Of a DNA stretch of 64,000 nt, positions 1 to 64,000 are shown one piece after another. The notes below the pieces were generated by a model that did no database searches, was not told the DNA's origin, and worked only from the letters and a program-made list of their open reading frames with translations. Each line of letters starts with the position of its first letter. Positions within the stretch are counted from its first letter, which is position 1. A program made the position numbers and the translations under genes. The DNA is from Bacteroidota bacterium (GTDB lineage Bacteria > Bacteroidota > Bacteroidia > Cytophagales > Microscillaceae). Where the stretch lies: assembly GCA_004293265.1 (NCBI GenBank), contig RDXZ01000022.1, positions 9,158 to 73,157 on the forward strand, given 5' to 3'.

Positions 1-560
1 TGACCAAATATGGACGTGAAGAAATTGGAATTACAAAACCTCGAAATTTTAAATGGTTATTTATTGCTTTTGTTTGTGGACTTATTGCAAGCATATTGCT
101 TTATTTTTTCGGACAAATTTTATATGGTGATTCATATCAAAATTGGTATCAGTACATTGGAAAATCGTATAAAATTCCAGCGACTATAACTCAATCTGAT
201 AAAAAAATAATGTTTGCTATTATGGCAATAATAGGAATGTCATTTAGCCCAATCGGTGAAGAATTGTTTTTCAGAGGTATTGTACATTCAAGTTTTGCAA
301 AATCAATTGGAGAGAAAAAAGCTTCAATAGTTGACAGTTTAGCATTTGCATTAACTCATATTTCTCATTTTGGCTTGGTTTTCATCAACAATAAGTGGGA
401 CTTTTTTACTATTCCGACTATAATTTGGGTAATAAGTATGTTTTTAGTGAGTTTGTTATTCTATACTTTCCGAAAGAAATCAGGCTCGATATTAGGAGCA
501 ATTATATGTCATTCAGCTTTTAATTTAGGAATGACATTTTGCATATTTTATTTACTTTGA
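1..560 (+). CDS. CPBP-family (CAAX/Abi-like) intramembrane protease, 5-prime partial
   Basis: The frame of track ORF 96..560 stays open back to nt 3, so the gene starts upstream of the window. Motifs EELFFRG (EExxxR), LTHISHF and CHSAFN match the CPBP signature. Several hydrophobic helices. Confidence 0.7.
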   Translation, partial: TKYGREEIGITKPRNFKWLFIAFVCGLIASILLYFFGQILYGDSYQNWYQYIGKSYKIPATITQSDKKIMFAIMAIIGMSFSPIGEELFFRGIVHSSFAKSIGEKKASIVDSLAFALTHISHFGLVFINNKWDFFTIPTIIWVISMFLVSLLFYTFRKKSGSILGAIICHSAFNLGMTFCIFYLL

Positions 561-584
561 CAAACGGGAAGATGAACAAAAACT

Positions 585-717
585 GCCACCAACATCGGTT
601 TGGCAATATGGCGGCTGAATTGCTTCTATGAAACATTTGTGCAAGGTTCAACAGCAGTAATTCTATTGAACATTTGTGCTAAATTTCCGCCACATCGCCA
701 AGCCGAGAACCGTTGGC
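585..717 (+). repeat. attC-like imperfect hairpin element (copy 1)
   Basis: Left arm gccaccaacatcggtttggcaatatggcgg (585-614) pairs with right arm ccgccacatcgccaagccgagaaccgttggc (687-717). All mismatches are transitions. Outer GCCAAC/GTTGGC boxes. Internal GTGCTAAA box is shared with copies at 1333 and 4966. Confidence 0.4.
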
Positions 718-797
718 TGTCATTCTAAAACGACAACGCAAAATAGGAATATGAGAAAAAACAACACAAAAATAATCATTTGACAACTTCAAAAATT

Positions 798-1301
798 ATG
801 TATTCTGAACTTGAACTTATAGAAAGATTTATTCTTAAACCTTGTGAAATTGAACTAACAAACATAGAAGCAGAAATAGAAAGTCAAGAATATTTTGCTC
901 ATAATTTTGAACTTAGTGAGCAAAAAGTTAAGTTTAGAACAGCGAAAATTACCCCAACCAAAACAGGACAATTTGTAACAATTTGGAAACGGAACGAAAA
1001 AGGAATAACAGTGCCATTTGATGTTTTGGACAACTTTGACTTATTCATAATTGCGACACGAAAAGAAAAAAGTTTTGGAGTTTTCATATTTTCAAAAACA
1101 GTTTTGTTTGAAAATGGAATTTTATCAGATGAAACGAAAGGCGGAAAACGTGGAATAAGAGTTTATCCAACTTGGGATTTGACAACAAACAAACAGGCAC
1201 AAAAGACGCAAAATTGGCAGACAAAATGTTTTTTAGAAATACAGCAAGACAAGCAAATAGACCTTAAAAAAGTAAGAAACCTATTAAATTTGACTACATA
1301 A
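798..1301 (+). CDS. MepB-like protein (uncharacterised family)
   Basis: The stretch FRTAKITPTKTGQFVTIWKR ... GKRGIRVYPTWD ... QNWQ resembles the MepB family as I remember it. ATG at 798 is preferred over the TTG at 780. Confidence 0.45.
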   Translation: MYSELELIERFILKPCEIELTNIEAEIESQEYFAHNFELSEQKVKFRTAKITPTKTGQFVTIWKRNEKGITVPFDVLDNFDLFIIATRKEKSFGVFIFSKTVLFENGILSDETKGGKRGIRVYPTWDLTTNKQAQKTQNWQTKCFLEIQQDKQIDLKKVRNLLNLTT

Positions 1302-1332
1302 AAGTAAAAATTGACGAACAAAAAAGAACAAA

Positions 1333-1378
1333 CAACCAACATTGGCTTGGCAAAAGCGGGGCAGAGTGCTAAAAGAGT
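1333..1378 (+). repeat. attC-like element, left arm plus GTGCTAAA box (copy 2, right arm degenerate)
   Basis: aaccaacattggcttggcaaaagcgggg closely matches the left arm of copy 1 and is followed by cagaGTGCTAAAag. Only weak complementarity (gcttttc..ggttg) lies before the next ORF. Confidence 0.3.
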
Positions 1379-1442
1379 ACAACAAAACGGTTCAAAACAG
1401 ACTACTTGATTTGCTTTTCAGTAGGTTGAAAATTCCTAACAA

Positions 1443-1997
1443 ATGAAAGAACTCATCATAATAGCAGGAGCAAACGGTTCTGGAAAAACCACTTTTTCAG
1501 TGGAAATTTTGGGAAGGACAGGTTATACTTTTCTGAATGCAGACGAAATTGAAAAAGAATTAGCAGTTTCCAAATTGGAGGCTGGGAAGGAATTTTTTAG
1601 GCGTTTAGAAACTCTTTTGGTTGCAGAGCAAAGTTTTGTTTTAGAAAGCACTTTATCAGGCAATTATTTGGTAAAAATCATTGAAACCGCTAAAAAATCG
1701 GGATATTCTATCAAAATTATATATGTGTTTTTAGAAAACCCACAAAGTTGTATTCAAAGAATTAAGTTACGAGTAAAACTTGGAGGACATTTTGTGCCAA
1801 ATGATGACGTAATTCGCAGATATTATAGAAGTAAAGCCAATTTTTGGCATACTTACAAGGATTTAGCAGATGAGTGGGTAATAATTTACAACTCAACAGA
1901 CAAAGAACCTCAAAGAGTAGCCATAGGAACAGGCAAAAATTTTGTGGTTGAACTTGAAAATTTATTTCACGATTTTATAAACGAACTTGAAAAATGA
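1443..1997 (+). CDS. zeta-toxin-like P-loop kinase/ATPase
   Basis: N-terminal Walker A GANGSGKTT, about 180 aa, overall layout of zeta-toxin/COG4185-type P-loop proteins. Confidence 0.55.
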   Translation: MKELIIIAGANGSGKTTFSVEILGRTGYTFLNADEIEKELAVSKLEAGKEFFRRLETLLVAEQSFVLESTLSGNYLVKIIETAKKSGYSIKIIYVFLENPQSCIQRIKLRVKLGGHFVPNDDVIRRYYRSKANFWHTYKDLADEWVIIYNSTDKEPQRVAIGTGKNFVVELENLFHDFINELEK

Positions 1998-2206
1998 GAG
2001 TAGAAAAATTAGACAGTTTAACGGTTTATCAAAATGCTTCTTTATTTACTAATTTGTTTAGTAAAGCAGTACAAAGGGCAAAAGAAATAAACCATAAAAA
2101 CGGATTGCCTAACGACTTTGTAGTCAAAGGTAAACACTTTTACGAATTGCCAAACGGAGAAATAGTGACTGAAAACCCATTAGCAGACAACAGTGCGAAA
2201 CAATAA
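1994..2206 (+). CDS. small protein translationally coupled to the zeta-like ATPase (possible partner/antitoxin)
   Basis: ATGA start/stop overlap of 4 nt with the upstream gene. 70 aa. Followed by a strong terminator. Confidence 0.4.
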   Translation: MRVEKLDSLTVYQNASLFTNLFSKAVQRAKEINHKNGLPNDFVVKGKHFYELPNGEIVTENPLADNSAKQ

Positions 2207-2252
2207 AAACAGCCCAAAACATTGACTCACACCCATTAAGTTAAGAAAAAAG

Positions 2253-2287
2253 GTGGCACAAGGCTTGCTTTGTGCCACTTTTTTTCC
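2253..2287 (+). terminator. intrinsic terminator
   Basis: Stem gtggcacaa / ttgtgccac (2254-2278) followed by a T-run. Confidence 0.7.
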
Positions 2288-2519
2288 AAAAAATAAAGAA
2301 AATAGATATACAAAATACACACCTTACTAAATCCCTTTTATCTTGATGTAATATTTTAATGAATATTACATTTTTTTTTAATTCAAAAAAAATGAAAAAA
2401 GTACAATTTTTTTATATATTTTTTGCTCATTTTTTTAATATAATTTAAGTAATATTTTAACTTTTTCTTTAACTTTTTCGTTTCTAATATAAATAATAAA
2501 TTTATTTTTGAAAATAAAT

Positions 2520-2567
2520 ATCTTAAACATTATCTTAAAAAAAATCTTAAACAAAAAAATCTTAAAC
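2520..2567 (+). promoter_or_regulatory. four direct ATCTTAAA(C) repeats immediately upstream of a small HTH gene
   Basis: Copies start at 2520, 2532, 2544 and 2559 (spacing 12, 12, 15 nt). They end 3 nt before the ATG at 2571. Confidence 0.5.
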
Positions 2568-2570
2568 AAA

Positions 2571-2723
2571 ATGTTTAGTAAAAAAGAAATACAAAGTTGG
2601 TACAAAGTATCAAGACCAACACTGAATAAAAGACTTGATTTATTGGGTTTTGAGAAAGGAAAAAGGTTATTTTTACTTATTGAAATTCAAACTATTATGA
2701 CCGCTTGGGGAGTTCCCCAGTAA
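2571..2723 (+). CDS. 50-aa excisionase/AlpA-type HTH protein (paralog 1)
   Basis: MFSKKEIQSWYKVSRPTLNKRLDLLGF... The SRPTLNK recognition-helix motif is shared with the neighbouring 50-aa ORF. ATG at 2571 is preferred over the low-complexity TTG start at 2508. Confidence 0.55.
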   Translation: MFSKKEIQSWYKVSRPTLNKRLDLLGFEKGKRLFLLIEIQTIMTAWGVPQ

Positions 2724-2753
2724 AATGTAAACAAATTGTAAACTTAATGTAGC

Positions 2754-2906
2754 ATGAATAAAAAACAACTCACTGCCTTATATAAAATAAGCAGACCAAC
2801 CCTAAATAAATGGTTGAAAAAGATAGGAGTATATGAAAAATCAAAGCATATTTTTACTCCAAAAGAAATGATTTATATTGTGGATAGATTGGGCGACCCA
2901 GAATAA
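2754..2906 (+). CDS. 50-aa excisionase/AlpA-type HTH protein (paralog 2, below the ORF-track cutoff)
   Basis: Hand translation: MNKKQLTALYKISRPTLNKWLKKIGVYEKSKHIFTPKEMIYIVDRLGDPE. Same length and SRPTLNK motif as 2571..2723. Confidence 0.55.
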   Translation: MNKKQLTALYKISRPTLNKWLKKIGVYEKSKHIFTPKEMIYIVDRLGDPE

Positions 2907-3752
2907 AAAAAAATTCCTATTATTCAAAAAATAATAGGAATTTGGATTGATTTTCAAGACAAAAAATATAAATACTTAATATAAATCAACCATAATTATA
3001 TTATCATTAATAAGTTTTGTCATAATATGCTCTAATTGCTGTTTAACAAGCAGATATTTGACAATTCGTAACATATCCTCCGAAATTTCACAATCTAACT
3101 CATAATTTTCATTATCATTGCCTAAAATAGTAATAGTGGCAGTCCTGAAATGTTGTCAAGATTTGACAAAGTAACAAATTTTTTATTTTCCATAATTTTG
3201 ACGTATATATAATTTAATTAAAAATTACAATTAAAAAAATAAAGAGATTGAATTTTTTTGCGTCTTGTTTATCATATCGTTATCTACGGCATCAGAGCAA
3301 ATGAAAAATCAAAACATTGACTAAATTCCCTCAAGAAACATCAAAATTCCATTTTTTACGCTTTACAAAGTGTCAAACACCTTATCAGACTATGCAAAAA
3401 AAGGCAGGGAGGCACTGTGTTTTTCACGTTGTATCGGCTTATAGCCAATCAACCAATTTAGAAGCCGTGATATTCTCCCTGTCCAATCTCTTTAAGTATC
3501 TTTATATTTACGATTTTTGATAATATCGTTAGATATATCTAAATCAGATCATAGTATAAAAAAAATATTTAAAGATATAATATTTACAAATATTTTCGTT
3601 ATATTTGCAAATTCATATTCATTATTGATATGCAAAGTAAATACGAAATTTTCGTATTTACAAATTATTATACGAAAATTCCGTATTATTTTTTTAAATT
3701 CTTTAAATAATTATATGATTTATATAAATAGTACAATAAATAAAATAAAATT

Positions 3753-4070
3753 ATGGAAAATATAAACTCAAAGTTCATAAAAGCAGTAGAAACGCTTGAA
3801 AAACTTGGTAAAATATCATCAAGAAAGGATATTGCCGATAAGTTGAATTATAAACCATCTACATTAACAGACATTCTAAAAGGAAGAAGTGCGATAAACA
3901 CAGCGTCATTACAAAATTTTTGCAAGATGTATAATATAAACCTTTATTGGCTGTTTTATGGAGAAGGGGAGATGTTTAATGATGACACACCTGAAAAGAA
4001 CTCAAAAGAGATAGATACTAAAATTCAAATTGATACCCCTCAACAACGTCTGAGGGGTATCGGTATTTAA
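3753..4070 (+). CDS. phage CI/XRE-like HTH transcriptional regulator
   Basis: ISSRKDIADKLNYKPSTLTDILKGRSAINTASLQNFCKMYNINLYWLFYGEGEMF is the classic CI-repressor-type HTH with the WLxxGxG tail. Confidence 0.7.
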   Translation: MENINSKFIKAVETLEKLGKISSRKDIADKLNYKPSTLTDILKGRSAINTASLQNFCKMYNINLYWLFYGEGEMFNDDTPEKNSKEIDTKIQIDTPQQRLRGIGI

Positions 4071-4539
4071 TGGGGTATGCTCAAAAAAAAATCATTATAT
4101 ATTTAAAAAAAAATCATTTGAATAATATAGATTAGCATTGATGTTCAAAAAAATATCATAATCTTTGAAAAGTACAATTATTGAGGGAATTTATAAAAGT
4201 ACAAAAAACTATCAAAGTTCATTTCAAGCGATTTGACTGAAAGGAAAAAAGATAGTTAGATGTAAGTTTTTTTGTTAAAAAGAATTATTTTTTTGTTGAT
4301 TTTGAGTGTTTTGCCTGTTTTTGAGGTAGGGGGGTAAGATTTTTTTAAAAAACGAGAAGAAATAGGCATTTTATTATAAAAAAAGGGATTTATAAGGTGT
4401 CCTAATCTTTTTTCATTACTTAAATGCTTGATTATCAATAGGAAAAGAGATAACATATTTACTTTTGTGTTAGGATATGCGTGGGTTGCGTGTATTTATG
4501 AGTTGTCATCAATTTTAAATAAAATAAAAACTTAAAAAT

Positions 4540-4944
4540 ATGGAAGTTTACAAAAGTAAATATCTTCATTTGGCTTTTTTTGCCGAACAAGAACTTATTG
4601 AAATGACTTGGTTGCCTTCAACAGATGAAATGACAGAAGAAGAGTACAAACAAGAATTTCTAAATTACCTTGATATTATTCTAAAAGTTCGTCCCAAAAA
4701 GATAATTCCTGATACAAGGAATATGTTTTTTCCAATAGTTCCTAAACTGCAAGAGTGGACAAATCAAGTTGTTTTTCCTCCAAGTTTAGAAATGGGACTT
4801 AACAAAGCGGCTTTCGTGGTTAGTCAAGAGATGATAGCACAACTTTCTATCGAACAAACAATGGAAGAACACGAAGGTGTTAAATTTGTAACTCGTTATT
4901 TTGAGAGTAAAGAAGAAGCCAAACAATGGATACTTTCTTTATAA
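4540..4944 (+). CDS. hypothetical protein (possibly SpoIIAA/STAS-like fold)
   Basis: Clean 134-aa ORF with non-low-complexity sequence, flanked downstream by an attC-like hairpin. The fold guess is weak. Confidence 0.5.
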   Translation: MEVYKSKYLHLAFFAEQELIEMTWLPSTDEMTEEEYKQEFLNYLDIILKVRPKKIIPDTRNMFFPIVPKLQEWTNQVVFPPSLEMGLNKAAFVVSQEMIAQLSIEQTMEEHEGVKFVTRYFESKEEAKQWILSL

Positions 4945-4973
4945 GAATGAACCAAAAAACTACTACTAACATT

Positions 4974-5082
4974 GTGTTTATGAAAAAGGTGCAAAAGTGC
5001 TAAATTTAGACTATAGATGCTATTTATTGGCTTTTGTGGTAAATTAAATTTTTGTGTTTTTAATTCCTTTCTTCATAAACAC
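4974..5082 (+). repeat. attC-like imperfect hairpin element (copy 3)
   Basis: gtgtttatgaaaaagg (4974-4989) pairs with cctttcttcataaacac (5066-5082) with one bulged base. It is preceded by CTAACATTG like the other copies and contains the GTGCTAAATTT box (4997-5007). Confidence 0.4.
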
Positions 5083-5128
5083 TTTTCCATTGCTTGCAAA
5101 CATAAAATAACACATTTAAACTTTGATA

Positions 5129-5473
5129 ATGGAATTAAAACTACTTGTTATTAGGGCAAACGAACCCGAAAAAATTGCTAATTTTTTCAGTATTTTAGGA
5201 ATCACTTTTGACTACCATAAACACGGAAATTCACCATTGCATTATTCAGCAACACTTGGACAAGTAATTTTAGAAATTTACCCATTGGCAAAAAATCAAA
5301 TAGAAACTGATAAAAATCTACGTTTAAGCTTTAAAATTGATGATTTTGATACAGTAATTGAAAAATTAAAAGAAAATGAAATTACATTTTTATCAGAACC
5401 TAAACAAACTGATTTTGGTTATATGGTAATTATTCAAGACCCAGAAGGAAGAAAAATAGAACTTTATAGGTAA
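5129..5473 (+). CDS. VOC-family (glyoxalase/bleomycin-resistance-like) protein
   Basis: About 114 aa. The C-terminal IIQDPEGRKIELY is typical of the VOC fold. Confidence 0.65.
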   Translation: MELKLLVIRANEPEKIANFFSILGITFDYHKHGNSPLHYSATLGQVILEIYPLAKNQIETDKNLRLSFKIDDFDTVIEKLKENEITFLSEPKQTDFGYMVIIQDPEGRKIELYR

Positions 5474-5770
5474 GAAAATATGCTTTGTATAACCAAATTC
5501 ATCTACATTTTATAATTATCAATTAGTTTATAGAAATAAGACAAGAAATTAACCAAATGGTCTTAACAAAACGCTAAAATGAGTTGGTGTATTTATAAAT
5601 AAAAAAAATATTTTTATTATCACTATAAAAGTATAAATATCATTTCACTTATATTTACAACAATAAATATCAAAATCAGTTAAAAAATCTTTATTTTTTT
5701 TTTATTTATACAATAAAAATATTATTTTTGCAGAACATATTATTTATGCAATAAAAAAATAAACAAAAAA

Positions 5771-8110
5771 ATGAAAAGACTATTACTAATTATTATTTTC
5801 TTGGCTGTGATTATAAAAGTTAATGCTCAAATTGACACCACTGAAATTGATAAAATGAATAAATTAGATTTAATCGAAGGAAAAGAATCTGATGAAATAA
5901 AGGTCATTTCTGCCAGCCGCTCTAACCGAAAAATTAGTGAATTACCAACTACTATTCAAGTGATTACCAAAGAAGAAATACAACGAAATGGTTACATCAC
6001 TTTGATAGATGTACTCAAACACGTTTCAGGTATTCGTACTTCACAACCTGGTAGTGCAGATTTTGGAGAAAGTTTTTTGATGCGTGGATTGATAGGCAAT
6101 TATTACACAAAAATATTATTAAATAGTATTCCATTACAACCTTCTGCCACAGGTATTTTGCCGATTGCCGAACAATTACCCATCGCCCAAGCCGAAAGAA
6201 TTGAGATAATTTTTGGACCTGCTTCCGCAATCTATGGAGCAGATGCTATGGCAGGTGTTATCAATATCATCACTAAAAATGCAGATAATGGCAATTTTGT
6301 AACAGGAAATATTGTTTCAGGAGAATATGGTTACAGACATTTTAATTTTTCGATGGGTGGAAAATTTGGCAAAGATAAAAATGTAGTAAAATATATGGTA
6401 TATGCGAATTATGCCAAAAGAGATGATTTAAACACATTTTATGATAAAGATTTGTATAATCCGCTCAACAACTCAACATTTAGTGATAGTGTAAGACGTG
6501 TAGCTGCTCTAAACCCAACTGTTTTTTTTCAAAATGTGATTTTAAGAAGTTTTCCATATTATGAAGGAACTTTAGACAAACCTGAATTTAATACCAAACC
6601 CCAACAAAGTCATTTAATCGGATTTCAAGCACAATATAAAAATTTTCAATTTAGTTTCAATGAAATGTATAGACAAAACCACTATGCTATAGGTTTATCT
6701 CCTTTGGTTTTTTCTCATGCTAATCCCAATACATTTTCGGGTGATAAATTTCAACGTTATACTTTGAGTTATAACAAAGATTGGGAAAAATGGTCTTTGA
6801 CTGCTAATATTTCTTATAATCGATATAGGTACAACCCAAAATCATCAAGAGGTTCAAATTATGATGGTTTCAATGGTACTTCTTATAAATATGCGGCTTC
6901 TGATGATATTTTTGCAGAAGTTTTATTGCGTTTTAATTCATCTAAAAAATGGGAATGGACTTTTGGTACTTCTTTTCAAATGTCAAGTATTTTACCTTTG
7001 ACCAATGATTTGGCACAACCTTTCGATGAAAAAAATTATATACCTTTTCAAAAAAAAATACCTGATGCCATACCACTTTTAGGAACATTTGGTTTTAATC
7101 CACAAGTGTATTATAATTTTGGATTTTTTACACAATTTATCAAAACATTAGACAAATGGACTTTGGTAGGTGGTTTTAGAATTGATAGAAATTCAGGTTA
7201 TGAAAATAAATCAGCACTTTCGGTTGCACCCATTGGACAAATTCGAGTTTCAGCACAATACAATGTCAAAAAAAATTTATCAGTAAGACTTTCTTTTGGA
7301 AGTGCTTTCAAAGCTCCCTCTCCTTCTGAAACTTATATTTCTTTGGGAATACCAATACCTAACATTAATAAAGTTGCTTATCAGCAAATCCCAAATCCAA
7401 ACTTAAAGCCAGAGTCTTTATTTTCAACCGAAATCGGTATGCGTTATAATCCTAATAATAATTTTTCATTAGAAATGATACTCTATTCATATAATATTAC
7501 CCAAAGAATATCAACAATAGCAACTACAATAGATATAAATACATACTCAAATGCTTTTTTTCCACCCAATGTACCAACAACAACAAGAAGCTATGGCAAT
7601 GATAATCTTTCGAGTTCTCAATTAGCAACTTTAGAATTACTTGCTCGTTATAAAAATTTAATTCCTGAAATAAAACTAAATGTTGATGCTAATGTTTCTT
7701 ATAGTCAAGGCAGAGAAATATTACCTGATGACCCTTTGCGTACAGATGACGGAGGTATAATTAATGAATTTAGAATGATGCCTCGTTGGTCAGGAAAACT
7801 AAATTTTGATTTTTCACCTTCAAAAAATTGGTATTTTAGATTCGAAAATATTATGATGTCTTCTTGGCAGAGAAGATATACTTTGAATGCGGCTTTGGTA
7901 GATGAAACATACAGAGTGGCAGGATATTACTCCTTAGATTTTATTGGAAGATACAAATTGAGCAAAAATATCAGTACTTATTGCAGAGTTACCAATGTTT
8001 TCAATCAAAATTATGGGGGAATAGATGCCACAGGTTTTGATGTTGATTTGCGTTATAATCCACAATATTTAAGAATGTTTCAAATAGGACTTAATTTTAA
8101 TTTGGATTAA
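5771..8110 (+). CDS. TonB-dependent outer-membrane receptor
   Basis: Signal peptide, plug motifs (ELPTTIQVITKEEIQRNGYITLIDVLKHVSGIR; IEIIFGPASAIYGADAMAGVINIITK), and a long beta-barrel with aromatic-rich strands. Confidence 0.9.
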   Translation: MKRLLLIIIFLAVIIKVNAQIDTTEIDKMNKLDLIEGKESDEIKVISASRSNRKISELPTTIQVITKEEIQRNGYITLIDVLKHVSGIRTSQPGSADFGESFLMRGLIGNYYTKILLNSIPLQPSATGILPIAEQLPIAQAERIEIIFGPASAIYGADAMAGVINIITKNADNGNFVTGNIVSGEYGYRHFNFSMGGKFGKDKNVVKYMVYANYAKRDDLNTFYDKDLYNPLNNSTFSDSVRRVAALNPTVFFQNVILRSFPYYEGTLDKPEFNTKPQQSHLIGFQAQYKNFQFSFNEMYRQNHYAIGLSPLVFSHANPNTFSGDKFQRYTLSYNKDWEKWSLTANISYNRYRYNPKSSRGSNYDGFNGTSYKYAASDDIFAEVLLRFNSSKKWEWTFGTSFQMSSILPLTNDLAQPFDEKNYIPFQKKIPDAIPLLGTFGFNPQVYYNFGFFTQFIKTLDKWTLVGGFRIDRNSGYENKSALSVAPIGQIRVSAQYNVKKNLSVRLSFGSAFKAPSPSETYISLGIPIPNINKVAYQQIPNPNLKPESLFSTEIGMRYNPNNNFSLEMILYSYNITQRISTIATTIDINTYSNAFFPPNVPTTTRSYGNDNLSSSQLATLELLARYKNLIPEIKLNVDANVSYSQGREILPDDPLRTDDGGIINEFRMMPRWSGKLNFDFSPSKNWYFRFENIMMSSWQRRYTLNAALVDETYRVAGYYSLDFIGRYKLSKNISTYCRVTNVFNQNYGGIDATGFDVDLRYNPQYLRMFQIGLNFNLD

Positions 8111-8198
8111 TTATTTTAGGTTCTTAACGAAAATATTTTTATAAAATAATACGATTATTTTGTTTTTATCTAATATCTTTGCCAGAAAAAAATACATT

Positions 8199-10643
8199 AT
8201 GAAAAAAATAAATTTGCTTCTTACTATTTCTTTGTTTTTTTTGTGCAATATTTCATTTTTATCAGCACAAAACACAACAAGAACATTACAAAAAACATCT
8301 TTTGAAAACAATATTTTGACGCTTGAAACATCAGACTCAAAAATTATTATCGAACCTTATCATCAAAAAATTATCAAAGTCAATTATATTCCACAAGGAA
8401 AAAATTATGAAAATTTACCCAAAGATGATTTTAGAAATATTGATAAAACCCAAAAAGTAAATTTTAAAGATACTCCCAACGAAATTATCTATACCACCAA
8501 AAATATTACATTAAAAATTCAAAAAAAACCTTTTCAAATTGCGTATTTTGTTGATAATCAACCTGTTTTTTCTGAAAATAAAGGATATACAACCAACCAA
8601 AATTTTGATGTTTTGAGTTTTAATTTATCCAAAGACGAAAGTTTGTATGGCACAGGCTCACGTGCATTGCCTTTTGATAGACGTGGATTTAGATTAGAAT
8701 TATATAACAAAGCCCATTACGCGTATGAAGACAATGCACCTTTGATGAATTTTAATATTCCTGTCGTGATTTCTTCTCAAAATTATGGACTTTATTTTGA
8801 TAATCCACAAAAATCTTTTTTAGATTTAGGAAAAAACAATGCCAATGAATTGACTTTTGAGGCAATCGGTGGTCGAATGAGTTATTATTTTATCACAGGA
8901 AAAAATATAGAAGAAGTTACTCAAAATTATGTTTGGCTGACAGGTTATCAACCTATGCCTCCGTTGTGGGCTTTTGGAAATTTTATTTCTCGTTATGGAT
9001 ATAGAAGCGAAAAAGAAACAAGGCAAGTTGTCAATGATATGTACGACCAAGATTTTGCGGCTGATGCGGTCATTTTAGACCATTATTGGTATGGAGAAGG
9101 AGAAGTTAAAAAAAATGTAGCAATGGGTAATTTGGATTGGTATAGAGCAAAATTTCCAAACGGCGAAAAAATGGTCAAAGATTTTGAAGAAAAAGGCATC
9201 AAAACTATTTTGATAACGCAACCTTTTGTATTGACTAATTCAAAAAATTACCAAGAAGTTGCACAAAAGAAACTATTGGCAACAGACGAAAATAATAATC
9301 CTTTTGTTATTAAAAATATTTTTTGGTTTGGAGAAACAAGTTTGTTGGATATTTTTAAACCTGAAACAAAAGATTGGTTTTGGCAACAATATAAAAAACA
9401 TACATCTGCAGGCATTGGCGGTTGGTGGGGCGATTTGGGCGAGCCAGAAGTTCACCCTTCTGAAATCAAACACATCAACGGAAAAGCAGACGAAGTACAT
9501 AATTTGTACGGGCATTATTGGGCAAAAATGATTGCAGAAGGTTATCAAAAAGATTTTTCAAACCAACGATTATTTATGTTGATGCGTGCAGGTTATGCAG
9601 GCTCGCAACGATACGGGCTTATTTCGTGGTCGGGTGATGTGCATCGCGCTTGGGGAGGTTTAAAAGCACAACCAAGTTTATCGTTGAATATGGGTTTGAC
9701 AGGTTTGGCTTATATGCACTCAGATTTGGGAGGTTTTGCTAATACTAATTTTTCAAAAGAATTGTATTTGCGTTGGTTGCAATATGGTGTTTTTCAACCT
9801 ATTTTTAGACCACATTCACAAGAACAAGTTCCTTCTGAACCTATTTTTTATGCAGATGACATCAAAAATCAAGTAAGAGAAATTATAAAAATGCGTTACA
9901 AACTTACGCCTTATCTCTATACGATGGCTTGGGAAAATAGCACCAAAGGAACGCCTTTGATGCGTCCTTTGATTTTTGAAGAACCTGAAAACAAATCTTT
10001 GCAAAAAGAAGGAAATCAATATTTGTGGGGAAAAGATATTTTGGTTGCACCTATTTTGAACGAAGGACAAAAAACAATTCAAGTGTATTTTCCAAAAAAA
10101 TCAAATTGGTATCATTTGTATAATTCAAGTATGGTACCTCAAAATACAGGCTTTTTAGAAGTAAAAGTTGAAGAAAAAAATATTCCTGTGTATGTGCGTG
10201 GAGGTGCGATAATTCCGACACAAATTTTGGATTCTACACTTAGAAATATGCGTTCTTATTTGACAAATGGCATACATTTACATATTTATAATCCTTCAAA
10301 AAATCAAAAAACAGAAGGTTATTTATACATTGATGATGGAAAAACACCCAATCCACAAACGACAAAAAATTATTGTTTTTTGAAATGGAATGTCAATTTT
10401 AGAAACCAAAACGCGTCTATTCAACTCACAAAAGAAGGTATTTATAACCCCGAAAGACCAACAAATATAGGTCATTTTTATATGAGTTTTGTAGGATACG
10501 AAGTAAAATCTATTACCAAAAAAGCCGAAAAATTAGGGGCAGTTTATGATAAAGCAAATAAAATTTTGATTTTTGATTGTGATTGGACAACAAGAAAAAA
10601 AATCAATGTTAGCATTTCAAATGGCGTGATTGATTTGAAATAA
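8199..10643 (+). CDS. glycoside hydrolase family 31 (alpha-glucosidase/alpha-xylosidase-like)
   Basis: Signal peptide MKKINLLLTISLFFLCNISFLSAQ. GH31-type motifs GGWWGDLGEPE, SWSGDV and HSDLGGF. ATG at 8199 is preferred to the TTG at 8160. Confidence 0.85.
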   Translation: MKKINLLLTISLFFLCNISFLSAQNTTRTLQKTSFENNILTLETSDSKIIIEPYHQKIIKVNYIPQGKNYENLPKDDFRNIDKTQKVNFKDTPNEIIYTTKNITLKIQKKPFQIAYFVDNQPVFSENKGYTTNQNFDVLSFNLSKDESLYGTGSRALPFDRRGFRLELYNKAHYAYEDNAPLMNFNIPVVISSQNYGLYFDNPQKSFLDLGKNNANELTFEAIGGRMSYYFITGKNIEEVTQNYVWLTGYQPMPPLWAFGNFISRYGYRSEKETRQVVNDMYDQDFAADAVILDHYWYGEGEVKKNVAMGNLDWYRAKFPNGEKMVKDFEEKGIKTILITQPFVLTNSKNYQEVAQKKLLATDENNNPFVIKNIFWFGETSLLDIFKPETKDWFWQQYKKHTSAGIGGWWGDLGEPEVHPSEIKHINGKADEVHNLYGHYWAKMIAEGYQKDFSNQRLFMLMRAGYAGSQRYGLISWSGDVHRAWGGLKAQPSLSLNMGLTGLAYMHSDLGGFANTNFSKELYLRWLQYGVFQPIFRPHSQEQVPSEPIFYADDIKNQVREIIKMRYKLTPYLYTMAWENSTKGTPLMRPLIFEEPENKSLQKEGNQYLWGKDILVAPILNEGQKTIQVYFPKKSNWYHLYNSSMVPQNTGFLEVKVEEKNIPVYVRGGAIIPTQILDSTLRNMRSYLTNGIHLHIYNPSKNQKTEGYLYIDDGKTPNPQTTKNYCFLKWNVNFRNQNASIQLTKEGIYNPERPTNIGHFYMSFVGYEVKSITKKAEKLGAVYDKANKILIFDCDWTTRKKINVSISNGVIDLK

Positions 10644-10898
10644 ATTGATTTTGTTATAGAGAGTTGGTTCTACTAAGATTTATACGGATAAAATTTTATA
10701 AAAATGAAAATTCGTTTCAATTCGTAAAATCCGCGTTATTCGCGTGCATTTTACAATAGTTTTCCGTATAGACGCAGGGGAAACCAAAAAATTAAACCAA
10801 AAAAAATAAGCAAAATATTTGTATTTCTAAAAAATAATTATCACTTTTGCAACATTGTTGCATTTGTTACACGCAAAATAATATATTTAATTTTTTTT

Positions 10899-11516
10899 AT
10901 GAAATATTTTTTAAAATACGCTTTTTTAATTGCTTTGATAGCTATTACCATTTTTTCTTGTAAAAACAGAAATGAAGACCCACAACCTGTGGAAGAAAAC
11001 GAGTTAATTACTACGGTTGAACTAACTTTTACTCGATTAGATGCCAATGGCAATGTGGTTAGTCCACAAATACCAGTCGTAACTATTTGGGAAGATTTAG
11101 ACGGAACAGGAACTGGTGCGCCTGTGGTAAGTCCTGCAAGTATTATTTTGTTTAGGAATACTCGTTATAGAATTGGCGTTCGTTTTTTGGATAAAACCAA
11201 AAATCCTGTCAAAAATGTAACTGATGAAGTTTCAGGAGAAGGGACAAAACATCAAATATTTTTTATTCGTAACGCTACCGATATATTTTCTGCGTTTGCT
11301 TATGGAGATACTGATAGTGGTGGAAAACCGATAGGATTGATAGCAAATATTACTACTAATTCTACTTCTACTTCAGGTAGTTTAAGAATTGTTTTGCGAC
11401 ACGAACCCAACAAAAATGCCGCAGGAGTTAGCACAGGCAACATAACAAACGCAGGTGGCTCGACAGATGTTGATACTACTCCTGCATTTAATATCAACTT
11501 TGTGATAGCCCCTTAA
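10899..11516 (+). CDS. lipoprotein of unknown function
   Basis: Signal peptide with lipobox (TIFSC). 205-aa non-repetitive sequence. Confidence 0.6.
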   Translation: MKYFLKYAFLIALIAITIFSCKNRNEDPQPVEENELITTVELTFTRLDANGNVVSPQIPVVTIWEDLDGTGTGAPVVSPASIILFRNTRYRIGVRFLDKTKNPVKNVTDEVSGEGTKHQIFFIRNATDIFSAFAYGDTDSGGKPIGLIANITTNSTSTSGSLRIVLRHEPNKNAAGVSTGNITNAGGSTDVDTTPAFNINFVIAP

Positions 11517-11595
11517 ACATTTATTTTAGACTTCTTACAAAAATATATCTCATAAGATTTTAGATTATGGTAATAGTTTTATAAGAAGTCTAATT

Positions 11596-12246
11596 TTAAA
11601 TTTCTAAACAATTATTAATTTTATAAAAAACTGATGTACAAGTATTGTTAGCTACAATCGGCGATATTCCCCAAAAATCTATTCGTTTGAATCCTTTTTG
11701 TTGCATAAAATCTTTGGCAGGCTGATAATCCTCTCTTTCAGAGTTATCCAAAATAATGACTCCTTTTTCTGTCAAATAATCAACGGCAAACATTACACAA
11801 TCATTTCTTCTTCTTCCATCAACGACAACAATATCATATTTTGGTTTCTCAGCCATTGAAATTTCGTGTAAATAATCTTTATTTTCATTCAATTCACGAA
11901 AAACAACTTTTGTATTTTTGGGTAATTGTGGAGTTAATATTTCTATCCATTTTTGGTCATTTTCCACAGATTTTACAAAATTTACTTTTTGAGCGTACCA
12001 AATCGTAGAATTACCTGCTCCATATTCAAAAACGTTTAAATCTTTTGTCAATCGATTGTCTAAAAATTTTAAAAAACCATAATTATACCAAGCCAAAGGC
12101 TGTCCGTTTTTATCTATTGATTTTTTAGTTTGAAAACTTTTAAACCAACCATCATCTTTAAGACCGCTTTTAAGTTGTAATTGTACCATCCCTCCTATTC
12201 CTACGCCATTCAAAATTTTCCAAATTATTTTTTTTATAAATTTCAT
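11596..12246 (-). CDS. class I SAM-dependent methyltransferase
   Basis: Motif I VFEYGAGNST and post-I/II acidic residues (DIVVVDG). Confidence 0.6.
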   Translation of the reverse strand: MKFIKKIIWKILNGVGIGGMVQLQLKSGLKDDGWFKSFQTKKSIDKNGQPLAWYNYGFLKFLDNRLTKDLNVFEYGAGNSTIWYAQKVNFVKSVENDQKWIEILTPQLPKNTKVVFRELNENKDYLHEISMAEKPKYDIVVVDGRRRNDCVMFAVDYLTEKGVIILDNSEREDYQPAKDFMQQKGFKRIDFWGISPIVANNTCTSVFYKINNCLEI

Positions 12247-12339
12247 TTTTTTTTACTAATTTTTTTTGTGCAAAAGTAAGATAAAATATTTGAAGTTTAT
12301 AATTTTTTTTTTGGTTGAGGGAATAGATATTAAGAAATA

Positions 12340-13260
12340 TCATTGTTTGAGATATTTTTCAATTGTTGAATAAATTATTTTATGTTGATTTAAAACGTTG
12401 AAATGATGTGTGTTTTCTATTTTTGTTATTTGACAATCAATATTATTTTGTTTAAAATAAGAAATATTACTCATATTTTGAGATTCTGATGTAACAACAT
12501 AATCATTATTACCATTTGGAACTTCTATATCAAAAAAATTTAAAATCGTTTTAAAATTAGACATCATCGATTTTTGGGCAACAATTGAATGATATAAAAC
12601 ATCATTAGGATGTTGTTTTTGATTTAATTTTGTCAAAAAACTTTCTCTACCCGACTGAACCATTTGAGCAATTGCCAAACCTGAAATAGGTTTACCTAAC
12701 CAACTACTTAATTTTTCTATTAGTTTACTATCCGTTCCTCCCAATAATAAATTAGTTGCATAAATTGTATTTGCCCAAAAACTACCCTTATGTGGTGAGG
12801 CAATAGTTATCAAGGCACTAACTTTATGGTCATTTATATTTTCTGTTAAATATTGCCTTGCAATTAGTCCTCCCATACTATATCCAACCAACATAACTTT
12901 TTTTGTATTTGTTTTTTCAGTAACATAAGTAACAAAGTTCTTTAATTCTACAGAAAGTAAATCAATAGATGTAGTTGAATCACTGAATGAAACAGAAAAA
13001 TAGTCCATTTTTGAAAGTGTATCTCCTTTTGTCGAATTTATTTTTGAATCCTTATCAAAAACTAATTTTCCGCCATAAATCAAATTTTGTTTATCCGCTA
13101 AATAATCGGTAAACTTTTCCTGTTCCCACAAATCAGACTTATTGTTATAACCTGAAATAAGAATGATAGGAGTTTTTAGATTGCTTTTGGGGTAATCATC
13201 GACTGGGACTATGTGACAACCCTCTAAAAATATCAGCAAAATACAGTATATAAATCTCAT
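12340..13260 (-). CDS. lipoprotein alpha/beta-hydrolase (lipase/esterase, PGAP1-like); operon gene 13
   Basis: Lipobox FLEGC. Nucleophile elbow GYSMGG (GxSxG). ASPHKGS motif. 5-nt gap to the upstream gene. Confidence 0.7.
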   Translation of the reverse strand: MRFIYCILLIFLEGCHIVPVDDYPKSNLKTPIILISGYNNKSDLWEQEKFTDYLADKQNLIYGGKLVFDKDSKINSTKGDTLSKMDYFSVSFSDSTTSIDLLSVELKNFVTYVTEKTNTKKVMLVGYSMGGLIARQYLTENINDHKVSALITIASPHKGSFWANTIYATNLLLGGTDSKLIEKLSSWLGKPISGLAIAQMVQSGRESFLTKLNQKQHPNDVLYHSIVAQKSMMSNFKTILNFFDIEVPNGNNDYVVTSESQNMSNISYFKQNNIDCQITKIENTHHFNVLNQHKIIYSTIEKYLKQ

Positions 13261-13265
13261 TTTTT

Positions 13266-14108
13266 TTAATTTATTCTTGGTTTTAAAGTAATGATGGTTT
13301 TAGCTATAATTTCACCATCATATTTCATTATAAATAAATAATCGCCTTTTTTTATTTTTTTAGTCGATACAGGGATAATTTTCTTACCGTCTGAACTTTT
13401 GACAATATCAAAAGAAGTATTATTATATTTCACCTCATAATATATTTTTGAAGGCTCTATTATATGATTTGTTTCAAAAATTACTTTAAAGTGATCTATT
13501 GCATTTAATGTTTTAGGAATTGTTTTTCCATCTTTCTCAACACCTTGAATTGTAAAACTCTTAACAATAATCTTACCTTTAATTTTTTCGAGTTGCTTTT
13601 CCAATATTTCAATTTTTGCTAATAATTCAGTATTTTTATTTTTTAATTCTTGATATTGATTCTGTGTTTCTGAACTCTGGTCAGTGCTTTTTGGATTATT
13701 AGCCATAATTTTTACAATGGAATCATTGAGTATCTTTATTTTTTCTTCTTGTTTATTTTCTTGAAGTTTATGTTGTATTTTTAAAGCCAATGTTTCTTGC
13801 AAATTTTTATTACCATTTCTAATTGCCCCATCAAGTTCTAATTTTAAAGATTGTATTTTTTTTAATCTATCAATCAACAAGGTATCTTTTTCACTACTTT
13901 TTTTCTCCTCAACGCTTAGAATAGAGTCTACAACTACTATTTCTTTTTCTAATATTTTAAGTTTATCTTGTGTAGATACACCTTTAATCACATTATTATC
14001 ATTTGGTGTTTCATCTTTTTTACTACAAGATAAAAAGATAACATTTAGAAATATAATAATTACTAAAATAGTTACTAATTTTTGTGTTTTATTTTCGTTT
14101 TTCATCAA
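13266..14108 (-). CDS. lipoprotein with central coiled coil and C-terminal beta-rich domain; operon gene 12
   Basis: Lipobox FLSC. Heptad-rich E/K/L segment. 20-nt overlap with the upstream gene. Confidence 0.55.
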   Translation of the reverse strand: MMKNENKTQKLVTILVIIIFLNVIFLSCSKKDETPNDNNVIKGVSTQDKLKILEKEIVVVDSILSVEEKKSSEKDTLLIDRLKKIQSLKLELDGAIRNGNKNLQETLALKIQHKLQENKQEEKIKILNDSIVKIMANNPKSTDQSSETQNQYQELKNKNTELLAKIEILEKQLEKIKGKIIVKSFTIQGVEKDGKTIPKTLNAIDHFKVIFETNHIIEPSKIYYEVKYNNTSFDIVKSSDGKKIIPVSTKKIKKGDYLFIMKYDGEIIAKTIITLKPRIN

Positions 14109-15132
14109 TATAAATAAGTTTAATGTAGTTTTTGTTATCTTTTATAATTTTAGTTACTGAAATATAATATTTTTTGTAATATGGGATAACTGATATTGTA
14201 TTTAAGTATTCTTCAATTGTAATATCATTTTTTGGTTTGTTGTTATAAGTTAATTTAACAAATGTGTGACGGTTAGAAAATTTTTTTATAATTTCATTTC
14301 CTAACATTATTTTTTTAATTGTGTCATTTTGTTGAATGAAATTATTTATTTCATTTTCAATTAAATCTTTATCTACAATGGTACTTTTTACATCTGTTAC
14401 TTCTTTTTTAACAGTTTGTTTTTTATCTACATTAATCAAGAAATCTTTGATTATATTTTTTTTAGATTGGTTAGATTTTATTGTAAATATTTCATATTTT
14501 CTAACATTTGTTAGTTTTAAAAAAATTTCTAATTCTTTTTCTAAAAAATTATTTCTTACTAATGAAAGTAGAGCAATGTTTGAGTATTTATCCTTATTTT
14601 TCGATTTATTGTGAATATTACACGAGTCTAAATATCCATTTGCTAAGATAATAACTGAATATTTCTTATCCTTATCTATCTTATCCTCTATATTTTGATT
14701 AAAATACTCCCAAATATCACAAGAAGATATATTTAATGTATCATTTTGTTTTATATCCTCATAAACTTTATTGATATTCGTAATATATTCTTTTTCAAAC
14801 TTTATAAAACTATTTTTTCTTCTTTCTACCAAAGTATCTTTTAAATTTATTTTTATATTATACTCCAGTCCCTCTTTTATTTTTCTATTGTTTGAAACAA
14901 ATAAAAGTTCAAAACTATTCTTGGCACTAACAAATGTATTTTTTTTCACAATTTGTTTATATTCCTCAAATATATTTTTTATTATGTTTTTTTCATCTTC
15001 AATTTCAGTATCATCTTTTTGTTGAAAAGATGATAAATCAACCAAAATAATAAAATTATTATCATTTGTGCTGCAACTGCTAAAAATCACAACACAAAAG
15101 AAAAAATAAATCCATTTAAGTATTTTTTTCAT
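14089..15132 (-). CDS. lipoprotein, unknown function (possibly degenerate vWA-like); operon gene 11
   Basis: Lipobox FSSC. FIILVDLSSF resembles a degraded MIDAS strand. 17-nt overlap with the upstream gene. Confidence 0.5.
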   Translation of the reverse strand: MKKILKWIYFFFCVVIFSSCSTNDNNFIILVDLSSFQQKDDTEIEDEKNIIKNIFEEYKQIVKKNTFVSAKNSFELLFVSNNRKIKEGLEYNIKINLKDTLVERRKNSFIKFEKEYITNINKVYEDIKQNDTLNISSCDIWEYFNQNIEDKIDKDKKYSVIILANGYLDSCNIHNKSKNKDKYSNIALLSLVRNNFLEKELEIFLKLTNVRKYEIFTIKSNQSKKNIIKDFLINVDKKQTVKKEVTDVKSTIVDKDLIENEINNFIQQNDTIKKIMLGNEIIKKFSNRHTFVKLTYNNKPKNDITIEEYLNTISVIPYYKKYYISVTKIIKDNKNYIKLIYIDEKRK

Positions 15133-17482
15133 CTTCTATTGTTAAAATTATCTTTACCTTTATGTCATCAATGTAATCCAAATCAATACGTGATTCCTTT
15201 TTATATTCGTCTTGCATTTCTTTTAATCTCTTTTTTAATAAATTATTCTCTTCTTTTGGTAAAGAAAGAATACCTGTTTCTGACTTACCTCCAAAAAGAG
15301 TGCTTTTACAAGAAATTTTTATCACTTTTACACTTTCATCATTTATTTTGTTTATTTCAATTTTTGATATTTTTGAACCATTGATAAACTTATTCCATTC
15401 ATCTTTTTCAGTTTTAAAATCATCTTTTATATCTTGTAATGTAAAAAGATTATTGATTTGTGACCAGTGTCCTTTTTCAAACAATATTGGCAATGATCGT
15501 TTAAAAATATCCATTTCAATATTACTATATACCGTAGTATATTCTTCTTTCTTTTCATTTATAAAATTAAGAATACTTTGATAATCCTTTATTTCTCCTG
15601 AATCAACCCATTTTTTATAGTCATCGTGGTACTTTTTAAATTCAGTAGTAGATATACCAACGGGAAGCGAAGTAATAACAGGCAGAGGAGTGTGTACTAT
15701 TGTTTGATTATCCATATTTTCAATTGGCTCAAGTATATACTTACAACCCTCTATCATTACATGTGATATTCCAAAAAGTAACAACAACTCCAGAACAAAC
15801 AACAATATTAAAGCACCTTTAGGAATAGTCTTTGTAAATGATATAGGAATAATATAATCTTTTTTAAGTGCATCCACCGAAACTTTTAATGTAGGTTGTA
15901 TTGGATTATCACTCAATAATGTTCCGTTATACGTAAATTTTAGCTTTTGATTATTGGATAAAGTAGCATTTTCTTCTACTACCTTATTCATAGTGATACT
16001 ACCTTCTTTATTTGTAACTGGTAGATTATTACCATCTAATACTTGATACTCTATTTTTAAGTTAGGATAATAAAAATATTTATCATCAGAAGTATTTTGT
16101 TTCTCATATTTTGCATAATTACTAACAAATGATAAATGCACTTTAGATTCTGGAATGTTGTTTAATATATAATCGCTGGTCATATTATCCGAAGATGTAT
16201 GATAAAATTCTATTTTTTTATCAACTTTTAATGGTTGATTTAAAAAATTACTACTTATGTTATCTTTTATATCAATTACTTGAACATTATACCACTCATT
16301 TACACTTTTAAACATATTTATAATACCTGTTTCTATTTGATTAGATGAAATAAGATTAAATGTAATGTTATTACTTTTCGATATTGCATCAATTTTATTC
16401 CTTAAATTTGACATTGAATTTTTATCTAATCTTTTTCCTTCTTGCTGTTTTATTTTTTCATCTTGAATAAAATCACTTAAAATAGTAACAGAAATATGAC
16501 ATAAATTTTTATCCAATCCTTTTGTCATAATATCTATTTCATTTATTAGTTTTTGAAATGATGTATTCTTACCCTTTTTTATCTTAAATATATTAATTGT
16601 ATCAGAGATTTTTTTCATTATATCTGTCTTAGATGTGGTGTCAGTCTTTATATGTTGATATCTAAAAAAAATAGTTGTATCTTTATTAGTATTATCAAAA
16701 TTTTTGTAGTAACTTATTGTATCTGAAAAATAAATGACATTAAAATATGTTTTTTTATCTTTATTTTCTGGAAATAAATAGACTAATTTTTCTATTATAT
16801 TTTTATATTTTGCTGTAACTGAGTCAGGAATAGATTCGCTCTGGTCTATACAAAATAAATAAACATCTCCTGTTACTTTACTTTTTTTATTTATAAGATT
16901 GTTTATGTTTTCTTCCTTTTTATGATCAGATTGCAGAAAGTCAAAATGAGTTTTAAAGATAAAAGCATCTATATTTCCCATTTTTTCTATTTGTACTGTA
17001 TATAAAGACAATAAAAAAGTAATAGCAGAAATAATAAACAATGTAAATCTAACCCAATTTTTTCCCCAAAAGTGATACTTTATAAAATTTTCCCAAGATT
17101 TATCTTTTTTTATTTTTTTTATTTGTTCCCGAGAATAAATGATGGATAAAAGAGTAATTATTAGCACCGCTAAACCAATCAAAATACTAAATAAAATATA
17201 ATTTTGATTATTGATGTAATAAAAAGAATAAATTAAACCAGATAATGACAATAATGCTAATGGTGGAGATAATATTATTATCCAACGAGGAATACTACTA
17301 ATTTCTTGAGACTTTGACAATAAATAATATAATATTAGGCTTGATAATAATGCTAAAGCACATGAAAATATCAAAATTAATATAATTTGATACCCCAAAA
17401 AAGCAATGCTTAAAAATATGGCTAACAATAAAAGACATATTATGCCTTTAAGAAATCTATAGATTGTAATTTTTTGTTCCAT
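15116..17482 (-). CDS. polytopic membrane protein with vWA-like domain; operon gene 10
   Basis: About 5-6 N-terminal TM helices. YLFCIDQSESI carries a DxSxS MIDAS motif (nt 16832-16846). ILSDF strand. One further TM (ALILLFVLELLLLFGI), then a 220-aa C-terminal domain. Confidence 0.5.
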   Translation of the reverse strand: MEQKITIYRFLKGIICLLLLAIFLSIAFLGYQIILILIFSCALALLSSLILYYLLSKSQEISSIPRWIIILSPPLALLSLSGLIYSFYYINNQNYILFSILIGLAVLIITLLSIIYSREQIKKIKKDKSWENFIKYHFWGKNWVRFTLFIISAITFLLSLYTVQIEKMGNIDAFIFKTHFDFLQSDHKKEENINNLINKKSKVTGDVYLFCIDQSESIPDSVTAKYKNIIEKLVYLFPENKDKKTYFNVIYFSDTISYYKNFDNTNKDTTIFFRYQHIKTDTTSKTDIMKKISDTINIFKIKKGKNTSFQKLINEIDIMTKGLDKNLCHISVTILSDFIQDEKIKQQEGKRLDKNSMSNLRNKIDAISKSNNITFNLISSNQIETGIINMFKSVNEWYNVQVIDIKDNISSNFLNQPLKVDKKIEFYHTSSDNMTSDYILNNIPESKVHLSFVSNYAKYEKQNTSDDKYFYYPNLKIEYQVLDGNNLPVTNKEGSITMNKVVEENATLSNNQKLKFTYNGTLLSDNPIQPTLKVSVDALKKDYIIPISFTKTIPKGALILLFVLELLLLFGISHVMIEGCKYILEPIENMDNQTIVHTPLPVITSLPVGISTTEFKKYHDDYKKWVDSGEIKDYQSILNFINEKKEEYTTVYSNIEMDIFKRSLPILFEKGHWSQINNLFTLQDIKDDFKTEKDEWNKFINGSKISKIEINKINDESVKVIKISCKSTLFGGKSETGILSLPKEENNLLKKRLKEMQDEYKKESRIDLDYIDDIKVKIILTIEDEKNT

Positions 17483-17504
17483 TGTTGTATTGAAATTTTT
17501 TAAC

Positions 17505-18689
17505 TTATATAGTTTGTAATAATGCGCACAACTTAGTTCGCCATGTGCTAAAACTTTCTCCTACTGGCATATCAATAAAATTTCCTCTCAATAGCCAAAA
17601 TTTGTTTTGATCATCTTTAGACAACATACTTATAGATGAATTTATTTTGCCAAATAAATCAGGTATCTCTAAAAGTGTTGCTTCTAAAGCAATTTTATAC
17701 CATTCATTTTTTAGTTCTTCATATATTTTTACTGTTTGTATTTCTTCTCTCCATTCGCTTTTTAGTTCTTCATATTTTGCTTCTGGAATTTCCTCTTTCC
17801 ACTCATTTTTTGTGTACGTTTTTTCGGAAGACAAACCTATATCATTAGTATTATCATTACCTATAAAATAATCAACAATGTCTAAACCAATTTCTTTATA
17901 AAGATATGCAGGCATATTATTATTTTTTGAAAAAGGATTGACCATTATTTTTAATATTTTTACATCTTCTATTCCTTTAAAATACTTAAACATACTTGTA
18001 TCTTGTATTTTATTTTGGTTTAAGTTAATATTTTTTAATTTTTTTAATTTTTCAAGCACAGAAATATCTATAATTTGATTAGAATATAAATTAATATTTT
18101 CTAAGTTTAGGAATCTTTCTAATATTGTGATGTTTTTTATTTTATTATGTGACAAAGATAAATCTGTCAAGTTTTCAGTTCCTTCAATTGATTCTATATT
18201 TTCAATATCATTATGTTGTGCTAATAATATTTTTAAATCACAACTTACACTCAAGTTATGTATATGATTACGTGATATATTTAAAAAAACAATCTTCTTT
18301 TGTTTAGAAATTTTTATACTACGTATTTTATTACGAGAAACATCAAGATAAACTAAATCTTGCATTTTCTGTAAACAATTCATATTAGTAATTTGGTTAT
18401 TACTTACATCTAAATGGGTTAAGTTTTCCATATTTACAAATCCATCTGTGTTATTTATGTTGTTTCCAGAAATATTTAGTATTTTTAAATATGGTAAATT
18501 AAAACGAGGATTTGAAAAATTAATAATTCCTGCTTTCCCCTTTCCTCCAACATTCATTAAGTTTAAACCTATTATTTCTTGATTCTCCAAACAACTATAC
18601 GATAATGGAGTGTGTAACACTTCTCTTTCTGTTACCCTCTTTAATTTAACTGCCAATGAGTTTTCAATTATACTTATTTGATTTTCCAT
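17505..18689 (-). CDS. leucine-rich-repeat (LRR) protein, no signal peptide; operon gene 9
   Basis: About 9 consecutive 22-aa LxxLxLxxNxIxxI repeats (for example LTHLDVSNNQITNMNCLQKMQD). C-terminal EW(K/R)EEI tandem motif plus a helical domain. Confidence 0.8.
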   Translation of the reverse strand: MENQISIIENSLAVKLKRVTEREVLHTPLSYSCLENQEIIGLNLMNVGGKGKAGIINFSNPRFNLPYLKILNISGNNINNTDGFVNMENLTHLDVSNNQITNMNCLQKMQDLVYLDVSRNKIRSIKISKQKKIVFLNISRNHIHNLSVSCDLKILLAQHNDIENIESIEGTENLTDLSLSHNKIKNITILERFLNLENINLYSNQIIDISVLEKLKKLKNINLNQNKIQDTSMFKYFKGIEDVKILKIMVNPFSKNNNMPAYLYKEIGLDIVDYFIGNDNTNDIGLSSEKTYTKNEWKEEIPEAKYEELKSEWREEIQTVKIYEELKNEWYKIALEATLLEIPDLFGKINSSISMLSKDDQNKFWLLRGNFIDMPVGESFSTWRTKLCALLQTI

Positions 18690-18691
18690 TT

Positions 18692-19753
18692 TTAATCATC
18701 TTTTTTACGAATATTTTTCATTATTGTAGCAATATTTACCGCAAATCCTGCATTATCAATATCTGTTCTTTTAAAAGTTGCAATTCCTACTACCTCGCCA
18801 TTCATATTCATAACAGGACCTCCACTATTTCCTTGTGAAATAGCCGCATCTATTTGTATCAGCCCTTCGTCCTCATTACCCATTGAACGAATGGCAGAAA
18901 CTATTCCTTTAGTTATTGTTTGTTCAAGACCTCTTGGGCTTCCTATAACGAATATTTCTGAACCTGATTTAGGTGTTTTTTTTGCTAATTTTAAGTATGG
19001 AAATTTTTTATTTTTACTTTCTATTTCAAATTTCGCATAATCAAAAAAATTATTATATATCGATACTTTTTTAATTTTATAAAAAGCACCATCTTTCATC
19101 TTTATAAAGGCAATATCTGCTCCTTTTAGTACATGAAAATTAGTTAAACATTCATTGGGAGATATAAAAAAACCAGAACCTAAACTTGTTTCTCCTTCTT
19201 CATTGCGAGCATGTATTGTAAAAACTGATTCAGAGTTTTTTTCTACTAATTTTTCTAATGAATATTTTTTTTCGTTACTAACTTGATTTTCTAACTCATC
19301 ATTTTCTTTTTCATCAACCGAATCTTTGTCACTGATTAATAAACCATATTCACCATTTGAAAAACATTGCTCAAAAACATTTAAACTATCAAATAAATTT
19401 TTTTTATTTAGTTTTGATAATCCTTTTTTAAGAAGTTTTTTATTCAAAGACTCACCACTGTTTGCGTCTTTCAAATAAGCATTTATTTCATCAGTATTAT
19501 TGTTGATAGGTTGGTAACTTTTACTATCCTGAACAATCATTACATTTTTACCTATCCAATTAGACAACTGATTCGATATTTTGGCATCTTCTTCTATTCC
19601 TATCAAATTTACTTTTACACCGTTTTCGAGTTCAATTGTATTAGAATCTATAATTTTAATGATTTTTTGTGGCGAACTTTCTATATCAGTACTTTTACAA
19701 CTAAAAAAAAAGCTGCTAATCAATAAAATGATTGCAAACATTATATTTTTCAT
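18692..19753 (-). CDS. lipoprotein with C-terminal trypsin-like (S1/DegP-type) serine protease and N-terminal SNase-like OB region; operon gene 8
   Basis: Lipobox FFSC. Triad context TNFHVL (His), FDYAKF (Asp), GNSGGPV (Ser). The N-terminal IIDSNTIELENGVKVNLIGIE resembles the thermonuclease OB strand, which is weak evidence. Confidence 0.65.
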   Translation of the reverse strand: MKNIMFAIILLISSFFFSCKSTDIESSPQKIIKIIDSNTIELENGVKVNLIGIEEDAKISNQLSNWIGKNVMIVQDSKSYQPINNNTDEINAYLKDANSGESLNKKLLKKGLSKLNKKNLFDSLNVFEQCFSNGEYGLLISDKDSVDEKENDELENQVSNEKKYSLEKLVEKNSESVFTIHARNEEGETSLGSGFFISPNECLTNFHVLKGADIAFIKMKDGAFYKIKKVSIYNNFFDYAKFEIESKNKKFPYLKLAKKTPKSGSEIFVIGSPRGLEQTITKGIVSAIRSMGNEDEGLIQIDAAISQGNSGGPVMNMNGEVVGIATFKRTDIDNAGFAVNIATIMKNIRKKDD

Positions 19754-19770
19754 AATTATATTTATTTTAA

Positions 19771-20388
19771 TTAATTTACTTTTAAAGAACCTATTTTTGG
19801 AATAATTTGTATTAAAAAACGTTGATTTAATTTATCGTCTGAGTCTATTCTACCTACTCCTTCAGTACCATTGCCTGCTATTTGTATTTCACAAACTTCA
19901 CTTTGAAAATTTACATCATTTTTTTTCCACAAGTCATATAACGCTAAAGCTCGTCTGTAACTCAGGAGATAATTTTCGTAGTTATTGCCTGTTTTTGATG
20001 AACTTCCTTCAATAATTAATAGATACTTGATATTTTTATCTTTTTTACGAACTTCTTCTATCATTCTATTAATTTCTTTTCCTGCTCCGATAAGTTCTTC
20101 ATAATTATCTTCGGGTATTTTATCATCTCCCAACTTGAATTGAACTTGTTTCTTAAGCACATGTCTTTTATATTTTGGTTGAAATTCAAAATAGTCATCT
20201 TTTAATTTACTCAATGATGTTTCTATTTCTATTATTTTTTCATATTGTTTGACCATTACTTTTAACCGAGATTTTTCATTTTGAAACAATGTAAAACTCA
20301 ATACAAATAAAATCAACATAACTACAAATAAAACAGTCATCAAATCCACATAACTTGCCCAAAAAAAATCCCTTTTGCTTTGTTTCAT
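19771..20388 (-). CDS. MotB/ZorB-like stator subunit with OmpA-type peptidoglycan-binding domain; operon gene 7
   Basis: The N-terminal FWASYVDLMTVLFVVMLILFV matches the MotB TM helix, including the conserved Asp (D15, nt 20344-20346). The C-terminal IIEGSSSKTGNNYENYLLSYRRALALYDL is an OmpA-like core. Confidence 0.65.
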   Translation of the reverse strand: MKQSKRDFFWASYVDLMTVLFVVMLILFVLSFTLFQNEKSRLKVMVKQYEKIIEIETSLSKLKDDYFEFQPKYKRHVLKKQVQFKLGDDKIPEDNYEELIGAGKEINRMIEEVRKKDKNIKYLLIIEGSSSKTGNNYENYLLSYRRALALYDLWKKNDVNFQSEVCEIQIAGNGTEGVGRIDSDDKLNQRFLIQIIPKIGSLKVN

Positions 20389-20406
20389 CTTGTATAAATA
20401 TAAAAT

Positions 20407-21837
20407 TTACATTATAGAACGTAAAAATAACATAACATAACCAATAGCAATCAATAACAACCCAATGATAGATAATTCACTACCAAATGTTACCCAACTT
20501 TTAAATACTGATTTTTCTGGTTTATTTGATAAAGATTCTTTCAATGCTGATATATTTTCATTCAAGTTAATCAAATTATTTAACATTATAGTTTCATTTT
20601 CTTTTGATGCTCCTTTGCTTTGTTTTTTAATCATCAAATCAACAATGTACTTTGTTTCCTTTGTATCTTTTTGTATTTCATTTACTAAAACAACCAATGG
20701 TTTAACTGCTTCCATAAAGTCCAAATAATTTACTTGATTGTTTAGTTGATTATAAAATTTAGTTTTTTCTTCTGTTAAACTCTGAAAAAAAGCGTGCATT
20801 TCTCCTATAAAATGTTGTTCTTGATTGTTTATATTTTGTTTCCACTTATCAAAAAATTCATTCGTATTTTGTGAGGTAAGTTCTGTTAAACTTTCTAATT
20901 CAGCAATACGAGATTTTACAAATTTATCAACTGCATCATCTGCTTCTTTATAATGTTGGTCTATTCTATCATAAGCATCTGCAATTTTTTGAAAAACATC
21001 ACTTACTGATTCTATTTTTTCAAATATCACTAAATTTGCCCTTGCTATTTTTTTTACATCTATTTGATTCAAATGTTTTAAAAAATCAACTTGAGAATCT
21101 ATATTTTTAGTAATATTACCAATAGTACCTTTGAAAGATGATATATTTGTAGAAAATTCTTTATTAAATTTTTCTAAATTACCTGCTAAATTTGTCAAAG
21201 TTTCACCTATACCCACATTAGCAATTGGTAATAATTCTCGCCTCAAAAAATCATAATATTGTTCTTTATTATAATTCCTTTCTACCAAACATTTATTAAA
21301 AAATAAATTAGATATAACAGTTAAAAATAATCCAAAAAAACTGCCTATCATCGCTATCAATACACCAAACAAAAATGATGATATTGTACTTGAATTAATA
21401 GCATCTTGACTTTGATTAAACACAAATTGCAATAAACCTACAGAAACCCCTAAAAATGTAGCCATCAAACCTACATATAAAGGTATATTGATGTTATTTT
21501 GAATATTATCTTCTTGTGAGTTAGATTTTTTTTCTGCTATGTCTTGCAGAACCTGATAGTCGATACCACTGCCAGGTCTGCTTTTTAAGTAATTATTAGT
21601 TTGTACCAATATATCAGAAAACTCTTTACTCAGCGAACTACTTGTGATTTTAATATAACTAATATCATCAACCTCCTTATCATCAGGTTTGCCCACACGC
21701 AATACATTGCCTATATTATGTGGGTATAATTCTTTCAGTTTTTGTATTCTTTTTTTATTTTGAATAAAAAGACTTATTTGTATGATTAAAACTATTGCGA
21801 TGATAATAAACTCTATCAAATAAAGTATTTTTTCCAT
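20407..21837 (-). CDS. MotA/ExbB/ZorA-like ion-channel subunit with long coiled-coil tail; operon gene 6
   Basis: TM1 at the N-terminus. The paired helices YVGLMATFLGVSVGLLQF and FLFGVLIAMIGSFFGLFLTVISNLFFN (nt 21298-21489) resemble the MotA_ExbB core. Then about 250 aa of predicted coiled coil and a terminal TM helix. Confidence 0.5.
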   Translation of the reverse strand: MEKILYLIEFIIIAIVLIIQISLFIQNKKRIQKLKELYPHNIGNVLRVGKPDDKEVDDISYIKITSSSLSKEFSDILVQTNNYLKSRPGSGIDYQVLQDIAEKKSNSQEDNIQNNINIPLYVGLMATFLGVSVGLLQFVFNQSQDAINSSTISSFLFGVLIAMIGSFFGLFLTVISNLFFNKCLVERNYNKEQYYDFLRRELLPIANVGIGETLTNLAGNLEKFNKEFSTNISSFKGTIGNITKNIDSQVDFLKHLNQIDVKKIARANLVIFEKIESVSDVFQKIADAYDRIDQHYKEADDAVDKFVKSRIAELESLTELTSQNTNEFFDKWKQNINNQEQHFIGEMHAFFQSLTEEKTKFYNQLNNQVNYLDFMEAVKPLVVLVNEIQKDTKETKYIVDLMIKKQSKGASKENETIMLNNLINLNENISALKESLSNKPEKSVFKSWVTFGSELSIIGLLLIAIGYVMLFLRSIM

Positions 21838-21849
21838 AATAAACCTCGT

Positions 21850-23256
21850 TTATTTGTAATTAATGCGTGCTTTTTTTTCTAATTTCCAAACATTTCCTTG
21901 TTTTCTAATCTTCCCTGCTGATGTTGTATATATTTTAGGGTCAGTTGTTTCGACTTTTCCTGTTATTTCACAAGTGTGTTCAAGAAGCGTAGTGATACCA
22001 TGAATAACATCTTTGTATTGATCATTCATAGTTTTGATAGTAAATGAGGCTTCTCCATCATTTTCATTTCTCATTATTACTTCAAACAACGTATTCTCAT
22101 CTTCTGCATCATATAATTCAAAATACATATCAGAACGAAAATAACGAGCATATTTTATAATTGTTTTTGCTGTTGGTTGTGATAATGCTGTTGGTTCACC
22201 GTTATTAGAAAGTAATAATCCTTGTGAAGACCCTATTTTAGATTCCAACGCATTGATTTTTTTTTTCAATTCTTCATTTTGTTCATTCAATTGATTATTT
22301 TTTGATTCTACTCCATCAATTTTAAATTTCAAAGAATCATTTTCTGTTTTCAATTTATCAAGTTGTTTTTGTAGTTCTTTTTCTTTTTCAGTATATTCTG
22401 TTTTCTCTTCATTCTTTTTTTCCATAAAAAAAAATATTTTTATTTTTTTTATTATACCTAACCTAACCAAAAGAATCAATACCAGTACAATTACTGCAAA
22501 TGAGCCAATTACAATCAAAACAATTATTTTCCAACTATTCCAGCTATTTTCTGGATCGTTTTTGTCTTCACCTAATATTATTTTTTCTTGTTCTTTGAGT
22601 TTGGTTATATCATTTAGGAATGGTGTAATTGATTTTAAGTAGTTTTTCAATAATTCATCATTGATTACTTTTGCATATCCTTCTATATCCTTCAAGTAAT
22701 CGGTTTTTTTAGTATGATTTTTTAAAAGGGTGTCATTCTTTTTATTCGCATACTTAATTATTGCTTTTTTAATTATACTATCTGATTTTGGATTTTTTAT
22801 ACCACCACCTTTTGTATTTATGGTACTTAGATATTCATTAAATTTTTTTCTCAATAATGATGAATCTACTTTTTTTTTATCGTATAATAAACTTTGATCA
22901 GCAAAAAGTATCATTTTATCTGTCAAAGTTTTTACTCCATCTATGTCATCTGGTTTTATACCAGTTTTATTATTTATTTGGTCCATTCTAAATCTATAAG
23001 TTGAGTCTATAAACGCAGACGAAGTTAATAAATACAGAACTTTTTGATTAACAATACCCTTTATATTATTTATACCATTTGCCGTATCACTGATTTTTTC
23101 TATTTGACTAATATAATTTTTGTTTGTTGCTGAATCTATTTTCAAACATTCAATAATACTAATTTTAAGTAATTCAAGAGAATGGTTTTTAGTTTGCCCT
23201 ATTATATTGGTTGAGCAAAAAAAGAGTAATATAGCTGATAGAATATATTTTTTCAT
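21850..23256 (-). CDS. bitopic membrane protein: exported N-domain, TM, coiled coil, C-terminal globular domain; operon gene 5
   Basis: Signal peptide MKKYILSAILLFFCSTNIIGQ (ATG at 23256). TM helix IIVLIVIGSFAVIVLVLILLV. Heptad-rich segment KELQKQLDKLKTENDSLKFKIDGVESKNNQLNEQNEELKKKINALESK. Confidence 0.55.
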   Translation of the reverse strand: MKKYILSAILLFFCSTNIIGQTKNHSLELLKISIIECLKIDSATNKNYISQIEKISDTANGINNIKGIVNQKVLYLLTSSAFIDSTYRFRMDQINNKTGIKPDDIDGVKTLTDKMILFADQSLLYDKKKVDSSLLRKKFNEYLSTINTKGGGIKNPKSDSIIKKAIIKYANKKNDTLLKNHTKKTDYLKDIEGYAKVINDELLKNYLKSITPFLNDITKLKEQEKIILGEDKNDPENSWNSWKIIVLIVIGSFAVIVLVLILLVRLGIIKKIKIFFFMEKKNEEKTEYTEKEKELQKQLDKLKTENDSLKFKIDGVESKNNQLNEQNEELKKKINALESKIGSSQGLLLSNNGEPTALSQPTAKTIIKYARYFRSDMYFELYDAEDENTLFEVIMRNENDGEASFTIKTMNDQYKDVIHGITTLLEHTCEITGKVETTDPKIYTTSAGKIRKQGNVWKLEKKARINYK

Positions 23257-23313
23257 AATGTTATAAATTGAAAGATAAAACAATGAGTTGTTAAACCCAT
23301 TGTTTCATTGTTA

Positions 23314-26300
23314 TTAGTTGCCGTATTTATTATAAATTTCTTTTCCAACTTGATACAATTTTTCTTTTATTTCATAAAAAAACAAAGTTTCAGAAATTTC
23401 TTCATTTTTATTGGTATCATTTTGGTTCATAAGATGCAATCCTTTTTTGATTCCATCTTCTTTATTTTGTGCCCACCATAGCATTATATCTTGTAAATTT
23501 GTTTGTATTCCCAAATTAGATAAATGCTTTGTGATAGATGAAGTAGTAAATAACATATTGATAAAATCAACTACATTTTCAGCAACACTATTTTTTACAT
23601 CAGCAGTAATATCTTTATAATCTTTGATGTTATCTTGATTGATAAGATTATTTTTATGATTTTTTTGTCCTAACCAACAAATAGATTCATTAGATTGTGA
23701 TGACTTCATATACCCACTGTACAAAATTCCTACAGGTGTTTGAGGAGTATATTGATATAAACAGCATCCTTTTGCTGTAGCTTGTTTCGGGTCTTTTATA
23801 TTTACCAACTGAAAATTAGTAGGTGCTTCTTTACCACTTACTTTTGAGAGTATAGCCTTTGTAATTTCAGTAATTGTACCCATCAAAGGATCTAATATTT
23901 GAATGTATTTACTACCCATTCCTGTGAAAACAAAATATCTTGGTATGTTTATATTTTTAAATTTGATAATTTCTGCTAAATGATAAACAATAGAAGCATA
24001 ATGTATCAATAGTTGCACTCGTAAATGTTTACAATCCCCAAGAAACGATAAAAAACCTAATGCTTCGTCATATTTAAAACATAATGATATGATTTCATTT
24101 GATTTCAGTGTTTTTTTTGAAAAATCATCAAGTACATTTTTTGCACGTTTAAACGCATCATCTTCTCTATTTTGTGCGTCTATATATTTTTTAAATGATT
24201 GTAAAAATGGATTATCTTTTGAAGGTTGTTCATTGAATCCCTCTCCCCACAGTGTATCTCCCGCAAATCTGAAAGATGTATTGAAAGTATTTCCATTTGT
24301 AAAGTTAAAAAAAACATCAGTAGTACCGCCTCCAATGTCTATATTACAAAGATCCTCATTTGGAACTAATTCATTAGCCTGTAAATAACGGTAAGGTGCA
24401 TACGCCTCTGATAAGCAATAAGTATCTCTTTGTGATTTGAATATTTGTCTAAAATTATCATTCCACAACGAACAGAGTTTATCTAAATCTATTCTTTGCA
24501 TGCTCAAAGGTGCAGACCAGTAAATATTTGTATTGTTAATATTGCCACCTATCAAAGCTACTTTGTTTCTAATTAACCGAAGTAATTCTTCTAAATAAAC
24601 GCTTGTATTTTGTTTTTCATTACCCGTCGTCCATTTAAGATTAAACTCGGTTTTATTACCACCTGTTATTACTTCACCATCTCTCAAATAAGGATTAAAA
24701 AGTATGTTGATATTACTCAATAGTAATTTAGGGGTTGAAGACCTTGTATTAACCAAAATAGAAGTTCGCATTGGTAAATCACCGTCATTGATAATAGAAG
24801 GCACAAATTGTGCTTGTGGTATATTTCCAAAAGGTGCCAAGTATAGCCCACCAGCATCGTTCCACATATCTTTGGCTTCATATTTTTCTTTTACATCTTG
24901 TTTTGACTTGTCTGGTTCGTTCAAGGTAATCATTTGCATATCTTTTTCTTCTATTGTAAAAGTAGATATATGTTTCTCACTTCCTTTTGTATAAGCTATA
25001 TAGGTGTTAGTAGTACCAAAATCGACTCCAAATTGATATGATTCATATCCATTCTTACACTCCACCCACTTTGGTATGATTAAGTTCCTAATTACTTTAT
25101 CATTTTCTTCATTTGGATAAGTAACTTCTATATAATCCCAAGGTGTATTATTAACTTGAAAAAATGTAGTATTTTGACCACTATCTGATTGTTTAAAGTC
25201 TCTCTTATCCTCAAAAACACTTTTATGCTCTCCATAGGGTTTTTTATCTTTATCCTCTACTCTTGGCAAAGAATTTTGTTTGGGAATACTTTTTTGGTTT
25301 GTTGATGTTTTGTCATTTTGTTGGTAATAGAAATCCAATTTAAAATCATTTTGTAGATCTTTTTGTTTTTCTATAAACATTACTTTATAAAAATCATTGT
25401 ATTCATCTTCATCTTTTCCCATCATTTTATAAAAAGGGAAAATACCAATATTTATATTTATCTTGATAATTGTTCCATAGTCATTTTTTGAGGGTTTATA
25501 ATAATAATATTTTTCAAAAATTATTTTACCCTTTTTAATAGGAATGGTTAATGAAACTCTAACAGATTCTTTATCTTTTATACTAAAAGTAAGCATTGAC
25601 TCTATATCTTTAGGTTCAAAGTAATCAAAGAATTTTTTTTTAAGAGGACACAAATAATTAAATTTTTCGAATTTTTTAAGACTATTTTCGACACCCGTTT
25701 CATATTCTACCTTGCCTATATGAAAGCGCGAGGTTTGGACATTATAAGGTAATGCCAATAAATGAGATTCTAAAAAATCGTTTATTGTTAAATATGGATA
25801 TTTTTCGGCAACAATAGGTAAAATTCTATCAGATAAAGGAGTATTTTCATCAAGTAAGGGAACTTCATACGTAGATTTCCAATCACTTTGTGTATATTTC
25901 ATACCACCTGAACTAAATCCTGCCATTAAAACCAAAGGAGGATTGTCTATATCAGGGATTAATACATTACTATTATGTTTAATTACAAAATCACTTTTTT
26001 GTTTGACATCAACGCTACCTTTTCTTCTTGTTGGAATTTCTATATTATTATAAACCACCACTGATTCCCTATTATCATACCTAAGAATTTCATAATCGTT
26101 TTCATATAAATTGTTAGCATGGTATGTTTCCTTATCCCTTTTTAGGTTTTGCATTTTTGTACGAAAATCTCTGTTTCCGTCATTTATAAATTTAGGTTGA
26201 TTTTCAATGTATTTATATAAATTTTTACATTTTGTAGTTAATGAATTATGTGCTAAAAATATTTTATACATAAACTCTTGAAATTCTTGTTCTCTGGCGT

Positions 26301-26874
26301 ACAAGGGTTGTGCTTGATTCTCATCAAAATAGTGATGACCTGTAGTATTGGCAATTTTTAATTGACTTATATCGGCAGTAGGAAAAAGTAATGTAAAAGG
26401 TGATGTACCTCCTATTACTCTATTTTCAAATAAAAACATATAAATATTTGATTCATTTGCCATTATTTTTCCTGCACTTGTATATAATTCTAAAGTTTCT
26501 GCTAATAACCTTTGGGCTTCATTTCCAGAATTTTTCAATTTATCGAGTTGCTGGTCTTTGTTCCATTTAGTGATTTTAAGACCTTGGTCTTTCAATGTAT
26601 GATAATTAAAAACTATTTCCATTAAATCCAAACATTTGGAAACCAATCTATGATGTATAGAGTTTCCAGTAGGATTTTCAGCAACCATACCAAAAACAGA
26701 GTCGTACAAATGCATCTGTGCAAAAGGACTTGGCACTGATGTAACAACTTTTTTAATATCATTTTCGTTATTATCTTTAAATTTGGTTTGAATTGTATCC
26801 ATTCCTATTTTTTCAAAAGGACTCCAGTACTCTCCTGTGCTGTCTATTGAATAATTAATTAAAATTTTAGCCAT
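23314..26874 (-). CDS. 1186-aa protein with C-terminal Hsp70/actin-like (ASKHA) ATPase domain and 600-aa unknown N-terminal region; operon gene 4
   Basis: Phosphate-1 motif GVDFGTTNT (nt 24997-25029). Phosphate-2 motif IDIGGGTTD (nt 24316-24342). Adenosine-like FVFTGMGSKY. No P-loop seen. Confidence 0.6.
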   Translation of the reverse strand: MAKILINYSIDSTGEYWSPFEKIGMDTIQTKFKDNNENDIKKVVTSVPSPFAQMHLYDSVFGMVAENPTGNSIHHRLVSKCLDLMEIVFNYHTLKDQGLKITKWNKDQQLDKLKNSGNEAQRLLAETLELYTSAGKIMANESNIYMFLFENRVIGGTSPFTLLFPTADISQLKIANTTGHHYFDENQAQPLYAREQEFQEFMYKIFLAHNSLTTKCKNLYKYIENQPKFINDGNRDFRTKMQNLKRDKETYHANNLYENDYEILRYDNRESVVVYNNIEIPTRRKGSVDVKQKSDFVIKHNSNVLIPDIDNPPLVLMAGFSSGGMKYTQSDWKSTYEVPLLDENTPLSDRILPIVAEKYPYLTINDFLESHLLALPYNVQTSRFHIGKVEYETGVENSLKKFEKFNYLCPLKKKFFDYFEPKDIESMLTFSIKDKESVRVSLTIPIKKGKIIFEKYYYYKPSKNDYGTIIKININIGIFPFYKMMGKDEDEYNDFYKVMFIEKQKDLQNDFKLDFYYQQNDKTSTNQKSIPKQNSLPRVEDKDKKPYGEHKSVFEDKRDFKQSDSGQNTTFFQVNNTPWDYIEVTYPNEENDKVIRNLIIPKWVECKNGYESYQFGVDFGTTNTYIAYTKGSEKHISTFTIEEKDMQMITLNEPDKSKQDVKEKYEAKDMWNDAGGLYLAPFGNIPQAQFVPSIINDGDLPMRTSILVNTRSSTPKLLLSNINILFNPYLRDGEVITGGNKTEFNLKWTTGNEKQNTSVYLEELLRLIRNKVALIGGNINNTNIYWSAPLSMQRIDLDKLCSLWNDNFRQIFKSQRDTYCLSEAYAPYRYLQANELVPNEDLCNIDIGGGTTDVFFNFTNGNTFNTSFRFAGDTLWGEGFNEQPSKDNPFLQSFKKYIDAQNREDDAFKRAKNVLDDFSKKTLKSNEIISLCFKYDEALGFLSFLGDCKHLRVQLLIHYASIVYHLAEIIKFKNINIPRYFVFTGMGSKYIQILDPLMGTITEITKAILSKVSGKEAPTNFQLVNIKDPKQATAKGCCLYQYTPQTPVGILYSGYMKSSQSNESICWLGQKNHKNNLINQDNIKDYKDITADVKNSVAENVVDFINMLFTTSSITKHLSNLGIQTNLQDIMLWWAQNKEDGIKKGLHLMNQNDTNKNEEISETLFFYEIKEKLYQVGKEIYNKYGN

Positions 26875-26916
26875 TGTTTTAGTAGTTTTAAATTTAATAA
26901 ATACGACAAAAATATT

Positions 26917-28386
26917 CTACCCTATTATATTTTTATCAAATACTTTTTCCATTGCTTGGTACATTATTTTCATAAATTTTTTTTCACTTTGCTCACTTGA
27001 TTCCTTTTCAAAATTATTAAGTTGAGTAGTAAAAGTATCCTCCGAAATTCCTGAGACTAACCATCCAGTCTTAATTTCTTTATCCTTTAACATTTTATTT
27101 AAGTTACTATTTTTAAAATCAAAAGGTACAAAAGATCTTTCATTTGTTAGCATCTCTTCCATAAATATATAGTATTTTGCTACGAAATCTTTGAGATAAG
27201 GATAAAAAACATCATTATCGTTTAAATACTTATCTTTAAGATTCATCCTTTTAGCATAATCCTTTTTATTTAGATCTTTTTCTATTGTATTTTTAATGTA
27301 GTGTGCAAAATAATGAAAACATACCATTGGTTTATAAATATCTTTTTTTGTACCATCGTAAAAATGTGAAAAATTAATTTCTTTTGCATCTTCTTTAATA
27401 CCAAAAGCATAATGTTGTGTGCCTGATGTATTTTCCCATAATCTATCAGGTTGTTCCATAAAATGAAGCATTGAAGTTGCCGCCATAATTTCTATAAAGT
27501 GTGCCTCATTTTTTTGATTCAATCCACCTTCAGAGTTTTTATATTGTTTTTTGAATGTATCTCCCATATAATATAAAGAATCTAATTTTGGTAGATTATT
27601 TTCATAATATAACAAAGCCTCTTTGGTTTTTGTAGTAAAAATATTTGAGTTAATCGCACTTGAATTATCTGATTGAACATCAAAATAAGGCATCACACTC
27701 ACAGCACCAATTCGAGCATTTTTTATTTGAGGCGCTTTTGTTAAATTATTCTTAGATTCTTCCCCAATTCTTAAATTTTCTAAAATTAATGGAAAACCAG
27801 ATGCACCTGTTCCCCCAAATATAGAGCTAACGATAAATATTCTATCTTTATTGTCGGCGTTGTAACAATCACCAAAAAACTCCCATTCTTTTGAGTCTTT
27901 GATACTATTTAAAACAATTGTACCAACGTTTGGGCTTCCTCTAAAACCAACATCAAGTTTTTTCTTTAAATTATCTTCTGAGAATAATAATTGTATCAAA
28001 TCTTGTGTTTCGGTTTCTAATTGACTATATTCTAAAAAATCCTCAAAAGTTTTTGTTATACCACCTGCACCAAAAGAAAAACGAAAGGAATTATCAGCAA
28101 TTCTACCTGTATTATCCAAATCCTTTAAAGTTGATATTTCGGTTTTAAAAAAACCTTTTTCTTGGTACCCATTATACCCCAATTGCTTGTGAATATTTTG
28201 ATATAGTTTCAACAATTCTATTGTACGCACTGTATCTCCATTTTGCATATCAGGGTCTATGAATATTGGTATCACTCTTTTAGCTTGGATATCAGCTCCA
28301 GAAGCGAGCAATATTGTTAAAGCCTTAACAACTCTTGCACCTGTTCCACCTATAGCAAAAATATATAAATCTGAATTTATTGGCAT
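26917..28386 (-). CDS. tubulin/FtsZ-superfamily GTPase-like protein (Tubulin_2 / FtsZl-1-like); operon gene 3
   Basis: T1-like loop IFAIGGTGARVV (nt 28336-28353) and T4 tubulin-signature-like SSIFGGTGASGFP (nt 27796-27816). Confidence 0.55.
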   Translation of the reverse strand: MPINSDLYIFAIGGTGARVVKALTILLASGADIQAKRVIPIFIDPDMQNGDTVRTIELLKLYQNIHKQLGYNGYQEKGFFKTEISTLKDLDNTGRIADNSFRFSFGAGGITKTFEDFLEYSQLETETQDLIQLLFSEDNLKKKLDVGFRGSPNVGTIVLNSIKDSKEWEFFGDCYNADNKDRIFIVSSIFGGTGASGFPLILENLRIGEESKNNLTKAPQIKNARIGAVSVMPYFDVQSDNSSAINSNIFTTKTKEALLYYENNLPKLDSLYYMGDTFKKQYKNSEGGLNQKNEAHFIEIMAATSMLHFMEQPDRLWENTSGTQHYAFGIKEDAKEINFSHFYDGTKKDIYKPMVCFHYFAHYIKNTIEKDLNKKDYAKRMNLKDKYLNDNDVFYPYLKDFVAKYYIFMEEMLTNERSFVPFDFKNSNLNKMLKDKEIKTGWLVSGISEDTFTTQLNNFEKESSEQSEKKFMKIMYQAMEKVFDKNIIG

Positions 28387-28405
28387 ATTTTTATTTATTT
28401 TTTAA

Positions 28406-28807
28406 TTAAAAAGGAATTTTACTTGCGTGATTTTTTCCCAAATTTTTTAATGTTATTGACACTAAAAAATATAAGATACTTGAATAAAAAATATTGATTA
28501 TAACCAAATACCATGCATAAGTATTATAATCTACCGCATTAGCATTACGTATATAATAATTATTTGCAAAAATTATTACAACTAAAGCAGATATGATAAT
28601 ATTTAATAATAGGATAAAAAACCACCAAATAATGGTAGCATACTTTGTAGTCGAAAGTTTATTTAAAACTAAGTAATATACAGTAGGTAGTAGTAAACTA
28701 CTTAAAATGTTTATATATGCTACAAACACAAAAAACTTTTTAAAATCTCTACCATATTTGTAAGAACCTATAAAAACCTCATAAAGAGATATAAAAAAAT
28801 CATTCAT
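28406..28807 (-). CDS. small polytopic membrane protein (3-4 TM); operon gene 2
   Basis: 133 aa, almost entirely hydrophobic helices. 19-20 nt gaps to both neighbours. Confidence 0.55.
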   Translation of the reverse strand: MNDFFISLYEVFIGSYKYGRDFKKFFVFVAYINILSSLLLPTVYYLVLNKLSTTKYATIIWWFFILLLNIIISALVVIIFANNYYIRNANAVDYNTYAWYLVIINIFYSSILYFLVSITLKNLGKNHASKIPF

Positions 28808-28827
28808 TTTTATTATTTATTTTAAAA

Positions 28828-30123
28828 TTAGAAATAGTACTCATTTTGTTTATATGCTTCTAAAATTCCTTCTATCAGTTCTTTAAAAGCAAAAGTTTTT
28901 TTATTGTTTTCTTTCTTGTTAATATCTTTATCATTTTCAGTAGACCATTTTTCATACCAAGTAGAATTTTTTTTCTTTAGTTTTATCGACAACGTATTTT
29001 TTGTTGATATTGCATTATTGTTTAGTTCTAATGTTATAAAATGTGTATATGGTTTTAAATCATTTTGTTGTTCAGATGAAATAGTTTTAAAAAAATCTGA
29101 TTGTTTTTTCACAATGACTGATTCTTTTTTTACAAGATTATCTACCTCTATATTTTCTTTTAAATATTTTTCATCTTGGACATTTATTGGATAAGATTTT
29201 AAATCTAATCCAATTGTAAACTTAATCGTTTCACCCAATGGTAATTTCTCTATATGTGTGGTATCTACATAATCCCAACCGCCAGCCCTACCTTCAGAAG
29301 ATAAAATAGTATGTTTTGGTGCATTATATTGCCAACCAATATGTAATTCTTCCCTTGCTTTAAATTTTTTATCATTAATAATATAATTTGTAAATTTTGG
29401 CATTAAACTTTTTCTGCCAATAACCCATATATAAAAAGGACGTAAATTTGTTAGACAACAAGATTCTGGTTGATTCGAATGATTAAAATATGTTCCGTCA
29501 AACTTTGATAAAAAAGCATAAACAGAGATTCCAAAGTCTTTTTGATATTTTGCAAATGCTCCTGTAACCTTTCCTTTTAATCCATCACTATCTTGATTAG
29601 CATACGGTTCTTTTTTTATCTTATCTGTGGGATAAGACATTATACTTTCAGTAAAAAATATATTTATAGATGATGTGTCTTTATTTTTAAAAATATTTTC
29701 AAAAATAGTGTGAATTGGAGTATCTTTTCCATTTCTAAATCCCCAATCCTCGTCCATTCCATCAGAAAACTCACCAACTAAATCTCCTGCTGATTTGATT
29801 TTATTTTTATAAGATTCAACTTTACCACCATCTAAAAGATAAATTTTCAGTTTTTCATCAAATGAAGTATCTGAAAAATAACTTAAGAAAGTTCTAACTT
29901 TATTTTTAAAGTTATCATCTTCTTCTCCTCTTTTTGGTCCGTTTGTCAAATAACCACCCATACTTGCTGATTTGTCAAAAAAAATATTAATTTTTAAGTT
30001 ATTATTTGAATTTATTTTAGAAGCAACACCCATTTTTAATTCTAATTGATGATTGGTGCAACCAAGAGAGAGTATCAAAAAGAGAAAAACAATCAAATTT
30101 CGTATGTATATTCTTAATATCAT
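28828..30123 (-). CDS. vWA-domain lipoprotein; operon gene 1
   Basis: Lipobox LSLGC after ATG at 30123 (the track TTG start at 30159 is less likely). INIFFDKSASMGGY is a DxSxS MIDAS motif (nt 29962-29976). Confidence 0.6.
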   Translation of the reverse strand: MILRIYIRNLIVFLFLILSLGCTNHQLELKMGVASKINSNNNLKINIFFDKSASMGGYLTNGPKRGEEDDNFKNKVRTFLSYFSDTSFDEKLKIYLLDGGKVESYKNKIKSAGDLVGEFSDGMDEDWGFRNGKDTPIHTIFENIFKNKDTSSINIFFTESIMSYPTDKIKKEPYANQDSDGLKGKVTGAFAKYQKDFGISVYAFLSKFDGTYFNHSNQPESCCLTNLRPFYIWVIGRKSLMPKFTNYIINDKKFKAREELHIGWQYNAPKHTILSSEGRAGGWDYVDTTHIEKLPLGETIKFTIGLDLKSYPINVQDEKYLKENIEVDNLVKKESVIVKKQSDFFKTISSEQQNDLKPYTHFITLELNNNAISTKNTLSIKLKKKNSTWYEKWSTENDKDINKKENNKKTFAFKELIEGILEAYKQNEYYF

Positions 30124-30435
30124 AATTGTGTTATTTTTGTATATTGAGTAAATTGACAAACAAGAAACTATTTCAATGTTTGCTTGAATAATATAATAGT
30201 ATTAATTAAAAAAAAATTTCACAAATATAATTTGTTAAATTTAATATTCCAAATAATTATGAAAAAAAATATTTTTTATTTTTTATAAATCACAATAAAA
30301 AAACCTATGCCAACTATACAAGTCAAAACCCCACAAAAAGTGTAAAAAAAAATCAATTTTTTTTTAAAATATTTTTGAATGAATAAATCTTATCTCAAAA
30401 AAGTACAATTTTTTTGAGATGGGTGTTTCAAAAAA

Positions 30436-30543
30436 CTTTAAGATATTTTAAGATATTTTTCAATTTACTTTAAGATATTTTTTTCGAAATTTTTTTTATA
30501 CAAAATTTTTAATTTTTTTTTCTTAAAGTATTATCTTAAAGCA
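30436..30543. promoter_or_regulatory. cluster of five ATCTTAAA boxes in inverted arrangement in the divergent control region
   Basis: TTTAAGATAT at 30437, 30447 and 30469 (reverse orientation). TTCTTAAAG at 30520 and TATCTTAAAG at 30532 (forward). Same core as the repeats at 2520-2567. Confidence 0.45.
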
Positions 30544-30819
30544 TCTTCAACATTAAAAAAAATGATAACAACTTTAATATAGTAAACCTTCTATTTTTTT
30601 TAGTTTCAATTATTTTTAATTTTATTTAATTTGTTACAAATTATTCGATATTTTGTTGATTAGGCTTTACGTTATGGAAAATGTTTTTTTTTATTTATTT
30701 TTGTGTAAACTTTTGAATGTATAAATTCAAAAAAAAATTTTTTAAATATTCATACACTTTTCACTGCTTTTTAACTTGTATAGATGTAATTACACCGCTT
30801 AAAATTCGTTTGTATAAAT

Positions 30820-31467
30820 ATGATAGATAAAGTTCTCGAATCGCACCAAAAATGGAAAAAAGAGCCAACAACTAAAAATTATGATATTTTTATGGCAGAA
30901 GTGCGCAAAAAATCATTCGATAGTATAAACCAACAAAATATTATTCCTAAAAGTAATATTGATGATAGAGAAGATGTAGTGGAAGATGTATGTGAAATAG
31001 TTATAAATGAATCTACTAAAAAAAGTGAAATTAATGGTGGATACGTTTACACAATAACAAAAAATAAATCATTAGATTACCTTGAAAAAGCAAAAGTTAC
31101 AGTAGATATAGATAAAAAAGATTATATAGAAGAAAATAATGATAGTTTTGACGAATTAAAATCTATCATAAATAATGAAGAATTTTTTATAGAACTAAAA
31201 AAAGAATTAACAAAACAACGAATAAACGAAACAAAAATATCTATTTTTTATGATGCTTTTTCTAAAACCTATTTTGAAAATCAAACTTACAAAGAAATTG
31301 CAGATTTTCACAAATTGACAGAACAACAGATAAAAGATATGTTTAGAAGTAATAGTAAATATATAACCGCAGTAAACGACACAACCATAAAAATTGCCTC
31401 AGAAAACGGATTAGAAATACACTTAACCAAAAATAATAAACCAAATTCTGTTAAAGAACCAAAATAA
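30820..31467 (+). CDS. divergent sigma-70 family (ECF-like) factor
   Basis: Region-2-like DREDVVEDVCEIV ... YVYTITKNKSLDYLEK. Region-4 HTH QTYKEIADFHKLTEQQIKDMFRSNSKYI. Confidence 0.5.
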   Translation: MIDKVLESHQKWKKEPTTKNYDIFMAEVRKKSFDSINQQNIIPKSNIDDREDVVEDVCEIVINESTKKSEINGGYVYTITKNKSLDYLEKAKVTVDIDKKDYIEENNDSFDELKSIINNEEFFIELKKELTKQRINETKISIFYDAFSKTYFENQTYKEIADFHKLTEQQIKDMFRSNSKYITAVNDTTIKIASENGLEIHLTKNNKPNSVKEPK

Positions 31468-31468
31468 A

Positions 31469-32344
31469 ATGGAGAACACAAATATAAACCACTTAAAGTG
31501 GAACGAACTGAATAATAAAGAAAAAATATTTCAAATTATCCAATATAAACAGGATAATATGGATAGCGATGCTTTATATAACTTTTTTGAATCTTTTCGC
31601 GGAGATATAGATGCCAAAGAAGAAGTAAAAGACTTGCTTTTCAAATATGACGAAATTGAAACAAAAGTAAAACTTTTTTTAGATAAATATATTGTTTTTG
31701 ATAATGAAGAAACAAAAGTATTTCAATTAAAAAAATATTTAGGAATAGGCTCAATAACCGCCGCAGGTATTACTATCATTAGTATATTTACTTATTTTTT
31801 ATTACAAAATATACCCAAACAAGAAAATAAATCACTAACACTAAACAAAAATGACAACAAAATTGAAAAAAATGATAACAACCAAAACAAAGAAAGTGAA
31901 AATAATGAGAACATAACAGATAAATTGCCAAAAAACCAAACAGAAAAATTACCAAAAAATCAAACAGATACTTTCACCAATGGTGAAACACAAAAAAAAC
32001 AAAATATAAAAAAGGAAAATCAAACTGAGTCCTCAAACAGAAACATTACGCAAAAAGAAAGGCAACTTATCAGCCCCAAAGAAAATGATGTGGTACGAGA
32101 AGATGACTTGTATGTAGAATGGACAGGTTTGGACGAAAAATATAGTTTGGAAGTGCAGATTAGAAATATATATGATTTCAAAGTTCACACACAAATTGTT
32201 AAAAATAAAGAAAAAATATCTATACCCAAAAGTATAGAAGATGATTTTTATATTGTTACTATCAAAGCACTTGACGAGAAAAAAACACTCGTGTTTAAAA
32301 CAAAAATTGAACTCAAAAGAGAAAAGGAAAAAGAGAAACAATAA
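31469..32344 (+). CDS. single-pass membrane protein, anti-sigma-like partner
   Basis: Starts 1 nt after the sigma stop codon. Central TM helix GIGSITAAGITIISIFTYFLL. N/K/Q-rich linker with tandem KLPKNQT(E/D). C-terminal beta-rich domain. Confidence 0.5.
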   Translation: MENTNINHLKWNELNNKEKIFQIIQYKQDNMDSDALYNFFESFRGDIDAKEEVKDLLFKYDEIETKVKLFLDKYIVFDNEETKVFQLKKYLGIGSITAAGITIISIFTYFLLQNIPKQENKSLTLNKNDNKIEKNDNNQNKESENNENITDKLPKNQTEKLPKNQTDTFTNGETQKKQNIKKENQTESSNRNITQKERQLISPKENDVVREDDLYVEWTGLDEKYSLEVQIRNIYDFKVHTQIVKNKEKISIPKSIEDDFYIVTIKALDEKKTLVFKTKIELKREKEKEKQ

Positions 32345-32350
32345 AAAAAA

Positions 32351-32383
32351 ACGTCTTGTAAATTTTTTGCGTTTACAAGACGT
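32351..32383. terminator. bidirectional intrinsic terminator between convergent genes
   Basis: acgtcttgtaaa / tttacaagacgt 12-bp stem flanked by an A-run and T-rich sequence. Confidence 0.65.
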
Positions 32384-32558
32384 TTATAATTGATTACTTT
32401 TTAATGATAGTGCTTTTTTGTCTTTTTGAGCGAAGCGAAAAATCTCGTTTCTCGTTTACCAAACGCTATTTAACAATCAGTTGCTTCACTTCGTTCAGCA
32501 GGACAAAGCATTACATTAACAGCACTACCTTTTTTAACCACTCACAGAAAAAAATCAC

Positions 32559-35144
32559 CTAATTTGTTTTTGCTTTAAATTTCAAATCCATCTGAAAAGC
32601 CGCCCAATATTTTGGGTGAGCAAATTTCTTATCTTTGATGGTTTTAGAAATGGCTTGTTGCATAGCCCAAGCATAATCATAATCAGGTGTTGGATTGGCA
32701 TACAAAAAATCAAAAAAAGATTTCATTATCACCGAAGTCCCTTCATCATCTATGCTCCACAACGTAGAAATGACGTTGGAAGCACCCAAATAAAAAAATT
32801 GTTGTGCCAAAGAATAATTCCCATTTGTTTGAGAATTTGCAAAACCAGATTCACAACTGCTCAAAATCACCAAGTCGGTTTTGAGATTCGAAACCAACAC
32901 CTCAGCGTGATACACAATGCCGTCAAGCATTTTTTCATAAATATTTTGAGAAGATTGATATTTTGCTTTTGATGGCTGAAATAATGCAATGCCTGAATAT
33001 TCTACATTTTTGTGGTGATAAAAACTATGCGTAGATATAATTGAAATCCTTGATTCCCAACCTTTTATAAAATTTTCCTCTGTCGCATTTTTTCGCCAAT
33101 ATTGCAAATGAGGCATTTTTCTTTTCGCCAAAATAGCATCCAAATGATACACTTCTTTTTCTGCATAAGTAAGATGTGAAAAACAAATATTGCCATTTTC
33201 TTTGATAAAAGTTCTTTTTCTGTTTCCTTTTTCCATTTTTTCCTTAAAATCATCAAGTCCTTCAAGCCCGTTGGTGTCCACCAATTTGTTGCCACCATCT
33301 TTTGCATCAAAAACAGGCATAATACTCGCCGCTTCATATCGATAAGCAACCTCGTTTTTTTGGGTAAATGTATGTTGTAAAGAAGATGAATTGATAATTC
33401 CTTTTTCAAATTGCAAACAAAAATAAGGAAATTTATCCCATTCTACATCTTTTTTTGTGTTGATATAAACGGAATCTGTCAAACAAGCACTAAACGGAAC
33501 ATTGGCAAATTTTTTATCTATCCATAAAATCATTTTTTTCTTTCCTTTGAAACTTTCTTGCAATGGCTCAAACAACATTTTATAAAATTTATGCCCATTT
33601 TTTGAATAAGATACTGCATCATCATTAATATCAGAAAAAGCAAAACGAAGCAAACCTTTTTCTAATGTATCAAGTTGATTCCAATCACCAACATATATAG
33701 TTTTTACACTTACATTGTCTTTTGTGATAGCAGCCAAATATTTATAATGATTTCCTGCACCATAGTCATATTTAAGATGAAAAGTATAAATCACAGTTTC
33801 GTCATCTAATTGTTTTTGTATTTCTTCAACACTCATTGTTTTTGGAGAAATATTTGTGAATTGATTACTTTCTTTTTCTTTCAAAATTTTCATTTTTTCG
33901 TCTTCATATTCTTGTTTTTTGTTTTTTTCTTGGGTTATATTTTTATTCAGATAAAACAAAGTAGCATCATTCTGCCATTGTTTTTTATACGATTGGGTAT
34001 TTTGCATTTTATCTGACATATACATCGAAAAATTCATATTCATAACTATCTGTTGATAATGAAATAATTTGTTATCAAATGCTTTCTTTTCTTCAGGATA
34101 TTGTGTTATCAAATAAGAATATAACCTGATAAAACACCCCCAAAGATTACCCGCAGTCAGAAAATAATCTTCTTGTTGTTGAGTCAAACCCCTCATCTTT
34201 TCCAAACAAGCAAACAATTTATAGGCAGTTTCTGCATATTGTATATTTTTATCACGGTTGTATAATTGAATAAGAACACCAATTTTATACCCTAATATTT
34301 TATTTGCTTGACGAAAATTCAGTATTTGTTCTGCTTTTTCGATGGTAGGAATACTGTATATATCTTCATCTTGATAATGAGGCAAAATCATTTTCAAACT
34401 TTTGTGTACGGTGTATAAAGCAGAATCTAATTTACCTTCAACGCAGTAACTATGAGTTTGATAATAATATATATTAGACAAAGTAACACGATATTTTTCT
34501 TGTGATGATTTGGAGAGTCTAAAAAAGTTTTTTTCACTTTCTCTGAATAAATATTTTGCTTTTTGGTGGTCTAAAGGAATTTTTGTTTTTGGAAATGCTC
34601 CTCCATAAATCGTTCCCATGTTACCTAAAGTCTTCATTTTAAACTCCCAATCTTCTGCCTTGTCAGCGAACTCAGAGGCTTTTTGGTAATAATACAAAGC
34701 ACTATCCAAATTTTGGTGGGCTGTATCTTTTTCTGTTACATTGGCAAACAACAAACCGATAACATTGTAGGGAATAATTTTAGCCTTGTTTCTTTGTTTT
34801 TCATCTTTGATTTTTTCCAAAGAAGGCAGAAGTTTTTTAATAGACTGAATACCTCTCGCACACACACCTATTTCATTTTTATTCATTTTAAAATTAATGT
34901 TACATTTAACCCAAGCAATTTGAGCAGTTACATTCACAATTTCACCTATATATTTTTGAGGTTGTTTTTGTAATCGATATAATATTTCTTCTTGTTGGCT
35001 TATAAATTTCGTCAAATTTTCCATTGGCGCACCTACATTATAAAAATAAGATACATTTTCCAGCACCTCAACCAACCAATCCTCGTGTTTGATAAGTTTC
35101 TGTCTTGCTTGCGGCAACAATGTATCAATAAAATTAGAAAGCAC
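32559..35144 (-). CDS. TPR-repeat CHAT-domain (caspase-like) protease, N-terminal 70 codons severed by IS insertion
   Basis: N-terminal half has TPR-like helical repeats. C-terminal CHAT dyad context ISIISTHSFYHH (His) and DLVILSSCESG (Cys). The track start at 35144 is a GTG, and the frame stays open upstream to the IS boundary at 35185. Confidence 0.75.
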   Translation of the reverse strand: MLSNFIDTLLPQARQKLIKHEDWLVEVLENVSYFYNVGAPMENLTKFISQQEEILYRLQKQPQKYIGEIVNVTAQIAWVKCNINFKMNKNEIGVCARGIQSIKKLLPSLEKIKDEKQRNKAKIIPYNVIGLLFANVTEKDTAHQNLDSALYYYQKASEFADKAEDWEFKMKTLGNMGTIYGGAFPKTKIPLDHQKAKYLFRESEKNFFRLSKSSQEKYRVTLSNIYYYQTHSYCVEGKLDSALYTVHKSLKMILPHYQDEDIYSIPTIEKAEQILNFRQANKILGYKIGVLIQLYNRDKNIQYAETAYKLFACLEKMRGLTQQQEDYFLTAGNLWGCFIRLYSYLITQYPEEKKAFDNKLFHYQQIVMNMNFSMYMSDKMQNTQSYKKQWQNDATLFYLNKNITQEKNKKQEYEDEKMKILKEKESNQFTNISPKTMSVEEIQKQLDDETVIYTFHLKYDYGAGNHYKYLAAITKDNVSVKTIYVGDWNQLDTLEKGLLRFAFSDINDDAVSYSKNGHKFYKMLFEPLQESFKGKKKMILWIDKKFANVPFSACLTDSVYINTKKDVEWDKFPYFCLQFEKGIINSSSLQHTFTQKNEVAYRYEAASIMPVFDAKDGGNKLVDTNGLEGLDDFKEKMEKGNRKRTFIKENGNICFSHLTYAEKEVYHLDAILAKRKMPHLQYWRKNATEENFIKGWESRISIISTHSFYHHKNVEYSGIALFQPSKAKYQSSQNIYEKMLDGIVYHAEVLVSNLKTDLVILSSCESGFANSQTNGNYSLAQQFFYLGASNVISTLWSIDDEGTSVIMKSFFDFLYANPTPDYDYAWAMQQAISKTIKDKKFAHPKYWAAFQMDLKFKAKTN

Positions 35145-35215
35145 AATTCTGTCAAAAGTTTTTCCTTTGTAGCTTTCTAAAATTCGTTACTGTAAAAATT
35201 TCGTATAAATATATT

Positions 35216-36271
35216 TTAGGCATAATCTTTATGGTATGCGGTTACGATAGCAAGACTTCTTGCACCTTTTACAGACCAAGCTCTTTTGGCAACTATAACA
35301 TCATTTTGTTTTTCCATTCTACCACTTCCTATGGATTTACCTGCTTTTTGACGAAGTTCATAATTGATGATGTAAGCCTCGTTTTTTTCTAAATATCCAA
35401 TCAATTCTTGGTGTTTGTCCTTATTTTTGGGTACTAAAAATTTCAGTGCAATGATTGCTGTGCTGGTTTTGCCTTGCCACAAATAGTTCAAAAGTAAGGG
35501 TATCATTTCTTGCTTTATTTCTTTATTTGGTGCTATTTGGCTCATCAGTTGGGTAATTTTAGCAGACAAATGATACCAATCCAAGAGATGAACAACTTCT
35601 TGTCCAAAGATGGATTTAGTTTGATTTTTCAGACAAGTTGCCCCATCACTGATACAAACAATAGGAACAGAAGAAGCCCCTTTATAATATTTGTGAAGCA
35701 CTGATTTTACTAATTTTACCTCCTCAATACCTTCTGCTGCTACCATCGTTTCAAAAGTAGCCTTATTTATTTGGGAAGGTATTTGAAGCATCATTAAGTT
35801 GATGTTGGTGCGTTCTTTACCTTCTTTATGCTTTTTATCTCGTTTTGGTTTCTGCTTGCCCACACAAACACTATCTGAATAAAATAAAACTTCTTTACTA
35901 TTTGCATCATAAATATCCACTGCCTCACACGCTATTTCCTTAGTTTGCGACTGCTCCCAAGAAGTTATTTGAGCCGATTGTCTGTCCTTGATTTCCGAAG
36001 CATAAGCAGCAACTCTATTGAAAATATGTTGGTCACTCAAACTTCCATTCCCTATCCGAGATGCCAATAACCCCGAAACATTTTCATAACTCAGATGTTT
36101 GCACCAACGCAAATAATACGTTTGTAAAAGAGGTGTTTCATAACCCTTCCCAAAAGGTAAAAATTGAGTTAAATCAAACCACGTTTTTAAACCCTGTTCT
36201 GTTTTATAGCGACGCAAACGAAAGTCAAAAAAACCATTCAAAGTCTTTATATAAACATCCTGATAACCCAT
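35216..36271 (-). CDS. DDE transposase, main ORF (ISKra4-like, family tentative)
   Basis: ISDGATCLKN ... HLLDWYHLSAKI resembles the second-D and YH motifs of ISKra4-type transposases. Located inside the TIR-bounded element. Confidence 0.6.
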   Translation of the reverse strand: MGYQDVYIKTLNGFFDFRLRRYKTEQGLKTWFDLTQFLPFGKGYETPLLQTYYLRWCKHLSYENVSGLLASRIGNGSLSDQHIFNRVAAYASEIKDRQSAQITSWEQSQTKEIACEAVDIYDANSKEVLFYSDSVCVGKQKPKRDKKHKEGKERTNINLMMLQIPSQINKATFETMVAAEGIEEVKLVKSVLHKYYKGASSVPIVCISDGATCLKNQTKSIFGQEVVHLLDWYHLSAKITQLMSQIAPNKEIKQEMIPLLLNYLWQGKTSTAIIALKFLVPKNKDKHQELIGYLEKNEAYIINYELRQKAGKSIGSGRMEKQNDVIVAKRAWSVKGARSLAIVTAYHKDYA

Positions 36272-36276
36272 TTTAG

Positions 36277-36477
36277 TTAGAGAAGTTTTTTTTCGTGAGC
36301 AGATTGTTCAAGTACAAGTATTGACTTGGTTAAATCAGTGAGCATTTTACTTCGTAAATTTTCTACACTTGCTTCTATTTTGGATAAATTATCCGTATCA
36401 GCACCTAAAGAATATGACTTTTCTGAAACAATATTGCCAGTTTCGTCTTGAATGGTTACAATGACTTTCTTTTCCAT
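36277..36477 (-). CDS. transposase upstream ORF (orfA), probably fused to the main ORF by -1 slippage on an A8 run
   Basis: Ends ...HEKKLL-stop. The A8 run (plus-strand T8 at 36286-36293) lies 6 nt before the stop. The -1 frame reads KKTSLTK-MGYQD with no stop. Confidence 0.5.
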   Translation of the reverse strand: MEKKVIVTIQDETGNIVSEKSYSLGADTDNLSKIEASVENLRSKMLTDLTKSILVLEQSAHEKKLL

Positions 36478-36569
36478 AAAAAATAATTAAGGTTTGTTTT
36501 TAGTGCAAAGTTACGCACATAATAATAATTTTCCAAAAATAAAATAATATACGAAAATTTTACAGTAAC

Positions 36570-36731
36570 TAAAATTCTAATATTTTCGTCTTTCCATTTT
36601 TTTAAAACAGAATCTCCATTTTGATATTTTTGTTGATATTTTAATTCATTTTTTAAAGAATACTTTGGTATTTGAAAAAACAAAATTTGAATACCTAATA
36701 CAATTATTAAAGTAATATAAAAATGTTTCAT
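36570..36731 (-). pseudogene. orphaned 5-prime fragment (signal-anchor) of the TPR-CHAT gene
   Basis: MKHFYITLIIVLGIQILFFQIPKYSL...DENIRIL reads in frame into ESYKGKTFDRIVLSNFIDTLL (35177 downward) once the IS and one TSD copy (1392 nt, a multiple of 3) are removed. Confidence 0.75.
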
Positions 36732-37001
36732 ATATATCATAGTTTAAATTATAACTTTTTTGCAAAGTAACAAAATAATTGTTTTAAAAAATATAAAATG
36801 TAATATTTTTTCATATTTTTGACTTTTATTATCAAAAAAAGACATTTTGTCATTATAAAAAATCAATTTTTATCTAAAATATGCCATTTTGTCTTGTAAA
36901 ATTAAAAAAATCAGATTGGTATTTTGTTTGAAATAAATATCAATGTGAAGTAATTTAAAAAACTTCATTCAACTAAAACCTTTAAAACATTTTTTTTTAT
37001 T

Positions 37002-37433
37002 ATGGGACATATTAAATTTCAATCGCATTTACCACATTTTACAAATGTATTAGGTAATTTTTTTGGAAACGATGGCAACGCGGCACACACATATACACAC
37101 GCCCCTGCTGTCAATGTAAAGGAAAATTCTAATCAATTTTTAATCGAAGTAGTCGCGCCGGGTTTCAAAAAAGAGGATTTTCAAATTCAATTGGAAAACA
37201 ATCTTTTGACAATTTCAGCAGAAATAAAAACAGAAGGAGAAACAAAAAATGAAGATGAAAAATATACAAGAAAAGAATTTCATTTGCATAATTTTAAAAG
37301 AAGCTTCAATTTACCAAAATCGGCTGACACAGAAAATATAAACGCCAATTATAACAACGGAATTTTGGAAATTTCTATCACCAAAAAAGAAGAAGCAAAA
37401 CCAAAACCTGTTAGAGAAATTGCAATCGTTTAA
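37002..37433 (+). CDS. Hsp20/alpha-crystallin family small heat-shock protein
   Basis: PAVNVKENSNQFLIEVVAPGFKKEDFQIQLENNLLTISAE ... FKRSFNLP ... ANYNNGILEISITK is a canonical alpha-crystallin domain. Confidence 0.9.
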   Translation: MGHIKFQSHLPHFTNVLGNFFGNDGNAAHTYTHAPAVNVKENSNQFLIEVVAPGFKKEDFQIQLENNLLTISAEIKTEGETKNEDEKYTRKEFHLHNFKRSFNLPKSADTENINANYNNGILEISITKKEEAKPKPVREIAIV

Positions 37434-37473
37434 AAAAAATGCTGGTGGACATTTTGTCCACCAGCATTTTTTT
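37433..37473. terminator. hairpin-repeat copy 1 (bidirectional terminator after hsp20)
   Basis: aaaaaaaatgctggtggaca tttt tgtccaccagcatttttttt is a perfect 20-bp palindrome. Confidence 0.7.
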
Positions 37474-37540
37474 TATATTTTATATCCAAATAAATTATAA
37501 AAAATATGATACTTACTTTCAAAAAAATATAACACAAAAA

Positions 37541-37597
37541 TTATCAAACTAAAAAAATTATTAAAAATAATTTCAATATATTTATCAAACTAAAAAA
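37541..37597 (+). repeat. two direct TTATCAAACTAAAAAA repeats (iteron-like)
   Basis: Identical 16-mers at 37541-37556 and 37582-37597. The second abuts hairpin-repeat copy 2. Confidence 0.4.
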
Positions 37598-37640
37598 TTT
37601 GCTGATGGACAAAATGTCCACCAGCAAATTTTTTAGTTTT
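37588..37640. repeat. hairpin-repeat copy 2 (about 50-nt near-perfect palindrome)
   Basis: aaactaaaaaatttgctgatggaca aaa tgtccaccagcaaattttttagttt. Same GGACAnnnTGTCCACCAGC core as copy 1, with the loop inverted. Confidence 0.6.
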
Positions 37641-38067
37641 TTTGTATCAATTTTTTAAAAATATAACCCCTCTTTAATCCTAAAAATAAAAGAAAAAAAT
37701 AACAAAAATTTTACAAAAAATAAATGTTCGTATAAATAAATTTACAATACTATATATTTTATAACAAAAACATTTATACAAACATTGATATATGACTTAA
37801 AAACATTCGAGTTTCGATATAAGAGCCTTAAATTTTGAAGATTATAATAAATGATTGAAAAAAAATATTTTTAAAAAAAGTCGAAAAAAATGGCTTAAAT
37901 GCTTGTTAAATCCAATATTTATATTTAATATTGCAGACTGAAACTTGTTTTTTGTATCTGAAATTTTTTTTTTGATAGACGATTAAAAAAAATGCTTAGA
38001 AAAACAAAAAAATAATCGTAAAAGATATACAATTATTTTTATTTATTTTTAAGAAATAATACAATAA

Positions 38068-38232
38068 AAAAAGTGCGGTTGTCCCACGACCGCACTTAAA
38101 AATAGCAAGTTTAGAAAACGCTGTATGTCTTGTCAAGTGCCGTACAGTTTTTCTTGGAGAAGTGTTCAATTTGCGAGTTGTGAAATTTGAGATTTCAATG
38201 ATACGCAAACAACACTTGTATTTCTGTCTTAC
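38068..38232 (-). ncRNA. candidate small RNA (about 165 nt) with its own promoter box and terminator
   Basis: Minus-strand TACCTTTG (38246-38239) fits the Bacteroidota -7 box TAnnTTTG. Internal long hairpin aagtgttgtttgcg ... cgcaaattgaacactt. Strong terminator gtgcggt-cgtgggaca-accgcac plus T8 (38100-38061). No credible ORF. Confidence 0.3.
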
Positions 38233-38633
38233 CTAACGCAAAGGTAATAAATTATTTTGGTTTTAAAAAATTTTTTAGATATATTCTTTAAAATTTTCGT
38301 TATTTTTTTCATTTTCTTGAAAAAATACCTTAAAATCATCATTTTTTGTACTTTTTTTAGGACGTTTATTCTATTTTTTAATTTTTTTTCTGTCCCAAAC
38401 ATCTAAAAAATTAAAAAAATATTATACCCAATAATAATGAATAATCCCTAAAAAGATTGTATTTAGTTGTATTGCTATCTTATATTTTGATGAATGATAT
38501 TGTTTTTATATCAAACTCAAAAAATAAAATATGATATAAATTTAATTATTTTTTGCATAGCAGAATTTACAAGCCCAAAAACTACTCTCCTTTTTTTTAA
38601 TGCACCTGACCTAACGTTAATGATGATGCAAAA

Positions 38634-41600
38634 ATGCAAAATGATTTTAACAATTGGTCACAAACAATTTTAGCAAGCCTTTGGATAGATGGCGGTTTGC
38701 GTGTGTTCCAATATTATGGTTTTGAACCTTCTCGAAAGGCTCAAAAAGAAAATCCATTGAGAGATGAAAAAACTTCTTCTTTTTATGTGGTGGATAAATA
38801 TAACAAAGTTTTTTTTAAAGACTTTGGTGATGATACTTTGAAAGGCGATGCCATCAAATTTGTACAACTATTCGAACAAGTTGATTATAAAAATGCACTC
38901 AAAATCATCGCTTCTATTTATGGTTTGGAAAATATTGATTTTATCAATGATAATTCAAACCAAAAAAGAAATCAATTTATCAAAAAAATAAATACAAAAA
39001 AAACCGAAAATTTATCTTTTGAAAAAAAATTAATTAATATTCAGTTCAAAGATTTTTCAAAAGAAGAACTCGATTTTTGGTACAAAAAAGGTTTAATCAC
39101 AAAAAATTGTTTAGAAAATAATAACGTAAAATCTGTAGAAAGTTTTGAAATCAAAATATCAGAAGAAAAAACTTTGTTTTTCAAAAATTTAGAATTTGTT
39201 TTTGCATATACCATCGTAGAAAATGAATCTTATAAATTGTATATGCCAAAACCAAAATTTCGCGTATATGCACAAAGCAAAACCGTATTTTTACCAAATT
39301 TATCCAAAGCAAAAGAAATTTATGGTGAAAATTATGCGTATAGTTTTGGTTTAGAAAGTTTGCATCCTGAAAAACCTATCATCATTTGTGGTGGCGAGCC
39401 TGATTGCTTGGCTTTGCAATCGATGGGCTTTTCTGCTTTTACTTTGGGTGATGAACGCAGTACAATTCCAGATTATATTTTGGAAAAAATAAAAAAAGTA
39501 AATCCAAATCCTGAAATTTCTGTTTTGTATGATACCGATTATACAGGTTTAAAATCTTCGCTTTTATTAGAACAAAGATATAATTTTCAACGACTGATTT
39601 TACCAAAATTAGAAAAACAAAAAAATAAATCTTTGCCAAAACCAGAAAAAAATGACTTATGTGATTATATCAATACTTTTGGCGTTGATGCAACATTAGA
39701 ATTGTGTTTGTATCAAAATAAATTCAAAAATAAAGATTATCATTTGCACAATGTTCCTTCTTTTATAGTTAAAAAATATTTATCTGAAAAAATAGATATT
39801 TTAGCAAATTTTATCACTCAAAATAAAAGAACACAAATTGATGCTGACGCAGGCATCGGAAAAACTTTTACAATGTTGTCCGAATTGCCTCAAAAAATAA
39901 ATATGCCTATTATTTTTTGTGTGCCGTTTGCTTTACAAGTCGAACAAATCGAACAAGAATACAATCATAAAGTAAATGACTTGGTTTGCTTTACCAATCA
40001 AGCCGTTAAAAATGATACCTTAGAAATTGAAGCGTTAAGAATTGGAAAAGTAAATGTTTGTACGTATGATAGGTTAAAAATAATTTTTAAACGAACAAAA
40101 GATATTTATGAAAATATTTTGGTAGTGATTGATGAAAGTCATTTGCTTACCAGCGAATATGCGTACAGGACGCAAACCATTCACGAGGTTTTAGAAACTT
40201 GTGAGGTGGCAGAAAAAGTTGTTTATTTATCAGCGACTCCTGATTATGCGTTGTGTAATTTTTCAAATTTTCAATTATTAAAAATCAAAAGAGAACAAAA
40301 TCCAACATTATATCTCGAACCGATTGATTATAGTGGTGATGCTAAAAATGCCTTGTGGCAATTGTTAAAAACGGAAAGAAACAAAGAAATAGAAGCAAAA
40401 GAAACGGATAAACTAACAATTGTTAGACTAAACAATAAAGTTTTATCACACGTTATTGCAGATTTATTAATTGAAAATGGTTTGTATCAAAACGAAGAAA
40501 TTGATTTTATTTATAGTGAAAAACGGCAATCTTCACGCACAACGGCACGTACTTCTTTGATTGAACATTCTGAAATTCCAAAAAATATCCGTTTGTTGTT
40601 TGTAACGGCTTGTTTTGATTGTGGAATTAATTTATTGAATGAAAATATCAGACAAATTATTAATTTTGAAACACGTTACACTGACAATTGTTTGGATACA
40701 TTGAAACAATTGGTGGCTCGTTTTAGAAAATGCAACGAGTTAAAAATCAAAGTTTGTAAACCTATTCACTACATTGAAAAAAAATCGTTGGATAATAAAG
40801 TTAATTTATATGAGCGTTTGGTGGAAGATGCGATGAGTAAAATTGCGTTGTTGCCTTATGCTGATGCAAAATTTAGGGATAAAATCAATCAAGAAATTTG
40901 GCATTTTCAGAATGATGGATTGATTGGATACAAAACTCCTTTGTATTTGAAAAGTAATTTGGATATTTCTGCCACAGGAAAAATTTTACAAAAAACAAAT
41001 GATGATATTTACAAAGTAAATTATAATTATATTCGTTTTTGTTTAAAAGATTACGAAAGAAAAAATTTGAATAGTTTTGATTTTTATTCTATTTTTTCAA
41101 AAGAAATTCCTTTGGTTTATATACAAGAAAGATGTATTTTGAATAATGAAAAAACATTCGAAGAAAAAGAAAAATTGACAATACTTTGGCAAAAAGCAAA
41201 AGAACAAAAAGAAATCAGAACCGAACAAATTTGCGAAAATATACGCAATCATTCACAAGAATTTTTTGAGGCAATTCACGCAGAGTTTAGAGATACTCGT
41301 CTGAAAAAATCTATTCAAACGCATTTTGTAGTAACGACAACGCCCGCAACGGCAACGCCTTTGAATACATTTTTTGAGAAAGAAAACACTCAAAACGGCA
41401 CAGAAACGCCAAAAACGGCACCCGTTTTAGAGGAAGAAGTTGTAAAATTAAGCCACCGATATTTTCACTTAAAAGAAATGTTGGTGCCTGTCAATAAAAT
41501 CCCTGAATTATTAAAAAACAATGCTGATGAAGTAAAATATGGTGAATTAACCAAAACTTTAACCAATCATTTGTATTTGTTGGCGGCAGAAAAAACGGGC

Positions 41601-42356
41601 AATGATTTGCCGTTGTTGGTCAGAGATAAACGCAAATTAACGGATATTATTTGGTTGTCTGAATTGGCTGATAAAATTGAAAAATTACAAGAAAAGAAAT
41701 ACACACAAAAATCTTCACAAGATATTTTGAGGCGTTTCGAATCGCTTTCTTATGATTTTAAATTGGCACAAAAAGAAAAAAATGATGCTTTTTGGAAAGC
41801 TTTGGTTTTACTCAATGACATCAAAAATGGAGCAAAATCAAAAGCCGAATACAGAGAAGCAAAAAGACGTTTTAAAGCCTTCAAAAACAAAGAAAAACGG
41901 ATTGAAGAAAAATTGATAACGACAAAAAAACGCCTCGATGAAAGCGTTATCGTAGGTTTTACCATTGATGAAATTTCTTTTTTTATCAATAAAACAAAAA
42001 CACATCAATCAGATTGGCAAGGTGCAAAAACGAATATCCGTTTATTGAGTTCTTTATTTGAAATCAAAACACAAAAACGTTTAATTCAGTTGAATAATGG
42101 AACAACAACGGAAAAAACTTTGATAACGATTGGAAAACGTTTAACGTTTGAAAAAGCCTTAGAACGCTTCAAATTCTCGGAAACGGAAGCCGTTATGTAT
42201 AAAGAATATGCCGTTTTTGAAATAGAAACGGATTTATGGCAACGGAAAAACGCTTTGGCAAAAAATGAAAACGTTTCGCTTCAATCAACTAATAGAGTAT
42301 TTAATACAGGCGGTATAATCGAAAACGCTATGGGCTATCCTGTGTTTTGGGATTAA
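38634..42356 (+). CDS. primase-helicase fusion: degenerate DnaG-type Zn-finger, Toprim, SF2/DExH-like helicase, long unknown C-terminal region
   Basis: NPLRDEKTSSFYVV...FKDFG...GDAIKFV mirrors CPFHxEKTPSF...CFGCG...GD but lacks all Cys/His. Toprim IIICGGEPDCLAL ... VLYDTDYTG (nt 39375-39551). Walker A DADAGIGKTF (39840-39869). VVIDESH (40131-40142). Confidence 0.7.
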   Translation: MQNDFNNWSQTILASLWIDGGLRVFQYYGFEPSRKAQKENPLRDEKTSSFYVVDKYNKVFFKDFGDDTLKGDAIKFVQLFEQVDYKNALKIIASIYGLENIDFINDNSNQKRNQFIKKINTKKTENLSFEKKLINIQFKDFSKEELDFWYKKGLITKNCLENNNVKSVESFEIKISEEKTLFFKNLEFVFAYTIVENESYKLYMPKPKFRVYAQSKTVFLPNLSKAKEIYGENYAYSFGLESLHPEKPIIICGGEPDCLALQSMGFSAFTLGDERSTIPDYILEKIKKVNPNPEISVLYDTDYTGLKSSLLLEQRYNFQRLILPKLEKQKNKSLPKPEKNDLCDYINTFGVDATLELCLYQNKFKNKDYHLHNVPSFIVKKYLSEKIDILANFITQNKRTQIDADAGIGKTFTMLSELPQKINMPIIFCVPFALQVEQIEQEYNHKVNDLVCFTNQAVKNDTLEIEALRIGKVNVCTYDRLKIIFKRTKDIYENILVVIDESHLLTSEYAYRTQTIHEVLETCEVAEKVVYLSATPDYALCNFSNFQLLKIKREQNPTLYLEPIDYSGDAKNALWQLLKTERNKEIEAKETDKLTIVRLNNKVLSHVIADLLIENGLYQNEEIDFIYSEKRQSSRTTARTSLIEHSEIPKNIRLLFVTACFDCGINLLNENIRQIINFETRYTDNCLDTLKQLVARFRKCNELKIKVCKPIHYIEKKSLDNKVNLYERLVEDAMSKIALLPYADAKFRDKINQEIWHFQNDGLIGYKTPLYLKSNLDISATGKILQKTNDDIYKVNYNYIRFCLKDYERKNLNSFDFYSIFSKEIPLVYIQERCILNNEKTFEEKEKLTILWQKAKEQKEIRTEQICENIRNHSQEFFEAIHAEFRDTRLKKSIQTHFVVTTTPATATPLNTFFEKENTQNGTETPKTAPVLEEEVVKLSHRYFHLKEMLVPVNKIPELLKNNADEVKYGELTKTLTNHLYLLAAEKTGNDLPLLVRDKRKLTDIIWLSELADKIEKLQEKKYTQKSSQDILRRFESLSYDFKLAQKEKNDAFWKALVLLNDIKNGAKSKAEYREAKRRFKAFKNKEKRIEEKLITTKKRLDESVIVGFTIDEISFFINKTKTHQSDWQGAKTNIRLLSSLFEIKTQKRLIQLNNGTTTEKTLITIGKRLTFEKALERFKFSETEAVMYKEYAVFEIETDLWQRKNALAKNENVSLQSTNRVFNTGGIIENAMGYPVFWD

Positions 42357-42370
42357 ATGAATTTGATTTT

Positions 42371-42397
42371 TGGTGGTGGACAAAATGTCCACAGGCA
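42371..42397. repeat. hairpin-repeat copy 3 (degenerate)
   Basis: tggtggtggacaaaatgtccacaggca, 15 nt after the primase-helicase stop codon. Confidence 0.5.
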
Positions 42398-42434
42398 TTT
42401 ATTTTTCATTTTTTGTAGAATTAATAAAGGTTTT

Positions 42435-42461
42435 TGGTGGTGGACAAAATGTCCATTAGCA
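42435..42461. repeat. hairpin-repeat copy 4 (degenerate)
   Basis: tggtggtggacaaaatgtccattagca. The 20-nt left half is identical to copy 3. Confidence 0.5.
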
Positions 42462-42568
42462 TATAAAAAATAATACAAAAAAATAGTATTTTGATTGATT
42501 ATTTGAAAAAACGAAATATAATGATTAAATTGCAAGCAAATTTTAAAGTCATTCAAAAATAAAAAAAA

Positions 42569-44173
42569 ATGCAAAATATTTTTAAAAACAAAAAAAAACA
42601 ATTGCTTGCTTTGGGAACTTATGCAAGTCTAAGTTTTTCGATTGCTTTTGCACAAAAAGCTACTCCAAATTGGTTTAATTTAGACCCTCAGCAAGATAAT
42701 TTGAGAGGAGTAAGTGCAGAAAAAGCCTACAAAGAATTATTAAAAGATAAAAAATCTACTACGATTATTGTGGCTGTGATTGATTCAGGAATTGAAATTG
42801 ACCATCCTGCATTGAAAAATAAAATTTGGAAAAATGAAAAAGAAATCAATGGAAAAGATGGGGTTGATGATGATGGAAATGGTTATATTGATGATAAATT
42901 TGGTTGGGATTTTATTGGTGGAAAAGATGGAAAAGATGTCAATCAAGATACGTATGAATTGACAAGAGAGTATGTGAGATTATCACCAAAATACAAAGAT
43001 GTTGATGAAAAAACTGCCAAAGATAAAAAAGAATTTGCTTATTTTCAATTAGTAAAAGACAAATTTGAGAAAAAAAGAAAAGAAATGCAAGGCGGTTTTG
43101 ATAATGTTGCACCGATTTACACAATGGTAAAAGAAGGTATGGAAAAAGTTAAAAAAGACCTTAAAAAAGATAAAATTGTTTTACAAGATGTAAAATCTTG
43201 GACTCCAACCAATGATGAGGATAAACAAATCAAAACAACTTTGGTGGCTGTACTCGGTCAATATGATTTAGAACAAATCAATGGTTATTATGAATATGTA
43301 GAAAATGGTTTGAAATATGGTTTAAATCCTGAGTTCAATCCTCGTACCGTCGTGGGTGATAATTATGCTGATGGAAAAGAAAAAGGGTATGGTAACAATG
43401 AGGTAGAAGGACCTGACGCGGAACATGGCACACACGTAGCGGGCATCATTGCAGGTGAGAGAAATGCAGGACTGCCTATGCAAGGTGTGGCTGAAAATGT
43501 AAAAATTATGACTTTGAGAACCGTTCCAAATGGTGATGAAAGAGATAAAGATATTGCTAATTCGATTCGTTATGCAGTAGATAATGGAGCAAGGATAATT
43601 AATATGAGTTTTGGAAAAGAATTTTCTCCACAAAAACAATTGGTTGATGAGGCAGTGCAATATGCAGAGAAAAAAGGAGTTTTATTGGTACACGCCGCAG
43701 GCAACGACTCTAAAAACATTGACACAGAAAGAAATTTTCCAACTAAAAAGTTTCTAAATGGAAAATTAGCAAAAAATTGGATAGAAGTAGGAGCTTTGGA
43801 TTGGGGAAGTGGCGGTAAATTCTTAGCAGATTTTACTAATTATGGTAAAAAATCTATTGATATTTTTGCACCGGGTGTTGATATTTATTCTGCTGTTCCT
43901 GATGCTAAATACAAAGATAATAGCGGAACGAGTATGGCGGCACCTGTCGTGGCAGGAGTTGCGGCTTTGATTTTGTCATATTATCCTCAATTAAAAGCAC
44001 AGGAATTGCGTGAAATTATTATCAAATCTTCAAGAAAATTTCCATCGGAGAAAGTAAATAAACCCGGTAGCGAAACCGAAAAAATTGAATTGAAAGAATT
44101 AAGCATTGATGCAGGTTTGATTAATGTATATGGCGCTTTGGTGTTGGCAGAAAAAATGGCTAAGAAAAAATAG
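42569..44173 (+). CDS. S8 subtilisin-like serine peptidase (secreted)
   Basis: Signal peptide. Catalytic motifs VAVIDSGIE (Asp), HGTHVAGIIAG (His), SGTSMAAPVVAG (Ser). Confidence 0.9.
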   Translation: MQNIFKNKKKQLLALGTYASLSFSIAFAQKATPNWFNLDPQQDNLRGVSAEKAYKELLKDKKSTTIIVAVIDSGIEIDHPALKNKIWKNEKEINGKDGVDDDGNGYIDDKFGWDFIGGKDGKDVNQDTYELTREYVRLSPKYKDVDEKTAKDKKEFAYFQLVKDKFEKKRKEMQGGFDNVAPIYTMVKEGMEKVKKDLKKDKIVLQDVKSWTPTNDEDKQIKTTLVAVLGQYDLEQINGYYEYVENGLKYGLNPEFNPRTVVGDNYADGKEKGYGNNEVEGPDAEHGTHVAGIIAGERNAGLPMQGVAENVKIMTLRTVPNGDERDKDIANSIRYAVDNGARIINMSFGKEFSPQKQLVDEAVQYAEKKGVLLVHAAGNDSKNIDTERNFPTKKFLNGKLAKNWIEVGALDWGSGGKFLADFTNYGKKSIDIFAPGVDIYSAVPDAKYKDNSGTSMAAPVVAGVAALILSYYPQLKAQELREIIIKSSRKFPSEKVNKPGSETEKIELKELSIDAGLINVYGALVLAEKMAKKK

Positions 44174-44200
44174 GTTTAATATCATTGTATAAATATAAAA

Positions 44201-44234
44201 AAACGTTTATTTTGTAAAAAATAAGCGTTTTTTA
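44201..44234 (+). terminator. intrinsic terminator after the S8 peptidase gene
   Basis: aaacgtttatttt gtaa aaaataagcgttt stem-loop followed by a T-run. Confidence 0.55.
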
Positions 44235-44426
44235 TTTGTAAATACCAAAAAAATTACATACCTTTGCACAATCATATATTTTAGCAAGTATATCATTTTT
44301 CAACTTCACATAATAATAAAATCATCAATATCAATTTTTTATCACAAATTATAATTTTTTGTGATAATTCTTCGTGTATAATTTAACTTAATTATTATAA
44401 AAAACTTACATAAATTGGTTTTAAGA

Positions 44427-45860
44427 ATGAAGTATATTTTTTTATTAGTTTTGATTGTGATATTGGCTCAAAAATTAGAAGGACAATCATGTACATCTTG
44501 TGATATTATTATTAGTAGTAATAGTAATACATCTCAAACACTTAACAGCAATAATCAAAGAATTTGCATCACAGGTGGCGTATTTTCAGGAAATATTACA
44601 CTCAATGGAACAGGCAATAGTGTGTGTGTGAGTGCGGCAGGCACGATTGGCTCAGGAGGTTCTTTGACGTTGAATGGTTCGAATATAACCGTTTTAAATT
44701 ATGGAAATGTTACAATTCCTTCGTTATCCATCAATAACAATAGTGTTTATAACAATTATAATCTAACCACAATCACAGGCACATTAGATATAAACTCGAA
44801 TGGCATTACTTACAATCAAATTTCAGGCACAACCAACGTTGGTAATTTTAATGTTAATAGCAATGCAAATCTAAACATTAGCGGTGGAGTTTTCAGACAA
44901 ACGCAAGCAGGAAGCACAGCCAATAATAATTCTTTGGGAACTATAACCATCACTAATAATGCTTCGTTGAATATTGCAGGAAATTTTGTCAATAATAGTA
45001 CAGTCAATTCGAATCGTGGCACTGTCAATATTACAGGAAATTTTACAAACAATAGCGGTGCAAATTATAATTTAAACAATCGATTGTTGAATGTGGGCGG
45101 CTCATTGACCAATAATGGCAATATTTCAACGGCGGGAACAGGTTGTAGCAAAATGAATATCACAGGAACGATTACAAATAATGGTGGTGCAAATATTCAG
45201 GGAACAGGCGGAGCAAGAATTGATGTTTGTGGTTCAGGTGGCACAACTAATTTTGGAAGTATTACAAATACACAGCCTACTGCGTGTAGTTGTGTGGTTA
45301 GTTTACCGATTACATTGCTTTATTTTGATGTTCAGTATAATAAAATGAGTGATAAAATTGATATTTTTTGGACGGCTTTGAGTGATGAAGACAATGGTTA
45401 TTTTGTGATAGAAAAATCGTTGAATGGAATTGATTTTGAAGCCATTGCACAAAAAAATGCCATAAAAAATATAATGCCTCAAAATTATTCGGTGAAAGAT
45501 GAAGTTTTTGAAAATGGTTATGTTTATTATAGGCTTAAAAATGTAGAAAGCAATCGATTTTTTTATTCTGATATAAAAGCCATCGAAATAAAAAATAAAA
45601 ACATAGATTTTGATGTATTTCCTAATCCTTCTGCTGATTATATTTTTGTAAAAATAAAAAATACTGAAAGTAAAAATATTGGAATTTCTGTTCTCAATAT
45701 AGAAGGAAAATTGGTTTTGTTTGTTGATAAAATTAGTGTATTTGATAAAAATAAGATAGATATTGCTCATTTGCCTAAAGGAATTTATTTTTTGGAGATG
45801 AAAGATTTTTTTGGAAATAATGGTGATATTGTGAGGAAAAAGATGGTGAAAATGGAATAG
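44427..45860 (+). CDS. T9SS-secreted surface protein (Asn/Gly/Thr-rich beta-helix-like repeats plus Por C-terminal sorting domain)
   Basis: Signal peptide MKYIFLLVLIVILAQKLEGQ. Repeated NITGNFTNNSGAN-type strands. C-terminal FPNPSADYIFVKI ... GIYFLEM is typical of a T9SS CTD. Confidence 0.75.
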   Translation: MKYIFLLVLIVILAQKLEGQSCTSCDIIISSNSNTSQTLNSNNQRICITGGVFSGNITLNGTGNSVCVSAAGTIGSGGSLTLNGSNITVLNYGNVTIPSLSINNNSVYNNYNLTTITGTLDINSNGITYNQISGTTNVGNFNVNSNANLNISGGVFRQTQAGSTANNNSLGTITITNNASLNIAGNFVNNSTVNSNRGTVNITGNFTNNSGANYNLNNRLLNVGGSLTNNGNISTAGTGCSKMNITGTITNNGGANIQGTGGARIDVCGSGGTTNFGSITNTQPTACSCVVSLPITLLYFDVQYNKMSDKIDIFWTALSDEDNGYFVIEKSLNGIDFEAIAQKNAIKNIMPQNYSVKDEVFENGYVYYRLKNVESNRFFYSDIKAIEIKNKNIDFDVFPNPSADYIFVKIKNTESKNIGISVLNIEGKLVLFVDKISVFDKNKIDIAHLPKGIYFLEMKDFFGNNGDIVRKKMVKME

Positions 45861-45973
45861 TTTTTAGTTGTTTTTGGGACGTAAATAATGATATAAATAA
45901 TTAAAAATCAATTGATTATAAATAAAAGTTATCCTAAACTCATATCATTATTTCAATTTTTAAATAAAAAAAA

Positions 45974-45998
45974 CCTCTTTCCAAAAAATAGAAAGAGG
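45974..45998. terminator. bidirectional terminator between convergent genes
   Basis: cctctttc / gaaagagg stem flanked by A- and T-runs. Confidence 0.6.
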
Positions 45999-46050
45999 TA
46001 AAAAAATAAGATTTTTATTGAATATAATACAAACTCAGATGTTGAGATTT

Positions 46051-48474
46051 TTATTCTGTTTTTAGAGAAACTGCAGGATTGATATTTGCCGCTTTAAAAC
46101 TTTCATACGCTACGGTCAAAGTGGCAATGATTATTGTTATCAATAAACCTAAAATAACTACATCAATACCAATGCTAATTCGGTTTGGATAAGATTCTAA
46201 CCAACTTTTCATCAAATACCAAGCAAGCGTTGTCGCAATTACAAAAGCAATGAAAACCATTTTCAAAATTTCTTTCACAAATAAAAGTAAAATACTTGTT
46301 ACGGTTGCTCCATAAGTTTTTCTTACACCAATTTCTTTTGTTTTTTGAGATGCCATAAATTTTATCAAACCATACATTCCCAAACAACCAATGAATATCG
46401 CAATAAAAGAAAATACTCTTACTAAATCTAACATTGTTTTTTCTGTTTGATATTGTTCTGCAACCATATCATCTAAAAAACGTTTTTCAAAGACATATTC
46501 ACTATAATATTCAGTCCATAATTTTTCAATTTGTGCAGTTGTATTTTGAATACTTTTTGAATTGAACTGCACAGCACAACGAAAATATTGAGTTTTTTCT
46601 GAAAAAATAGCCACAGGTTGTATATCTTCTTTGACAGAAGTAGTGTACCAATTTTTCAACACGCCATATACTTTTCTTTTTCTTCCCCAAACTTTTATGT
46701 CTTTTCCTACAATTTCGTTTGGACTTGCCAAGCCTAATTTTTCAACGTATTTTTCATTGACCAAAAAACCACTTGTGGTATCTGCTTGCGGGAAATTTTT
46801 GCCTGCCACTAATTTCAAATCAAATGTTTCGATATAATGACTATCTGCATTTTTTGTGCTTACTGACCATCTTTCGTCCTCTTTTCTGTTATCAAAACTA
46901 TGATTGTTCGTATTTTGCCACCCATCTGTGGGCATAAATCCACACAAAGATGCCCGCTCTACGCCTGCTATTTTTAACAATCGTTGTCTAAAATCTTCTG
47001 TACTATTGATTTTTTCAGGATTTGGAATATTAAAATATAGTTTTCCTTTTATATTATAGCCTACATCAGTATTCATCATATAGGTAAATTGATTGTTCAT
47101 TATCAAAGTACAAATGACTAATAATTGTATCAAAATAAACTGAAAAATAATCAATAATCTTCTCAAAGAAACGCCACCAATTTGTCTTGATGAAATACTG
47201 CCTTTTAAAGCCACAATCGGTCTGAAATTTGCCAAAATCAATGCGGGGTATGTTCCTGCTAAAATATTGACCATAAAAAAAGAAACAATAATCATTGTCC
47301 ACATCATCATATCTGTCCACACTACCTTTGTTTGCCAAAAAGCATTTTCTCCTCCCAACCAATCGTTGATATTAGGCAATATCAAATTTGCCAATCCAAA
47401 ACCTAACAACAAAGCCAAAAAAGTAATGATAGAGGTTTCGGTCATAAATTGAATGAATATTTGTGCTTTTGTTCCTCCAATTGATTTTCTGATGCCTACT
47501 TCTTTTGCGCGTCTTAGTGATTGAGCGGTTGCCATATTGATAAAATTAAAACAAGCCGTAACAATCAAGAAAAAACCAATACCTGCCATTATCCATATCG
47601 CATTTTTAAGAATTGAAACAGAATTAGCATTGTATCTTTCATTAAAACGCATTGTTTTGTAAGGGGCAATATGATAATCATTTTCTTTTGCGCCTTGTTT
47701 ATCTCTGTATTTATTTTTGAGTGCAACAAGTCTTTTTTCGATTGATTTGTTATCTACATTTTTTGGAATTAACAAAAAACAAAAGAAACCTGAACGAACT
47801 CCTCCCCATTCGGTGATAGGAGGTCCACCATATCTATATTTTTTATTCGCTTCTAAGGTTTTGAAAGACATATAATATTCATCTTTCAAATCTGTATTTT
47901 CAGGTAGATTTTTTACAATTCCTACTACTTCCATATCGAGTTGATTGTCATATTTGATAATTCTCCCCATTGGATTTTCGTTTCCAAAATATTTAGTAGC
48001 CAATTTTTCTGTCAATGCAATTGTATTAGGCTTTGATAAACTGCTTATATTTCCTTCTTTCCAAGGGAAATTAAATATTTCAAAAAATTCTTTGTGTACA
48101 AATGAACCTTTTGTTTTATCATCTCTAAATTTTTTCAAAGGCTTTCCATCTTTGCTCATAACTGTATGCAACATACCGAACATAGCCACGTGAGAAGTGT
48201 TTTTAAATTCAGGCATTTCGGTGGTCAATGCACTTGACATTGGTGGAGGCACTGCGTCAGAATGATTGCTTCCATCTCGTTTAAATTCGGTTGTTACTTG
48301 ATAAATTTTATCTAAATTTGGGTGAAAATTATCGTGTGTAGTCTGAAAACGAATAAACCAAAAAATAATCATTCCACAAGCCAAGCCCAAAGCCAAGCCC
48401 AAAACATTCAAGGCTGTATAAGTGCGATTGCGTAACAAATTACGCAACGCCACAATAATATAATTTTTTAACAT
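46051..48474 (-). CDS. ABC transporter permease with duplicated FtsX domains (MacB-type)
   Basis: 807 aa. N-terminal TM, large periplasmic domain, 3-TM FtsX module, and the same unit repeated. Motif GIRKSIGGTKAQI and its repeat GVRKTYGATVTSI. Confidence 0.85.
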   Translation of the reverse strand: MLKNYIIVALRNLLRNRTYTALNVLGLALGLACGMIIFWFIRFQTTHDNFHPNLDKIYQVTTEFKRDGSNHSDAVPPPMSSALTTEMPEFKNTSHVAMFGMLHTVMSKDGKPLKKFRDDKTKGSFVHKEFFEIFNFPWKEGNISSLSKPNTIALTEKLATKYFGNENPMGRIIKYDNQLDMEVVGIVKNLPENTDLKDEYYMSFKTLEANKKYRYGGPPITEWGGVRSGFFCFLLIPKNVDNKSIEKRLVALKNKYRDKQGAKENDYHIAPYKTMRFNERYNANSVSILKNAIWIMAGIGFFLIVTACFNFINMATAQSLRRAKEVGIRKSIGGTKAQIFIQFMTETSIITFLALLLGFGLANLILPNINDWLGGENAFWQTKVVWTDMMMWTMIIVSFFMVNILAGTYPALILANFRPIVALKGSISSRQIGGVSLRRLLIIFQFILIQLLVICTLIMNNQFTYMMNTDVGYNIKGKLYFNIPNPEKINSTEDFRQRLLKIAGVERASLCGFMPTDGWQNTNNHSFDNRKEDERWSVSTKNADSHYIETFDLKLVAGKNFPQADTTSGFLVNEKYVEKLGLASPNEIVGKDIKVWGRKRKVYGVLKNWYTTSVKEDIQPVAIFSEKTQYFRCAVQFNSKSIQNTTAQIEKLWTEYYSEYVFEKRFLDDMVAEQYQTEKTMLDLVRVFSFIAIFIGCLGMYGLIKFMASQKTKEIGVRKTYGATVTSILLLFVKEILKMVFIAFVIATTLAWYLMKSWLESYPNRISIGIDVVILGLLITIIIATLTVAYESFKAANINPAVSLKTE

Positions 48475-48510
48475 TTTTTTGAATTTTTTTCTGATGTTTT
48501 TTGATTTTAA

Positions 48511-49194
48511 TTATATGCCTACACGAGAGTTTTCTGTAACAATTTCACCATCAAACAAATTCACAATTCTGTGGGCAAAACTTGCGTCATATTGTGAGTG
48601 CGTAACCATAATAATTGTTGTGCCTTCGTTGTTGAGTTCTTGCAACAATTGCATTACTTCTTCTCCATTTTTTGAGTCAAGATTTCCTGTTGGTTCATCA
48701 GCCAAAATAATTTTTGGTTTGCTTACCAAAGCCCTTGCGATTGCCACTCTTTGTTGTTGTCCACCTGAAAGTTGTTGTGGAAAATGTTTTTGTCTGTGCA
48801 TCAAATTTAAGCGTATTAACAAATCTTGTACTCTTTTTTTTCTTTCTGAGGCAGATAATTTTAGATACAACAAAGGAAGTTCGATGTTTTCATAGACGTT
48901 GAGTTCATCAATCAAGTTAAAACTTTGAAAAATAAATCCAATTAAACCTTTCCTAAAAGAAGTTCTTTGATTTTCAGACATTTTTGCTACTTCTGTATTG
49001 TCCAGCAAATAACTTCCGCCACTTGGATTATCCAATAGTCCCAAAATACTTAATAAAGACGATTTTCCACAGCCTGATGGTCCCATAATTGCAAGAAACT
49101 CACCTTTTTTAATTTCTAAACTTACGCCATTGACCGCCGTTGTTTCGAGTTCTTCGGTAGTAAATATTTTTTGAATTTTCGTTAATTGAATCAT
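48511..49194 (-). CDS. ABC transporter ATP-binding protein (MacB/LolD-type)
   Basis: Walker A GPSGCGKSS, signature LSGGQQQRVAIARAL, Walker B ILADEPTGNLD. Confidence 0.95.
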   Translation of the reverse strand: MIQLTKIQKIFTTEELETTAVNGVSLEIKKGEFLAIMGPSGCGKSSLLSILGLLDNPSGGSYLLDNTEVAKMSENQRTSFRKGLIGFIFQSFNLIDELNVYENIELPLLYLKLSASERKKRVQDLLIRLNLMHRQKHFPQQLSGGQQQRVAIARALVSKPKIILADEPTGNLDSKNGEEVMQLLQELNNEGTTIIMVTHSQYDASFAHRIVNLFDGEIVTENSRVGI

Positions 49195-49246
49195 AATTTT
49201 ATTTATTTTTAAGGTAGTATGGTTTGAAAACCTTGTTTTTATTTTT

Positions 49247-50497
49247 TTATTTTAATTGTAAAACATCTTTATTTCCAAAAGCACTATAACTGCTTGTAAT
49301 GACTTTATCACCACTTTTTAAGCCTGATAATACTTCATAAAATTCTGCATTTTTTCTACCCAAACTTATATTTCTTTTGGTGGCTTTTGTGCCTGATTCA
49401 TCAAGAACATACACCCAATTTCCACCTGTTTCTGCAAAAAAACCTCCTACGGGCAATAAAATTCCTTTGTTAGATTTTCCCAATTCGAGATAAATTGGCA
49501 ATGTTAATCCACGTTTTAGTTCATCAGGTTTATTTTCTTCAAAGAGCATATCGATTCTAAATCTTCCGTTTTTAATTTCAGGATATACTTTTGAAACATT
49601 TAAAGTATATTTTTTATCGTTGAATGTAGTCGTTCCTTTCAATCCAACAAAAATTCTTGAAACATAATGTTCTTCAATTTCTCCTCTTAATTTAAAACCA
49701 CTGACATCATCAATTTGTGCAATATTTTGTCCTTGTGTAATATTTGCCCCAATTTCTACATCAATAGAAGAAAGCAAACCACTGATAGGTGCTTTGACTG
49801 CCAAATTATCGAGGTTTTCACGCCATACGCCTACATTGCGTTGTGTGCGGTCGAGTGTGCCTTCTAATTGCCCAATTTGAATAATTGAATTTTCTTCTTG
49901 GTATTTTTGAGAAGCGAATTCGATTTCTTTTTGTTTTATTAATTTTTCATAATCTCTTTTTGCTTTCAAATATTCTGCTTCTGAGATGGCTTTTCCATTC
50001 CAAAGTTGTTGATTTCTTTCAAAATTTTCTTTTGCCTGTGCTAATTGAAAATCCAATTCAGAAATATTTTTTTGTAAAGTAAATTTATCGGTTTTTAGTC
50101 TTTGTCTTGTATTTTGTAAATCATTTACCAAACGATTAGCCTCAGTTTCTGATTGTAAAAAACTCAATTTCAAACTTTGATTTTCTAACACCAATAAAAC
50201 ATCACCTTGTTTGACCATATCGCCTCCTTCTACCATTTTTTTGGTAACATATCCGCCCACAATTGCATCAAGGCGTATCGTTTTGAGTGGTTGCGCAACG
50301 CATTGCACCACAATATACTCATCAAAAACTCCCTCTTTTACAGTAGTGATATTTATTTTTTCTTTTTCGATGTTCAATTTACTTCTTGAATCAGTAAGAA
50401 TAAATGAATAAGAAAAAAAAGCAACAGCAATTATTGAGAATCCCCACGTAATTATTCTTTTTTGTGTCCAATATTTTTTAGGTCTAATTGTATCCAT
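49247..50497 (-). CDS. HlyD-family periplasmic adaptor (MacA-like)
   Basis: N-terminal TM, lipoyl-like GDMVKQGDVLLVLEN, long coiled-coil hairpin, beta-barrel C-terminus. ATG at 50497 preferred. Confidence 0.85.
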   Translation of the reverse strand: MDTIRPKKYWTQKRIITWGFSIIAVAFFSYSFILTDSRSKLNIEKEKINITTVKEGVFDEYIVVQCVAQPLKTIRLDAIVGGYVTKKMVEGGDMVKQGDVLLVLENQSLKLSFLQSETEANRLVNDLQNTRQRLKTDKFTLQKNISELDFQLAQAKENFERNQQLWNGKAISEAEYLKAKRDYEKLIKQKEIEFASQKYQEENSIIQIGQLEGTLDRTQRNVGVWRENLDNLAVKAPISGLLSSIDVEIGANITQGQNIAQIDDVSGFKLRGEIEEHYVSRIFVGLKGTTTFNDKKYTLNVSKVYPEIKNGRFRIDMLFEENKPDELKRGLTLPIYLELGKSNKGILLPVGGFFAETGGNWVYVLDESGTKATKRNISLGRKNAEFYEVLSGLKSGDKVITSSYSAFGNKDVLQLK

Positions 50498-51172
50498 TTT
50501 TTTATGATTAGTTTTTTCTATACATCTTATTTTTCTAAAATATACCAAAATAATTTATTGACTATCAATATATTATCAAAATTAAAATAAGTGTATATTT
50601 ATTTAAGTATTTTAAAAAAAAAGTAAAACCATTGCAAGTGTAAGCAAAGCAATAGGTATGATTTTTATTAATAGAAGTTTTTAGATTTTGTTTATTTAAA
50701 GAAATAAATTTTTTGTTCTAACACATTTTTTATTTTATTTTTGGAATTATTTTTTACTCACAAAAATATGTATTTTTTTGAATAAAACAAAATTTATCAA
50801 AAATAAAATCTTTATCAACGTGAGTTCGGGATAATTTTTGGTTATAATCAATTGATTTTCAATTATTTGTAAATGAATATTATTTTCATTAAAATATTTT
50901 AATTGATGATTTTTGAAATATAGTCATATATCTATAAACTATGATACAGACTATTATTTCAAATTAAAAAATTACATGTTTTTTTGAACTATTGTTAAAA
51001 ATATTTTTACTTTTTTTAGAAAAATATATAAAAAAGAATAACACAAGGATTTTCTTTACAAATATATTGATTTTGATAGATGAATACTATTTTTATTGAG
51101 ATTTGAAGCATATACAAGAAGTTAAAATAAGTTAATTTTATGTTAATTAACATAAAAAATTTGGATTTGTCG

Positions 51173-51197
51173 TTTGCTTTGCTTTGCTTTGCTTTGC
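51173..51197 (+). repeat. pentanucleotide microsatellite (TTTGC)x5
   Basis: Five perfect tandem units, about 80 nt upstream of the ATG at 51276. Confidence 0.9.
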
Positions 51198-51275
51198 AGT
51201 ACTAAATTATAAGTCGACAATATTTTGGTGTATTTTAATTATCTTTTTTTTAAATTTACAACTTTTTTTAAAATT

Positions 51276-51647
51276 ATGAAGTTTATTTTTTTGTTATCTG
51301 TATCTTTATTATTGACTTTTAGTACATTAAAAGCTCATACTATTAGTAATTTTTCTCAAAATAAAATATCTTTTTCTGGGTGTGAATACACGGTAAAGTC
51401 GTGGAGTATTACGTTTGGGCAAAATTCAAAAGGAAAATATATGAAAGTAAAATGGGAGATTGAGTATGATTGTACTAGTAATGGTTGGGGAAAAGGCGAA
51501 ACTAGTGGTACTGCAACATGGTATTATAGAAATGGACAAACAGTTGGTAATATAATTCCTGACGAAGGTACAAAAATTGATCAACCAACTCTTGATATAA
51601 TAACAGAATTGGTTAATAAAGAGTTATTAGACTCTGAGAATAAATAA
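51276..51647 (+). CDS. small secreted protein, unknown function
   Basis: Signal peptide MKFIFLLSVSLLLTFSTLKAH. 123 aa. ATG preferred over the upstream TTG at 51225. Confidence 0.55.
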   Translation: MKFIFLLSVSLLLTFSTLKAHTISNFSQNKISFSGCEYTVKSWSITFGQNSKGKYMKVKWEIEYDCTSNGWGKGETSGTATWYYRNGQTVGNIIPDEGTKIDQPTLDIITELVNKELLDSENK

Positions 51648-51728
51648 TTTTATCTTATTTTTTACAAATATCTTGTACATAATTTCGATTTGTACAAGAT
51701 ATTTGATCATATTTTAATTTAATATTCT

Positions 51729-52457
51729 ATGAAAAATATCATTTTATTTTCTCTCTTATTTTCTTGTAGTACATATAGTTTTATATGTTTATTTTTTGAA
51801 AATAAAAACATTGTATATTCTCCACAAATAAGCCTTGAAAAGGGGGAAGGAATTATCAAATATAAATTATATCACGGAGAATCTCGCCACAAAAATTTAG
51901 AATTAAACGCTAATTTATCAATAAAAGCACGTTTTTATACTTTTAAAAAAGGAAAATTACTTTGTGAATCTTTGGAAAAAGAAAAAAGTGTTTACGGATT
52001 TTATGATTATATTAAGAAAAAATCATTGCCTAATTGTTTAAAAGAAACTTGCAAGATTTTTAATATTGGTGATACTGATGGACGACAATATACTATTAAA
52101 AAACTAAAAAATGAAAATGTAAATGGATATGATTGCGAGAAATTTGAAATAACAAGTCCCCATCCTACAGGAAAGAATATCGAAACACAATATATCTGGG
52201 TAACCAAAGCATTTAACAAAAAATCGTATTATTTACCTATTCAAGAGAAAATTTTTGATGATTTGGGGATGTTAGTTTTTAATCCTCAAATAAAGGGATT
52301 TCCTATCAAAATTGAAACACCAATGTATATGCCTCAAGCCTCCTTATTCATGAATCCTTCAGATATGCTTACGGTTGTTTATGAATTTGAATCATTTGAA
52401 GAAAAAAAAATAAATGATAGCATTTTTGACAAAGTTATTAGCAGAATAAATAAATAA
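51729..52457 (+). CDS. secreted/lipoprotein of unknown function
   Basis: N-terminal hydrophobic signal with Cys (LLFSCSTYS). 242-aa non-repetitive sequence. Confidence 0.55.
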   Translation: MKNIILFSLLFSCSTYSFICLFFENKNIVYSPQISLEKGEGIIKYKLYHGESRHKNLELNANLSIKARFYTFKKGKLLCESLEKEKSVYGFYDYIKKKSLPNCLKETCKIFNIGDTDGRQYTIKKLKNENVNGYDCEKFEITSPHPTGKNIETQYIWVTKAFNKKSYYLPIQEKIFDDLGMLVFNPQIKGFPIKIETPMYMPQASLFMNPSDMLTVVYEFESFEEKKINDSIFDKVISRINK

Positions 52458-52509
52458 AATTAAAACCTACATTCAATCTAAAAAAATGAATGGAGGTTTT
52501 TTATTCCCT

Positions 52510-54198
52510 CTAAAAATCATAATTTCTACCCACAATATTCCATCTAATCGCCAAAGAAGTGATAAGACTTTCGCGATTTTCAGTGCTTACTTTTCTATAT
52601 ATTTGTTTAAAATCTAAAAATAAATTGTGTTTAAATTGATAAGAAGCCGTAAAATCAATGAATAAAAGTTTTGTATTGATGCCTTGCCCTACTTTATTGT
52701 TGTATTCTTGGACAAAATTTGAGTTGTTTAAGAAAATATTTCCGCCCCAATTTTTATTTATTTCATCTGCACCATAATCAACATAAAAAGTTTTGGCTGT
52801 AATTTGTAGTTTTTTCAGCGGTTGATAACGCAAAATACCAATCAATTCTTGAAAATTTGCACCCAAAGGATGCGCCAAAGGTTGTCTATAATTGCTGTAT
52901 TCGTTGTATAAATTATTGTGTGAATACATATAAGGACGTACATAATTGAACTCTGCTTGCACATCTAAATTTCTAATTCCAAAAATATCGATGTATTTTA
53001 AGCCTGTTTGAAAGCCTTGTTTATTGCCTCTCCAACCTGTTCGATTTCTAAGTTGTGATAATACAAATTCATCAATAAAAATTTGACCATACCAAGAAAA
53101 TCGTTTTAAAAAGTTCCATTTCCAATCAATACCAAGATTGGCATTGTCAGGGCTTCCTGCTTGTTGTTCGATAGAGCGATAAAAAATAATAGGATTGAGA
53201 TAACGCAAATCATAGCCTCCGCTTTGTTTTGTAAGTGTGTCATATCGATTAAAAATGATATTTTCAAAGAAACCAATATTAAAATTTTTAGAAATATTCC
53301 AACTTAGATAGTGCATTGCCATAAATTTTTGTGGGTATCTTCCATCAGCATTGAGTACGTCTGCGGTCATTTGTGCAAAAATATTTTGATAATGTAATCT
53401 TTTTGCAACTTTTGTATTGATTTTTAGGAATAAATAATTGCTTGAAAAATCAGACAAAATCAAAGAACGATAACCATTTCCAATAAAATTTTTATCATAT
53501 CCAAATTGAAAATTCATTACATTTTTGATGGCATCAAAAGTAATATAACCTCTTGCAGTGAGAAAATCAACATTATTTTTTCCGATAGGTCTTTTGTAAT
53601 ATCCTTCGTTGGGCAGTGCATTGTTGAAAGTGATATAATTGGTGATATATGAAGGAAAAAGTGCTTGATTATCAGTAAAATAAGTATAAAAACCAATTTT
53701 ATTGCCAATAATTCCTCTCATTTCTAAACCTCTCGAATTAAGAAAAAGCCTTTCATTGTTATTATTTTCAATTCCTCCACCTAAAAATAAGACAGGATTG
53801 AGATGAAAATCAAAAGTACTATCTTTATAATGATAAAAGTCTGATTTTTTTTTATAAATTTGTTTGTATAATGGTTTTTCACTATCTGATTTGAAAGTAG
53901 AATCAGTCCATTCAAAATTATCTTGTTGTAAAAAATTGAGGTTAAATTGGTCGATATTCGAAAGATTGAGGTTTAAATTTTTTTGTAATGTATCTGCTAA
54001 ATTTGCAATGTCTTTTCTTCGAAAAGGTTTTAGTTGTGTGTGAATATTTTGATAAATTTTTCCTGATTTTATTTCATATCTATCTATCAAATGCTCATAA
54101 TCTTTGTTGAGTGGTGCGTAAACCGATTGTGCATAAGAATAAGAAACAAAAACAGATAAAAAAATAGTAAAAAAGTAATTTTTAGATAATAATTTCAT
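52510..54198 (-). CDS. outer-membrane beta-barrel protein (possibly Wzi/capsule-assembly-like)
   Basis: Signal peptide ending YAQ. N-terminal YEHLIDRYEI motif. Alternating aromatic beta-strand pattern ending in aromatic ...NYDF. Confidence 0.5.
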   Translation of the reverse strand: MKLLSKNYFFTIFLSVFVSYSYAQSVYAPLNKDYEHLIDRYEIKSGKIYQNIHTQLKPFRRKDIANLADTLQKNLNLNLSNIDQFNLNFLQQDNFEWTDSTFKSDSEKPLYKQIYKKKSDFYHYKDSTFDFHLNPVLFLGGGIENNNNERLFLNSRGLEMRGIIGNKIGFYTYFTDNQALFPSYITNYITFNNALPNEGYYKRPIGKNNVDFLTARGYITFDAIKNVMNFQFGYDKNFIGNGYRSLILSDFSSNYLFLKINTKVAKRLHYQNIFAQMTADVLNADGRYPQKFMAMHYLSWNISKNFNIGFFENIIFNRYDTLTKQSGGYDLRYLNPIIFYRSIEQQAGSPDNANLGIDWKWNFLKRFSWYGQIFIDEFVLSQLRNRTGWRGNKQGFQTGLKYIDIFGIRNLDVQAEFNYVRPYMYSHNNLYNEYSNYRQPLAHPLGANFQELIGILRYQPLKKLQITAKTFYVDYGADEINKNWGGNIFLNNSNFVQEYNNKVGQGINTKLLFIDFTASYQFKHNLFLDFKQIYRKVSTENRESLITSLAIRWNIVGRNYDF

Positions 54199-54539
54199 AT
54201 ATTTGAAGTTCAAAAGATTGTTTTTAAATTGAATATTTTACAAAAGTAGAGATTATTTTATGAAAATCAAAATGTAATAAAAGTAAATTTGAAGATAAAT
54301 ATTGAAAAAATGACTGAGAAATCTTACATTTATCTAAAAAAAGTAAATTTTTATCGAAAAAAGTGGTTTTGAAGTGTATAATATTTTTTTTATTGAAAAA
54401 AAATATCATACCTTTGCGAATTAAATATTTTAATTGCTAACTTTGTAACTAAAATTATTAATTTTGTAAATATTTTACTACTTACTTATTCATTTTAAAA
54501 TAGCAAAAAATAAAAAATCACAATACGTATTTTAATTAT

Positions 54540-57500
54540 ATGCGACAACTTTACCTAAAACTAACTTTAATTTTTTTGATTATGTTTGCGGGTGTCAGTG
54601 TAATGCTGAAAGCCCAACCCACTCAATTAGATTTTAGTGCTATCATCAACCAAAATGGTTGTGGTACTGCTCAGTATAAGTTTGATATTACCACGCTCAA
54701 AGATGCGCTTGGTAATGATTTACTTTATGCCAATTATTTTTATTACTGGGATTATGGTAATTTGACCAATAGTGGTTCACCTGCTAATAATACGCTTTTT
54801 TCAAATCAATTACGAAGTTATGTTTCGCCCGGTAATTATACGGTTACTTTGTATGTATATGCTTCAGCAGTGGCAGTGCCTACGGCATCTCCTTTGCCTT
54901 TAATAGTCAAAAGTAAAGTAATTACAGTCTATACCGATCCTGCCCCTGATTTTTTTGCTAATGTGGTAGATGTTTGTTTGGGTGACCCAATTACTGTAAC
55001 AGACCCTGTTAATTATAGTACACAACCTTTTGTAGGACCGGTTTTGAGTAGAAGATGGAATTTTGGGAATGGTAATTTATTTGATGTAACAAATCCTGCC
55101 ACTAACACATTTACTTATACATATCCAAATGTAGGTGATTATCAAATTACATTGACAACAAGAACATCAGGTGGAAGACCTGGTGAGGAATGTACAGCAA
55201 ATAGGATTCGACCTGCTTATATACGTGTAAGACATCGACCTGTGGCTTCTTTCTCAATTAGTAGTGTTCCTCCTGCGTGTGTTTTGCCTTATGCACCTAT
55301 TTTAACCAACACAAGTACGATTGCTTCTTCGCCTGCTCCTGCGGGTGCCATAACTTCTTATACTTGGCGTTTTTATAATGGACCGAGTAGTGCTTCTCCA
55401 GAATTGCCTTTTTCACCAATAGTAACTACGAGTGCAACCGCACCTATTTTACCTGCCAATGCTTATAATGCTGCGGGTACTTATGCAGTTACATTGCAAG
55501 CATTGTCTTCTACGGGTTGTACGAGTGCGATTACAGCCACACAAGTATTTACGATTTTTCCACCTACAGTGGCAGATTTTAATGTACCTTCTACAACAAC
55601 AATTTGTACGGGTACAAATGTTACTTTTAATGATAATTCTACTTCGGGTGCGGCAAGTTATGCTTGGAGTTTTGCGGGGGCGGCATCACCAACAAGTTCT
55701 ACTGCACAAAATCCTGTGATTACATATACAGCATCAGGAACTTATAACACAACATTGACTGTTACTTATCCTAATGGTTGTGTGCGTACAATTACAAAGC
55801 CTTATACTGTAACTGTCAATCCTGCGCCTAATGCAAATTTTACAAATGCACCTAATAATGGATTTTGTCAAGTGCCAAAGACAGTAACATTTACACCTTT
55901 ACAGGCAAATAATCCTAACTATACTTATACTTGGAATTTTGGACAGCCAATAGGGCCTGGTTTGACAGGACCTATTGCTTTAGGTTATACAGGTGTGAGT
56001 ACTTATACACAATTTGGTAGTTATAATGTGAGTTTGACAGTAAAAGATAATATTACAGGTTGTGAAACAATAGTAACAAGAGTGCTTACTTTGCAAGAGC
56101 CTGTTTTATCTATTGCCCCAAGAAATCCTGTAACTGGTTGCGCTCCATTGAATGTTATTTTTGATGTATCTATGAATGCAATAGAATCTATTGCATCTTA
56201 TCAAATAGATTATGAAGGCAATGGTACATTTACTGCACCTATTGTTCCTACTCATAATCCACCTACCCCTTTTACGTTGGTTAGTAATTATACTTATACA
56301 ACAAGAGGTACATTTATTCCTAAAATAAGAATCACTACTACTAATGGTTGTACCATACAAGTAAATTCTCTTACTCCTATTAATGTTGGGATACCACCAG
56401 TAATTACAAGTATAACAAGAACAGGTGGTTCGGGAGGAAATTGTCAAGGTGGAACAGGATTTGTATATACTCCAGTTTTTCAAGCGGGTACATCTGCTAA
56501 TACAATATTAGTATCTTATGGTGGCGCACCTGCGATTCCATATATACCCGGTACTCCATTTCCGTTTCAAACCAATGGAAGTCAAACTATTACTTATACT
56601 GCTTCTGACAATGGTTGTTTAGCCGCTCCTATTTCGTTTAGTGGTGCAGGTATAGGTGGACAAATTGAAGACCCATTTCCTTCTATTACTGTGAATGGCG
56701 GTGTGCCTAATATTTGTAGTGGTGGTTCGACAAATACATTCTCTGTCAATATTAGTGCATCTGTTCCATCTCCAAATGGAACAACTAATTATATAGTAGA
56801 TTTTGCAGGAACACAATATTCGAGTTTAACTCCTACTGCTCCTAATAATCCATTTGACCCTGCGAATGTTCAACATACATTTACATCGCCGGGTACTTAC
56901 ACAATTACTGTAATTGCCAATAATCCATCAAGTGGTTGTAGTGCTTCAAGCAGCGTCCAAGTAACAGTAATACAGGCATCAGGTTTTGTGGTTGATTTTA
57001 ATGTTACAACGCCTACGCCTACTTGTGCATTCAATCCTATTACTTTTGATGCAAGTGCAAGTACTTCATCTGCGCCAGGGGTTACAATAACTAATTATCA
57101 ATGGAACTTTGGAGATGGTAGCCCAATTTTTATTACCAATAATCCTGTAACTAATCATACTTATGTTCCATCTGCTACTCCTTACACAGCAGGTTTAACA
57201 GTTTTATTCAGTAATGGTTGTACCAAAACATATACAGGCGTTCCTAAAACGGTCAATATACAAGGACCTATTCCTGTTATCGCCGTAAGCCCAACGATTA
57301 ATGGTTGTGTGGGTGATACTAAAAACTTTGCAGGAAGTTTATCAGGTATTTTCCCTAATACAAATAGTGTAGCAAACCCAAGTGGTTGGACATGGAATTT
57401 TGGAGATGTGGGTAGTGTGGGTAATATTGTGAATGGACAAAATTCATCACATACTTTTGTAAATCCGGGTACTTATACAGTTACATTGACCGTAAGAGAT

Positions 57501-60500
57501 AATAATACATTGACATCGTTAGGAATACCAGGATGTTTGGCTACTGCTACGGTTCAAGTACAAATATTTCCTAAACCAACAGTATCTTTTACTGCTCTTA
57601 ATGCCACTTGTGTAGGAAATCCGACTACATTTACATCTTCGGTTACAGGTGCGCCACCTTTGACTTACGCTTGGGATTTTGATGGCAATTTGGGTACTAT
57701 TGAAAGCAATGTACCTAATCCAACTTATACATTTACTTCACCAGCCACTCCGGGTAATTTGAATAATCAATTGGTTACTTTGACAGTAACCAATGCCAAT
57801 GGTTGTTTTCAAACATTTACCAGAAATATCAGTGTGATTAATCCTGATTTTGCGATAGGTGCTGTAAGTGGTGCTTTTTCTGCTGTTGCCCCTGCTAATT
57901 TAATATTAAATTGTCCACCTAAAAATGTCAATTTTACTGCTAACTCTATTCCTGCGGGATTAGATTTAACAAATTGGACTTTTGATTGGACTTTTGGAGA
58001 TGGCAACCAAGCCGTAAATGTTCAAAATCCGAGTAATATTTATGATACGCCTAGATCGCCTGATGTATTTAATGTACTATTGACTGCAAAAAATATAATT
58101 ACAGGTTGTATAGTTACCAAAACATTAAATAATTTTATTACTATTTCTGGTCCAAGAGGAGTGTTTGATTTTGTACCTAAATTTTCGTGTAAACCTGATG
58201 TGGTTACATTTACTGTGGGACCTTTCACAGGAAGCCCAACAAAAGTTACTATGGATTTTGGTGATGGAACTTCACAGACAATAGGTAATAATCCTACTCC
58301 ATTGCCTTCTACGGTTACATTTACACATACTTATACACAATCAGGTACATTTTTACCAATTATGACCTTAGAAGATGCTTCGGGTTGTAGAGTGGCGTAT
58401 CCAAGTGCAGGAAATGTGAGAGTGAATGTGAGTGGACCTCCTGTGGCTAATTTTACTTGGACAGGTGGGGGTCAGATATGTAGAAATATATTGGTTAATT
58501 TTTCAGATTTAAGTTCGAGTGATGCAGGTACACCAAATACAAGTCCACTAAATCCACAAGTAAATCGTTGGGATTGGGCAATTTATCCAGCGGGTACGCC
58601 TATTCCTCCCGTTAATACATTACCATTGGCAACGCCATTATTTACAAGTACTTCACAAAATACTGCTTATACATTTACAGCATCAGGAACATATTTAGTA
58701 AGATTATCAGTGAAGACTGCTTTCAATCAAGGTGGAACGCCTGATGGTTGCCCTGATACTGAATACAAAACAATAACTATTGTAGATCCAAGCATAACAG
58801 CCGCAATCACTACTATAGCACCACCTAATCGTTGCCCAGGTGAGCCTGTAACTTTTAATGGAAATGGTAATACGAATATTAATCCAAAAATATTACAAGG
58901 TGTTTGGAGAGTATATCAAAATCCAGTGGGAGTGAATATTCCTTATACAACCCCTCCAGCACTTGCTACTATTAATGCAACAGCAACCGCAGGGGCAAAT
59001 CCACCTGACCCTTGGACTATGGCAGGTAATTATACGTTTTCAGCTGCAGGTACTTATACATTAGAATTAGTTGTAACAGACGTAGCATTGTGTACGGGTG
59101 GAGCAGTCGCAACTCAATTAATAACAGTAGATCCATTACCAACCTTTGCCCCTGCAAGTGGACCAACCAATCAAGCAATTTGTGTAAACCAATCTGCTTC
59201 ATTTACAGTAAATCCATCTGCAGCTTCTTTGGCGGGCACAGGTGTTACTTATCAATGGCAACAAAATGATGGCGGAGGCTGGGTAAATATTATAGACGGA
59301 CCTTTGGTAGGAGGATTGGCTCCTGCAATTTATGCAGGTTCTGCAACTTCTTCTTTTACAATTACAAATGGAAGTTTGGGAATTAATAATTATCAATATC
59401 GTTGTGTGATTAGAAAAACATTGACAGCAACTTGTGTGGCAACTTCTAATTCAGCAACTCTATCCGTTAATCAAAATCCAACACTTGCCAATGCTGGTCC
59501 TGCACAAACTTTGTGTAATGTAACTTCAGTTACTTTGGCAGGGAATGATGTATCACCATTCACAGGACAATGGACGCAAGTAGGTGGACCTACATTGCCT
59601 TTGGGTTCTATTGTTAATAGTTCATTATTTAATACACAAGTAAATAATTTATCGATAGGTATTTATACATTCCGTTGGACATCTTCAAGTGGTGCTTGTT
59701 CATCTAATTTTGCTGATGTAGTTGTTACAAATGCAAGAACTGCATCAGTAGGAGCAACACAAAACTTATGTGGAGCATCTTCAACGAGTTTAACGGCTAA
59801 TAATCCAGCATTGTTTGGAGGAACAGGTGTATGGAGTTTGTTTAGTGGTCCTTTGGGAGTTAGCCCAACCATTACACCAACTAATTCATTTAATACAAGT
59901 GTTACAGGTTTAGTACCTTCTACAACGCCATATATATTTAGATGGACTACTTCTGGTCCTGGTTGTGCTAATAATTCTTTTGCAGATATTACCATCAATG
60001 ATAATCCGTTGCCAAGTGCAGTAAATCCGATGTCGCAAACAATTTGTCAAGGACAAACAACGACATTCGTTACTTCGGGTGCGGGTACATTGTCTTATCA
60101 ATGGCAGGCAGATGATAATGGTGGTAGTGGTTTTGTCAATATTGCCAATACAGCACCTTATTCAGGGGTTACAACACAAACATTGACAGTTACAAATCCT
60201 GCATTGACATTTAATAATTATAAATATCGTGTAAGAGTAACAAATGGTACTACAGGTTGCGTTACTTTTACCAATTCTGGAACATTAGCAATACAAGCAG
60301 CACCATTAGGCGCACCTACTACAACTGCACCAGCATTCTGTCAAGGTAGCCCAATAGTTATATCATTAACAAATACAAGTAGTGGTTACACATATCAACT
60401 ATTTACAGGTGCAACACCTGTTGCGGGTGTCCCATCAATTACAGGAAATGGAACAGGTCAAAGTTTTGCAACATTTACTGCTAATACAAGTGCTAGTTAT

Positions 60501-63500
60501 ACAGTAGTAGTTACTACGCCACAAGTAAATGGTGTAAGTTGTACGCAAAATTTAACTCCAACTTTAAATTTAACAGTTAATCCTACTCCTTCAGCGTCAG
60601 TTGCTGGAGCAAATCAAGTAGTTTGTGCAGCGACTACTAATATGAATGCAACACCAGTGGCATCAGGAACAGGAACTTGGACGATTATAGCAGGTTCTGG
60701 TAGTATTACAGCAGGACAACAAAATAGTCCTACTGCATCTATTACAGGATTAGTGGCAGGTGTAACAACTACTTTGCAATGGACAGTAACCAGCGGTGCT
60801 GGTGTTGGCGCTTGTCCTCCAAATGTATCAACAGTAAATGTAACGAGATTATCAGCAACTGCCACTTCTAATGCGGGGGCAGACCAAACGCTTTGTGCGG
60901 TGGCTACTGCGTTACAAGGAAGTAATCCAGGAGCAGGTACAGGAACTTGGTCAGTTATAGCAGGTTCAGGTACATTTGCCAACGCAAACGATAGATTTAC
61001 AACAGTTACAAATTTAGGAATTGGAACTAATACATTTAGATGGACTGTGGTAGATGCTTGTGGCACTACAACAGATGATGTAAATATTATTAGAGAATTT
61101 GGAAATACTTTTGCCGATGCAGGTCCAAATGTTATTCAATGTGGTGCTACTACTATTTTGAGTGCAGTGGGAACACCAGCCGCCGCCGCAAGGACTTGGA
61201 CTTTGGCACCAGGCACAAGTTTGGTATCAGGAACATTGACAAGCCCAACCATTACCATAACAGGATTGGCTTTGGGTGCGAATGTATTTACTTGGACAGT
61301 AACCAATAGTTGTGCTACTTCTATTTCAAATGTAACTATTACAAGAATAGACAATACAACGCCTTCGAATGCAGGGATTGCTCAAAATATTTGTGGTGCA
61401 TCTACTTCGTTGAATGCAAATATTCCAGTAGTTGGAACAGGAACTTGGAGTTTTGTAAGCGGTCCTGTTGCTTTAACGAATGCTAATTTTTCGAATGTTA
61501 ATCAAAATAATGCGAATGTTACTGGAATGACTGCTGTTGGAACATATAGATTCCAATGGACAATTAGTAATGGAGCGTGTACGCCATCATCTACATTTGT
61601 TGATATTACAAGAGATGCTTTACCAAGTGCCTCTGTCATCACAGCGATTCCTGATATTTGTGCTGATAACACAACCATTACTGCCAATAATCCAGCAGTT
61701 GGAACAGGACTTTGGAGTGTTGTAAGTGCGCCAAGTGGAGCAAATCCAACTTTTGTCAATGCCAACAATAATTCAACTATAATTAATGGTTTGACCGTAG
61801 CAGGAACTTATACAATTAAATGGACGATTACAAATGGAACTTGTCCGCCTGCACAAAGCACAGCAACTATTGTTCGTGCATCACCTCCAAGCGTATCAAA
61901 CGCAGGAGTAGCACAAACTATTTGTGCTGATGTAGTTACTTTGAATGCAAACTTACCTACATCAGGAACAGGATTATGGACAGTAACAACTCCTTTGGGT
62001 GCAACAGTTACTTTTTCAAATGCAACAGCAAATAATACAACGGCATCAGGTTTGACGGTGGCAGGTAATTATACATTTACTTGGACAATATCAAACGCAC
62101 CTTGTACGCCTGCTTCTACAAGCAGTGTGATTATCACAAGAAATGCAAACATAGGTGCTGTTACAATTACACCATCTACAATAAATGTTTGTGGAGCAAC
62201 AACAACTTTAACAGCCTCTGCTTTACCAGTTGGAACAACAGGGGTTTGGACAATAGTACAAGGAAATGGAACTTTTAGTCCTGCGAATAATCCAAATACA
62301 ACAGTATCAGGATTGAGTGCAGGTTTGAATAGATTTAGATGGACAGTTACAAGTGGCGTTTGTCCGCAAGTATCTGCAGATGTAATAGTTAATTCATTTA
62401 CTCAACCTTCTCCTGCCAATGCAGGTCCAGATGTGTTAGTTTGTTCAGGCTCTGGAACTTTAACAGCAAGCACTCCTACAGCAGGTACAGGTACTTGGAG
62501 TTATGTAGGCACAGCACCAAGTGGATTATCATTTGGAAATATAAATAGTCCTAATACAACAGTGAGTGGCTTGCCTGTGGGTTCGCATACATTACGTTGG
62601 ACAGTAGATAATTTACCTTGTACATCGAGTAATGATGATGTATTGGTAAGTGTAAGAGGAAGTGTAAGTTTATCAGTAGCAGGAACAAGTCAAACAACTT
62701 GTAACACAAATTGGACTTTGGGAGCAAACCCTGTGAATGTAGCCGCAGGCGAAACAGGTGTGTGGACATTCTCAGGAGGTACAATCGCACCAGTAAATCT
62801 AAACAATCCAAATGCACCTGCAACATTGGTTTTAGGCGTAAATTCATTTACTTGGACAGTTAATAATGGTTGTGCAACGTCAGTATCAACCATATTTATA
62901 ACAAGAGTAGATAATACAACCACCGCCAATGCAGGTACAAATCAAGATATTTGTATCAATGATGTAAATTTAGCAGGAAATCAACCTGCCATTGGCACAG
63001 GACTTTGGACGGCAAATGCAGGCAATCCTTCTGCGGTTACTTTTGCAAATGCTTCTCAATTTAATACAGCAGTAAGCGGTTTGAGTGTAGCAGGAGATTA
63101 TTTCTTCACTTGGACAATTACCAATGGAACTTGCACACCTTCATCAAGCATCGTTAGAATAAGAAGATTATCAAACCCTTCAGTTGCCAATATAGGAACA
63201 AGTGCGGTCAGTGTTTGTGCTGATAATTATACAATCACAACAGGAACAAATCCAACAATTGGAACAGGACTTTGGAGTGTTGTAAGTGGTTCAGGTACAT
63301 TTTCAAATAGTGCAGATGTAAATACACAAATTAGTAATTTGGCGAATGGAGTCAATGTATTCAAATGGACGGTTTCAAATTCTGTTTGCGTACCAACTAC
63401 TGCTACAATCACAATTACAAGAGCATTACCACCAACTACATCAGTAGCAGGAACAAACGCTTCAATTTGTGCAGATTCTTATACTTTGAATGGTAATGCA

Positions 63501-64000
63501 CCATCAGTTGGAACAGGACAATGGACATTACAACCGGGTTTCCCAGCAGGTGCAGTTGTTACCTTTAATAATAATACTTTAAGTAATGCAGTAGCGAATG
63601 GTTTGACGCTTGCAGGAACTTATACGTTCCGTTGGACAATAACCAACGCACCTTGTACGCCATCAACTTCTGATGTGATTATTACAAGATTAGCAGCACC
63701 AACAGCCAATGCAGGCACAAATATCACACAATGTGGTGGTCAAATATTTATGAATGCAACAGGTACACCATTAGGAAATGGAACTTGGTCAGTAGTAGCA
63801 GGAAATGGAACTTTTGCTAATCCTAATTCACCTACAACAGAGGTAACGGGTATGGCACAAGGATTAAATAGATATAGATGGACGGTTACAAATGGTACCT
63901 GCGTTCCAGCAACATCAGAAGTAATTGTAAATTATTCAGCACCACTTTCTAATGCGTATGCAGGAGCAGATGTGGTAGTATGTGATGTGAATGGAATTTT
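54540..64000 (+). CDS. giant cell-surface adhesin (PKD-like domains, Ig-like domains, and 18 or more copies of an 85-aa Cys-containing repeat), 3-prime partial
   Basis: ATG at 54540 with signal peptide MRQLYLKLTLIFLIMFAGVSVMLKAQ. It is absent from the ORF track, which lists no ORF in this frame downstream of 54540, consistent with an open frame that has no stop before the window edge. PKD hallmarks WNFGNGN, WNFGDGS, WTFGDGN, G(T/N)YTVTL. From about 59.45 kb, repeats of the form NAGxxQxxC...GTGxW...F.WT..NG.C. Confidence 0.85.
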   Translation, partial: MRQLYLKLTLIFLIMFAGVSVMLKAQPTQLDFSAIINQNGCGTAQYKFDITTLKDALGNDLLYANYFYYWDYGNLTNSGSPANNTLFSNQLRSYVSPGNYTVTLYVYASAVAVPTASPLPLIVKSKVITVYTDPAPDFFANVVDVCLGDPITVTDPVNYSTQPFVGPVLSRRWNFGNGNLFDVTNPATNTFTYTYPNVGDYQITLTTRTSGGRPGEECTANRIRPAYIRVRHRPVASFSISSVPPACVLPYAPILTNTSTIASSPAPAGAITSYTWRFYNGPSSASPELPFSPIVTTSATAPILPANAYNAAGTYAVTLQALSSTGCTSAITATQVFTIFPPTVADFNVPSTTTICTGTNVTFNDNSTSGAASYAWSFAGAASPTSSTAQNPVITYTASGTYNTTLTVTYPNGCVRTITKPYTVTVNPAPNANFTNAPNNGFCQVPKTVTFTPLQANNPNYTYTWNFGQPIGPGLTGPIALGYTGVSTYTQFGSYNVSLTVKDNITGCETIVTRVLTLQEPVLSIAPRNPVTGCAPLNVIFDVSMNAIESIASYQIDYEGNGTFTAPIVPTHNPPTPFTLVSNYTYTTRGTFIPKIRITTTNGCTIQVNSLTPINVGIPPVITSITRTGGSGGNCQGGTGFVYTPVFQAGTSANTILVSYGGAPAIPYIPGTPFPFQTNGSQTITYTASDNGCLAAPISFSGAGIGGQIEDPFPSITVNGGVPNICSGGSTNTFSVNISASVPSPNGTTNYIVDFAGTQYSSLTPTAPNNPFDPANVQHTFTSPGTYTITVIANNPSSGCSASSSVQVTVIQASGFVVDFNVTTPTPTCAFNPITFDASASTSSAPGVTITNYQWNFGDGSPIFITNNPVTNHTYVPSATPYTAGLTVLFSNGCTKTYTGVPKTVNIQGPIPVIAVSPTINGCVGDTKNFAGSLSGIFPNTNSVANPSGWTWNFGDVGSVGNIVNGQNSSHTFVNPGTYTVTLTVRDNNTLTSLGIPGCLATATVQVQIFPKPTVSFTALNATCVGNPTTFTSSVTGAPPLTYAWDFDGNLGTIESNVPNPTYTFTSPATPGNLNNQLVTLTVTNANGCFQTFTRNISVINPDFAIGAVSGAFSAVAPANLILNCPPKNVNFTANSIPAGLDLTNWTFDWTFGDGNQAVNVQNPSNIYDTPRSPDVFNVLLTAKNIITGCIVTKTLNNFITISGPRGVFDFVPKFSCKPDVVTFTVGPFTGSPTKVTMDFGDGTSQTIGNNPTPLPSTVTFTHTYTQSGTFLPIMTLEDASGCRVAYPSAGNVRVNVSGPPVANFTWTGGGQICRNILVNFSDLSSSDAGTPNTSPLNPQVNRWDWAIYPAGTPIPPVNTLPLATPLFTSTSQNTAYTFTASGTYLVRLSVKTAFNQGGTPDGCPDTEYKTITIVDPSITAAITTIAPPNRCPGEPVTFNGNGNTNINPKILQGVWRVYQNPVGVNIPYTTPPALATINATATAGANPPDPWTMAGNYTFSAAGTYTLELVVTDVALCTGGAVATQLITVDPLPTFAPASGPTNQAICVNQSASFTVNPSAASLAGTGVTYQWQQNDGGGWVNIIDGPLVGGLAPAIYAGSATSSFTITNGSLGINNYQYRCVIRKTLTATCVATSNSATLSVNQNPTLANAGPAQTLCNVTSVTLAGNDVSPFTGQWTQVGGPTLPLGSIVNSSLFNTQVNNLSIGIYTFRWTSSSGACSSNFADVVVTNARTASVGATQNLCGASSTSLTANNPALFGGTGVWSLFSGPLGVSPTITPTNSFNTSVTGLVPSTTPYIFRWTTSGPGCANNSFADITINDNPLPSAVNPMSQTICQGQTTTFVTSGAGTLSYQWQADDNGGSGFVNIANTAPYSGVTTQTLTVTNPALTFNNYKYRVRVTNGTTGCVTFTNSGTLAIQAAPLGAPTTTAPAFCQGSPIVISLTNTSSGYTYQLFTGATPVAGVPSITGNGTGQSFATFTANTSASYTVVVTTPQVNGVSCTQNLTPTLNLTVNPTPSASVAGANQVVCAATTNMNATPVASGTGTWTIIAGSGSITAGQQNSPTASITGLVAGVTTTLQWTVTSGAGVGACPPNVSTVNVTRLSATATSNAGADQTLCAVATALQGSNPGAGTGTWSVIAGSGTFANANDRFTTVTNLGIGTNTFRWTVVDACGTTTDDVNIIREFGNTFADAGPNVIQCGATTILSAVGTPAAAARTWTLAPGTSLVSGTLTSPTITITGLALGANVFTWTVTNSCATSISNVTITRIDNTTPSNAGIAQNICGASTSLNANIPVVGTGTWSFVSGPVALTNANFSNVNQNNANVTGMTAVGTYRFQWTISNGACTPSSTFVDITRDALPSASVITAIPDICADNTTITANNPAVGTGLWSVVSAPSGANPTFVNANNNSTIINGLTVAGTYTIKWTITNGTCPPAQSTATIVRASPPSVSNAGVAQTICADVVTLNANLPTSGTGLWTVTTPLGATVTFSNATANNTTASGLTVAGNYTFTWTISNAPCTPASTSSVIITRNANIGAVTITPSTINVCGATTTLTASALPVGTTGVWTIVQGNGTFSPANNPNTTVSGLSAGLNRFRWTVTSGVCPQVSADVIVNSFTQPSPANAGPDVLVCSGSGTLTASTPTAGTGTWSYVGTAPSGLSFGNINSPNTTVSGLPVGSHTLRWTVDNLPCTSSNDDVLVSVRGSVSLSVAGTSQTTCNTNWTLGANPVNVAAGETGVWTFSGGTIAPVNLNNPNAPATLVLGVNSFTWTVNNGCATSVSTIFITRVDNTTTANAGTNQDICINDVNLAGNQPAIGTGLWTANAGNPSAVTFANASQFNTAVSGLSVAGDYFFTWTITNGTCTPSSSIVRIRRLSNPSVANIGTSAVSVCADNYTITTGTNPTIGTGLWSVVSGSGTFSNSADVNTQISNLANGVNVFKWTVSNSVCVPTTATITITRALPPTTSVAGTNASICADSYTLNGNAPSVGTGQWTLQPGFPAGAVVTFNNNTLSNAVANGLTLAGTYTFRWTITNAPCTPSTSDVIITRLAAPTANAGTNITQCGGQIFMNATGTPLGNGTWSVVAGNGTFANPNSPTTEVTGMAQGLNRYRWTVTNGTCVPATSEVIVNYSAPLSNAYAGADVVVCDVNGI

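Follow-up and report, generated by a model that had tools for sequence, protein, structure and literature searches.

What kind of system is encoded by a run of 13 minus-strand genes that combines a tubulin-like protein, a giant ASKHA protein and a stator pair, and do all 13 genes belong to it? The run lies in a 64,000-nt stretch of DNA from a Bacteroidota bacterium (hereafter, the window). ORF calling on the window yielded 13 tightly packed ORFs at positions 12340-30123, with no opposite-strand gene among them (Table 1). The spacing calculated from the coordinates agrees with the short gaps and overlaps of the original prediction: 20 nt between g1 and g2, 19 nt between g2 and g3, 42 nt between g3 and g4, 30 nt between g4 and g5 (57 nt if g5 starts at its ATG), 12 nt between g5 and g6, 18 nt between g6 and g7, 17 nt between g7 and g8, 2 nt between g8 and g9, 22 nt between g9 and g10, and 5 nt between g12 and g13, with overlaps of 17 nt for g10/g11 and 20 nt for g11/g12. 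From g7 to g13, the genes are thus separated by 2-22 nt or overlap by 17-20 nt, which makes co-transcription likely. The operon is also more A+T-rich than its neighbours, as had been noticed: the GC content is 26.1% for g1-g13 (27.2% for g1-g7 and 24.5% for g8-g13) versus 30-34% for the flanking TonB receptor, GH31, CHAT, S8 and MacB genes, a genuine but modest difference of about 4-6 points.

Table 1. Genes of the operon and adjacent features, with positions counted from the first nucleotide of the window
Feature	Coordinates	Strand	Length (aa)	Description
g1	28828..30123	-	431	Lipoprotein; first core gene; lipobox LSLGC
g2	28406..28807	-	133	Small inner-membrane protein; 3-4 TM helices; conserved core
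g3	26917..28386	-	489	Cytoplasmic tubulin/FtsZ-superfamily GTPase-like protein; conserved core
g4	23314..26874	-	1186	Giant cytoplasmic protein; conserved core
g5	21850..23283	-	477 (TTG start)	Bitopic protein; conserved core, fast-evolving
g6	20407..21837	-	476	MotA/ExbB/TolQ/ZorA-type stator A; conserved core
g7	19771..20388	-	205	MotB/ZorB-type stator B; last core gene
g8	18692..19753	-	353	Exported lipoprotein; SNase-like + HtrA/DegS-like trypsin; recurrent accessory
g9	17505..18689	-	394	LRR protein without signal peptide; Pfam LRR_4 E 5e-19
g10	15116..17482	-	788	Polytopic membrane protein; weak vWA; DQSES MIDAS motif
g11	14089..15132	-	347	Lipoprotein; lipobox FSSC; GC 20%
g12	13266..14108	-	280	Lipoprotein; lipobox FLSC then KKDE; coiled-coil middle
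g13	12340..13260	-	306	Lipoprotein alpha/beta-hydrolase, PGAP1/lipase/esterase type; GYSMG nucleophile elbow
Possible regulator pair	30820..32344	+	215 and 291	Divergent; 215-aa protein and 291-aa membrane protein
CHAT-domain (caspase-like) protein	32559..35144	-	861	Upstream of g1; Pfam CHAT E 2e-29

The first seven genes form a conserved unit, the order of which is kept in about 100 other Bacteroidota loci, so that the predicted co-occurrence extends well beyond the window. The unit was found in 13 genomes, from Hymenobacter, Solirubrum, Gillisia, Flavobacterium, Sphingobacterium, Spirosoma, Rudanella, Rikenellaceae and Prevotella, and in 80 metagenome loci, where g6, g4 and g3 were all present in each of the 26 loci that extend 9.3 kb or more upstream of g7; this linkage is biased toward the g1-g7 system, since the survey, anchored on g7, was limited to its 80 closest relatives. 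In 46 of 46 loci, g7 is preceded by a g6 homologue. Most copies are chromosomal, and in most loci the operon ends at g7, the composition 3' of g4 being variable. The Bacteroidota cluster of a tubulin-like GTPase, a giant ASKHA protein and a stator is real, widespread and unstudied; we found no experiments on any member in the literature.

The two NTPase-like proteins proved to be as originally predicted. For g3, the Pfam matches to Tubulin (E 1.4e-5) and Tubulin_2 (E 8e-4) are both under the gathering score, yet among 42 proteins of its family, Tubulin is matched by 36 and Tubulin_2 by 33. GIGGTGxRV and SSIFGGTGAxGFP are invariant motifs. The AF2 model (pLDDT 87.4) retrieved from the PDB, using Foldseek, top matches that are all tubulin/FtsZ (probability 1.0), albeit with low TM-scores (0.25-0.40). 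The modelled structure hence confirms a tubulin/FtsZ fold for g3, on the edge of Pfam Tubulin_2/FtsZl1, in a group of homologues exceeding 2,700 clusters at 90%. The g4 protein had zero matches in Pfam, NCBIfam and PADLOC; nevertheless, an ASKHA (MreB/Hsp70-NBD-like) ATPase domain at residues ~610-1050 is recognizable from the conserved motifs FAIDFGTTNT, IDIGGGTTD and GxGSKY, with the phosphate-1, phosphate-2 and adenosine motifs intact, from profile matches to PDB sequences (MreB, E 1e-5; also actin, FtsA and Ppx) and from Foldseek matches of the AF2 model (pLDDT 82) to MreB and the DnaK NBD (E 3e-8, TM(target) about 0.55). This domain is preceded by an N-terminal helical region and a beta-rich region without an assigned fold (residues ~1-600) and followed by a helical domain. 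The g4 family comprises 1,217 clusters at 50% identity (E<=1e-30), and in the conserved units the protein measures about 1,150 aa. A natural fusion of a g3-like protein with g4 (P0219, 1,611 aa) and the g2-g3-g4 triads that occur without a stator in some Bacteroidales and on plasmids of cyanobacteria led us to infer that g3 and g4 function together.

The stator genes were likewise called correctly, with motifs and weak profile matches in agreement. The g6 protein has 3 N-terminal TM helices and a helical cytoplasmic tail of ~270 aa (about 270-300 aa across the conserved units), as well as, in this copy, an additional TM helix at the C-terminus. Its matches to Pfam MotA_ExbB (E 3.8e-3), PADLOC ZorA (E 2.4e-5) and NCBIfam ZorA (21.9 bits versus a cut-off of 100), together with the invariant signatures TPLYLGLxGTFxGI and GVLIAMxGSFxGLxLT, confirm, at the level of motifs and weak profiles, a MotA/ZorA-like protein with a helical tail, for which ZorA is the best match in the databases. 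In the alignment of g7, which has 557 metagenomic relatives, a TM helix with an invariant Asp15 (FFWxSYVDLMT) is followed by an OmpA-like peptidoglycan-binding domain (LSYRRA), matched by Pfam OmpA (E 2e-5; 25.2 bits versus a cut-off of 27.2) and PADLOC ZorB1 (E 8.8e-12). In a Parabacteroides integrase/relaxase island, a stator of this type has a DUF4433 protein as its partner.

The other core proteins are less readily classified. The lipobox and a MIDAS-like D/ExSxS motif agree with the proposal that g1 is a vWA lipoprotein, but the vWA assignment lacks statistical support: the best match of the g1 profile to the PDB, the integrin alpha-E I-domain, is not significant (E 0.7). The vWA-like N-terminal domain carries the motif in the form DKSAS, the C-terminal part is beta-rich, and the motifs [DE]xSxSM and SILISDxIYS are common to 12 homologues; an alternative upstream TTG start at 30159 would extend the protein to 443 aa. 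In 44 loci, g3 has a homologue of g1 upstream of it. No family matches were found for g2, g5, g11 and g12, the TM and lipoprotein features of which were derived from the sequences; for g5, Pfam and NCBIfam returned coiled-coil noise only. All loci examined encode a protein of 127-160 aa in the position of g2; one of these, a 130-aa Hymenobacter protein, shows full-length homology to g2 (pairwise E 2e-9), and on cyanobacterial plasmids a 4-TM equivalent precedes the tubulin-like gene. The g5 protein (468 aa if translated from the ATG at 23256) consists of a signal peptide, a domain of ~230 aa in the periplasm, one TM helix, a coiled coil in the cytoplasm and, at the C-terminus, a conserved domain homologous to that of a 511-aa Hymenobacter protein (E 1e-6); in most loci, a protein in the same position likewise has a signal peptide and a single TM helix. 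The extracytoplasmic parts diverge fastest, with a median identity of 23% for g1 and mostly undetectable similarity for g5, compared with 43% for g7.

Downstream of the core, both domains proposed for g8 were recovered, although the SNase-like one is degenerate. The protease domain matches Pfam Trypsin_2 (E 8e-26) and NCBIfam Do/HtrA (E 1e-34) and has an intact H/D/S triad. The N-terminus aligns with an SNase-lipoprotein profile (hhalign probability 93.8%, E 1.8e-7), but in this OB domain (about residues 30-140) the catalytic motifs are altered, DGDT to DSNT and DAPE to EEDA, and it is probably inactive. Of 63 loci, 14 have a trypsin-like gene after g7 and 41 have no hydrolase gene there; in others, a retropepsin-like protease, an active SNase or both stand in for it. 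Overall, exported lipoprotein hydrolases are added in about one third of the loci: a protease of the trypsin-like or retropepsin-like type, frequently accompanied by an SNase nuclease. Among the genes that follow g8, the LRR assignment of g9 and the lipase-like assignment of g13 (Pfam PGAP1, E 3.6e-12; Abhydrolase_1, E 3e-11; Lipase_2, E 7e-7) both hold. That of g10 as a vWA protein is borderline: the DQSES motif and the NCBI name 'VWA domain-containing protein' (734 aa in the NCBI call) speak for it, but Pfam VWA (E 2e-4) scores 22.0 bits, under the cut-off of 23.8. No relative besides g10 itself was found among 5.8 billion proteins, and g10 is thus an orphan. Pfam and PADLOC recognized no domain in g11 and g12.

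Upstream of g1, a divergent gene pair may encode regulators: the 215-aa protein shows faint similarity to Pfam Sigma70_r2 (E 0.019) and r4 (E 0.069), and the 291-aa protein has a 26% identical counterpart at the equivalent position in the closest relative of the locus (L016). A CHAT/TPR protein of the same relative, also in an equivalent position, is 29% identical to the 861-aa CHAT protein. The ties of the pair and of the CHAT protein to the operon are tentative.

A relative of the system occurs on mobilizable plasmids, and the system itself is carried by 11 IMG/VR contigs, where adjoining genes encode integrase, excisionase, baseplate, tail-fibre and portal proteins, although the edges of such contigs may include host DNA. 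Neighbouring genes include PDC-S68, type I RM, MADS, DpdF, AbiE and AbiD; the census has no genome-wide background, and these neighbours are listed with no enrichment implied. In Hymenobacter and Solirubrum, the locus is in stable synteny with genes for LemA, TPM phosphatase, NTP transferase and peptidase S9, and therefore looks vertically inherited rather than island-like.

We tentatively regard the window as carrying a Bacteroidota member of the broad tubulin-like (FtsZl1-type) envelope systems, with a role in conflict (anti-phage or anti-invader) or in envelope surveillance, and a Zorya-like conflict system appears to be its most likely function. By analogy with the Zorya mechanism, as set out in PMC11946911 and PMC11890865, the g6/g7 stator would be wall-anchored and, upon perturbation of the envelope, driven by ion flow. 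The rotating cytoplasmic tail of g6, along with bitopic g5 and membrane-embedded g2, would then signal to the g3/g4 pair, which would act as a single unit through NTP-dependent assembly or switching, and the g1 vWA lipoprotein and the exported protease/nuclease could be sensor, processing or effector parts. The ion-motive coupling and Zorya-like logic that had been proposed are consistent with the evidence, if unproven. A conflict role would fit the variable hydrolases after g7, the reuse of the stator with DUF4433, the prophage-like contigs, mobilizable plasmids and defence-gene neighbours, the fast divergence of extracytoplasmic g1 and g5, and the independent prediction that tubulin-vWA-GTPase systems of other phyla function in conflict (PMC7159879). 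Against it count the housekeeping synteny in Hymenobacter and Solirubrum, the majority of loci without a hydrolase after g7, the oddity of exported hydrolases as effectors of intracellular defence, the sub-threshold ZorA/ZorB matches, the lack of a background for the neighbour census and the weak vWA assignment of g1.

A possible but unlikely alternative is a machine for membrane remodelling, vesicle formation or envelope maintenance, as predicted for FtsZl1 systems by Makarova and Koonin in 2010 (PMC2875224). Here, g3 and g4 would deform or organize the inner membrane, the stator would couple ion-motive force to the wall and outer membrane in a Tol-Pal-like manner, and the lipoprotein hydrolases would be cargo, for example, of outer-membrane vesicles. 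Apart from the NTPases, all core parts are indeed membrane or envelope proteins, every accessory gene encodes a lipoprotein hydrolase (a protease, a nuclease and, in the window, a lipase), the locus keeps a vertically stable place among the housekeeping genes of Hymenobacter, and the Tol, Ton and Gld motors, described in PMC11890865 as 5:2 stators energizing envelope processes, provide precedents. However, less modularity would be expected of a housekeeping machine: the composition 3' of g4 is variable, the stator is missing from some Bacteroidales and cyanobacterial versions and is reused with DUF4433, and copies lie on mobilizable plasmids, in integrase islands and on prophage-like contigs as well as beside defence genes.

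That all 13 genes constitute one obligate envelope-spanning machine, with g9-g13 as integral parts, is improbable. The close spacing from g7 onward and the similarly low GC would fit this proposal, as would the exported hydrolases that recur after g7 and the LRR gene that follows the OmpA-like gene in Deinococcus. However, homologues of g9-g13 were found in none of about 108 related loci (the L016 contig stops at g4 and is hence uninformative on these genes), g10 is an orphan, and most operons end at g7. As a conserved entity, the 13-gene machine is thus largely refuted: g1-g7 stand, the protease/nuclease is optional, and g9-g13 are five lineage-specific genes appended to the core unit and probably co-transcribed with it. 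More doubtful still is a function for mobile elements, either the segregation or positioning of DNA by tubulin-like and actin-like filaments such as those of TubZ, PhuZ or ParM, or a part in the phage life cycle. The classic motors that segregate plasmids and phages are tubulin-like and actin-like NTPases, and relatives reside on cyanobacterial plasmids and, on prophage-like contigs, directly after tail genes; yet there was no match in 50,697 sequenced phage genomes, most copies are chromosomal, the Gloeothece plasmid carrying a relative has its own ParA/ParB, no gene for a centromere-binding adaptor is evident, and partition needs neither the lipoprotein and membrane proteins that are always present nor the usual wall-anchored stator. 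Least probable is an adhesion or motility complex like Myxococcus Agl-Glt, in which a Tol-like motor works with actin-like filaments in the cytoplasm, a small GTPase and adhesins of the envelope, g1 being the would-be adhesin here: the ion-driven stator, actin-like ATPase, GTPase-like protein and adhesion-type vWA lipoprotein would correspond, but neither a beta-barrel of the outer membrane nor a long track component in the periplasm is conserved, the system is present in two gut lineages, Prevotella and Rikenellaceae, that are not known to glide, the context of mobility and defence is contrary, and the vWA assignment of g1 is weak.

Among known systems, the Zorya-like reading finds its closest counterpart in the ZorA/ZorB pair, resembled by g6/g7 at sub-threshold level, whereas ZorC/D/E/F/G have no counterpart here; in PADLOC and NCBIfam searches, no other component fitted a defence model and no known system was recognized. 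The supplement of the 2010 study lists the Deinococcus neighbourhood DR_0540-DR_0535 as hyp/hyp/FtsZl1/MotA-TolQ-ExbB/OmpA/LRR and cyanobacterial neighbourhoods as vWA/FtsZl1/B7/MotB. In these Deinococcus FtsZl1 neighbourhoods, the gene after the OmpA-like one encodes an LRR protein (DR_0535, Deide_2p00810). The original prediction held that this earlier description included no ASKHA giant, ZorA-like tail, LRR protein, protease or lipase; it does indeed lack the ASKHA giant and the exported hydrolases, as well as the bitopic protein, but MotA-like and LRR proteins are listed in the supplement. The locus is therefore a variant of the predicted, uncharacterised vWA-FtsZl1-MotA-OmpA-LRR kind.

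The 13 ORFs (g1–g13) are indeed closely packed on a single strand, as the original prediction had it: from g1 to g13, their coordinates leave gaps of 20, 19, 42, 30, 12, 18, 17, 2, 22, −17, −20 and 5 nt, and because of this intergenic spacing we predict that they are likely to be co-transcribed. The A+T enrichment ascribed to the operon relative to its flanks proved real but modest, with 26.1% G+C in the 13-gene block (27.2% in g1–g7 and 24.5% in g8–g13, with only 20% in g11) versus 30–34% in the flanking TonB-receptor, GH31, CHAT, S8 and MacB genes. The hairpin in the g4/g5 gap is the sole terminator-like site within the operon on the coding strand and could attenuate expression of the distal genes. 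A scan of the window for sigma-70 promoters, the consensus of which is not relevant to Bacteroidota promoters, gave no more matches than expected from shuffled sequences, and an Rfam scan of the window returned no RNA families.

Coordinates of the operon, of features in its surroundings and of related loci
Feature	Sequence	Coordinates	Strand	Content
13-gene operon	window	30123 (or TTG at 30159) to 12340	−	g1–g13
Hairpin	window	23275–23308	−	weak 15-bp A+T-rich hairpin, then T-rich tract
Divergent pair	window	30820–32344	+	faint sigma-70-like 215-aa protein; 291-aa membrane protein
CHAT gene	window	32559–35144	−	CHAT (caspase-like) protein, just upstream of the operon
Primase-helicase-like gene	window	38634–42356	+	1,240-aa protein, CHC2 (DnaG-type) zinc finger and DEAD/ResIII helicase
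Long ORF	window	about 54500–64000	+	one ORF of at least 3,165 codons, extending past the 3' end of the window
PDC-S68 candidate	L007 (Gillisia)	488–4294		full-length PADLOC candidate immediately upstream of g1
Helicase-nuclease pair	L056	8945–14821		ADP-ribosylglycohydrolase adjoining 1,492-aa DUF4011/AAA_11/AAA_12/REase_MTES_1575 helicase-nuclease
Small inserted gene	L001	11552–12031		gene between g3 and g4
Inserted genes	L113 (complete genome)	15070–20898		three extra 423–466-aa genes between giant and stator
Picosynechococcus plasmid relative	L109, NZ_CP016476.1	10223–20749
Gloeothece plasmid relative	L110, NC_014503.1	11505–19788
Parabacteroides distasonis unit	L114, NZ_OY725823.1	9523–13645		DUF4433 (419 aa, long coiled coil), 222-aa protein, stator A (498 aa), stator B

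Membership of the 489-aa protein g3 (locus tag EAZ85_03085) in the Tubulin/FtsZ superfamily was judged by the GTPase-domain fold together with the G-box motifs (a GGGTG[ST]G-type T4 loop and an N-terminal GxGxxG). The motifs GIGGTG and SSIFGGTGAxGFP are invariant in the g3 family, and the top matches of the AlphaFold model (pLDDT 87, built on 42 homologues) in a Foldseek search of the PDB are all tubulin or FtsZ (probability 1.0, E about 6e-4), with TM-scores of 0.25–0.40, which are low, so that the kinship is a distant one. Thus, on its modelled fold and its motifs, g3 is a member of the superfamily. The matches of g3 itself to Pfam Tubulin (E 1.4e-5) and Tubulin_2 (PF13809; E 8e-4, 19.2 bits versus a cut-off of 27) are both below the gathering threshold, while among its 42 relatives 36 match Tubulin, 33 match Tubulin_2 at E<0.01 (best 1.2e-9), and some carry a precomputed PF13809 assignment. 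Since g3 is sub-threshold and the matches of its relatives vary, the family lies at the edge of PF13809 and not plainly within it.

The giant protein g4 (1186 aa) has no match in Pfam (E≤0.1), NCBIfam (0.01) or PADLOC. The ASKHA superfamily is recognized by an actin/Hsp70/sugar-kinase fold combined with phosphate-1 (DxGxxN), phosphate-2 (DxGGGT) and adenosine (GGxx) motifs. In an alignment of 35 g4 homologues, phosphate-1 (FAIDFGTTNT), phosphate-2 (IDIGGGTTD) and adenosine (GxGSKY) motifs are invariant; furthermore, the g4 profile matches the PDB sequences of MreB (E 1e-5), an actin, FtsA and Ppx, and the structural model (pLDDT 82) is matched in Foldseek by MreB and the DnaK nucleotide-binding domain (E 3e-8, TM-score on the target 0.52–0.57) at sequence identities of 10–14%. 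In a Foldseek search against viral structures, the model retrieved only Hsp70 homologues. Judging from the predicted structure and these motifs, g4 is an ASKHA protein. It is neither MreB, FtsA, ParM nor Hsp70 proper, no full-length match at family threshold being found in Pfam or NCBIfam, and approximately 700–750 of its residues (about 600 N-terminal and 100 C-terminal) resemble nothing known in Pfam, NCBIfam, PADLOC, profile or Foldseek searches. At E≤1e-30, the g4 profile delineates a family of 1,217 clusters at 50% identity.

Downstream of g4, the stator A-type protein g6 displays the MotA/ExbB/TolQ transmembrane (TM) signature (TPLYLGLxGTFxGI and GVLIAMxGSFxGLxLT, corresponding to TM2/TM3 of an A subunit), followed by a helical cytoplasmic tail of 270–300 residues and, in some copies, by an additional TM helix at the C-terminal end. 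Its match to Pfam MotA_ExbB (E 3.8e-3) is just under the gathering score, and its best database matches are ZorA models, albeit weak ones (PADLOC E 2.4e-5; NCBIfam ZorA_2, 21.9 bits versus a cut-off of 100). Its partner, the stator B-type protein g7, has the MotB/ZorB plug-and-TM motif FFWxSYVDLMT, in which Asp15 is invariant, and an OmpA-like LSYRRA motif; it scores E 2e-5 against Pfam OmpA (25.2 bits versus a cut-off of 27.2) and E 8.8e-12 against ZorB1 in PADLOC (NCBIfam, 21.7 bits versus a cut-off of 400). With the TM2/TM3 signature that marks A subunits in g6 and, in g7, the single TM helix bearing the Asp essential in B subunits, the pair belongs by sequence with the MotA/ExbB/TolQ and MotB/ExbD/TolR stators. 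Across all 13 proteins and the window flanks, PADLOC reported only these weak ZorA/ZorB matches and generic protease matches, and recognized neither a known nor a candidate system.

Among the remaining core proteins, g2 spans the membrane with 3–4 TM helices, and g5 is a bitopic protein, in which a signal peptide and a periplasmic domain precede the single TM helix while a coiled coil and a conserved C-terminal domain follow on the cytoplasmic side. The lipoprotein g1 carries a MIDAS-like D/ExSxS motif suggestive of a vWA fold that is without statistical support, the best match of its profile to PDB sequences, an integrin I-domain, being non-significant (E 0.7). The polytopic protein g10, encoded further downstream, contains a borderline vWA domain (Pfam VWA, 22.0 bits versus a cut-off of 23.8); thus, g1 and g10 are the vWA candidates near the tubulin-like gene.

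To assess conservation, we used the g4 profile to scan genomes, one for each species, and found 13 loci, in Hymenobacter, Solirubrum, Gillisia, Flavobacterium, Sphingobacterium, Spirosoma, Rudanella, Rikenellaceae, Prevotella and Sodaliphilus; a metagenome scan with the g7 profile added 80 loci, drawn from 557 relatives. In tblastn searches and ORF maps, the gene order is constant: lipoprotein, small TM protein, tubulin-like protein, giant, bitopic protein, stator A and stator B. The g2 and g5 genes, too divergent for tblastn, were homologous in pairwise tests. Each of the 26 g7-anchored loci whose upstream sequence reaches 9.3 kb or more contains g6, g4 and g3; for single genes the counts are 46 of 46 (g6) and 33 of 34 (g4), and 8 of the 9 g4-anchored genome loci with sufficient downstream DNA contain both g6 and g7, figures that overstate exclusivity because the g7 survey is biased toward close g7 relatives. 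Homologues of g9–g13 are absent from about 108 related loci, so the conserved entity is g1–g7 and g9–g13 are a lineage-specific appendix. The 13-gene operon of the original prediction is a real feature that had been mostly correctly read, but the conserved system comprises seven to nine genes, not thirteen. A search of 5.8 billion proteins with g10, made to see whether g9–g13 occur as an independent module elsewhere, returned g10 itself only. The contig of the closest relative, L016, ends at g4 and so does not extend to where g8–g13 would lie.

The appendix encodes a leucine-rich-repeat (LRR) protein (g9), the polytopic g10, two lipoproteins with no recognizable domains (g11 and g12) and a PGAP1/lipase-type hydrolase with a GYSMG elbow (g13). 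The lipoprotein g8, located between the core and the appendix, has a C-terminal Trypsin_2 domain (E 8e-26, 92 bits versus a cut-off of 27.6) with an intact His/Asp/Ser triad (TNFHV, FFDYA, GNSGGP) and no PDZ domain, and is by these features an S1/HtrA-type trypsin-fold protease. Its N-terminal domain is homologous to staphylococcal nuclease-like (SNase) lipoproteins (hhalign probability 93.8%) and gives no Pfam SNase match. Of the residues that define a SNase in addition to the fold (DGDT ... DAPE ... R, catalytic and Ca-binding), DGDT is changed to DSNT and DAPE to EEDA, so that the domain is degenerate. Elsewhere, the gene directly after g7 encodes a trypsin-like lipoprotein in 14 of 63 loci; lipoproteins of the retropepsin-like aspartyl-protease type (PF13975) form a cluster found there in 14 loci, and an intact SNase lipoprotein is present in 10 loci, usually behind one or the other protease; another nuclease occasionally takes the place after g7, and 41 of the 63 loci have no such hydrolase gene there. 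Since other loci have separate protease and intact SNase genes at the corresponding position, g8 resembles a fusion of the two recurrent accessory genes.

In a 1,611-aa protein of the representative library (P0219), a g3-like part (41% identity, E 6e-109) and a g4-like part are joined in a single chain, an arrangement that speaks for the two NTPases functioning together as a single unit; the fusion may be an assembly or gene-calling artefact. On mobilizable plasmids of the cyanobacteria Picosynechococcus and Gloeothece, genes for a 4-TM protein, for a tubulin-like protein (27–30% identity) and for a giant of 1,096–1,118 aa, a homologue of g4 (hhalign probability 99.9%, E 6e-32), make up a reduced relative of the system; signal-peptide/secreted or bitopic proteins and one with a TM2 domain are encoded next, and the stator is missing. 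Some Bacteroidales loci lack the stator as well. Conversely, in Parabacteroides distasonis homologues of g6 (hhalign E 1e-40) and g7 (36% identity) are encoded after a DUF4433 protein; the island that holds them also has integrase and relaxase-like genes, but neither a tubulin nor an ASKHA gene. Thus, since the triad occurs without the stator and the stator without the tubulin-like and ASKHA genes, the system is built from at least two separable modules. The four-gene Parabacteroides unit, which lies behind the relaxase-like gene in an island bounded by the integrase, has the appearance of a Zorya-like variant, as yet undescribed, from Bacteroidales. The g3–g6 region is plastic, with extra genes between giant and stator in one complete genome and a small gene of 130–160 aa between g3 and g4 in Hymenobacter and Solirubrum.

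In Hymenobacter and Solirubrum, the system stands in conserved synteny with housekeeping genes. The full core was also found on 11 IMG/VR contigs, adjoining integrase, excisionase, baseplate-hub, tail-fibre and portal-like genes, and in one related locus (L105) phage-type genes lie directly upstream of the core on the same strand. Since GenBank phage genomes contain no g3 homologue, a phage-encoded reading draws solely on the IMG/VR contigs. For the Prevotella ‘plasmid’, the database record is unannotated. Strong PADLOC matches among 149 flanking proteins comprise type I RM, MADS, DpdF, AbiEi, AbiD and several PDC candidates, a census that is suggestive only, because there is no background frequency to set it against. 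Single loci offer further neighbours of this kind, such as the PDC-S68 candidate in Gillisia and the helicase-nuclease with its adjoining ADP-ribosylglycohydrolase (see the table).

In the window itself, the CHAT gene and the divergent pair may constitute a linked regulatory or effector module; the arrangement of CHAT and membrane-protein genes is kept in the closest relative, with 29% and 26% identity, respectively. The primase-helicase-like gene, which has a faint PADLOC match to ‘RTasDnaG-like’ (DRT), hints that the surrounding region belongs to a mobile or variable island. The long ORF at the 3' end of the window, presumably the ‘adhesin’ of the original prediction, lies in a block of 39% G+C versus about 28% elsewhere.

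The folds and motifs, the gene order and its conservation, the fusion, the reuse of modules, the mobility and the neighbours are shown by the data; the mechanism that we infer goes further. In it, by analogy with Zorya, g6 and g7 would assemble into an ion-driven rotor anchored to the wall, the tail of g6, together with g5 and g2, would couple this rotor to the g3/g4 NTPase assembly, and g1 and the exported protease/nuclease would act as extracytoplasmic sensor, processing or effector parts. By analogy, a Zorya-like role in conflict or surveillance is the function we tentatively place first, at slightly less than an even chance. Its main rival, a role in membrane remodelling, vesicles or envelope maintenance, accords with what was predicted in 2010 for the related FtsZl1 systems and sits less easily with the defence genes found next to some copies; we regard it as rather unlikely. 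A function in plasmid or phage segregation was rejected: every copy comes with membrane and lipoprotein parts, and the majority of copies are chromosomal. The Zorya-like role could be elaborated into a widespread immune or envelope-surveillance system of Bacteroidota (and, in reduced form, of cyanobacteria) in which an ion-driven ZorAB-like rotor anchored to the wall would trigger NTP-dependent assembly of the tubulin-like and ASKHA proteins, the cytoskeletal-type polymers serving as the scaffold for defence signalling or effector action and the exported protease and nuclease as auxiliary effectors; that this detailed scheme holds in full is rather unlikely.

Tubulin-like and actin-like NTPases represent the two great cytoskeletal lineages, and there is no characterized precedent for one of each being dedicated to an ion motor of the flagellar-stator type. 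If the analogy to Zorya is true, NTPases that form polymers, in place of nucleases, would read out a rotating stator tail, and the concept of ZorAB as a sensor module would extend to a new phylum and a new set of partners. If it fails, the system would offer a first handle on the ‘membrane-remodelling’ FtsZl1 systems, which date from a 2010 prediction and have never been tested. The giant ASKHA family of about 1,200 clusters by itself stands without any annotation. Either way, the question is testable, because cultivable hosts exist (Hymenobacter, Flavobacterium, Sphingobacterium and Cesiribacter).

Our literature search found no description of this Bacteroidota system or of its Deinococcus homologues. 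With MotAB, ExbBD-TonB, TolQR-TolA and GldLM, the system shares the P-x-x-G-L-x-G-T-x-x-G signature of g6 and the plug/TM Asp motif and OmpA-like domain of g7, but its partners are others, flagellar, TonB/TolA and Gld components being absent; the topology of g5 (signal peptide, periplasmic N-terminal domain, cytoplasmic C-terminus) is opposite to that of TonB and TolA. In Firmicutes and Actinobacteria, Kaur, Burroughs, Iyer and Aravind (2020) described a tubulin-vWA-GTPase theme and an Hsp70 theme, which they read as conflict systems, NTP-dependent and threshold-regulated (PMC7159879). These GAP1-N2 systems likewise combine tubulin-superfamily and vWA proteins, one of the latter being a multi-TM protein with an extracytoplasmic vWA domain, and sister systems include an Hsp70-type ASKHA protein. 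However, their defining DO-GTPase, GAP1 and FNIII components are absent from the window operon, tubulin and Hsp70 belong to separate themes and are not joined, no MotAB-type stator is described there, and the phyla differ.

Zorya types I–III, according to two reports (PMC11946911, PMC11890865), consist of ZorAB plus ZorC/D, ZorE or ZorF/G, ZorAB being a 5:2 peptidoglycan-binding, PMF-driven motor whose cytoplasmic tail relays the invasion signal to soluble effectors. The Bacteroidota system resembles Zorya in its MotAB-like pair, with a B subunit that has a TM Asp and a peptidoglycan-binding domain and an A subunit with a long helical tail; in that ZorA and ZorB are the best-matching families of g6 and g7 in PADLOC and NCBIfam; in the pairing of one stator module with differing soluble partners; and in its defence-gene neighbours in some genomes. 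It differs in the tail length of g6 (270–300 versus about 500 aa in E. coli ZorA), in the extra C-terminal TM helix of some g6 copies and in its partners, with an ASKHA giant and a tubulin-like GTPase alongside a lipoprotein and membrane proteins. We rejected assignment to Zorya proper, as g6 and g7 score far under the curated ZorA and ZorB cut-offs, and ZorC+ZorD, ZorE and ZorF+ZorG were not detected by PADLOC among the 13 proteins or in the flanks.

Around the tubulin-like FtsZl1 family, Makarova and Koonin (2010) reported vWA, GTPase, kinase and OmpA proteins in their main text, and their Additional file 5 lists, for Deinococcus DR_0540 to DR_0535, hyp-478, hyp-109, FtsZl1-1070, MotA-TolQ-ExbB-411, OmpA-201 and LRR-825, and for Anabaena and Cyanothece, vWA, FtsZl1-1085, B7-524 and MotB-215 (PMC2875224). 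The original prediction was thus wrong in assuming that this description included no ZorA/MotA-like and LRR partners. Both kinds of system, neither experimentally characterized, share the order of a vWA (putative in g1) or 420–480-aa protein, a small protein, a tubulin-like protein in or near Pfam Tubulin_2, a MotA-like membrane protein (here g6) and a MotB/OmpA-family protein (g7), and the Deinococcus LRR gene follows the OmpA-like gene, as g9 does in the window. The sole true Bacteroidetes entry of 2010, a 913-aa protein of B. caccae with a cysteine protease (PMC2875224), differs in architecture from the g1–g7 system. The diverged P-loop GTPase and/or Ser/Thr kinase that is frequent, if not universal, in FtsZl1 systems has no counterpart among Pfam and NCBIfam matches of the 13 proteins. 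Conversely, the Bacteroidota tubulin-like protein is only ~480 aa long versus 900–1,100 aa, and exported protease and SNase genes recur beside the core. The ASKHA giant and the hydrolases are, as originally supposed, missing from the 2010 description, and so is the bitopic protein. Thus, the short tubulin-like protein accompanied by a separate ~1,150-aa ASKHA giant, a bitopic protein and hydrolases is new relative to the 2010 catalogue.

Follow-up and report, generated by a model that had tools for sequence, protein, structure and literature searches.

A predicted ZorAB-like motor pair in a conserved Bacteroidota gene cassette with tubulin-like and MreB-like proteins

Introduction

To our knowledge, Zorya is the only flagellar-stator-like motor that serves as an infection sensor. 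In Zorya types I to III, ZorAB is accompanied by ZorC/ZorD, ZorE or ZorF/ZorG (Doron 2018; Hu et al. 2024, PMC11946911; Mariano et al. 2025, PMC11890865). An earlier note on the DNA studied here, made from its letters, pointed to two adjacent genes that would encode a ZorAB-like pair and proposed that, with no ZorC, ZorD or ZorE partner nearby, the stator would be coupled to other components. What is this pair, and what might it drive? We address this question with the whole 64,000-nucleotide stretch that carries the two genes (the window) and with related loci in other genomes. Two further families of ZorAB-like pairs, one with tubulin/actin-type NTPases and one with DarT/NADAR, would mark the sensor as modular, and a comparison of ZorAB-like families would offer natural experiments on the readout of tail rotation.

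Results

The gene pair and its neighbours

Both open reading frames are present on the minus strand where the note had placed them, and are here called F and G, with G starting 18 nt after F on the same strand. Their length at 26% G+C, together with hundreds of homologues, indicates that they did not arise by chance. The exact 476-residue sequence of F is on deposit as EAZ85_03070, from a Bacteroidetes MAG. Five genes, A to E, lie immediately upstream, and gene H follows:

28828..30159, minus strand: gene A, first gene of the cassette, 443 aa, with a transmembrane (TM) or signal segment at residues 12-30
28406..28807, minus strand: gene B, small membrane protein of 133 aa with three predicted TM helices
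26917..28386, minus strand: gene C, predicted tubulin/FtsZ-like GTPase of 489 aa, of a divergent Tubulin_2 / FtsZ-like type
23314..26874, minus strand: gene D, predicted giant MreB/Hsp70-like (ASKHA) ATPase of 1186 aa, soluble
21850..23283, minus strand: gene E, bitopic membrane protein of 477 aa
20407..21837, minus strand: gene F, predicted ZorA-like subunit of 476 aa (HMM, PDB, AlphaFold and Foldseek evidence)
19771..20388, minus strand: gene G, predicted ZorB-like subunit of 205 aa, with an N-terminal TM helix, a helical linker and an OmpA-like domain
18692..19753, minus strand: gene H, lipoprotein protease of 353 aa, with an N-terminal domain and a trypsin/HtrA-like domain (Trypsin_2, 7.9e-26)

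Gene G resembles ZorB

Sequence comparisons argue strongly that G is a ZorB-type subunit. The protein has a single TM helix (residues 16-34), and its Asp15 lies within the motif FFWASYVDLMT, of which FW.SY.DLMT is invariant in 82 homologues; the MotB-type helix with a conserved Asp that the note had described is thus borne out. In the alignment of the G family profile this motif falls on FWISYADLMT of EcZorB, whose Asp26 is conserved in all ZorB proteins and indispensable for the mechanism. All significant PDB matches of the profile are ZorB chains, namely 8vvn_B (2e-11, full length), EcZorB 8qyd_F (1e-6) and 8vvi_A (9.6e-6), and no MotB, ExbD or TolR chain is among them. The PADLOC ZorB1 model matches the window protein at 8.8e-12, and ZorB1 models from the same set match all 20 family members tested (best 1.4e-17), while NCBIfam ZorB1 gives 21.7 bits (E 1.1e-4) and does not reach its curated cut-off of 400. 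The predicted OmpA-like C-terminal domain, also part of the note, is covered by the full-length alignment with 8vvn_B, but Pfam OmpA (2.1e-5, 25.2 bits) stops just short of its cut-off of 27.2. A LSYxRAL motif is conserved in this region. The peptidoglycan site of EcZorB comprises Y151, N152, L155 and R159; in the predicted domain of G, L142 and R146 are kept, and the equivalents of Asn152 and of the Tyr are not conserved.

Gene F resembles ZorA

The assignment of F as a ZorA-type subunit, drawn from profiles and a structural model, is weaker than that of G, yet consistent. F would consist of TM1 (residues 7-25), a membrane-proximal cytoplasmic domain with a beta-hairpin, a TM2-TM3 channel hairpin (about 118-175), an amphipathic helical tail of about 260 residues and a C-terminal TM helix. 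The hairpin carries the motifs PxYxGLxGTxxG and GVxIAMxxSxxGLxLT, which are conserved family-wide; in the family alignment T127 does not vary, and S166 is conserved to at least 90%. In the alignment with EcZorA, T127 falls on Thr147 and S166 on Ser184 of EcZorA, the two residues that contact Asp26 of ZorB (PMC11946911).

The HMM searches that the note had called for gave a divided answer. The Zorya profiles of PADLOC recognised both proteins, ZorA2 matching F at 2.4e-5, whereas Pfam MotA_ExbB reached 17.4 bits, below its cut-off of 22.9; NCBIfam ZorA_2 gave 21.9 bits against a curated cut-off of 100. ZorA HMMs match about 5-10 of 20 F family members, that is, about a quarter to half of them, at E≤1e-3, and ZorA chains are the only PDB sequence matches of F other than coiled coils. 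The AlphaFold2 model has pLDDT 75-88 in its N-terminal part and below 50 in the tail. It shows a beta-hairpin within the cytoplasmic domain, as is characteristic of Zorya (PMC12505986), and a helix that runs unbroken out of TM3 (residues 149-233). Each of its 50 best Foldseek matches is ExbB, ZorA, TolQ or MotA, which agrees with the MotA/ExbB-like helix pair read from the sequence, although Foldseek cannot tell ZorA from ExbB/TolQ for this model. The choice of ZorAB over MotAB, ExbBD and TolQR is upheld by the HMM and PDB matches, which point to ZorA and ZorB.

The long helical segment proposed for F is recovered at about residues 185-445, where 3 of the 260 residues are Pro and 7 are Gly, with a hydrophobic periodicity of 3.5-3.67 residues (z = 7.7 versus shuffles) that peaks in the region 200-375. 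The terminal TM helix, at residues 454-472, is real, but it is found in only 5 of 86 family members and is therefore a lineage-specific feature rather than part of the family architecture.

A word-indexed search with the single sequence of F retrieved only 19 relatives and made the family look rare; this impression was removed by a genome scan, with 300 tblastn-confirmed relatives across GTDB species genomes, and by an exhaustive search of 1.84 billion proteins, with 915 F-family cluster representatives at E≤1e-3.

F and G belong to a conserved seven-gene cassette

F-G does not stand alone as a stator: the pair forms the membrane module of a cassette whose seven genes, A-B-C-D-E-F-G, are conserved and colinear. 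We compared 85 loci, mostly on Hymenobacteraceae chromosomes, and gene order and strand are constant in every locus that is long enough. F is present in all 85, G and D in 83 each, C in 81, A in 79 and E in 73; gene B turns up in 58 when searched with the window protein and in 76 when a Hymenobacter query is used. Literature searches yielded no account of such a cassette. None of ZorC, ZorD, ZorE, ZorF and ZorG appeared in a PADLOC scan of 20 window proteins, in line with the note for ZorC, ZorD and ZorE. Its further suggestion, that other components take their place, finds five conserved genes at hand upstream, with gene order as the link to F-G.

Five of the seven cassette products are membrane proteins. 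Gene A has no Pfam, PADLOC or NCBIfam match and no known domain. Gene C falls under the Pfam cut-offs for both Tubulin (1.4e-5, 25.9 vs 33 bits) and Tubulin_2 (8e-4, 19.2 vs 27 bits), and in the PDB its single sequence found nothing useful and its profile E 0.24 at best; its motifs GxGGTG and SSIFGGTGA(A/S)GFP are invariant, and many of its at least 3818 homologues carry precomputed PF13809/PF00091 annotations and are named FtsZ/tubulin family protein. Gene D has the invariant motifs DFGTTNT, DIGGGTTD and GxGS. A single-sequence PDB search with D gave nothing useful; with its AlphaFold2 model (pLDDT 82.7, pTM 0.76) the ten best Foldseek matches are all MreB (E 9e-9 to 6e-8; TM-score on target 0.50-0.56), followed by the DnaK nucleotide-binding domain. 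The predicted ATPase is the C-terminal half, and the N-terminal ~600 residues have no identified fold. A plasmid-partition role of the TubZ/ParM kind was considered for C and D and set aside, since the cassette sits on the chromosome in hundreds of species and is bound up with five membrane proteins.

Gene E has a signal peptide and an external domain of ~230 residues; besides its TM helix (253-271) it has a coiled coil in the cytoplasm and a C-terminal domain. It matches the proteins in the E slot of loci L006 (2e-8) and L007 (1e-6), the latter belonging to one E-slot family common to 73 of the 85 loci. A weak NCBIfam match of E to FlbB was dismissed as an artefact of its TM helix and coiled coil. 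Gene H, whose product would be a periplasmic lipoprotein protease, is a frequent eighth gene, with homologues right after G in L007, L012 and L090; elsewhere this position is taken by a retropepsin-like protease. The retropepsin of L002 and gene H share an N-terminal domain (residues 7-129 vs 11-132, E 5e-11).

Beyond H, a window-specific gene run (11596..18689, minus strand) continues and is linked to the cassette by position only:

17505-18689, minus strand: LRR protein (LRR_4, 5e-19)
15116-17482, minus strand: multi-TM vWA protein (VWA 2.1e-4, 22.0 vs 23.8 bits, below cut-off)
14089-15132 and 13266-14108, minus strand: two lipoprotein-like open reading frames
12340-13260, minus strand: PGAP1/lipase-like alpha/beta hydrolase (PGAP1, 3.6e-12)
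11596-12246, minus strand: open reading frame of 216 aa

Gaps and overlaps in this run are at most 22 nt, but 93 nt precede the last gene. These genes, I-N (LRR, vWA, lipoproteins, hydrolase), did not turn up behind G in the other loci, the vWA gene being absent from all of the other 85, and were therefore left out of the core parts. Elsewhere in the window, an ORF-poor stretch at 54-64 kb consists of one giant open reading frame; an rRNA origin of this stretch was excluded by that frame and by an Rfam scan of the whole window, which gave no match.

Distribution and genomic context

The cassette is present in essentially every listed species genome of the Hymenobacteraceae. Its flanks there are housekeeping genes in partial synteny, with one downstream flank gene common to 34 loci, and in Hymenobacter an S9 peptidase, a PUA-SAM methyltransferase and carotenoid genes lie 3' of G. 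Presence in every listed species, together with such flanks, looks like a vertically inherited cellular machine rather than a patchy immune system. Beyond this family the distribution is sporadic; Chitinophaga (L109) and Catalinimonas also carry the cassette.

Some other contexts are mobile. The cassette lies on at least eight IMG/VR contigs, as cargo of predicted prophage or ICE contigs, and on Bacteroidales mobile elements, where a compact version (L095/L091) reads A-B-C-D-F-G; in locus L005 it adjoins type I restriction-modification (R-M) and GmrSD genes. A version with C-D and without F-G occurs on mobilisable cyanobacterial plasmids. In two independent mobile elements (L086 and L094), DarT and a DUF6939/NADAR-like gene lie directly 5' of F-G homologues, and one IMG/VR element with the cassette has toprim and AAA genes in common with a DarT element. 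Since F-G also occurs behind DarT/NADAR, it looks like an exchangeable sensor or energiser module.

Discussion

A possible rotary sensor with cytoskeleton-type partners

Within the superfamily of 5:2 ion-driven motors, sequence profiles and models place F and G on the ZorA/ZorB branch, at some distance from its known members; as the curated ZorA/ZorB cut-offs were missed, they are best described as divergent relatives and not as annotated Zorya members. We favour, with moderate confidence, the view that the locus encodes an envelope-anchored ZorAB-like rotary sensor coupled to the cytoskeleton-type NTPases C and D, and that it is most likely a new type of Zorya-like system, acting in defence or in envelope stress.

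By analogy with the solved ZorAB structures, a G dimer would be anchored to peptidoglycan through its OmpA-like domain, presenting Asp15 in the membrane, and would be seated within an F pentamer whose TM2/TM3 residues T127 and S166 would form the proton path; proton flow would then rotate F together with its helical tail of ~260 residues. A disturbance of the envelope, such as phage attack, may engage the G anchor and so start the motor. The tail of F, possibly together with E, could relay the signal to C and D, gene order being the one link between them, and nucleotide-dependent assembly or remodelling of C and D at the membrane might replace the nuclease action of ZorC/D. The carriage of the cassette as mobile-element cargo, its R-M and GmrSD neighbours and the DarT/NADAR pairing hint at defence. 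Against the Zorya-like picture, the F tail of the window lineage ends in a TM helix, a poor fit to a free cytoplasmic tip.

A broader proposal can be put forward tentatively: ZorAB-type motors may be general envelope sensors with interchangeable effectors. The cassette could then represent an unrecognised class of prokaryotic immune or stress systems in which the output of the proton-driven motor is nucleotide-dependent membrane assembly of C/D, a cytoskeletal effector where Zorya has a nuclease, with a sister system in which the same sensor would control the DarT DNA ADP-ribosyltransferase. For the FtsZ-like (Tubulin_2) proteins, without an assigned function since 2010, these results offer a concrete hypothesis that can be tested, and the giant MreB-like family of gene D, fixed in all sampled Hymenobacteraceae, is now identified.

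Alternative explanations

A different possibility, to which we give the smaller part of our belief, is that the cassette is a Bacteroidota housekeeping machine for the envelope or for membrane remodelling, with F-G as a constitutive energiser driven by the proton-motive force (PMF), as TolQR is for Tol-Pal, and with no immune role; the pair would power tubulin-like and actin-like filaments in vesicle formation, envelope maintenance or cell shape. Makarova & Koonin 2010 put forward this idea as the FtsZl1 membrane remodelling system. The near-universal presence in listed Hymenobacteraceae species genomes would be expected of such a machine, as would the flank gene common to 34 loci and the peptidase, methyltransferase and carotenoid genes after G in Hymenobacter. 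The membrane location of five of the seven products also fits, and FtsZl1 operons with vWA and OmpA partners have been predicted to act in membrane remodelling (PMC2875224), the window run also having a vWA gene. These points have to be set against the cassette as cargo of predicted prophage and ICE contigs, the partial C-D version on mobilisable cyanobacterial plasmids, the adjoining R-M and GmrSD genes, the sporadic occurrence outside the Hymenobacteraceae and the pairing of F-G alone with a DarT/NADAR toxin module. In addition, among characterised proteins the nearest relatives of both F and G serve in immunity, and interchangeable proteases in the last slot are typical of conflict systems. 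If the housekeeping explanation were true, the cassette would count as a new kind of cytoskeletal machine in the Bacteroidota envelope, powered by the PMF.

It is very improbable that F-G is an ordinary MotAB/ExbBD/TolQR-type stator for motility or TonB/TolA-dependent transport that merely neighbours the other genes: the weak Pfam MotA_ExbB match and the ExbB and TolQ structures among the best Foldseek matches would suit it, but the NCBIfam MotA, ExbB, TolQ, MotB, ExbD and TolR models give no match at E≤0.1 where ZorA/ZorB models do, the G profile finds no MotB, ExbD or TolR chain in the PDB, a tail like that of F is absent from these systems, a scan of 30 window proteins showed no TonB, TolA, flagellar or Gld gene, and F-G keep the same order relative to A-E in 85 loci.

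Comparison with known systems

With Zorya, the proposed rotary sensor shares the A-then-B gene order of the motor pair. G has a ZorB-type TM Asp motif and a helix leading to a predicted OmpA-like domain, with no MotB plug detected, and F is predicted to have three TM helices, a beta-hairpin, Thr in TM2 and Ser in TM3 at the Asp-contact positions and a long helical tail. The two systems differ in their partners: in the cassette the motor pair is joined by a tubulin-like GTPase, a giant MreB-like ATPase and three additional membrane proteins, frequently also by a protease. The F tail has ~260 residues compared with ~507 in EcZorA, with the terminal TM helix added in the window lineage, the scores of F and G are far under the curated cut-offs, and the Asn of the ZorB peptidoglycan site is not kept in G. 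The cassette, moreover, is vertically fixed in one bacterial family.

ExbB-ExbD, TolQ-TolR and MotA-MotB have in common with F-G the fold of the A subunit (Foldseek probability ~1.0) and a TM Asp in the B subunit; in contrast to them, the cassette has no TonB, TolA or rotor partners, F is long-tailed, and the OmpA-like domain of G matches ZorB and not MotB. DarTG / DarT1-NADAR, which is absent from the window, provides the second independent context of F-G (L086, L094).

The FtsZl1 (Pfam Tubulin_2) operons, proposed to form a membrane remodelling system, were described by Makarova & Koonin 2010 (PMC2875224); that study predates Zorya and has the MotA/OmpA genes in its supplement only, and the link to ZorAB was never drawn. 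In the Deinococcus FtsZl1 operon (DR_0540-DR_0534 / Deide_2p00760-2p00810), as in the cassette, genes for a protein of ~420-480 residues and for a membrane protein of ~110-135 residues precede the tubulin-superfamily gene, and genes for a MotA-like protein that has a helical tail and then for a ~200-residue OmpA/MotB-like protein follow it. An OmpA-like partner is present in both systems (G in the cassette), and the vWA protein of the window run has its counterpart in most FtsZl1 operons. FtsZl1 itself has ~1000-1070 residues with tubulin-like, coiled-coil and helical domains compared with 489 in gene C, and an actin-fold protein like D is missing from the Deinococcus operon. Comparison of C with DdFtsZl1 by hhalign aligned the GGTG loop only (probability <1%), and that of G with the Deinococcus OmpA protein gave no support for close relatedness, so no orthology with this operon is claimed. 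The Deinococcus OmpA protein does match ZorB models, and the Deinococcus MotA-like protein matches both ZorA1 (1.6e-7) and, by hhalign, the F profile (85%, E 5.9e-6): the MotA-like genes appear to be related, and the logic of the operon recurs.

Two genes of a conserved cassette encode a probable ZorAB-type stator

Genes F and G, which the earlier note had read as a ZorAB-like stator pair, are the sixth and seventh genes of a closely packed run on the minus strand (30159 to 19771) with the following members.

Genes of the cassette
A, minus strand, 443 aa, one TM helix
B, minus strand, 133 aa, three TM helices
C, minus strand, 489 aa, tubulin/FtsZ-like GTPase (predicted)
D, minus strand, 1186 aa, MreB-like ATPase (predicted)
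E, minus strand, 477 aa, signal peptide, external domain, TM helix and cytoplasmic coiled coil
F, 20407-21837, minus strand, 476 aa, ZorA-like
G, 19771-20388, minus strand, 205 aa, ZorB-like

Both F and G are present on the minus strand where the earlier note had placed them, with all the features described there. They are separated by 18 nt, in surroundings of ~26% G+C. EAZ85_03070, deposited from a Bacteroidetes MAG, is identical to F. G has a single TM helix (residues 16-34), and its Asp15 sits in the motif FFWASYVDLMT. F contains TM1 (7-25), a TM2/TM3 hairpin (~118-175), a helical tail in which Pro and Gly are scarce (185-445) and a C-terminal TM helix (454-472). The tail has a hydrophobic periodicity of 3.5-3.67 residues (z = 7.7 versus shuffles), peaking between residues 200 and 375. 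The terminal TM helix, noted earlier as a feature of the protein, is present here but in only 5 of 86 F-family members.

The homology of G to ZorB is clear from its sequence. The window protein matches PADLOC ZorB1 with an E-value of 8.8e-12; ZorB1 is also its top NCBIfam match, though far under the cut-off, and the Pfam OmpA score is 25.2 bits (cut-off 27.2). All of 20 diverse G-family members match three ZorB1 models (best 1.4e-17). When the G-family profile was run against all PDB sequences, only ZorB chains gave significant E-values, namely Shewanella ZorB 8vvn_B (2e-11, alignment over the full length), E. coli ZorB 8qyd_F (1e-6) and 8vvi_A (9.6e-6); no MotB, PomB, ExbD or TolR chain was found in that search. 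The motif FW.SY.DLMT, including Asp15, is invariant across 82 G-family sequences and aligns with FWISYADLMT of E. coli ZorB (EcZorB), where Asp26 carries the proton and is essential (PMC11946911). The family also keeps the OmpA motif LSYxRAL, so that the equivalents of ZorB L155 and R159 are retained, while those of Y151 and N152 are not conserved.

F is a divergent but consistent ZorA-like protein, homologous to motors of the ZorA/ExbB fold. Its profile matches are all sub-threshold: Pfam MotA_ExbB 3.8e-3, PADLOC ZorA2 2.4e-5 and NCBIfam ZorA_2 21.9 bits (cut-off 100). Only part of the F family matches ZorA models, and the NCBIfam MotA, ExbB and TolQ models do not match F. ZorA chains are its sole non-coiled-coil sequence matches in the PDB. 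The AlphaFold2 model has a pLDDT of 75-88 over residues 1-210 (tail <50), and its best 50 Foldseek matches in the PDB are exclusively ExbB, ZorA, TolQ and MotA chains (probability 0.93-1.00). The model includes a small β-hairpin within the cytoplasmic domain, a trait noted in Zorya-type A subunits (PMC12505986). T127 and S166 of F align with Thr147 and Ser184 of E. coli ZorA, which engage ZorB Asp26 (PMC11946911); T127 is invariant in the F family, with S166 at least 90% conserved, and the Asp/Thr/Ser ion-path triad is preserved in F-G. With the 215-aa motor domain as query, an exhaustive search retrieved 915 cluster representatives at E<=1e-3 (672 at E<=1e-10), mostly of 430-620 aa, and the F family is a coherent one with its own typical length. 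Overall, the results support the ZorAB-like interpretation.

Partner NTPases and distribution of the cassette

A PADLOC scan of 20 window proteins detected no ZorC, ZorD, ZorE, ZorF or ZorG, bearing out the earlier remark that ZorC/D/E partners are absent. C matches Pfam Tubulin and Tubulin_2 weakly, its GGTG-type signature motifs are invariant, and many of its homologues (at least 3818) carry precomputed PF13809/PF00091 assignments or are named FtsZ/tubulin family protein; C is accordingly predicted to be a GTPase of the tubulin/FtsZ superfamily. In D the motifs DFGTTNT, DIGGGTTD and GxGS are invariant. Its AlphaFold2 model is confident (pLDDT 82.7, pTM 0.76), and in a structure search its C-terminal half matches MreB in all of the top ten hits (E ~1e-8, TM 0.50-0.56), ahead of Hsp70 nucleotide-binding domains. 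The MreB-like match does not extend to the N-terminal ~600 residues.

Among 85 fetched loci with F relatives, gene order and strand are identical in every sufficiently long locus, fixing F-G beside the tubulin-like and MreB-like NTPase genes (F 85, G 83, D 83, C 81, A 79, B 58-76, E 73). A genome scan of GTDB species representatives confirmed 300 relatives, the best 80 of which belong almost all to Hymenobacteraceae (Hymenobacter, Rufibacter, Pontibacter, Adhaeribacter), with Rhodocytophaga and one Ignavibacteriales MAG also among them; Chitinophaga and Catalinimonas carry the cassette as well. The finding goes further than the F-G pair itself, which is the signature of a widespread, uncharacterised seven-gene system in which a Zorya-type motor is combined with both superfamilies of prokaryotic cytoskeletal NTPases.

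Three loci deserve separate mention. A 268-kb contig from a MAG labelled Janthinobacterium lividum (JBPBPH010000059.1) carries a Hymenobacter-like cassette laid out almost identically to that of Hymenobacter polaris, and is probably a binning contaminant rather than a proteobacterial occurrence. At locus L091 (12159-14707) public gene calls skip F in favour of small opposite-strand ORFs, while HMM searches find F (1.2e-57) and G (1.8e-52) intact; surveys of called proteins will undercount the family. In Chitinophaga qingshengii (L109, 7118-7771 and 19095-20930) ECF sigma-factor genes lie on both sides of the cassette, with FecR-like anti-sigma and TonB-dependent receptor genes downstream, and the cassette may be under envelope-signal regulation there.

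Modularity and genomic setting

The F-G module is exchangeable. Without A-E, it directly follows DarT-domain and DUF6939/NADAR-like proteins in two independent mobile elements, a four-gene unit and candidate ZorAB-like system whose effector would be a DNA ADP-ribosyltransferase.

DarT-domain protein, DUF6939/NADAR-like protein, F and G
L086, 9842-13964, Parabacteroides distasonis NZ_OY725823.1, integrative element
L094, 5750-9934, IMG/VR contig

Conversely, C-D occur without F-G in Prevotella and on cyanobacterial plasmids, where their partners are coiled-coil and TM2-domain proteins. At least eight contigs predicted to be viral or prophage carry C-D-(E)-F-G, and one of them has toprim and AAA genes in common with a DarT-carrying element (2e-77 and 7e-107). 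Some of these contigs carry two G paralogues; in three IMG/VR loci (L098, 15555-16964; L099; L101) a single F gene precedes two tandem ZorB-like genes, an arrangement that may indicate a heterodimeric B subunit. One cassette (L005) has a type I R-M system and GmrSD as neighbours, and GmrSD is also near an A-B-C-D locus with a weak F-like match and no G (L092). In Hymenobacter the cassette looks vertically inherited: its flanks are partly syntenic, and the genes 3' of G are housekeeping ones (S9 peptidase, methyltransferase, carotenoid genes).

In many loci a lipoprotein protease gene follows G, trypsin/HtrA-like in the window (H, 18692-19753), L007, L012 and L090, and retropepsin-like in L002, L003, L005 and L109. 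H and the L002 retropepsin (12404-13264) have homologous N-terminal domains of ~125 aa (27% identity, E 5e-11), and the catalytic domain has been swapped, which makes the protease look like a component of the system. By eye, the sequence pattern of the common domain resembles staphylococcal-nuclease/OB folds. Beyond H, an operon-like run was found in this genome only.

Operon-like run beyond the protease
11596-18689, minus strand, LRR protein, multi-TM vWA protein, two lipoprotein-like ORFs, PGAP1/lipase-like hydrolase and 216-aa ORF

Other features of the window
32559-35144, minus strand, 861 aa, CHAT protease domain (2e-29) at the C-terminus, the cassette lying 2.4 kb downstream
35216-36271, minus strand, 351 aa, no match in Pfam or PADLOC
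38634-42356, plus strand, 1240-aa ORF with a primase-like N-terminus (RTasDnaG-like, 4e-8)
42569-44173, plus strand, 534-aa subtilase (PADLOC subtilase 5e-30, IetS 4.5e-14)
54504-63998, plus strand, unbroken frame of at least 3165 codons running past the window end, with an N-terminal signal-like segment

The CHAT protein and its 351-aa neighbour may form a separate conflict-type module, and the primase-like ORF with the subtilase is a hint that the cassette has a mobile element or a second defence gene nearby. The last 10 kb of the window, with a higher G+C (0.37-0.40) and no Rfam match, seem ORF-poor because they hold the single giant frame, which probably encodes a secreted or surface protein.

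Proposed mechanism and relation to known systems

Very probably, F and G form a stator of the ZorAB family that works together with A-E. A peptidoglycan-anchored 5:2 F-G complex would be set into proton-driven rotation by envelope disturbance, and the signal would pass through the F tail, perhaps also through E, the bitopic coiled-coil protein, to C and D. The output would be assembly or remodelling at the membrane in a nucleotide-dependent manner, with the periplasmic protease as an accessory. As to its biological role, we give defence about an even chance; that the cassette is a housekeeping envelope or cytoskeletal machine is the less probable alternative.

Makarova and Koonin (2010) reported operons in which FtsZl1 (Tubulin_2) is accompanied by vWA, OmpA-like, GTPase and kinase genes, and for which membrane remodelling was proposed (PMC2875224); the vWA gene of the window echoes their FtsZl1-vWA association. 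Our literature search found no paper tying these operons to Zorya, nor one describing the A-G cassette. The supplementary table of that study lists Deinococcus operons in the order 420-480 aa, ~110 aa, FtsZl1, MotA-TolQ-ExbB, OmpA and repeat protein. The D. deserti MotA-like protein matches ZorA1 (1.6e-7) and the F profile (hhalign 85%, E 5.9e-6), and the OmpA protein matches ZorB models, with its Asp within FSDLM. The Deinococcus operon differs from the cassette in having no D-like gene, and the hhalign alignment of FtsZl1 with C is confined to the GGTG loop. Given the ZorA and ZorB matches in D. deserti, a tubulin-like gene beside a ZorAB-like pair recurs across phyla.

Follow-up and report, generated by a model that had tools for sequence, protein, structure and literature searches.

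Why are a tubulin-type and an actin/Hsp70-type NTPase encoded side by side in a Bacteroidota genome, and with what other proteins do they belong? The question was raised by two minus-strand open reading frames of 489 and 1186 aa, separated by 42 nt, in a 64,000-nucleotide stretch of DNA (the window), which a first-pass annotation had singled out as a possible two-filament or GTPase-ATPase module. The 489-aa protein had been assigned to the tubulin/FtsZ superfamily because of two glycine-rich loops, and both were found at the positions given, AIGGTGARV at residues 11-19 and SSIFGGTGASGFP at residues 187-199. Residues G13, G14, G16 and R18, as well as S188-G194, G197, F198 and P199, are invariant across 55 homologues sharing 37-71% identity, and so are the T1, T3-like and T4 glycine loops in the family, which comprises at least 2717 clusters at 90% identity. 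This invariance in 55 homologues indicates that the motifs did not arise by chance. The T1-T4 spacer is, as had been noted, much longer than in FtsZ (about 178 aa versus about 86 aa in E. coli FtsZ). The AF2 model (pLDDT 89, pTM 0.92) is that of a tubulin/FtsZ-type GTPase domain and not of a dehydrogenase: when it was compared with the PDB using Foldseek, 49 of the 50 top matches were tubulin, FtsZ, TubZ, PhuZ or CetZ (prob 0.99-1.0), with modest scores (E about 1e-3, TM 0.25-0.38). The protein matches Pfam PF00091 (E 1.4e-5) and PF13809 (Tubulin_2; E 8e-4), both under the curated cut-offs; 49 and 46 of the 55 homologues, respectively, match these models and the Gloeothece member clears the PF13809 cut-off. 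By these profiles the protein is a predicted short form at the fringe of Pfam Tubulin_2 (FtsZl1). No T7 catalytic loop was recognisable and the C-terminal third is all-helical in the AF2 model, so canonical protofilament GTPase chemistry should not be assumed and the two-filament reading stays conjectural; the protein may be a GTP switch and not a polymer.

The 1186-aa protein carries the three ASKHA motifs in the expected order, DFGTTN at 618-623, DIGGGTTD at 846-853 and FTGMGSK at 983-989. Across 176 representatives, conservation is at least 95% at residues D618, G620, T621, E823, D846, G848, G849, D853 and G985, and the predicted ATPase site, which is intact, is under strong purifying selection. 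An MreB/Hsp70-type ASKHA (actin/Hsp70-fold) domain occupies approximately residues 600-1050 and the C-terminus is helical. The predicted model (pLDDT 82) matches MreB (E 3e-8, TM about 0.55 on the target) and also Hsp70 nucleotide-binding domains, while the family profile searched against the PDB found MreB (E 1e-5) and, weakly, FtsA (E 0.13); the Gloeothece homologue matches Pfam FtsA with an E of 0.003. As the first reading had it, the first 600 or so residues match nothing in Pfam, NCBIfam, PADLOC or PDB profiles. At E<=1e-30 the family contains 1217 clusters (50% identity), nearly all full length. Neither of the two proteins reached the FtsZ, FtsA or MreB family thresholds of Pfam and NCBIfam, and no signal peptide or transmembrane (TM) helix was found in either.

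The two genes belong together well beyond the source genome. They adjoin each other in all 80 Bacteroidota loci found in GTDB genomes, with homologues of the 443-aa lipoprotein directly upstream and the lipoprotein-tubulin-ASKHA order and strand kept in every one, and in 10 of 11 IMG/VR loci. Plasmids of Gloeothece and Picosynechococcus have the Bacteroidota order of lipoprotein, 3-TM protein, tubulin-like protein (about 510 aa) and a protein of about 1100 aa, and the profile of the big protein aligns with the Gloeothece one (hhalign prob 99.4, E 5e-21). This four-gene core is retained on more divergent contigs. In one natural case, P0218 (1611 aa), the tubulin-like protein and the ASKHA giant are fused in a single chain, although this protein occurs just once, on a metagenome contig of 6.2 kb, and may be an assembly or frameshift artefact. 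Taken with the tubulin-type model and the ASKHA fold, this tight co-occurrence means that a coupled GTPase-ATPase module, with both activities predicted, is well supported.

The module is not the self-contained two-gene unit that had been envisaged. The pair is the centre of a conserved seven-gene membrane cassette (Table 1), in the order lipoprotein, 3-TM protein, tubulin-like protein, ASKHA giant, bitopic coiled-coil protein, ZorA/MotA-like protein and ZorB/MotB-like protein. The lipoprotein contains a DxSxSM-type (vWA/MIDAS-like) motif, FFDKSASMGG, in which M67 and G69 are invariant (family alignment A3); since Pfam and PDB-profile searches with this protein gave no match, the vWA assignment is putative and comes from the motif. 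Bacteroidota loci, the cyanobacterial plasmids and the FtsZl1 operon of Deinococcus all have a 3-TM ORF of 130-170 aa at the equivalent position. The bitopic protein, at whose position the loci have an ORF of 310-510 aa, consists of a signal peptide, a periplasmic part and one TM helix (253-271), followed by a coiled coil in the cytoplasm and a C-terminal domain that is conserved. The last two proteins form a predicted ZorAB/MotAB-like channel of the 5:2 type, with a proton-carrying Asp and a peptidoglycan-binding domain. The A subunit (Pfam MotA_ExbB E 0.004, NCBIfam ZorA E 8e-5, PADLOC ZorA2 E 2.4e-5) has a helical tail of about 250 aa and a C-terminal TM helix; the B subunit has a TM helix with Asp15 and an OmpA-like peptidoglycan-binding domain (LSxxRA), and D15, S143, R146 and A147 are invariant in its family. 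MotA-like and MotB-like genes lie downstream of the pair in 77 and 74 of the 80 loci. Both are missing from the cyanobacterial versions and from some Bacteroidota contigs, which indicates that the pair can do without a stator. After MotB the gene content varies from lineage to lineage, with trypsin-like and aspartyl proteases, EEP and LRR; the 353-aa protease, for instance, is an accessory present in only 7 of 80 loci, and the overlapping or tightly spaced genes of the operon tail are likewise lineage-specific. A CHAT protease gene adjoins the operon.

Table 1 Genes of the cassette and of the remainder of the operon, with coordinates in the window
Feature	Length (aa)	Coordinates	Strand	Basis or remark
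Lipoprotein	443	28828..30159	minus	signal peptide and LGC lipobox; first cassette gene
Small membrane protein, 3 predicted TM helices	133	28406..28807	minus	hydropathy
Tubulin/FtsZ-superfamily GTPase-like protein, cytoplasmic	489	26917..28386	minus	Pfam, AF2 and Foldseek, motifs
ASKHA giant, cytoplasmic	1186	23314..26874	minus	profiles, model, conservation
Bitopic membrane protein	477	21850..23283	minus	weak coiled-coil-type profile matches only
MotA/ZorA-like channel subunit	476	20407..21837	minus	Pfam, NCBIfam, PADLOC
MotB/ZorB-like subunit	205	19771..20388	minus	PADLOC ZorB1 E 9e-12, Pfam OmpA E 2e-5
Trypsin/HtrA-like serine protease lipoprotein	353	18692..19753	minus	Pfam Trypsin_2 E 8e-26
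Leucine-rich-repeat protein, accessory	394	17505..18689	minus	Pfam LRR_4 E 5e-19
Multi-TM vWA protein, DQSES motif, accessory	788	15116..17482	minus	Pfam VWA E 2e-4, under cut-off
Operon tail: two lipoproteins and an alpha/beta-hydrolase lipoprotein	347, 280 and 306	12340..15132	minus	

Genes for an actin-fold ATPase and a tubulin-fold GTPase also adjoin in ftsA-ftsZ of the dcw operon, and FtsA docks the tubulin-fold FtsZ to the membrane. The cassette resembles this arrangement in having adjacent ASKHA ATPase and tubulin-fold GTPase genes in one operon. However, the two genes stand in the opposite order, the ASKHA protein is threefold larger and includes a domain of about 600 aa without detectable relatives, neither the C-terminal domain nor the T7 loop of FtsZ is present in the tubulin-like protein, and the neighbours are a stator/lipoprotein cassette rather than cell-division genes. 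In treating the side-by-side arrangement as unfamiliar, the first reading overlooked this case, together with the predicted FtsZl1 operons, one of which lists a DnaK-like gene, amb2961 (PMC2875224), and the tubulin and HSP70 themes of the conflict systems predicted by Kaur, Burroughs, Iyer & Aravind in 2020 (PMC7159879). The closest described relatives are the predicted FtsZl1 operons (Pfam Tubulin_2, PF13809) that Makarova & Koonin described in 2010, above all the Deinococcus type, DR_0540-DR_0535 / Deide_2p00760-00810 (PMC2875224). FtsZl1 shares a highly divergent tubulin/FtsZ GTPase domain with long T1-T4 inserts, in which neither a T7 loop nor a C-terminal domain is recognisable. The Deinococcus operons encode a hypothetical protein, a TM protein of about 109 aa, FtsZl1, MotA, OmpA and an LRR protein. 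The cassette has this gene order in common with them, from an exported protein of about 420-480 aa and a 3-TM protein of about 110-130 aa through the tubulin-like gene to the MotA-like, OmpA/MotB-like and LRR proteins; the two MotA-like proteins match by BLASTP with an E of 2e-7. In contrast, FtsZl1 proteins run to about 900-1200 aa and include a coiled coil as well as a C-terminal domain that is helical, whereas the cassette has a 489-aa tubulin-like protein followed by a separate 1186-aa ASKHA protein. Similarity of the 489-aa protein to Deinococcus FtsZl1 is confined to the T4 region (E 0.015), and the ASKHA protein has no similarity to the C-terminal part of FtsZl1. None of the families in Additional file 6 of that study (A1-A2, B1-B9 and others) was described as actin/Hsp70-like (PMC2875224). 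The combination of a short tubulin form with an ASKHA giant appears undescribed.

What such a cassette is for can be read in several ways. ZorA and ZorB are the best matches of the channel subunits across all profile libraries, and Zorya shares the 5:2-type MotAB-like channel, the peptidoglycan-binding B subunit, an A subunit with a long helical cytoplasmic tail and soluble cytoplasmic partners, which are exactly what distinguishes the Zorya subtypes (PMC11946911). A Zorya-like anti-phage or conflict system would use the wall-anchored proton motor to sense phage attack on the envelope, and its helical tail would recruit or activate the tubulin-like/ASKHA pair, which would stand in for ZorC/D, E or F/G and block infection by NTP-dependent assembly; the variable protease, LRR and hydrolase genes would be extra effectors. 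The lineage-specific character of those genes, the neighbouring CHAT protease gene and the relatives found on mobilizable plasmids and beside an S24-repressor/primase-like mobile region are in keeping with this, as are the tubulin homologues and HSP70-fold ATPases of the predicted DO-GTPase/GAP1 conflict systems (PMC7159879). The latter are also predicted to be membrane-proximal systems in which tubulin homologues, vWA proteins and HSP70-fold ATPases assemble in an NTP-dependent way, but their defining components are TRAFAC DO-GTPases and GAP1, neither of which was detected in the cassette with Pfam or NCBIfam, their tubulin and HSP70 themes do not overlap, and their hosts are Firmicutes and Actinobacteria. 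The matches to the Zor models are partial, weak and far under the cut-offs, the A subunit, which is shorter, has an additional TM helix at its end, and the cassette adds lipoprotein, 3-TM and bitopic coiled-coil proteins. PADLOC models match none of the tubulin-like, ASKHA, lipoprotein and coiled-coil proteins and revealed no ZorC/D/E/F/G homologues, the core contains no nuclease or toxin, and only 11 loci occur among 2.9 million viral contigs. In Hymenobacter the cassette occupies one syntenic site in 16-21 of 22 species, flanked by housekeeping genes (nucleotidyltransferase, LemA, TPM), and appears to be vertically inherited, and in 45 of 81 loci it ends at MotB with no effector-like gene after it; such stability is atypical of defence islands. 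In all, we consider a Zorya-like system unlikely.

The same synteny and flanks favour a housekeeping envelope or membrane-remodelling apparatus, a role predicted in 2010 for FtsZl1 with its vWA, OmpA and membrane proteins (PMC2875224). The pair would then be a membrane-shaping cytoskeletal element, to which the stator brings proton-motive energy across the envelope, in forming vesicles, maintaining the outer membrane or wall, or organising the cell surface. Every core part other than the NTPases is an envelope protein and outer-membrane processes are commonly energised by 5:2 motors (PMC12204202). Against this, the role is still the 2010 prediction, with a phenotype reported for no family member, the distribution is patchy across phyla and partly plasmid-borne, and the cyanobacterial versions have no stator; we hold this explanation possible but tentative. 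The ASKHA giant could instead be an Hsp70-like ATPase that remodels a GTP-switch protein in a chaperone-like manner, with no filaments involved. Hsp70 nucleotide-binding domains are among its top fold matches, the putative catalytic set of the invariant K747 with E823, D846 and T851/T852 resembles that of Hsp70, and the tubulin-like protein lacks the T7 loop and canonical C-terminal domain. MreB scores slightly above Hsp70, however, the 1186-aa protein has no Pfam HSP70 match, and Pfam and NCBIfam detected neither an Hsp70 substrate-binding domain nor J-domain or GrpE partners in the cassette, which makes this explanation quite improbable.

We give about an even chance to the explanation that the pair is at once a new short-form branch of FtsZl1/Tubulin_2-type systems and the cytoplasmic core of a seven-gene machine that is conserved and spans the envelope. 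The lipoboxes and TM helices of the cassette are confined to the partners of the NTPases. In such a machine the GTPase and ATPase would bind each other in a nucleotide-regulated assembly at the inner face of the membrane, much as actin-fold FtsA links tubulin-fold FtsZ to its partners in the membrane; the role of anchor would fall to the coiled-coil and small TM proteins. The channel, driven by protons, attached to peptidoglycan and equipped with a long helical tail, would be a sensor of envelope events or a power source, and through it information or force would pass between the wall or outer lipoprotein and the cytoplasmic NTPases. The output would be remodelling or maintenance of the envelope or membrane, to which we assign slightly less than an even chance, or Zorya-like defence, an appreciable if lesser prospect, with the small remainder left to other functions.

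The two NTPase-like proteins are encoded by the third and fourth genes of a tightly packed minus-strand operon (intergenic gaps of -20 to +42 nt), carried by a Bacteroidota metagenome-assembled genome of low GC content (~26-30%). Exact matches to the 489-aa and the 1186-aa proteins were found under the 'Bacteroidetes bacterium' entries EAZ85_03085 and EAZ85_03080, respectively. The first-pass annotation, which named no strand, had proposed that these genes, which are separated by 42 nt, encode a tubulin-like and an actin/Hsp70-like protein forming a possible GTPase-ATPase module, and translation of both ORFs placed each of the motifs it quoted at the residues it had reported.

Coordinates of the features discussed (nucleotides of the window, or residues of the protein named)
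Feature	Position	Strand	Source or remark
489-aa tubulin-like ORF	26917-28386	minus	ORF listing
1186-aa ASKHA giant ORF	23314-26874	minus	ORF listing
AIGGTGARV	residues 11-19		489-aa protein
SSIFGGTGASGFP	residues 187-199		489-aa protein
DFGTTN	residues 618-623		1186-aa protein
DIGGGTTD	residues 846-853		1186-aa protein
FTGMGSK	residues 983-989		1186-aa protein
Operon	30159 down to at least 12340	minus	
Hairpin	23275-23308	minus	after the 1186-aa gene
215-aa protein	30820-31467	plus	divergent from the operon
291-aa protein	31469-32344	plus	divergent from the operon
861-aa CHAT protein	32559-35144	minus	upstream of the operon
351-aa protein	35216-36271	minus	upstream of the operon
Giant open frame	54504-63998	plus	continues past the window end

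To characterize the 489-aa protein we compared it with profile libraries, with its own relatives and with known structures. It scored below the curated cut-offs of both Pfam PF00091 (Tubulin; 25.9 bits, E 1.4e-5, cut-off 33 bits), where only the T4 region was covered, and PF13809 (Tubulin_2; 19.2 bits, E 8e-4, cut-off 27), where the match was centred on the T4 loop. The family comprises at least 2717 clusters at 90% identity, all of whose members are 464-518 aa long. Among 55 relatives, 49 matched PF00091 at E<=0.01 and 46 matched PF13809 (best E 6.5e-10). In an alignment of 55 members sharing 37-71% identity, the T1 loop IGGTG (G13, G14, G16 and R18) and the T4 loop FGGTGA[SA]G (S188-G194, G197, F198 and P199) are invariant, the latter differing from the superfamily signature GGGTG[ST]G by the replacement of the first glycine with phenylalanine. 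A T5-like PYF (233-235) is also invariant, as is a T3-like GFxGxPxxG (147-155) that lines up with GAGANPEVG of FtsZ in an alignment that is itself not significant. No recognisable NxDxxD/E-type T7 catalytic motif follows the H7-like helix (297-311) of the AF2 model, in which residues 344-487 are almost all-helical, and the protein contains no coiled-coil region. In this superfamily, GTP hydrolysis coupled to polymerisation requires the T7 'synergy' loop with its acidic catalytic residue and an alpha/beta C-terminal domain. Single-sequence searches of both proteins of the pair against PDB sequences gave nothing significant, and the best PDB match of the tubulin-like family profile was only CetZ (E 0.058). 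The AF2 model built from the family alignment (pLDDT 89.3, pTM 0.92) placed tubulin, FtsZ, TubZ, PhuZ or CetZ structures in 49 of the 50 top Foldseek positions against the PDB (probability 0.99-1.0). The TM-scores of these matches are only 0.25-0.38 (E about 1e-3), reflecting the long insertion that separates T1 from T4 and a C-terminal part that differs. With both glycine loops in order and a predicted fold that agrees, the proposed superfamily assignment holds: from motifs and model we conclude that the protein is probably a GTP-binding member of the tubulin/FtsZ superfamily, a short form at the fringe of the FtsZl1/Tubulin_2 group. Polymerisation is possible but not implied, and a canonical tubulin-like filament, one of the two conjectured in the first-pass annotation, is doubtful.

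No Pfam, NCBIfam or PADLOC family matched the 1186-aa protein. The Pfam HSP70, MreB and FtsA models gave no match to it, and the NCBIfam MreB match reached only 11.9 bits against a cut-off of 293. A word-index search nevertheless recovered 35 full-length relatives, and a HMMER scan of 1.84 billion representatives gave 3220 matches, 1217 of them at E<=1e-30 and nearly all of these 1100-1200 aa long and aligned end to end. The family numbers more than 1200 clusters at 50% identity. Its profile matched MreB in the PDB (7bvy, E 1e-5) through the phosphate-2 region, with weaker matches to FtsA and exopolyphosphatase, and an AF2 model (pLDDT 82, pTM 0.77) matched MreB 1jcf in Foldseek (E 3e-8, TM 0.54-0.57 normalised to MreB) as well as DnaK/Hsp70 nucleotide-binding domains (TM 0.4-0.48). 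The ASKHA (actin/Hsp70-fold) motifs occur in the correct order: phosphate-1 (D618/G620/T621), connect-1 (E823), phosphate-2 (D846/G848/G849/D853) and adenosine (G985). All of these residues are at least 95% conserved among 176 representatives, as are K747, W748, K1030, T1033 and G1036, so that purifying selection acts on the ATPase site. Thus motifs, profile and model agree with the ASKHA assignment first made for the C-terminal half. The first ~600 aa, which the first-pass annotation could not match to anything, fold well in the model, first as a mixed alpha/beta part and then as a beta-rich region over 428-600, and carry conserved motifs of their own (SIPSPFA at 46-52, D83, S158-P159 and R194); likewise, profile, PDB and model searches detected no relatives of this region outside the family. 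Pfam and NCBIfam scans found no Hsp70 substrate-binding domain in the protein and no J-domain or GrpE gene in the operon.

To determine how widely the two families occur together we scanned one genome per GTDB species. This led to the identification of at least 580 loci with relatives of the tubulin-like protein, of which the best 80 were analyzed; these belong to Hymenobacter, Pontibacter, Rufibacter, Adhaeribacter, Flavobacteriia, Saprospiraceae and Muribaculaceae. In all 80 the genes for the lipoprotein, the tubulin-like protein and the large protein are co-oriented and keep one order, so that the pair does co-occur beyond the genome of the window. A MotA-like gene follows downstream in 77 of these 80 loci and a MotB-like gene in 74, and the two other positions are filled by a ~135-aa 3-TM ORF and an ORF of 310-510 aa. 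The core of the cassette, as judged from the gene content of the best 80 loci, therefore consists of the lipoprotein, the 3-TM protein, the tubulin-like protein, the ASKHA giant, a bitopic coiled-coil protein and the MotA-like and MotB-like proteins. MotB is the last gene in 45 of 81 loci, and elsewhere the genes that follow it are lineage-specific (a trypsin-like protease in 6-9 loci, an aspartyl protease, an EEP-family protein). The observation of the pair is correct and not a product of chance.

Relatives were also found outside Bacteroidota, on mobilizable plasmids of Gloeothece PCC 7822 and Picosynechococcus. There a 3-TM gene (preceded in Picosynechococcus by a gene for a ~410-aa protein), a gene for a tubulin-like protein of ~510 aa and one for a protein of ~1100 aa come before genes for coiled-coil membrane proteins; MotAB is absent from these plasmids. 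With 40.8 bits the tubulin-like protein of Gloeothece lies above the PF13809 cut-off, and the large protein of this plasmid is homologous to the 1186-aa protein (hhalign probability 99.4, E 5e-21). Divergent metagenome contigs retain the four-gene core. In one JGI metagenome protein of 1611 aa (P0218), labelled 'Tubulin like' by its source, a tubulin-like part (1 to ~490) and an ASKHA giant (~491-1608) are fused head to tail; as a singleton on a 6.2-kb contig this fusion is suggestive only.

Several further contigs carry variants of the cassette. On metagenome contig L096 (1-6245 and 6258-15643) the core of lipoprotein, small protein, tubulin-like protein and ASKHA giant is followed by two short ORFs of the coiled-coil family and a trypsin-like protease, and MotAB was not detected. 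Upstream on L096 are two more ~1100-aa proteins, one with a faint HSP70 match, that are missed by the ASKHA-giant profile at E<=1e-3 and may represent a second, more divergent giant-ATPase family of the same system. Three IMG/VR contigs (L091, L092 and L094) encode a divergent variant whose tubulin-like protein shows 32% identity and whose big protein, matched over part of the query only, runs straight into the MotA-like gene. They are classed as viral, and since they hold a whole host-type cassette they may be prophage-flanking host DNA. A phage origin of the cassette was rejected: only 11 of 2.9 million viral contigs carry it, and these resemble host genomes with the whole cassette. Four contigs from Rhodanobacter or Janthinobacterium lividum MAGs (L047, L051, L066 and L074) bear cassettes whose identity to the window proteins falls within the Hymenobacter range, and look like mis-binned Bacteroidota contigs rather than Proteobacteria carriers. 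On contig L095 (1464-6466) a minimal four-gene cassette lies beside genes for a Peptidase_S24 (LexA/CI-like) protein, a BT4734-like primase-type protein and several small ORFs, with DUF4357, Endonuclease_NS and HU-HIG genes downstream, a context that looks like an integrated mobile element or a defence island.

Neither NTPase has a signal peptide or a TM segment and both are therefore cytoplasmic. The 443-aa protein and several proteins of the operon tail have lipoprotein signal peptides, and in the 477-aa protein a signal peptide is combined with a single TM helix and a coiled coil on the cytoplasmic side. The lipoprotein family shares an invariant motif ...[DE]xS[GA]SMxG..., typical of a vWA MIDAS site. 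A Pfam scan of 17 homologues, a PDB profile search and hhalign against the vWA protein of the window were all negative for a vWA fold in the 443-aa lipoprotein, which leaves the DxSxSM motif only. Of the library models, ZorB1 matched the 205-aa MotB-like protein best (PADLOC E 9e-12) and OmpA came second (Pfam E 2e-5). The N-terminal TM helix of the protein contains an invariant Asp (D15, in SYVDLMT), and the LSxxRA motif of OmpA-like peptidoglycan-binding domains is present as well; both are conserved in a set of 15 sequences that includes one from Deinococcus. The 476-aa protein weakly matches the MotA_ExbB and ZorA models, and its hydropathy profile indicates TM helices at 7-25, at ~118-164 and at the C-terminus, besides a helical tail of ~250 aa. 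These features are hallmarks of a proton-conducting MotAB/ZorAB-like unit, presumably of 5:2 type. Both proteins are only distant relatives of ZorA and ZorB, with NCBIfam scores below threshold (ZorA 21.9 bits against 100, ZorB1 21.7 against 400) and a PADLOC ZorA2 match of E 2.4e-5. Apart from generic protease models, no PADLOC model matched any of the other operon proteins, and ZorC/D, ZorE and ZorF/G, the soluble partners by which Zorya subtypes are defined, were therefore not detected.

The gene pair encoding the actin-fold ATPase FtsA and the tubulin-fold GTPase FtsZ is a textbook case of adjacency. The claim that such a side-by-side arrangement is without precedent was therefore overstated, as the tubulin/actin pairing as such is not new. 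The pair is not the real ftsA/ftsZ of the organism: its scores are far below the family cut-offs and the context is wrong. Comparison of the family profiles with the single sequences of E. coli FtsZ and D. deserti FtsZl1 by hhalign was too insensitive to prove or exclude kinship.

The closest described entity is the FtsZl1 operons of Makarova and Koonin (PMC2875224), and a later phylogenetic study equates PF13809 with their 'FtsZ-like' group. FtsZl1 proteins likewise lack a recognisable T7-type loop and show a C-terminal domain deficit (PMC2875224). At ~900-1200 aa they join an N-terminal tubulin-like part to an extended coiled coil and a helical C-terminal domain, unlike the 489-aa protein. 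FtsZl1 operons combine vWA, OmpA-like/MotB and membrane proteins, and so does the window operon, with its MotA-like and OmpA-like MotB genes, a TM-vWA gene and a lipoprotein that bears a DxSxSM motif. Its gene order parallels that of Deinococcus, which according to the supplement of PMC2875224 reads 478-aa hypothetical, 109-aa hypothetical, FtsZl1 (1070 aa), MotA/TolQ/ExbB, OmpA, LRR and kinase; the same supplement places a DnaK-like gene (amb2961) near FtsZl1 in Magnetospirillum. In the plasmid copy of D. deserti, too, the tubulin gene is preceded by a gene for a small 3-TM protein and followed by one for a MotA-like protein, which is weakly similar to the 476-aa protein (E 2e-7). D. deserti FtsZl1 itself resembles the window tubulin family only around T4 (E 0.015), and the ASKHA giant was rejected as a counterpart of its C-terminal part because those 600 aa are unrelated. 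With shared topology and MotA similarity, but different tubulin and ASKHA parts, the window cassette is therefore on the same theme as FtsZl1, but where those operons have the long FtsZl1 it has a short tubulin-like protein, an ASKHA giant encoded separately and a membrane protein with a coiled coil. For the DO-GTPase/GAP1 conflict systems found in Firmicutes and Actinobacteria, Kaur et al. 2020 (PMC7159879) described, as non-overlapping themes, tubulin homologues accompanied by vWA and HSP70 accompanied by GrpE. The window cassette differs in having no such GTPase: taking the GTPase as the sole criterion, Pfam and NCBIfam scans found no P-loop GTPase domain, and hence no TRAFAC DO-GTPase, among 14 operon proteins. 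The literature searched holds no account of a short-tubulin/ASKHA-giant pair or of its stator link, and no experimental study of any FtsZl1/Tubulin_2 member.

Other features of the window were recorded alongside. Rfam and tRNA scans returned no matches. Promoter-like sites from a consensus scan did not exceed their frequency in shuffled sequences, and promoters of Bacteroidota are not of the sigma-70 type; a terminator scan was likewise uninformative. A hairpin (15-bp stem with only 3 G-C pairs, then a T-rich run) lies right at the junction of the 1186-aa gene with its downstream neighbour and overlaps the TTG listed as the start of the latter. The true start of that gene is probably an ATG 27 nt downstream (MKKYILSAILLFF...), and the hairpin may determine how strongly the NTPase pair is expressed relative to the membrane genes. 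The operon tail encodes a protease, an LRR protein, a TM-vWA protein, two lipoproteins and an alpha/beta-hydrolase lipoprotein. A short way upstream, the strand of the operon also carries genes for an 861-aa protein whose C-terminal part is a CHAT (caspase-like) protease domain (Pfam E 2e-29) and for a 351-aa protein with no matches in the scan, which could form a separate conflict-type module. Two plus-strand genes lie between; one encodes a soluble protein of 215 aa, the other a protein of 291 aa that has a single hydrophobic segment and, in its middle, low-complexity sequence rich in lysine and asparagine. Neither matched Pfam, and that they are regulators (sigma/anti-sigma-like) is only a guess from their position. 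Further along, where GC climbs to 0.37-0.40, an open frame of at least 3165 codons with a signal-peptide-like N-terminus (MRQLYLKLTLIFLIMFAGVSVMLKAQ) looks like a giant secreted or surface protein.

The cassette has defined components, conserved in presence and order and with predicted locations. From the strict adjacency of the pair in two phyla and in different contexts, together with the one fusion, we infer that the GTPase and the ATPase interact, and the proposal of a coupled module has support. Under the control of nucleotides the pair would assemble on the inner side of the membrane, where the 3-TM and coiled-coil proteins would dock it. In Bacteroidota the assembly would be coupled to the envelope, and to the lipoprotein exported there, by a ZorAB-like unit that is anchored in the wall, driven by protons and equipped with a helical tail.

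Such an assembly might serve envelope or membrane remodelling, or defence in the manner of Zorya, the anti-phage system built on the ZorAB channel. The channel is closest to Zorya, which speaks for defence, as do the accessory proteases and LRR genes that differ between lineages, the relatives that are plasmid-borne or beside mobile-element genes, and the CHAT protease gene adjoining the operon. In 22 Hymenobacter species, however, the cassette occupies a single syntenic site, with a nucleotidyltransferase gene adjacent and LemA and TPM-domain genes nearby, and its flank genes are common to 16-21 of the 22. The cassette moreover usually has no effector-like gene, and PADLOC has no model for its non-stator parts. 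For these reasons we tentatively give a slight edge to envelope or membrane remodelling, a reading that has close to an even chance of being right, and hold Zorya-like defence to be a serious but less probable possibility. In the most specific form of the latter, which we consider rather unlikely, the tubulin-fold GTPase and the ASKHA ATPase would be the soluble arm of a hitherto unrecognised Zorya-like immune system, assembling at the membrane on a signal from the wall-anchored proton motor and stopping the invader. If true, this would be a bacterial defence with cytoskeleton-type polymers as its effector.

The FtsZl1/Tubulin_2 proteins are the most divergent part of the tubulin/FtsZ superfamily. 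Within it, the locus defines a compact and very widespread sub-branch in which a tubulin-fold GTPase is obligatorily paired with a large ASKHA family, for which the Pfam and NCBIfam copies searched hold no model, and to which a ZorAB-like proton channel is added in Bacteroidota. This variant, a short-form Tubulin_2 protein with a large ASKHA family, belongs to a predicted, uncharacterised kind of system. Its carriers include cultivable species of Hymenobacter, Pontibacter, Rufibacter and Flavobacterium, so that the questions it raises are directly testable. The system could reveal how NTPases of tubulin fold and actin fold work together in settings other than cell division, and what FtsZl1 systems are for. 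It could also reveal whether a cytoskeletal assembly can be driven or gated by a 5:2 ion motor.
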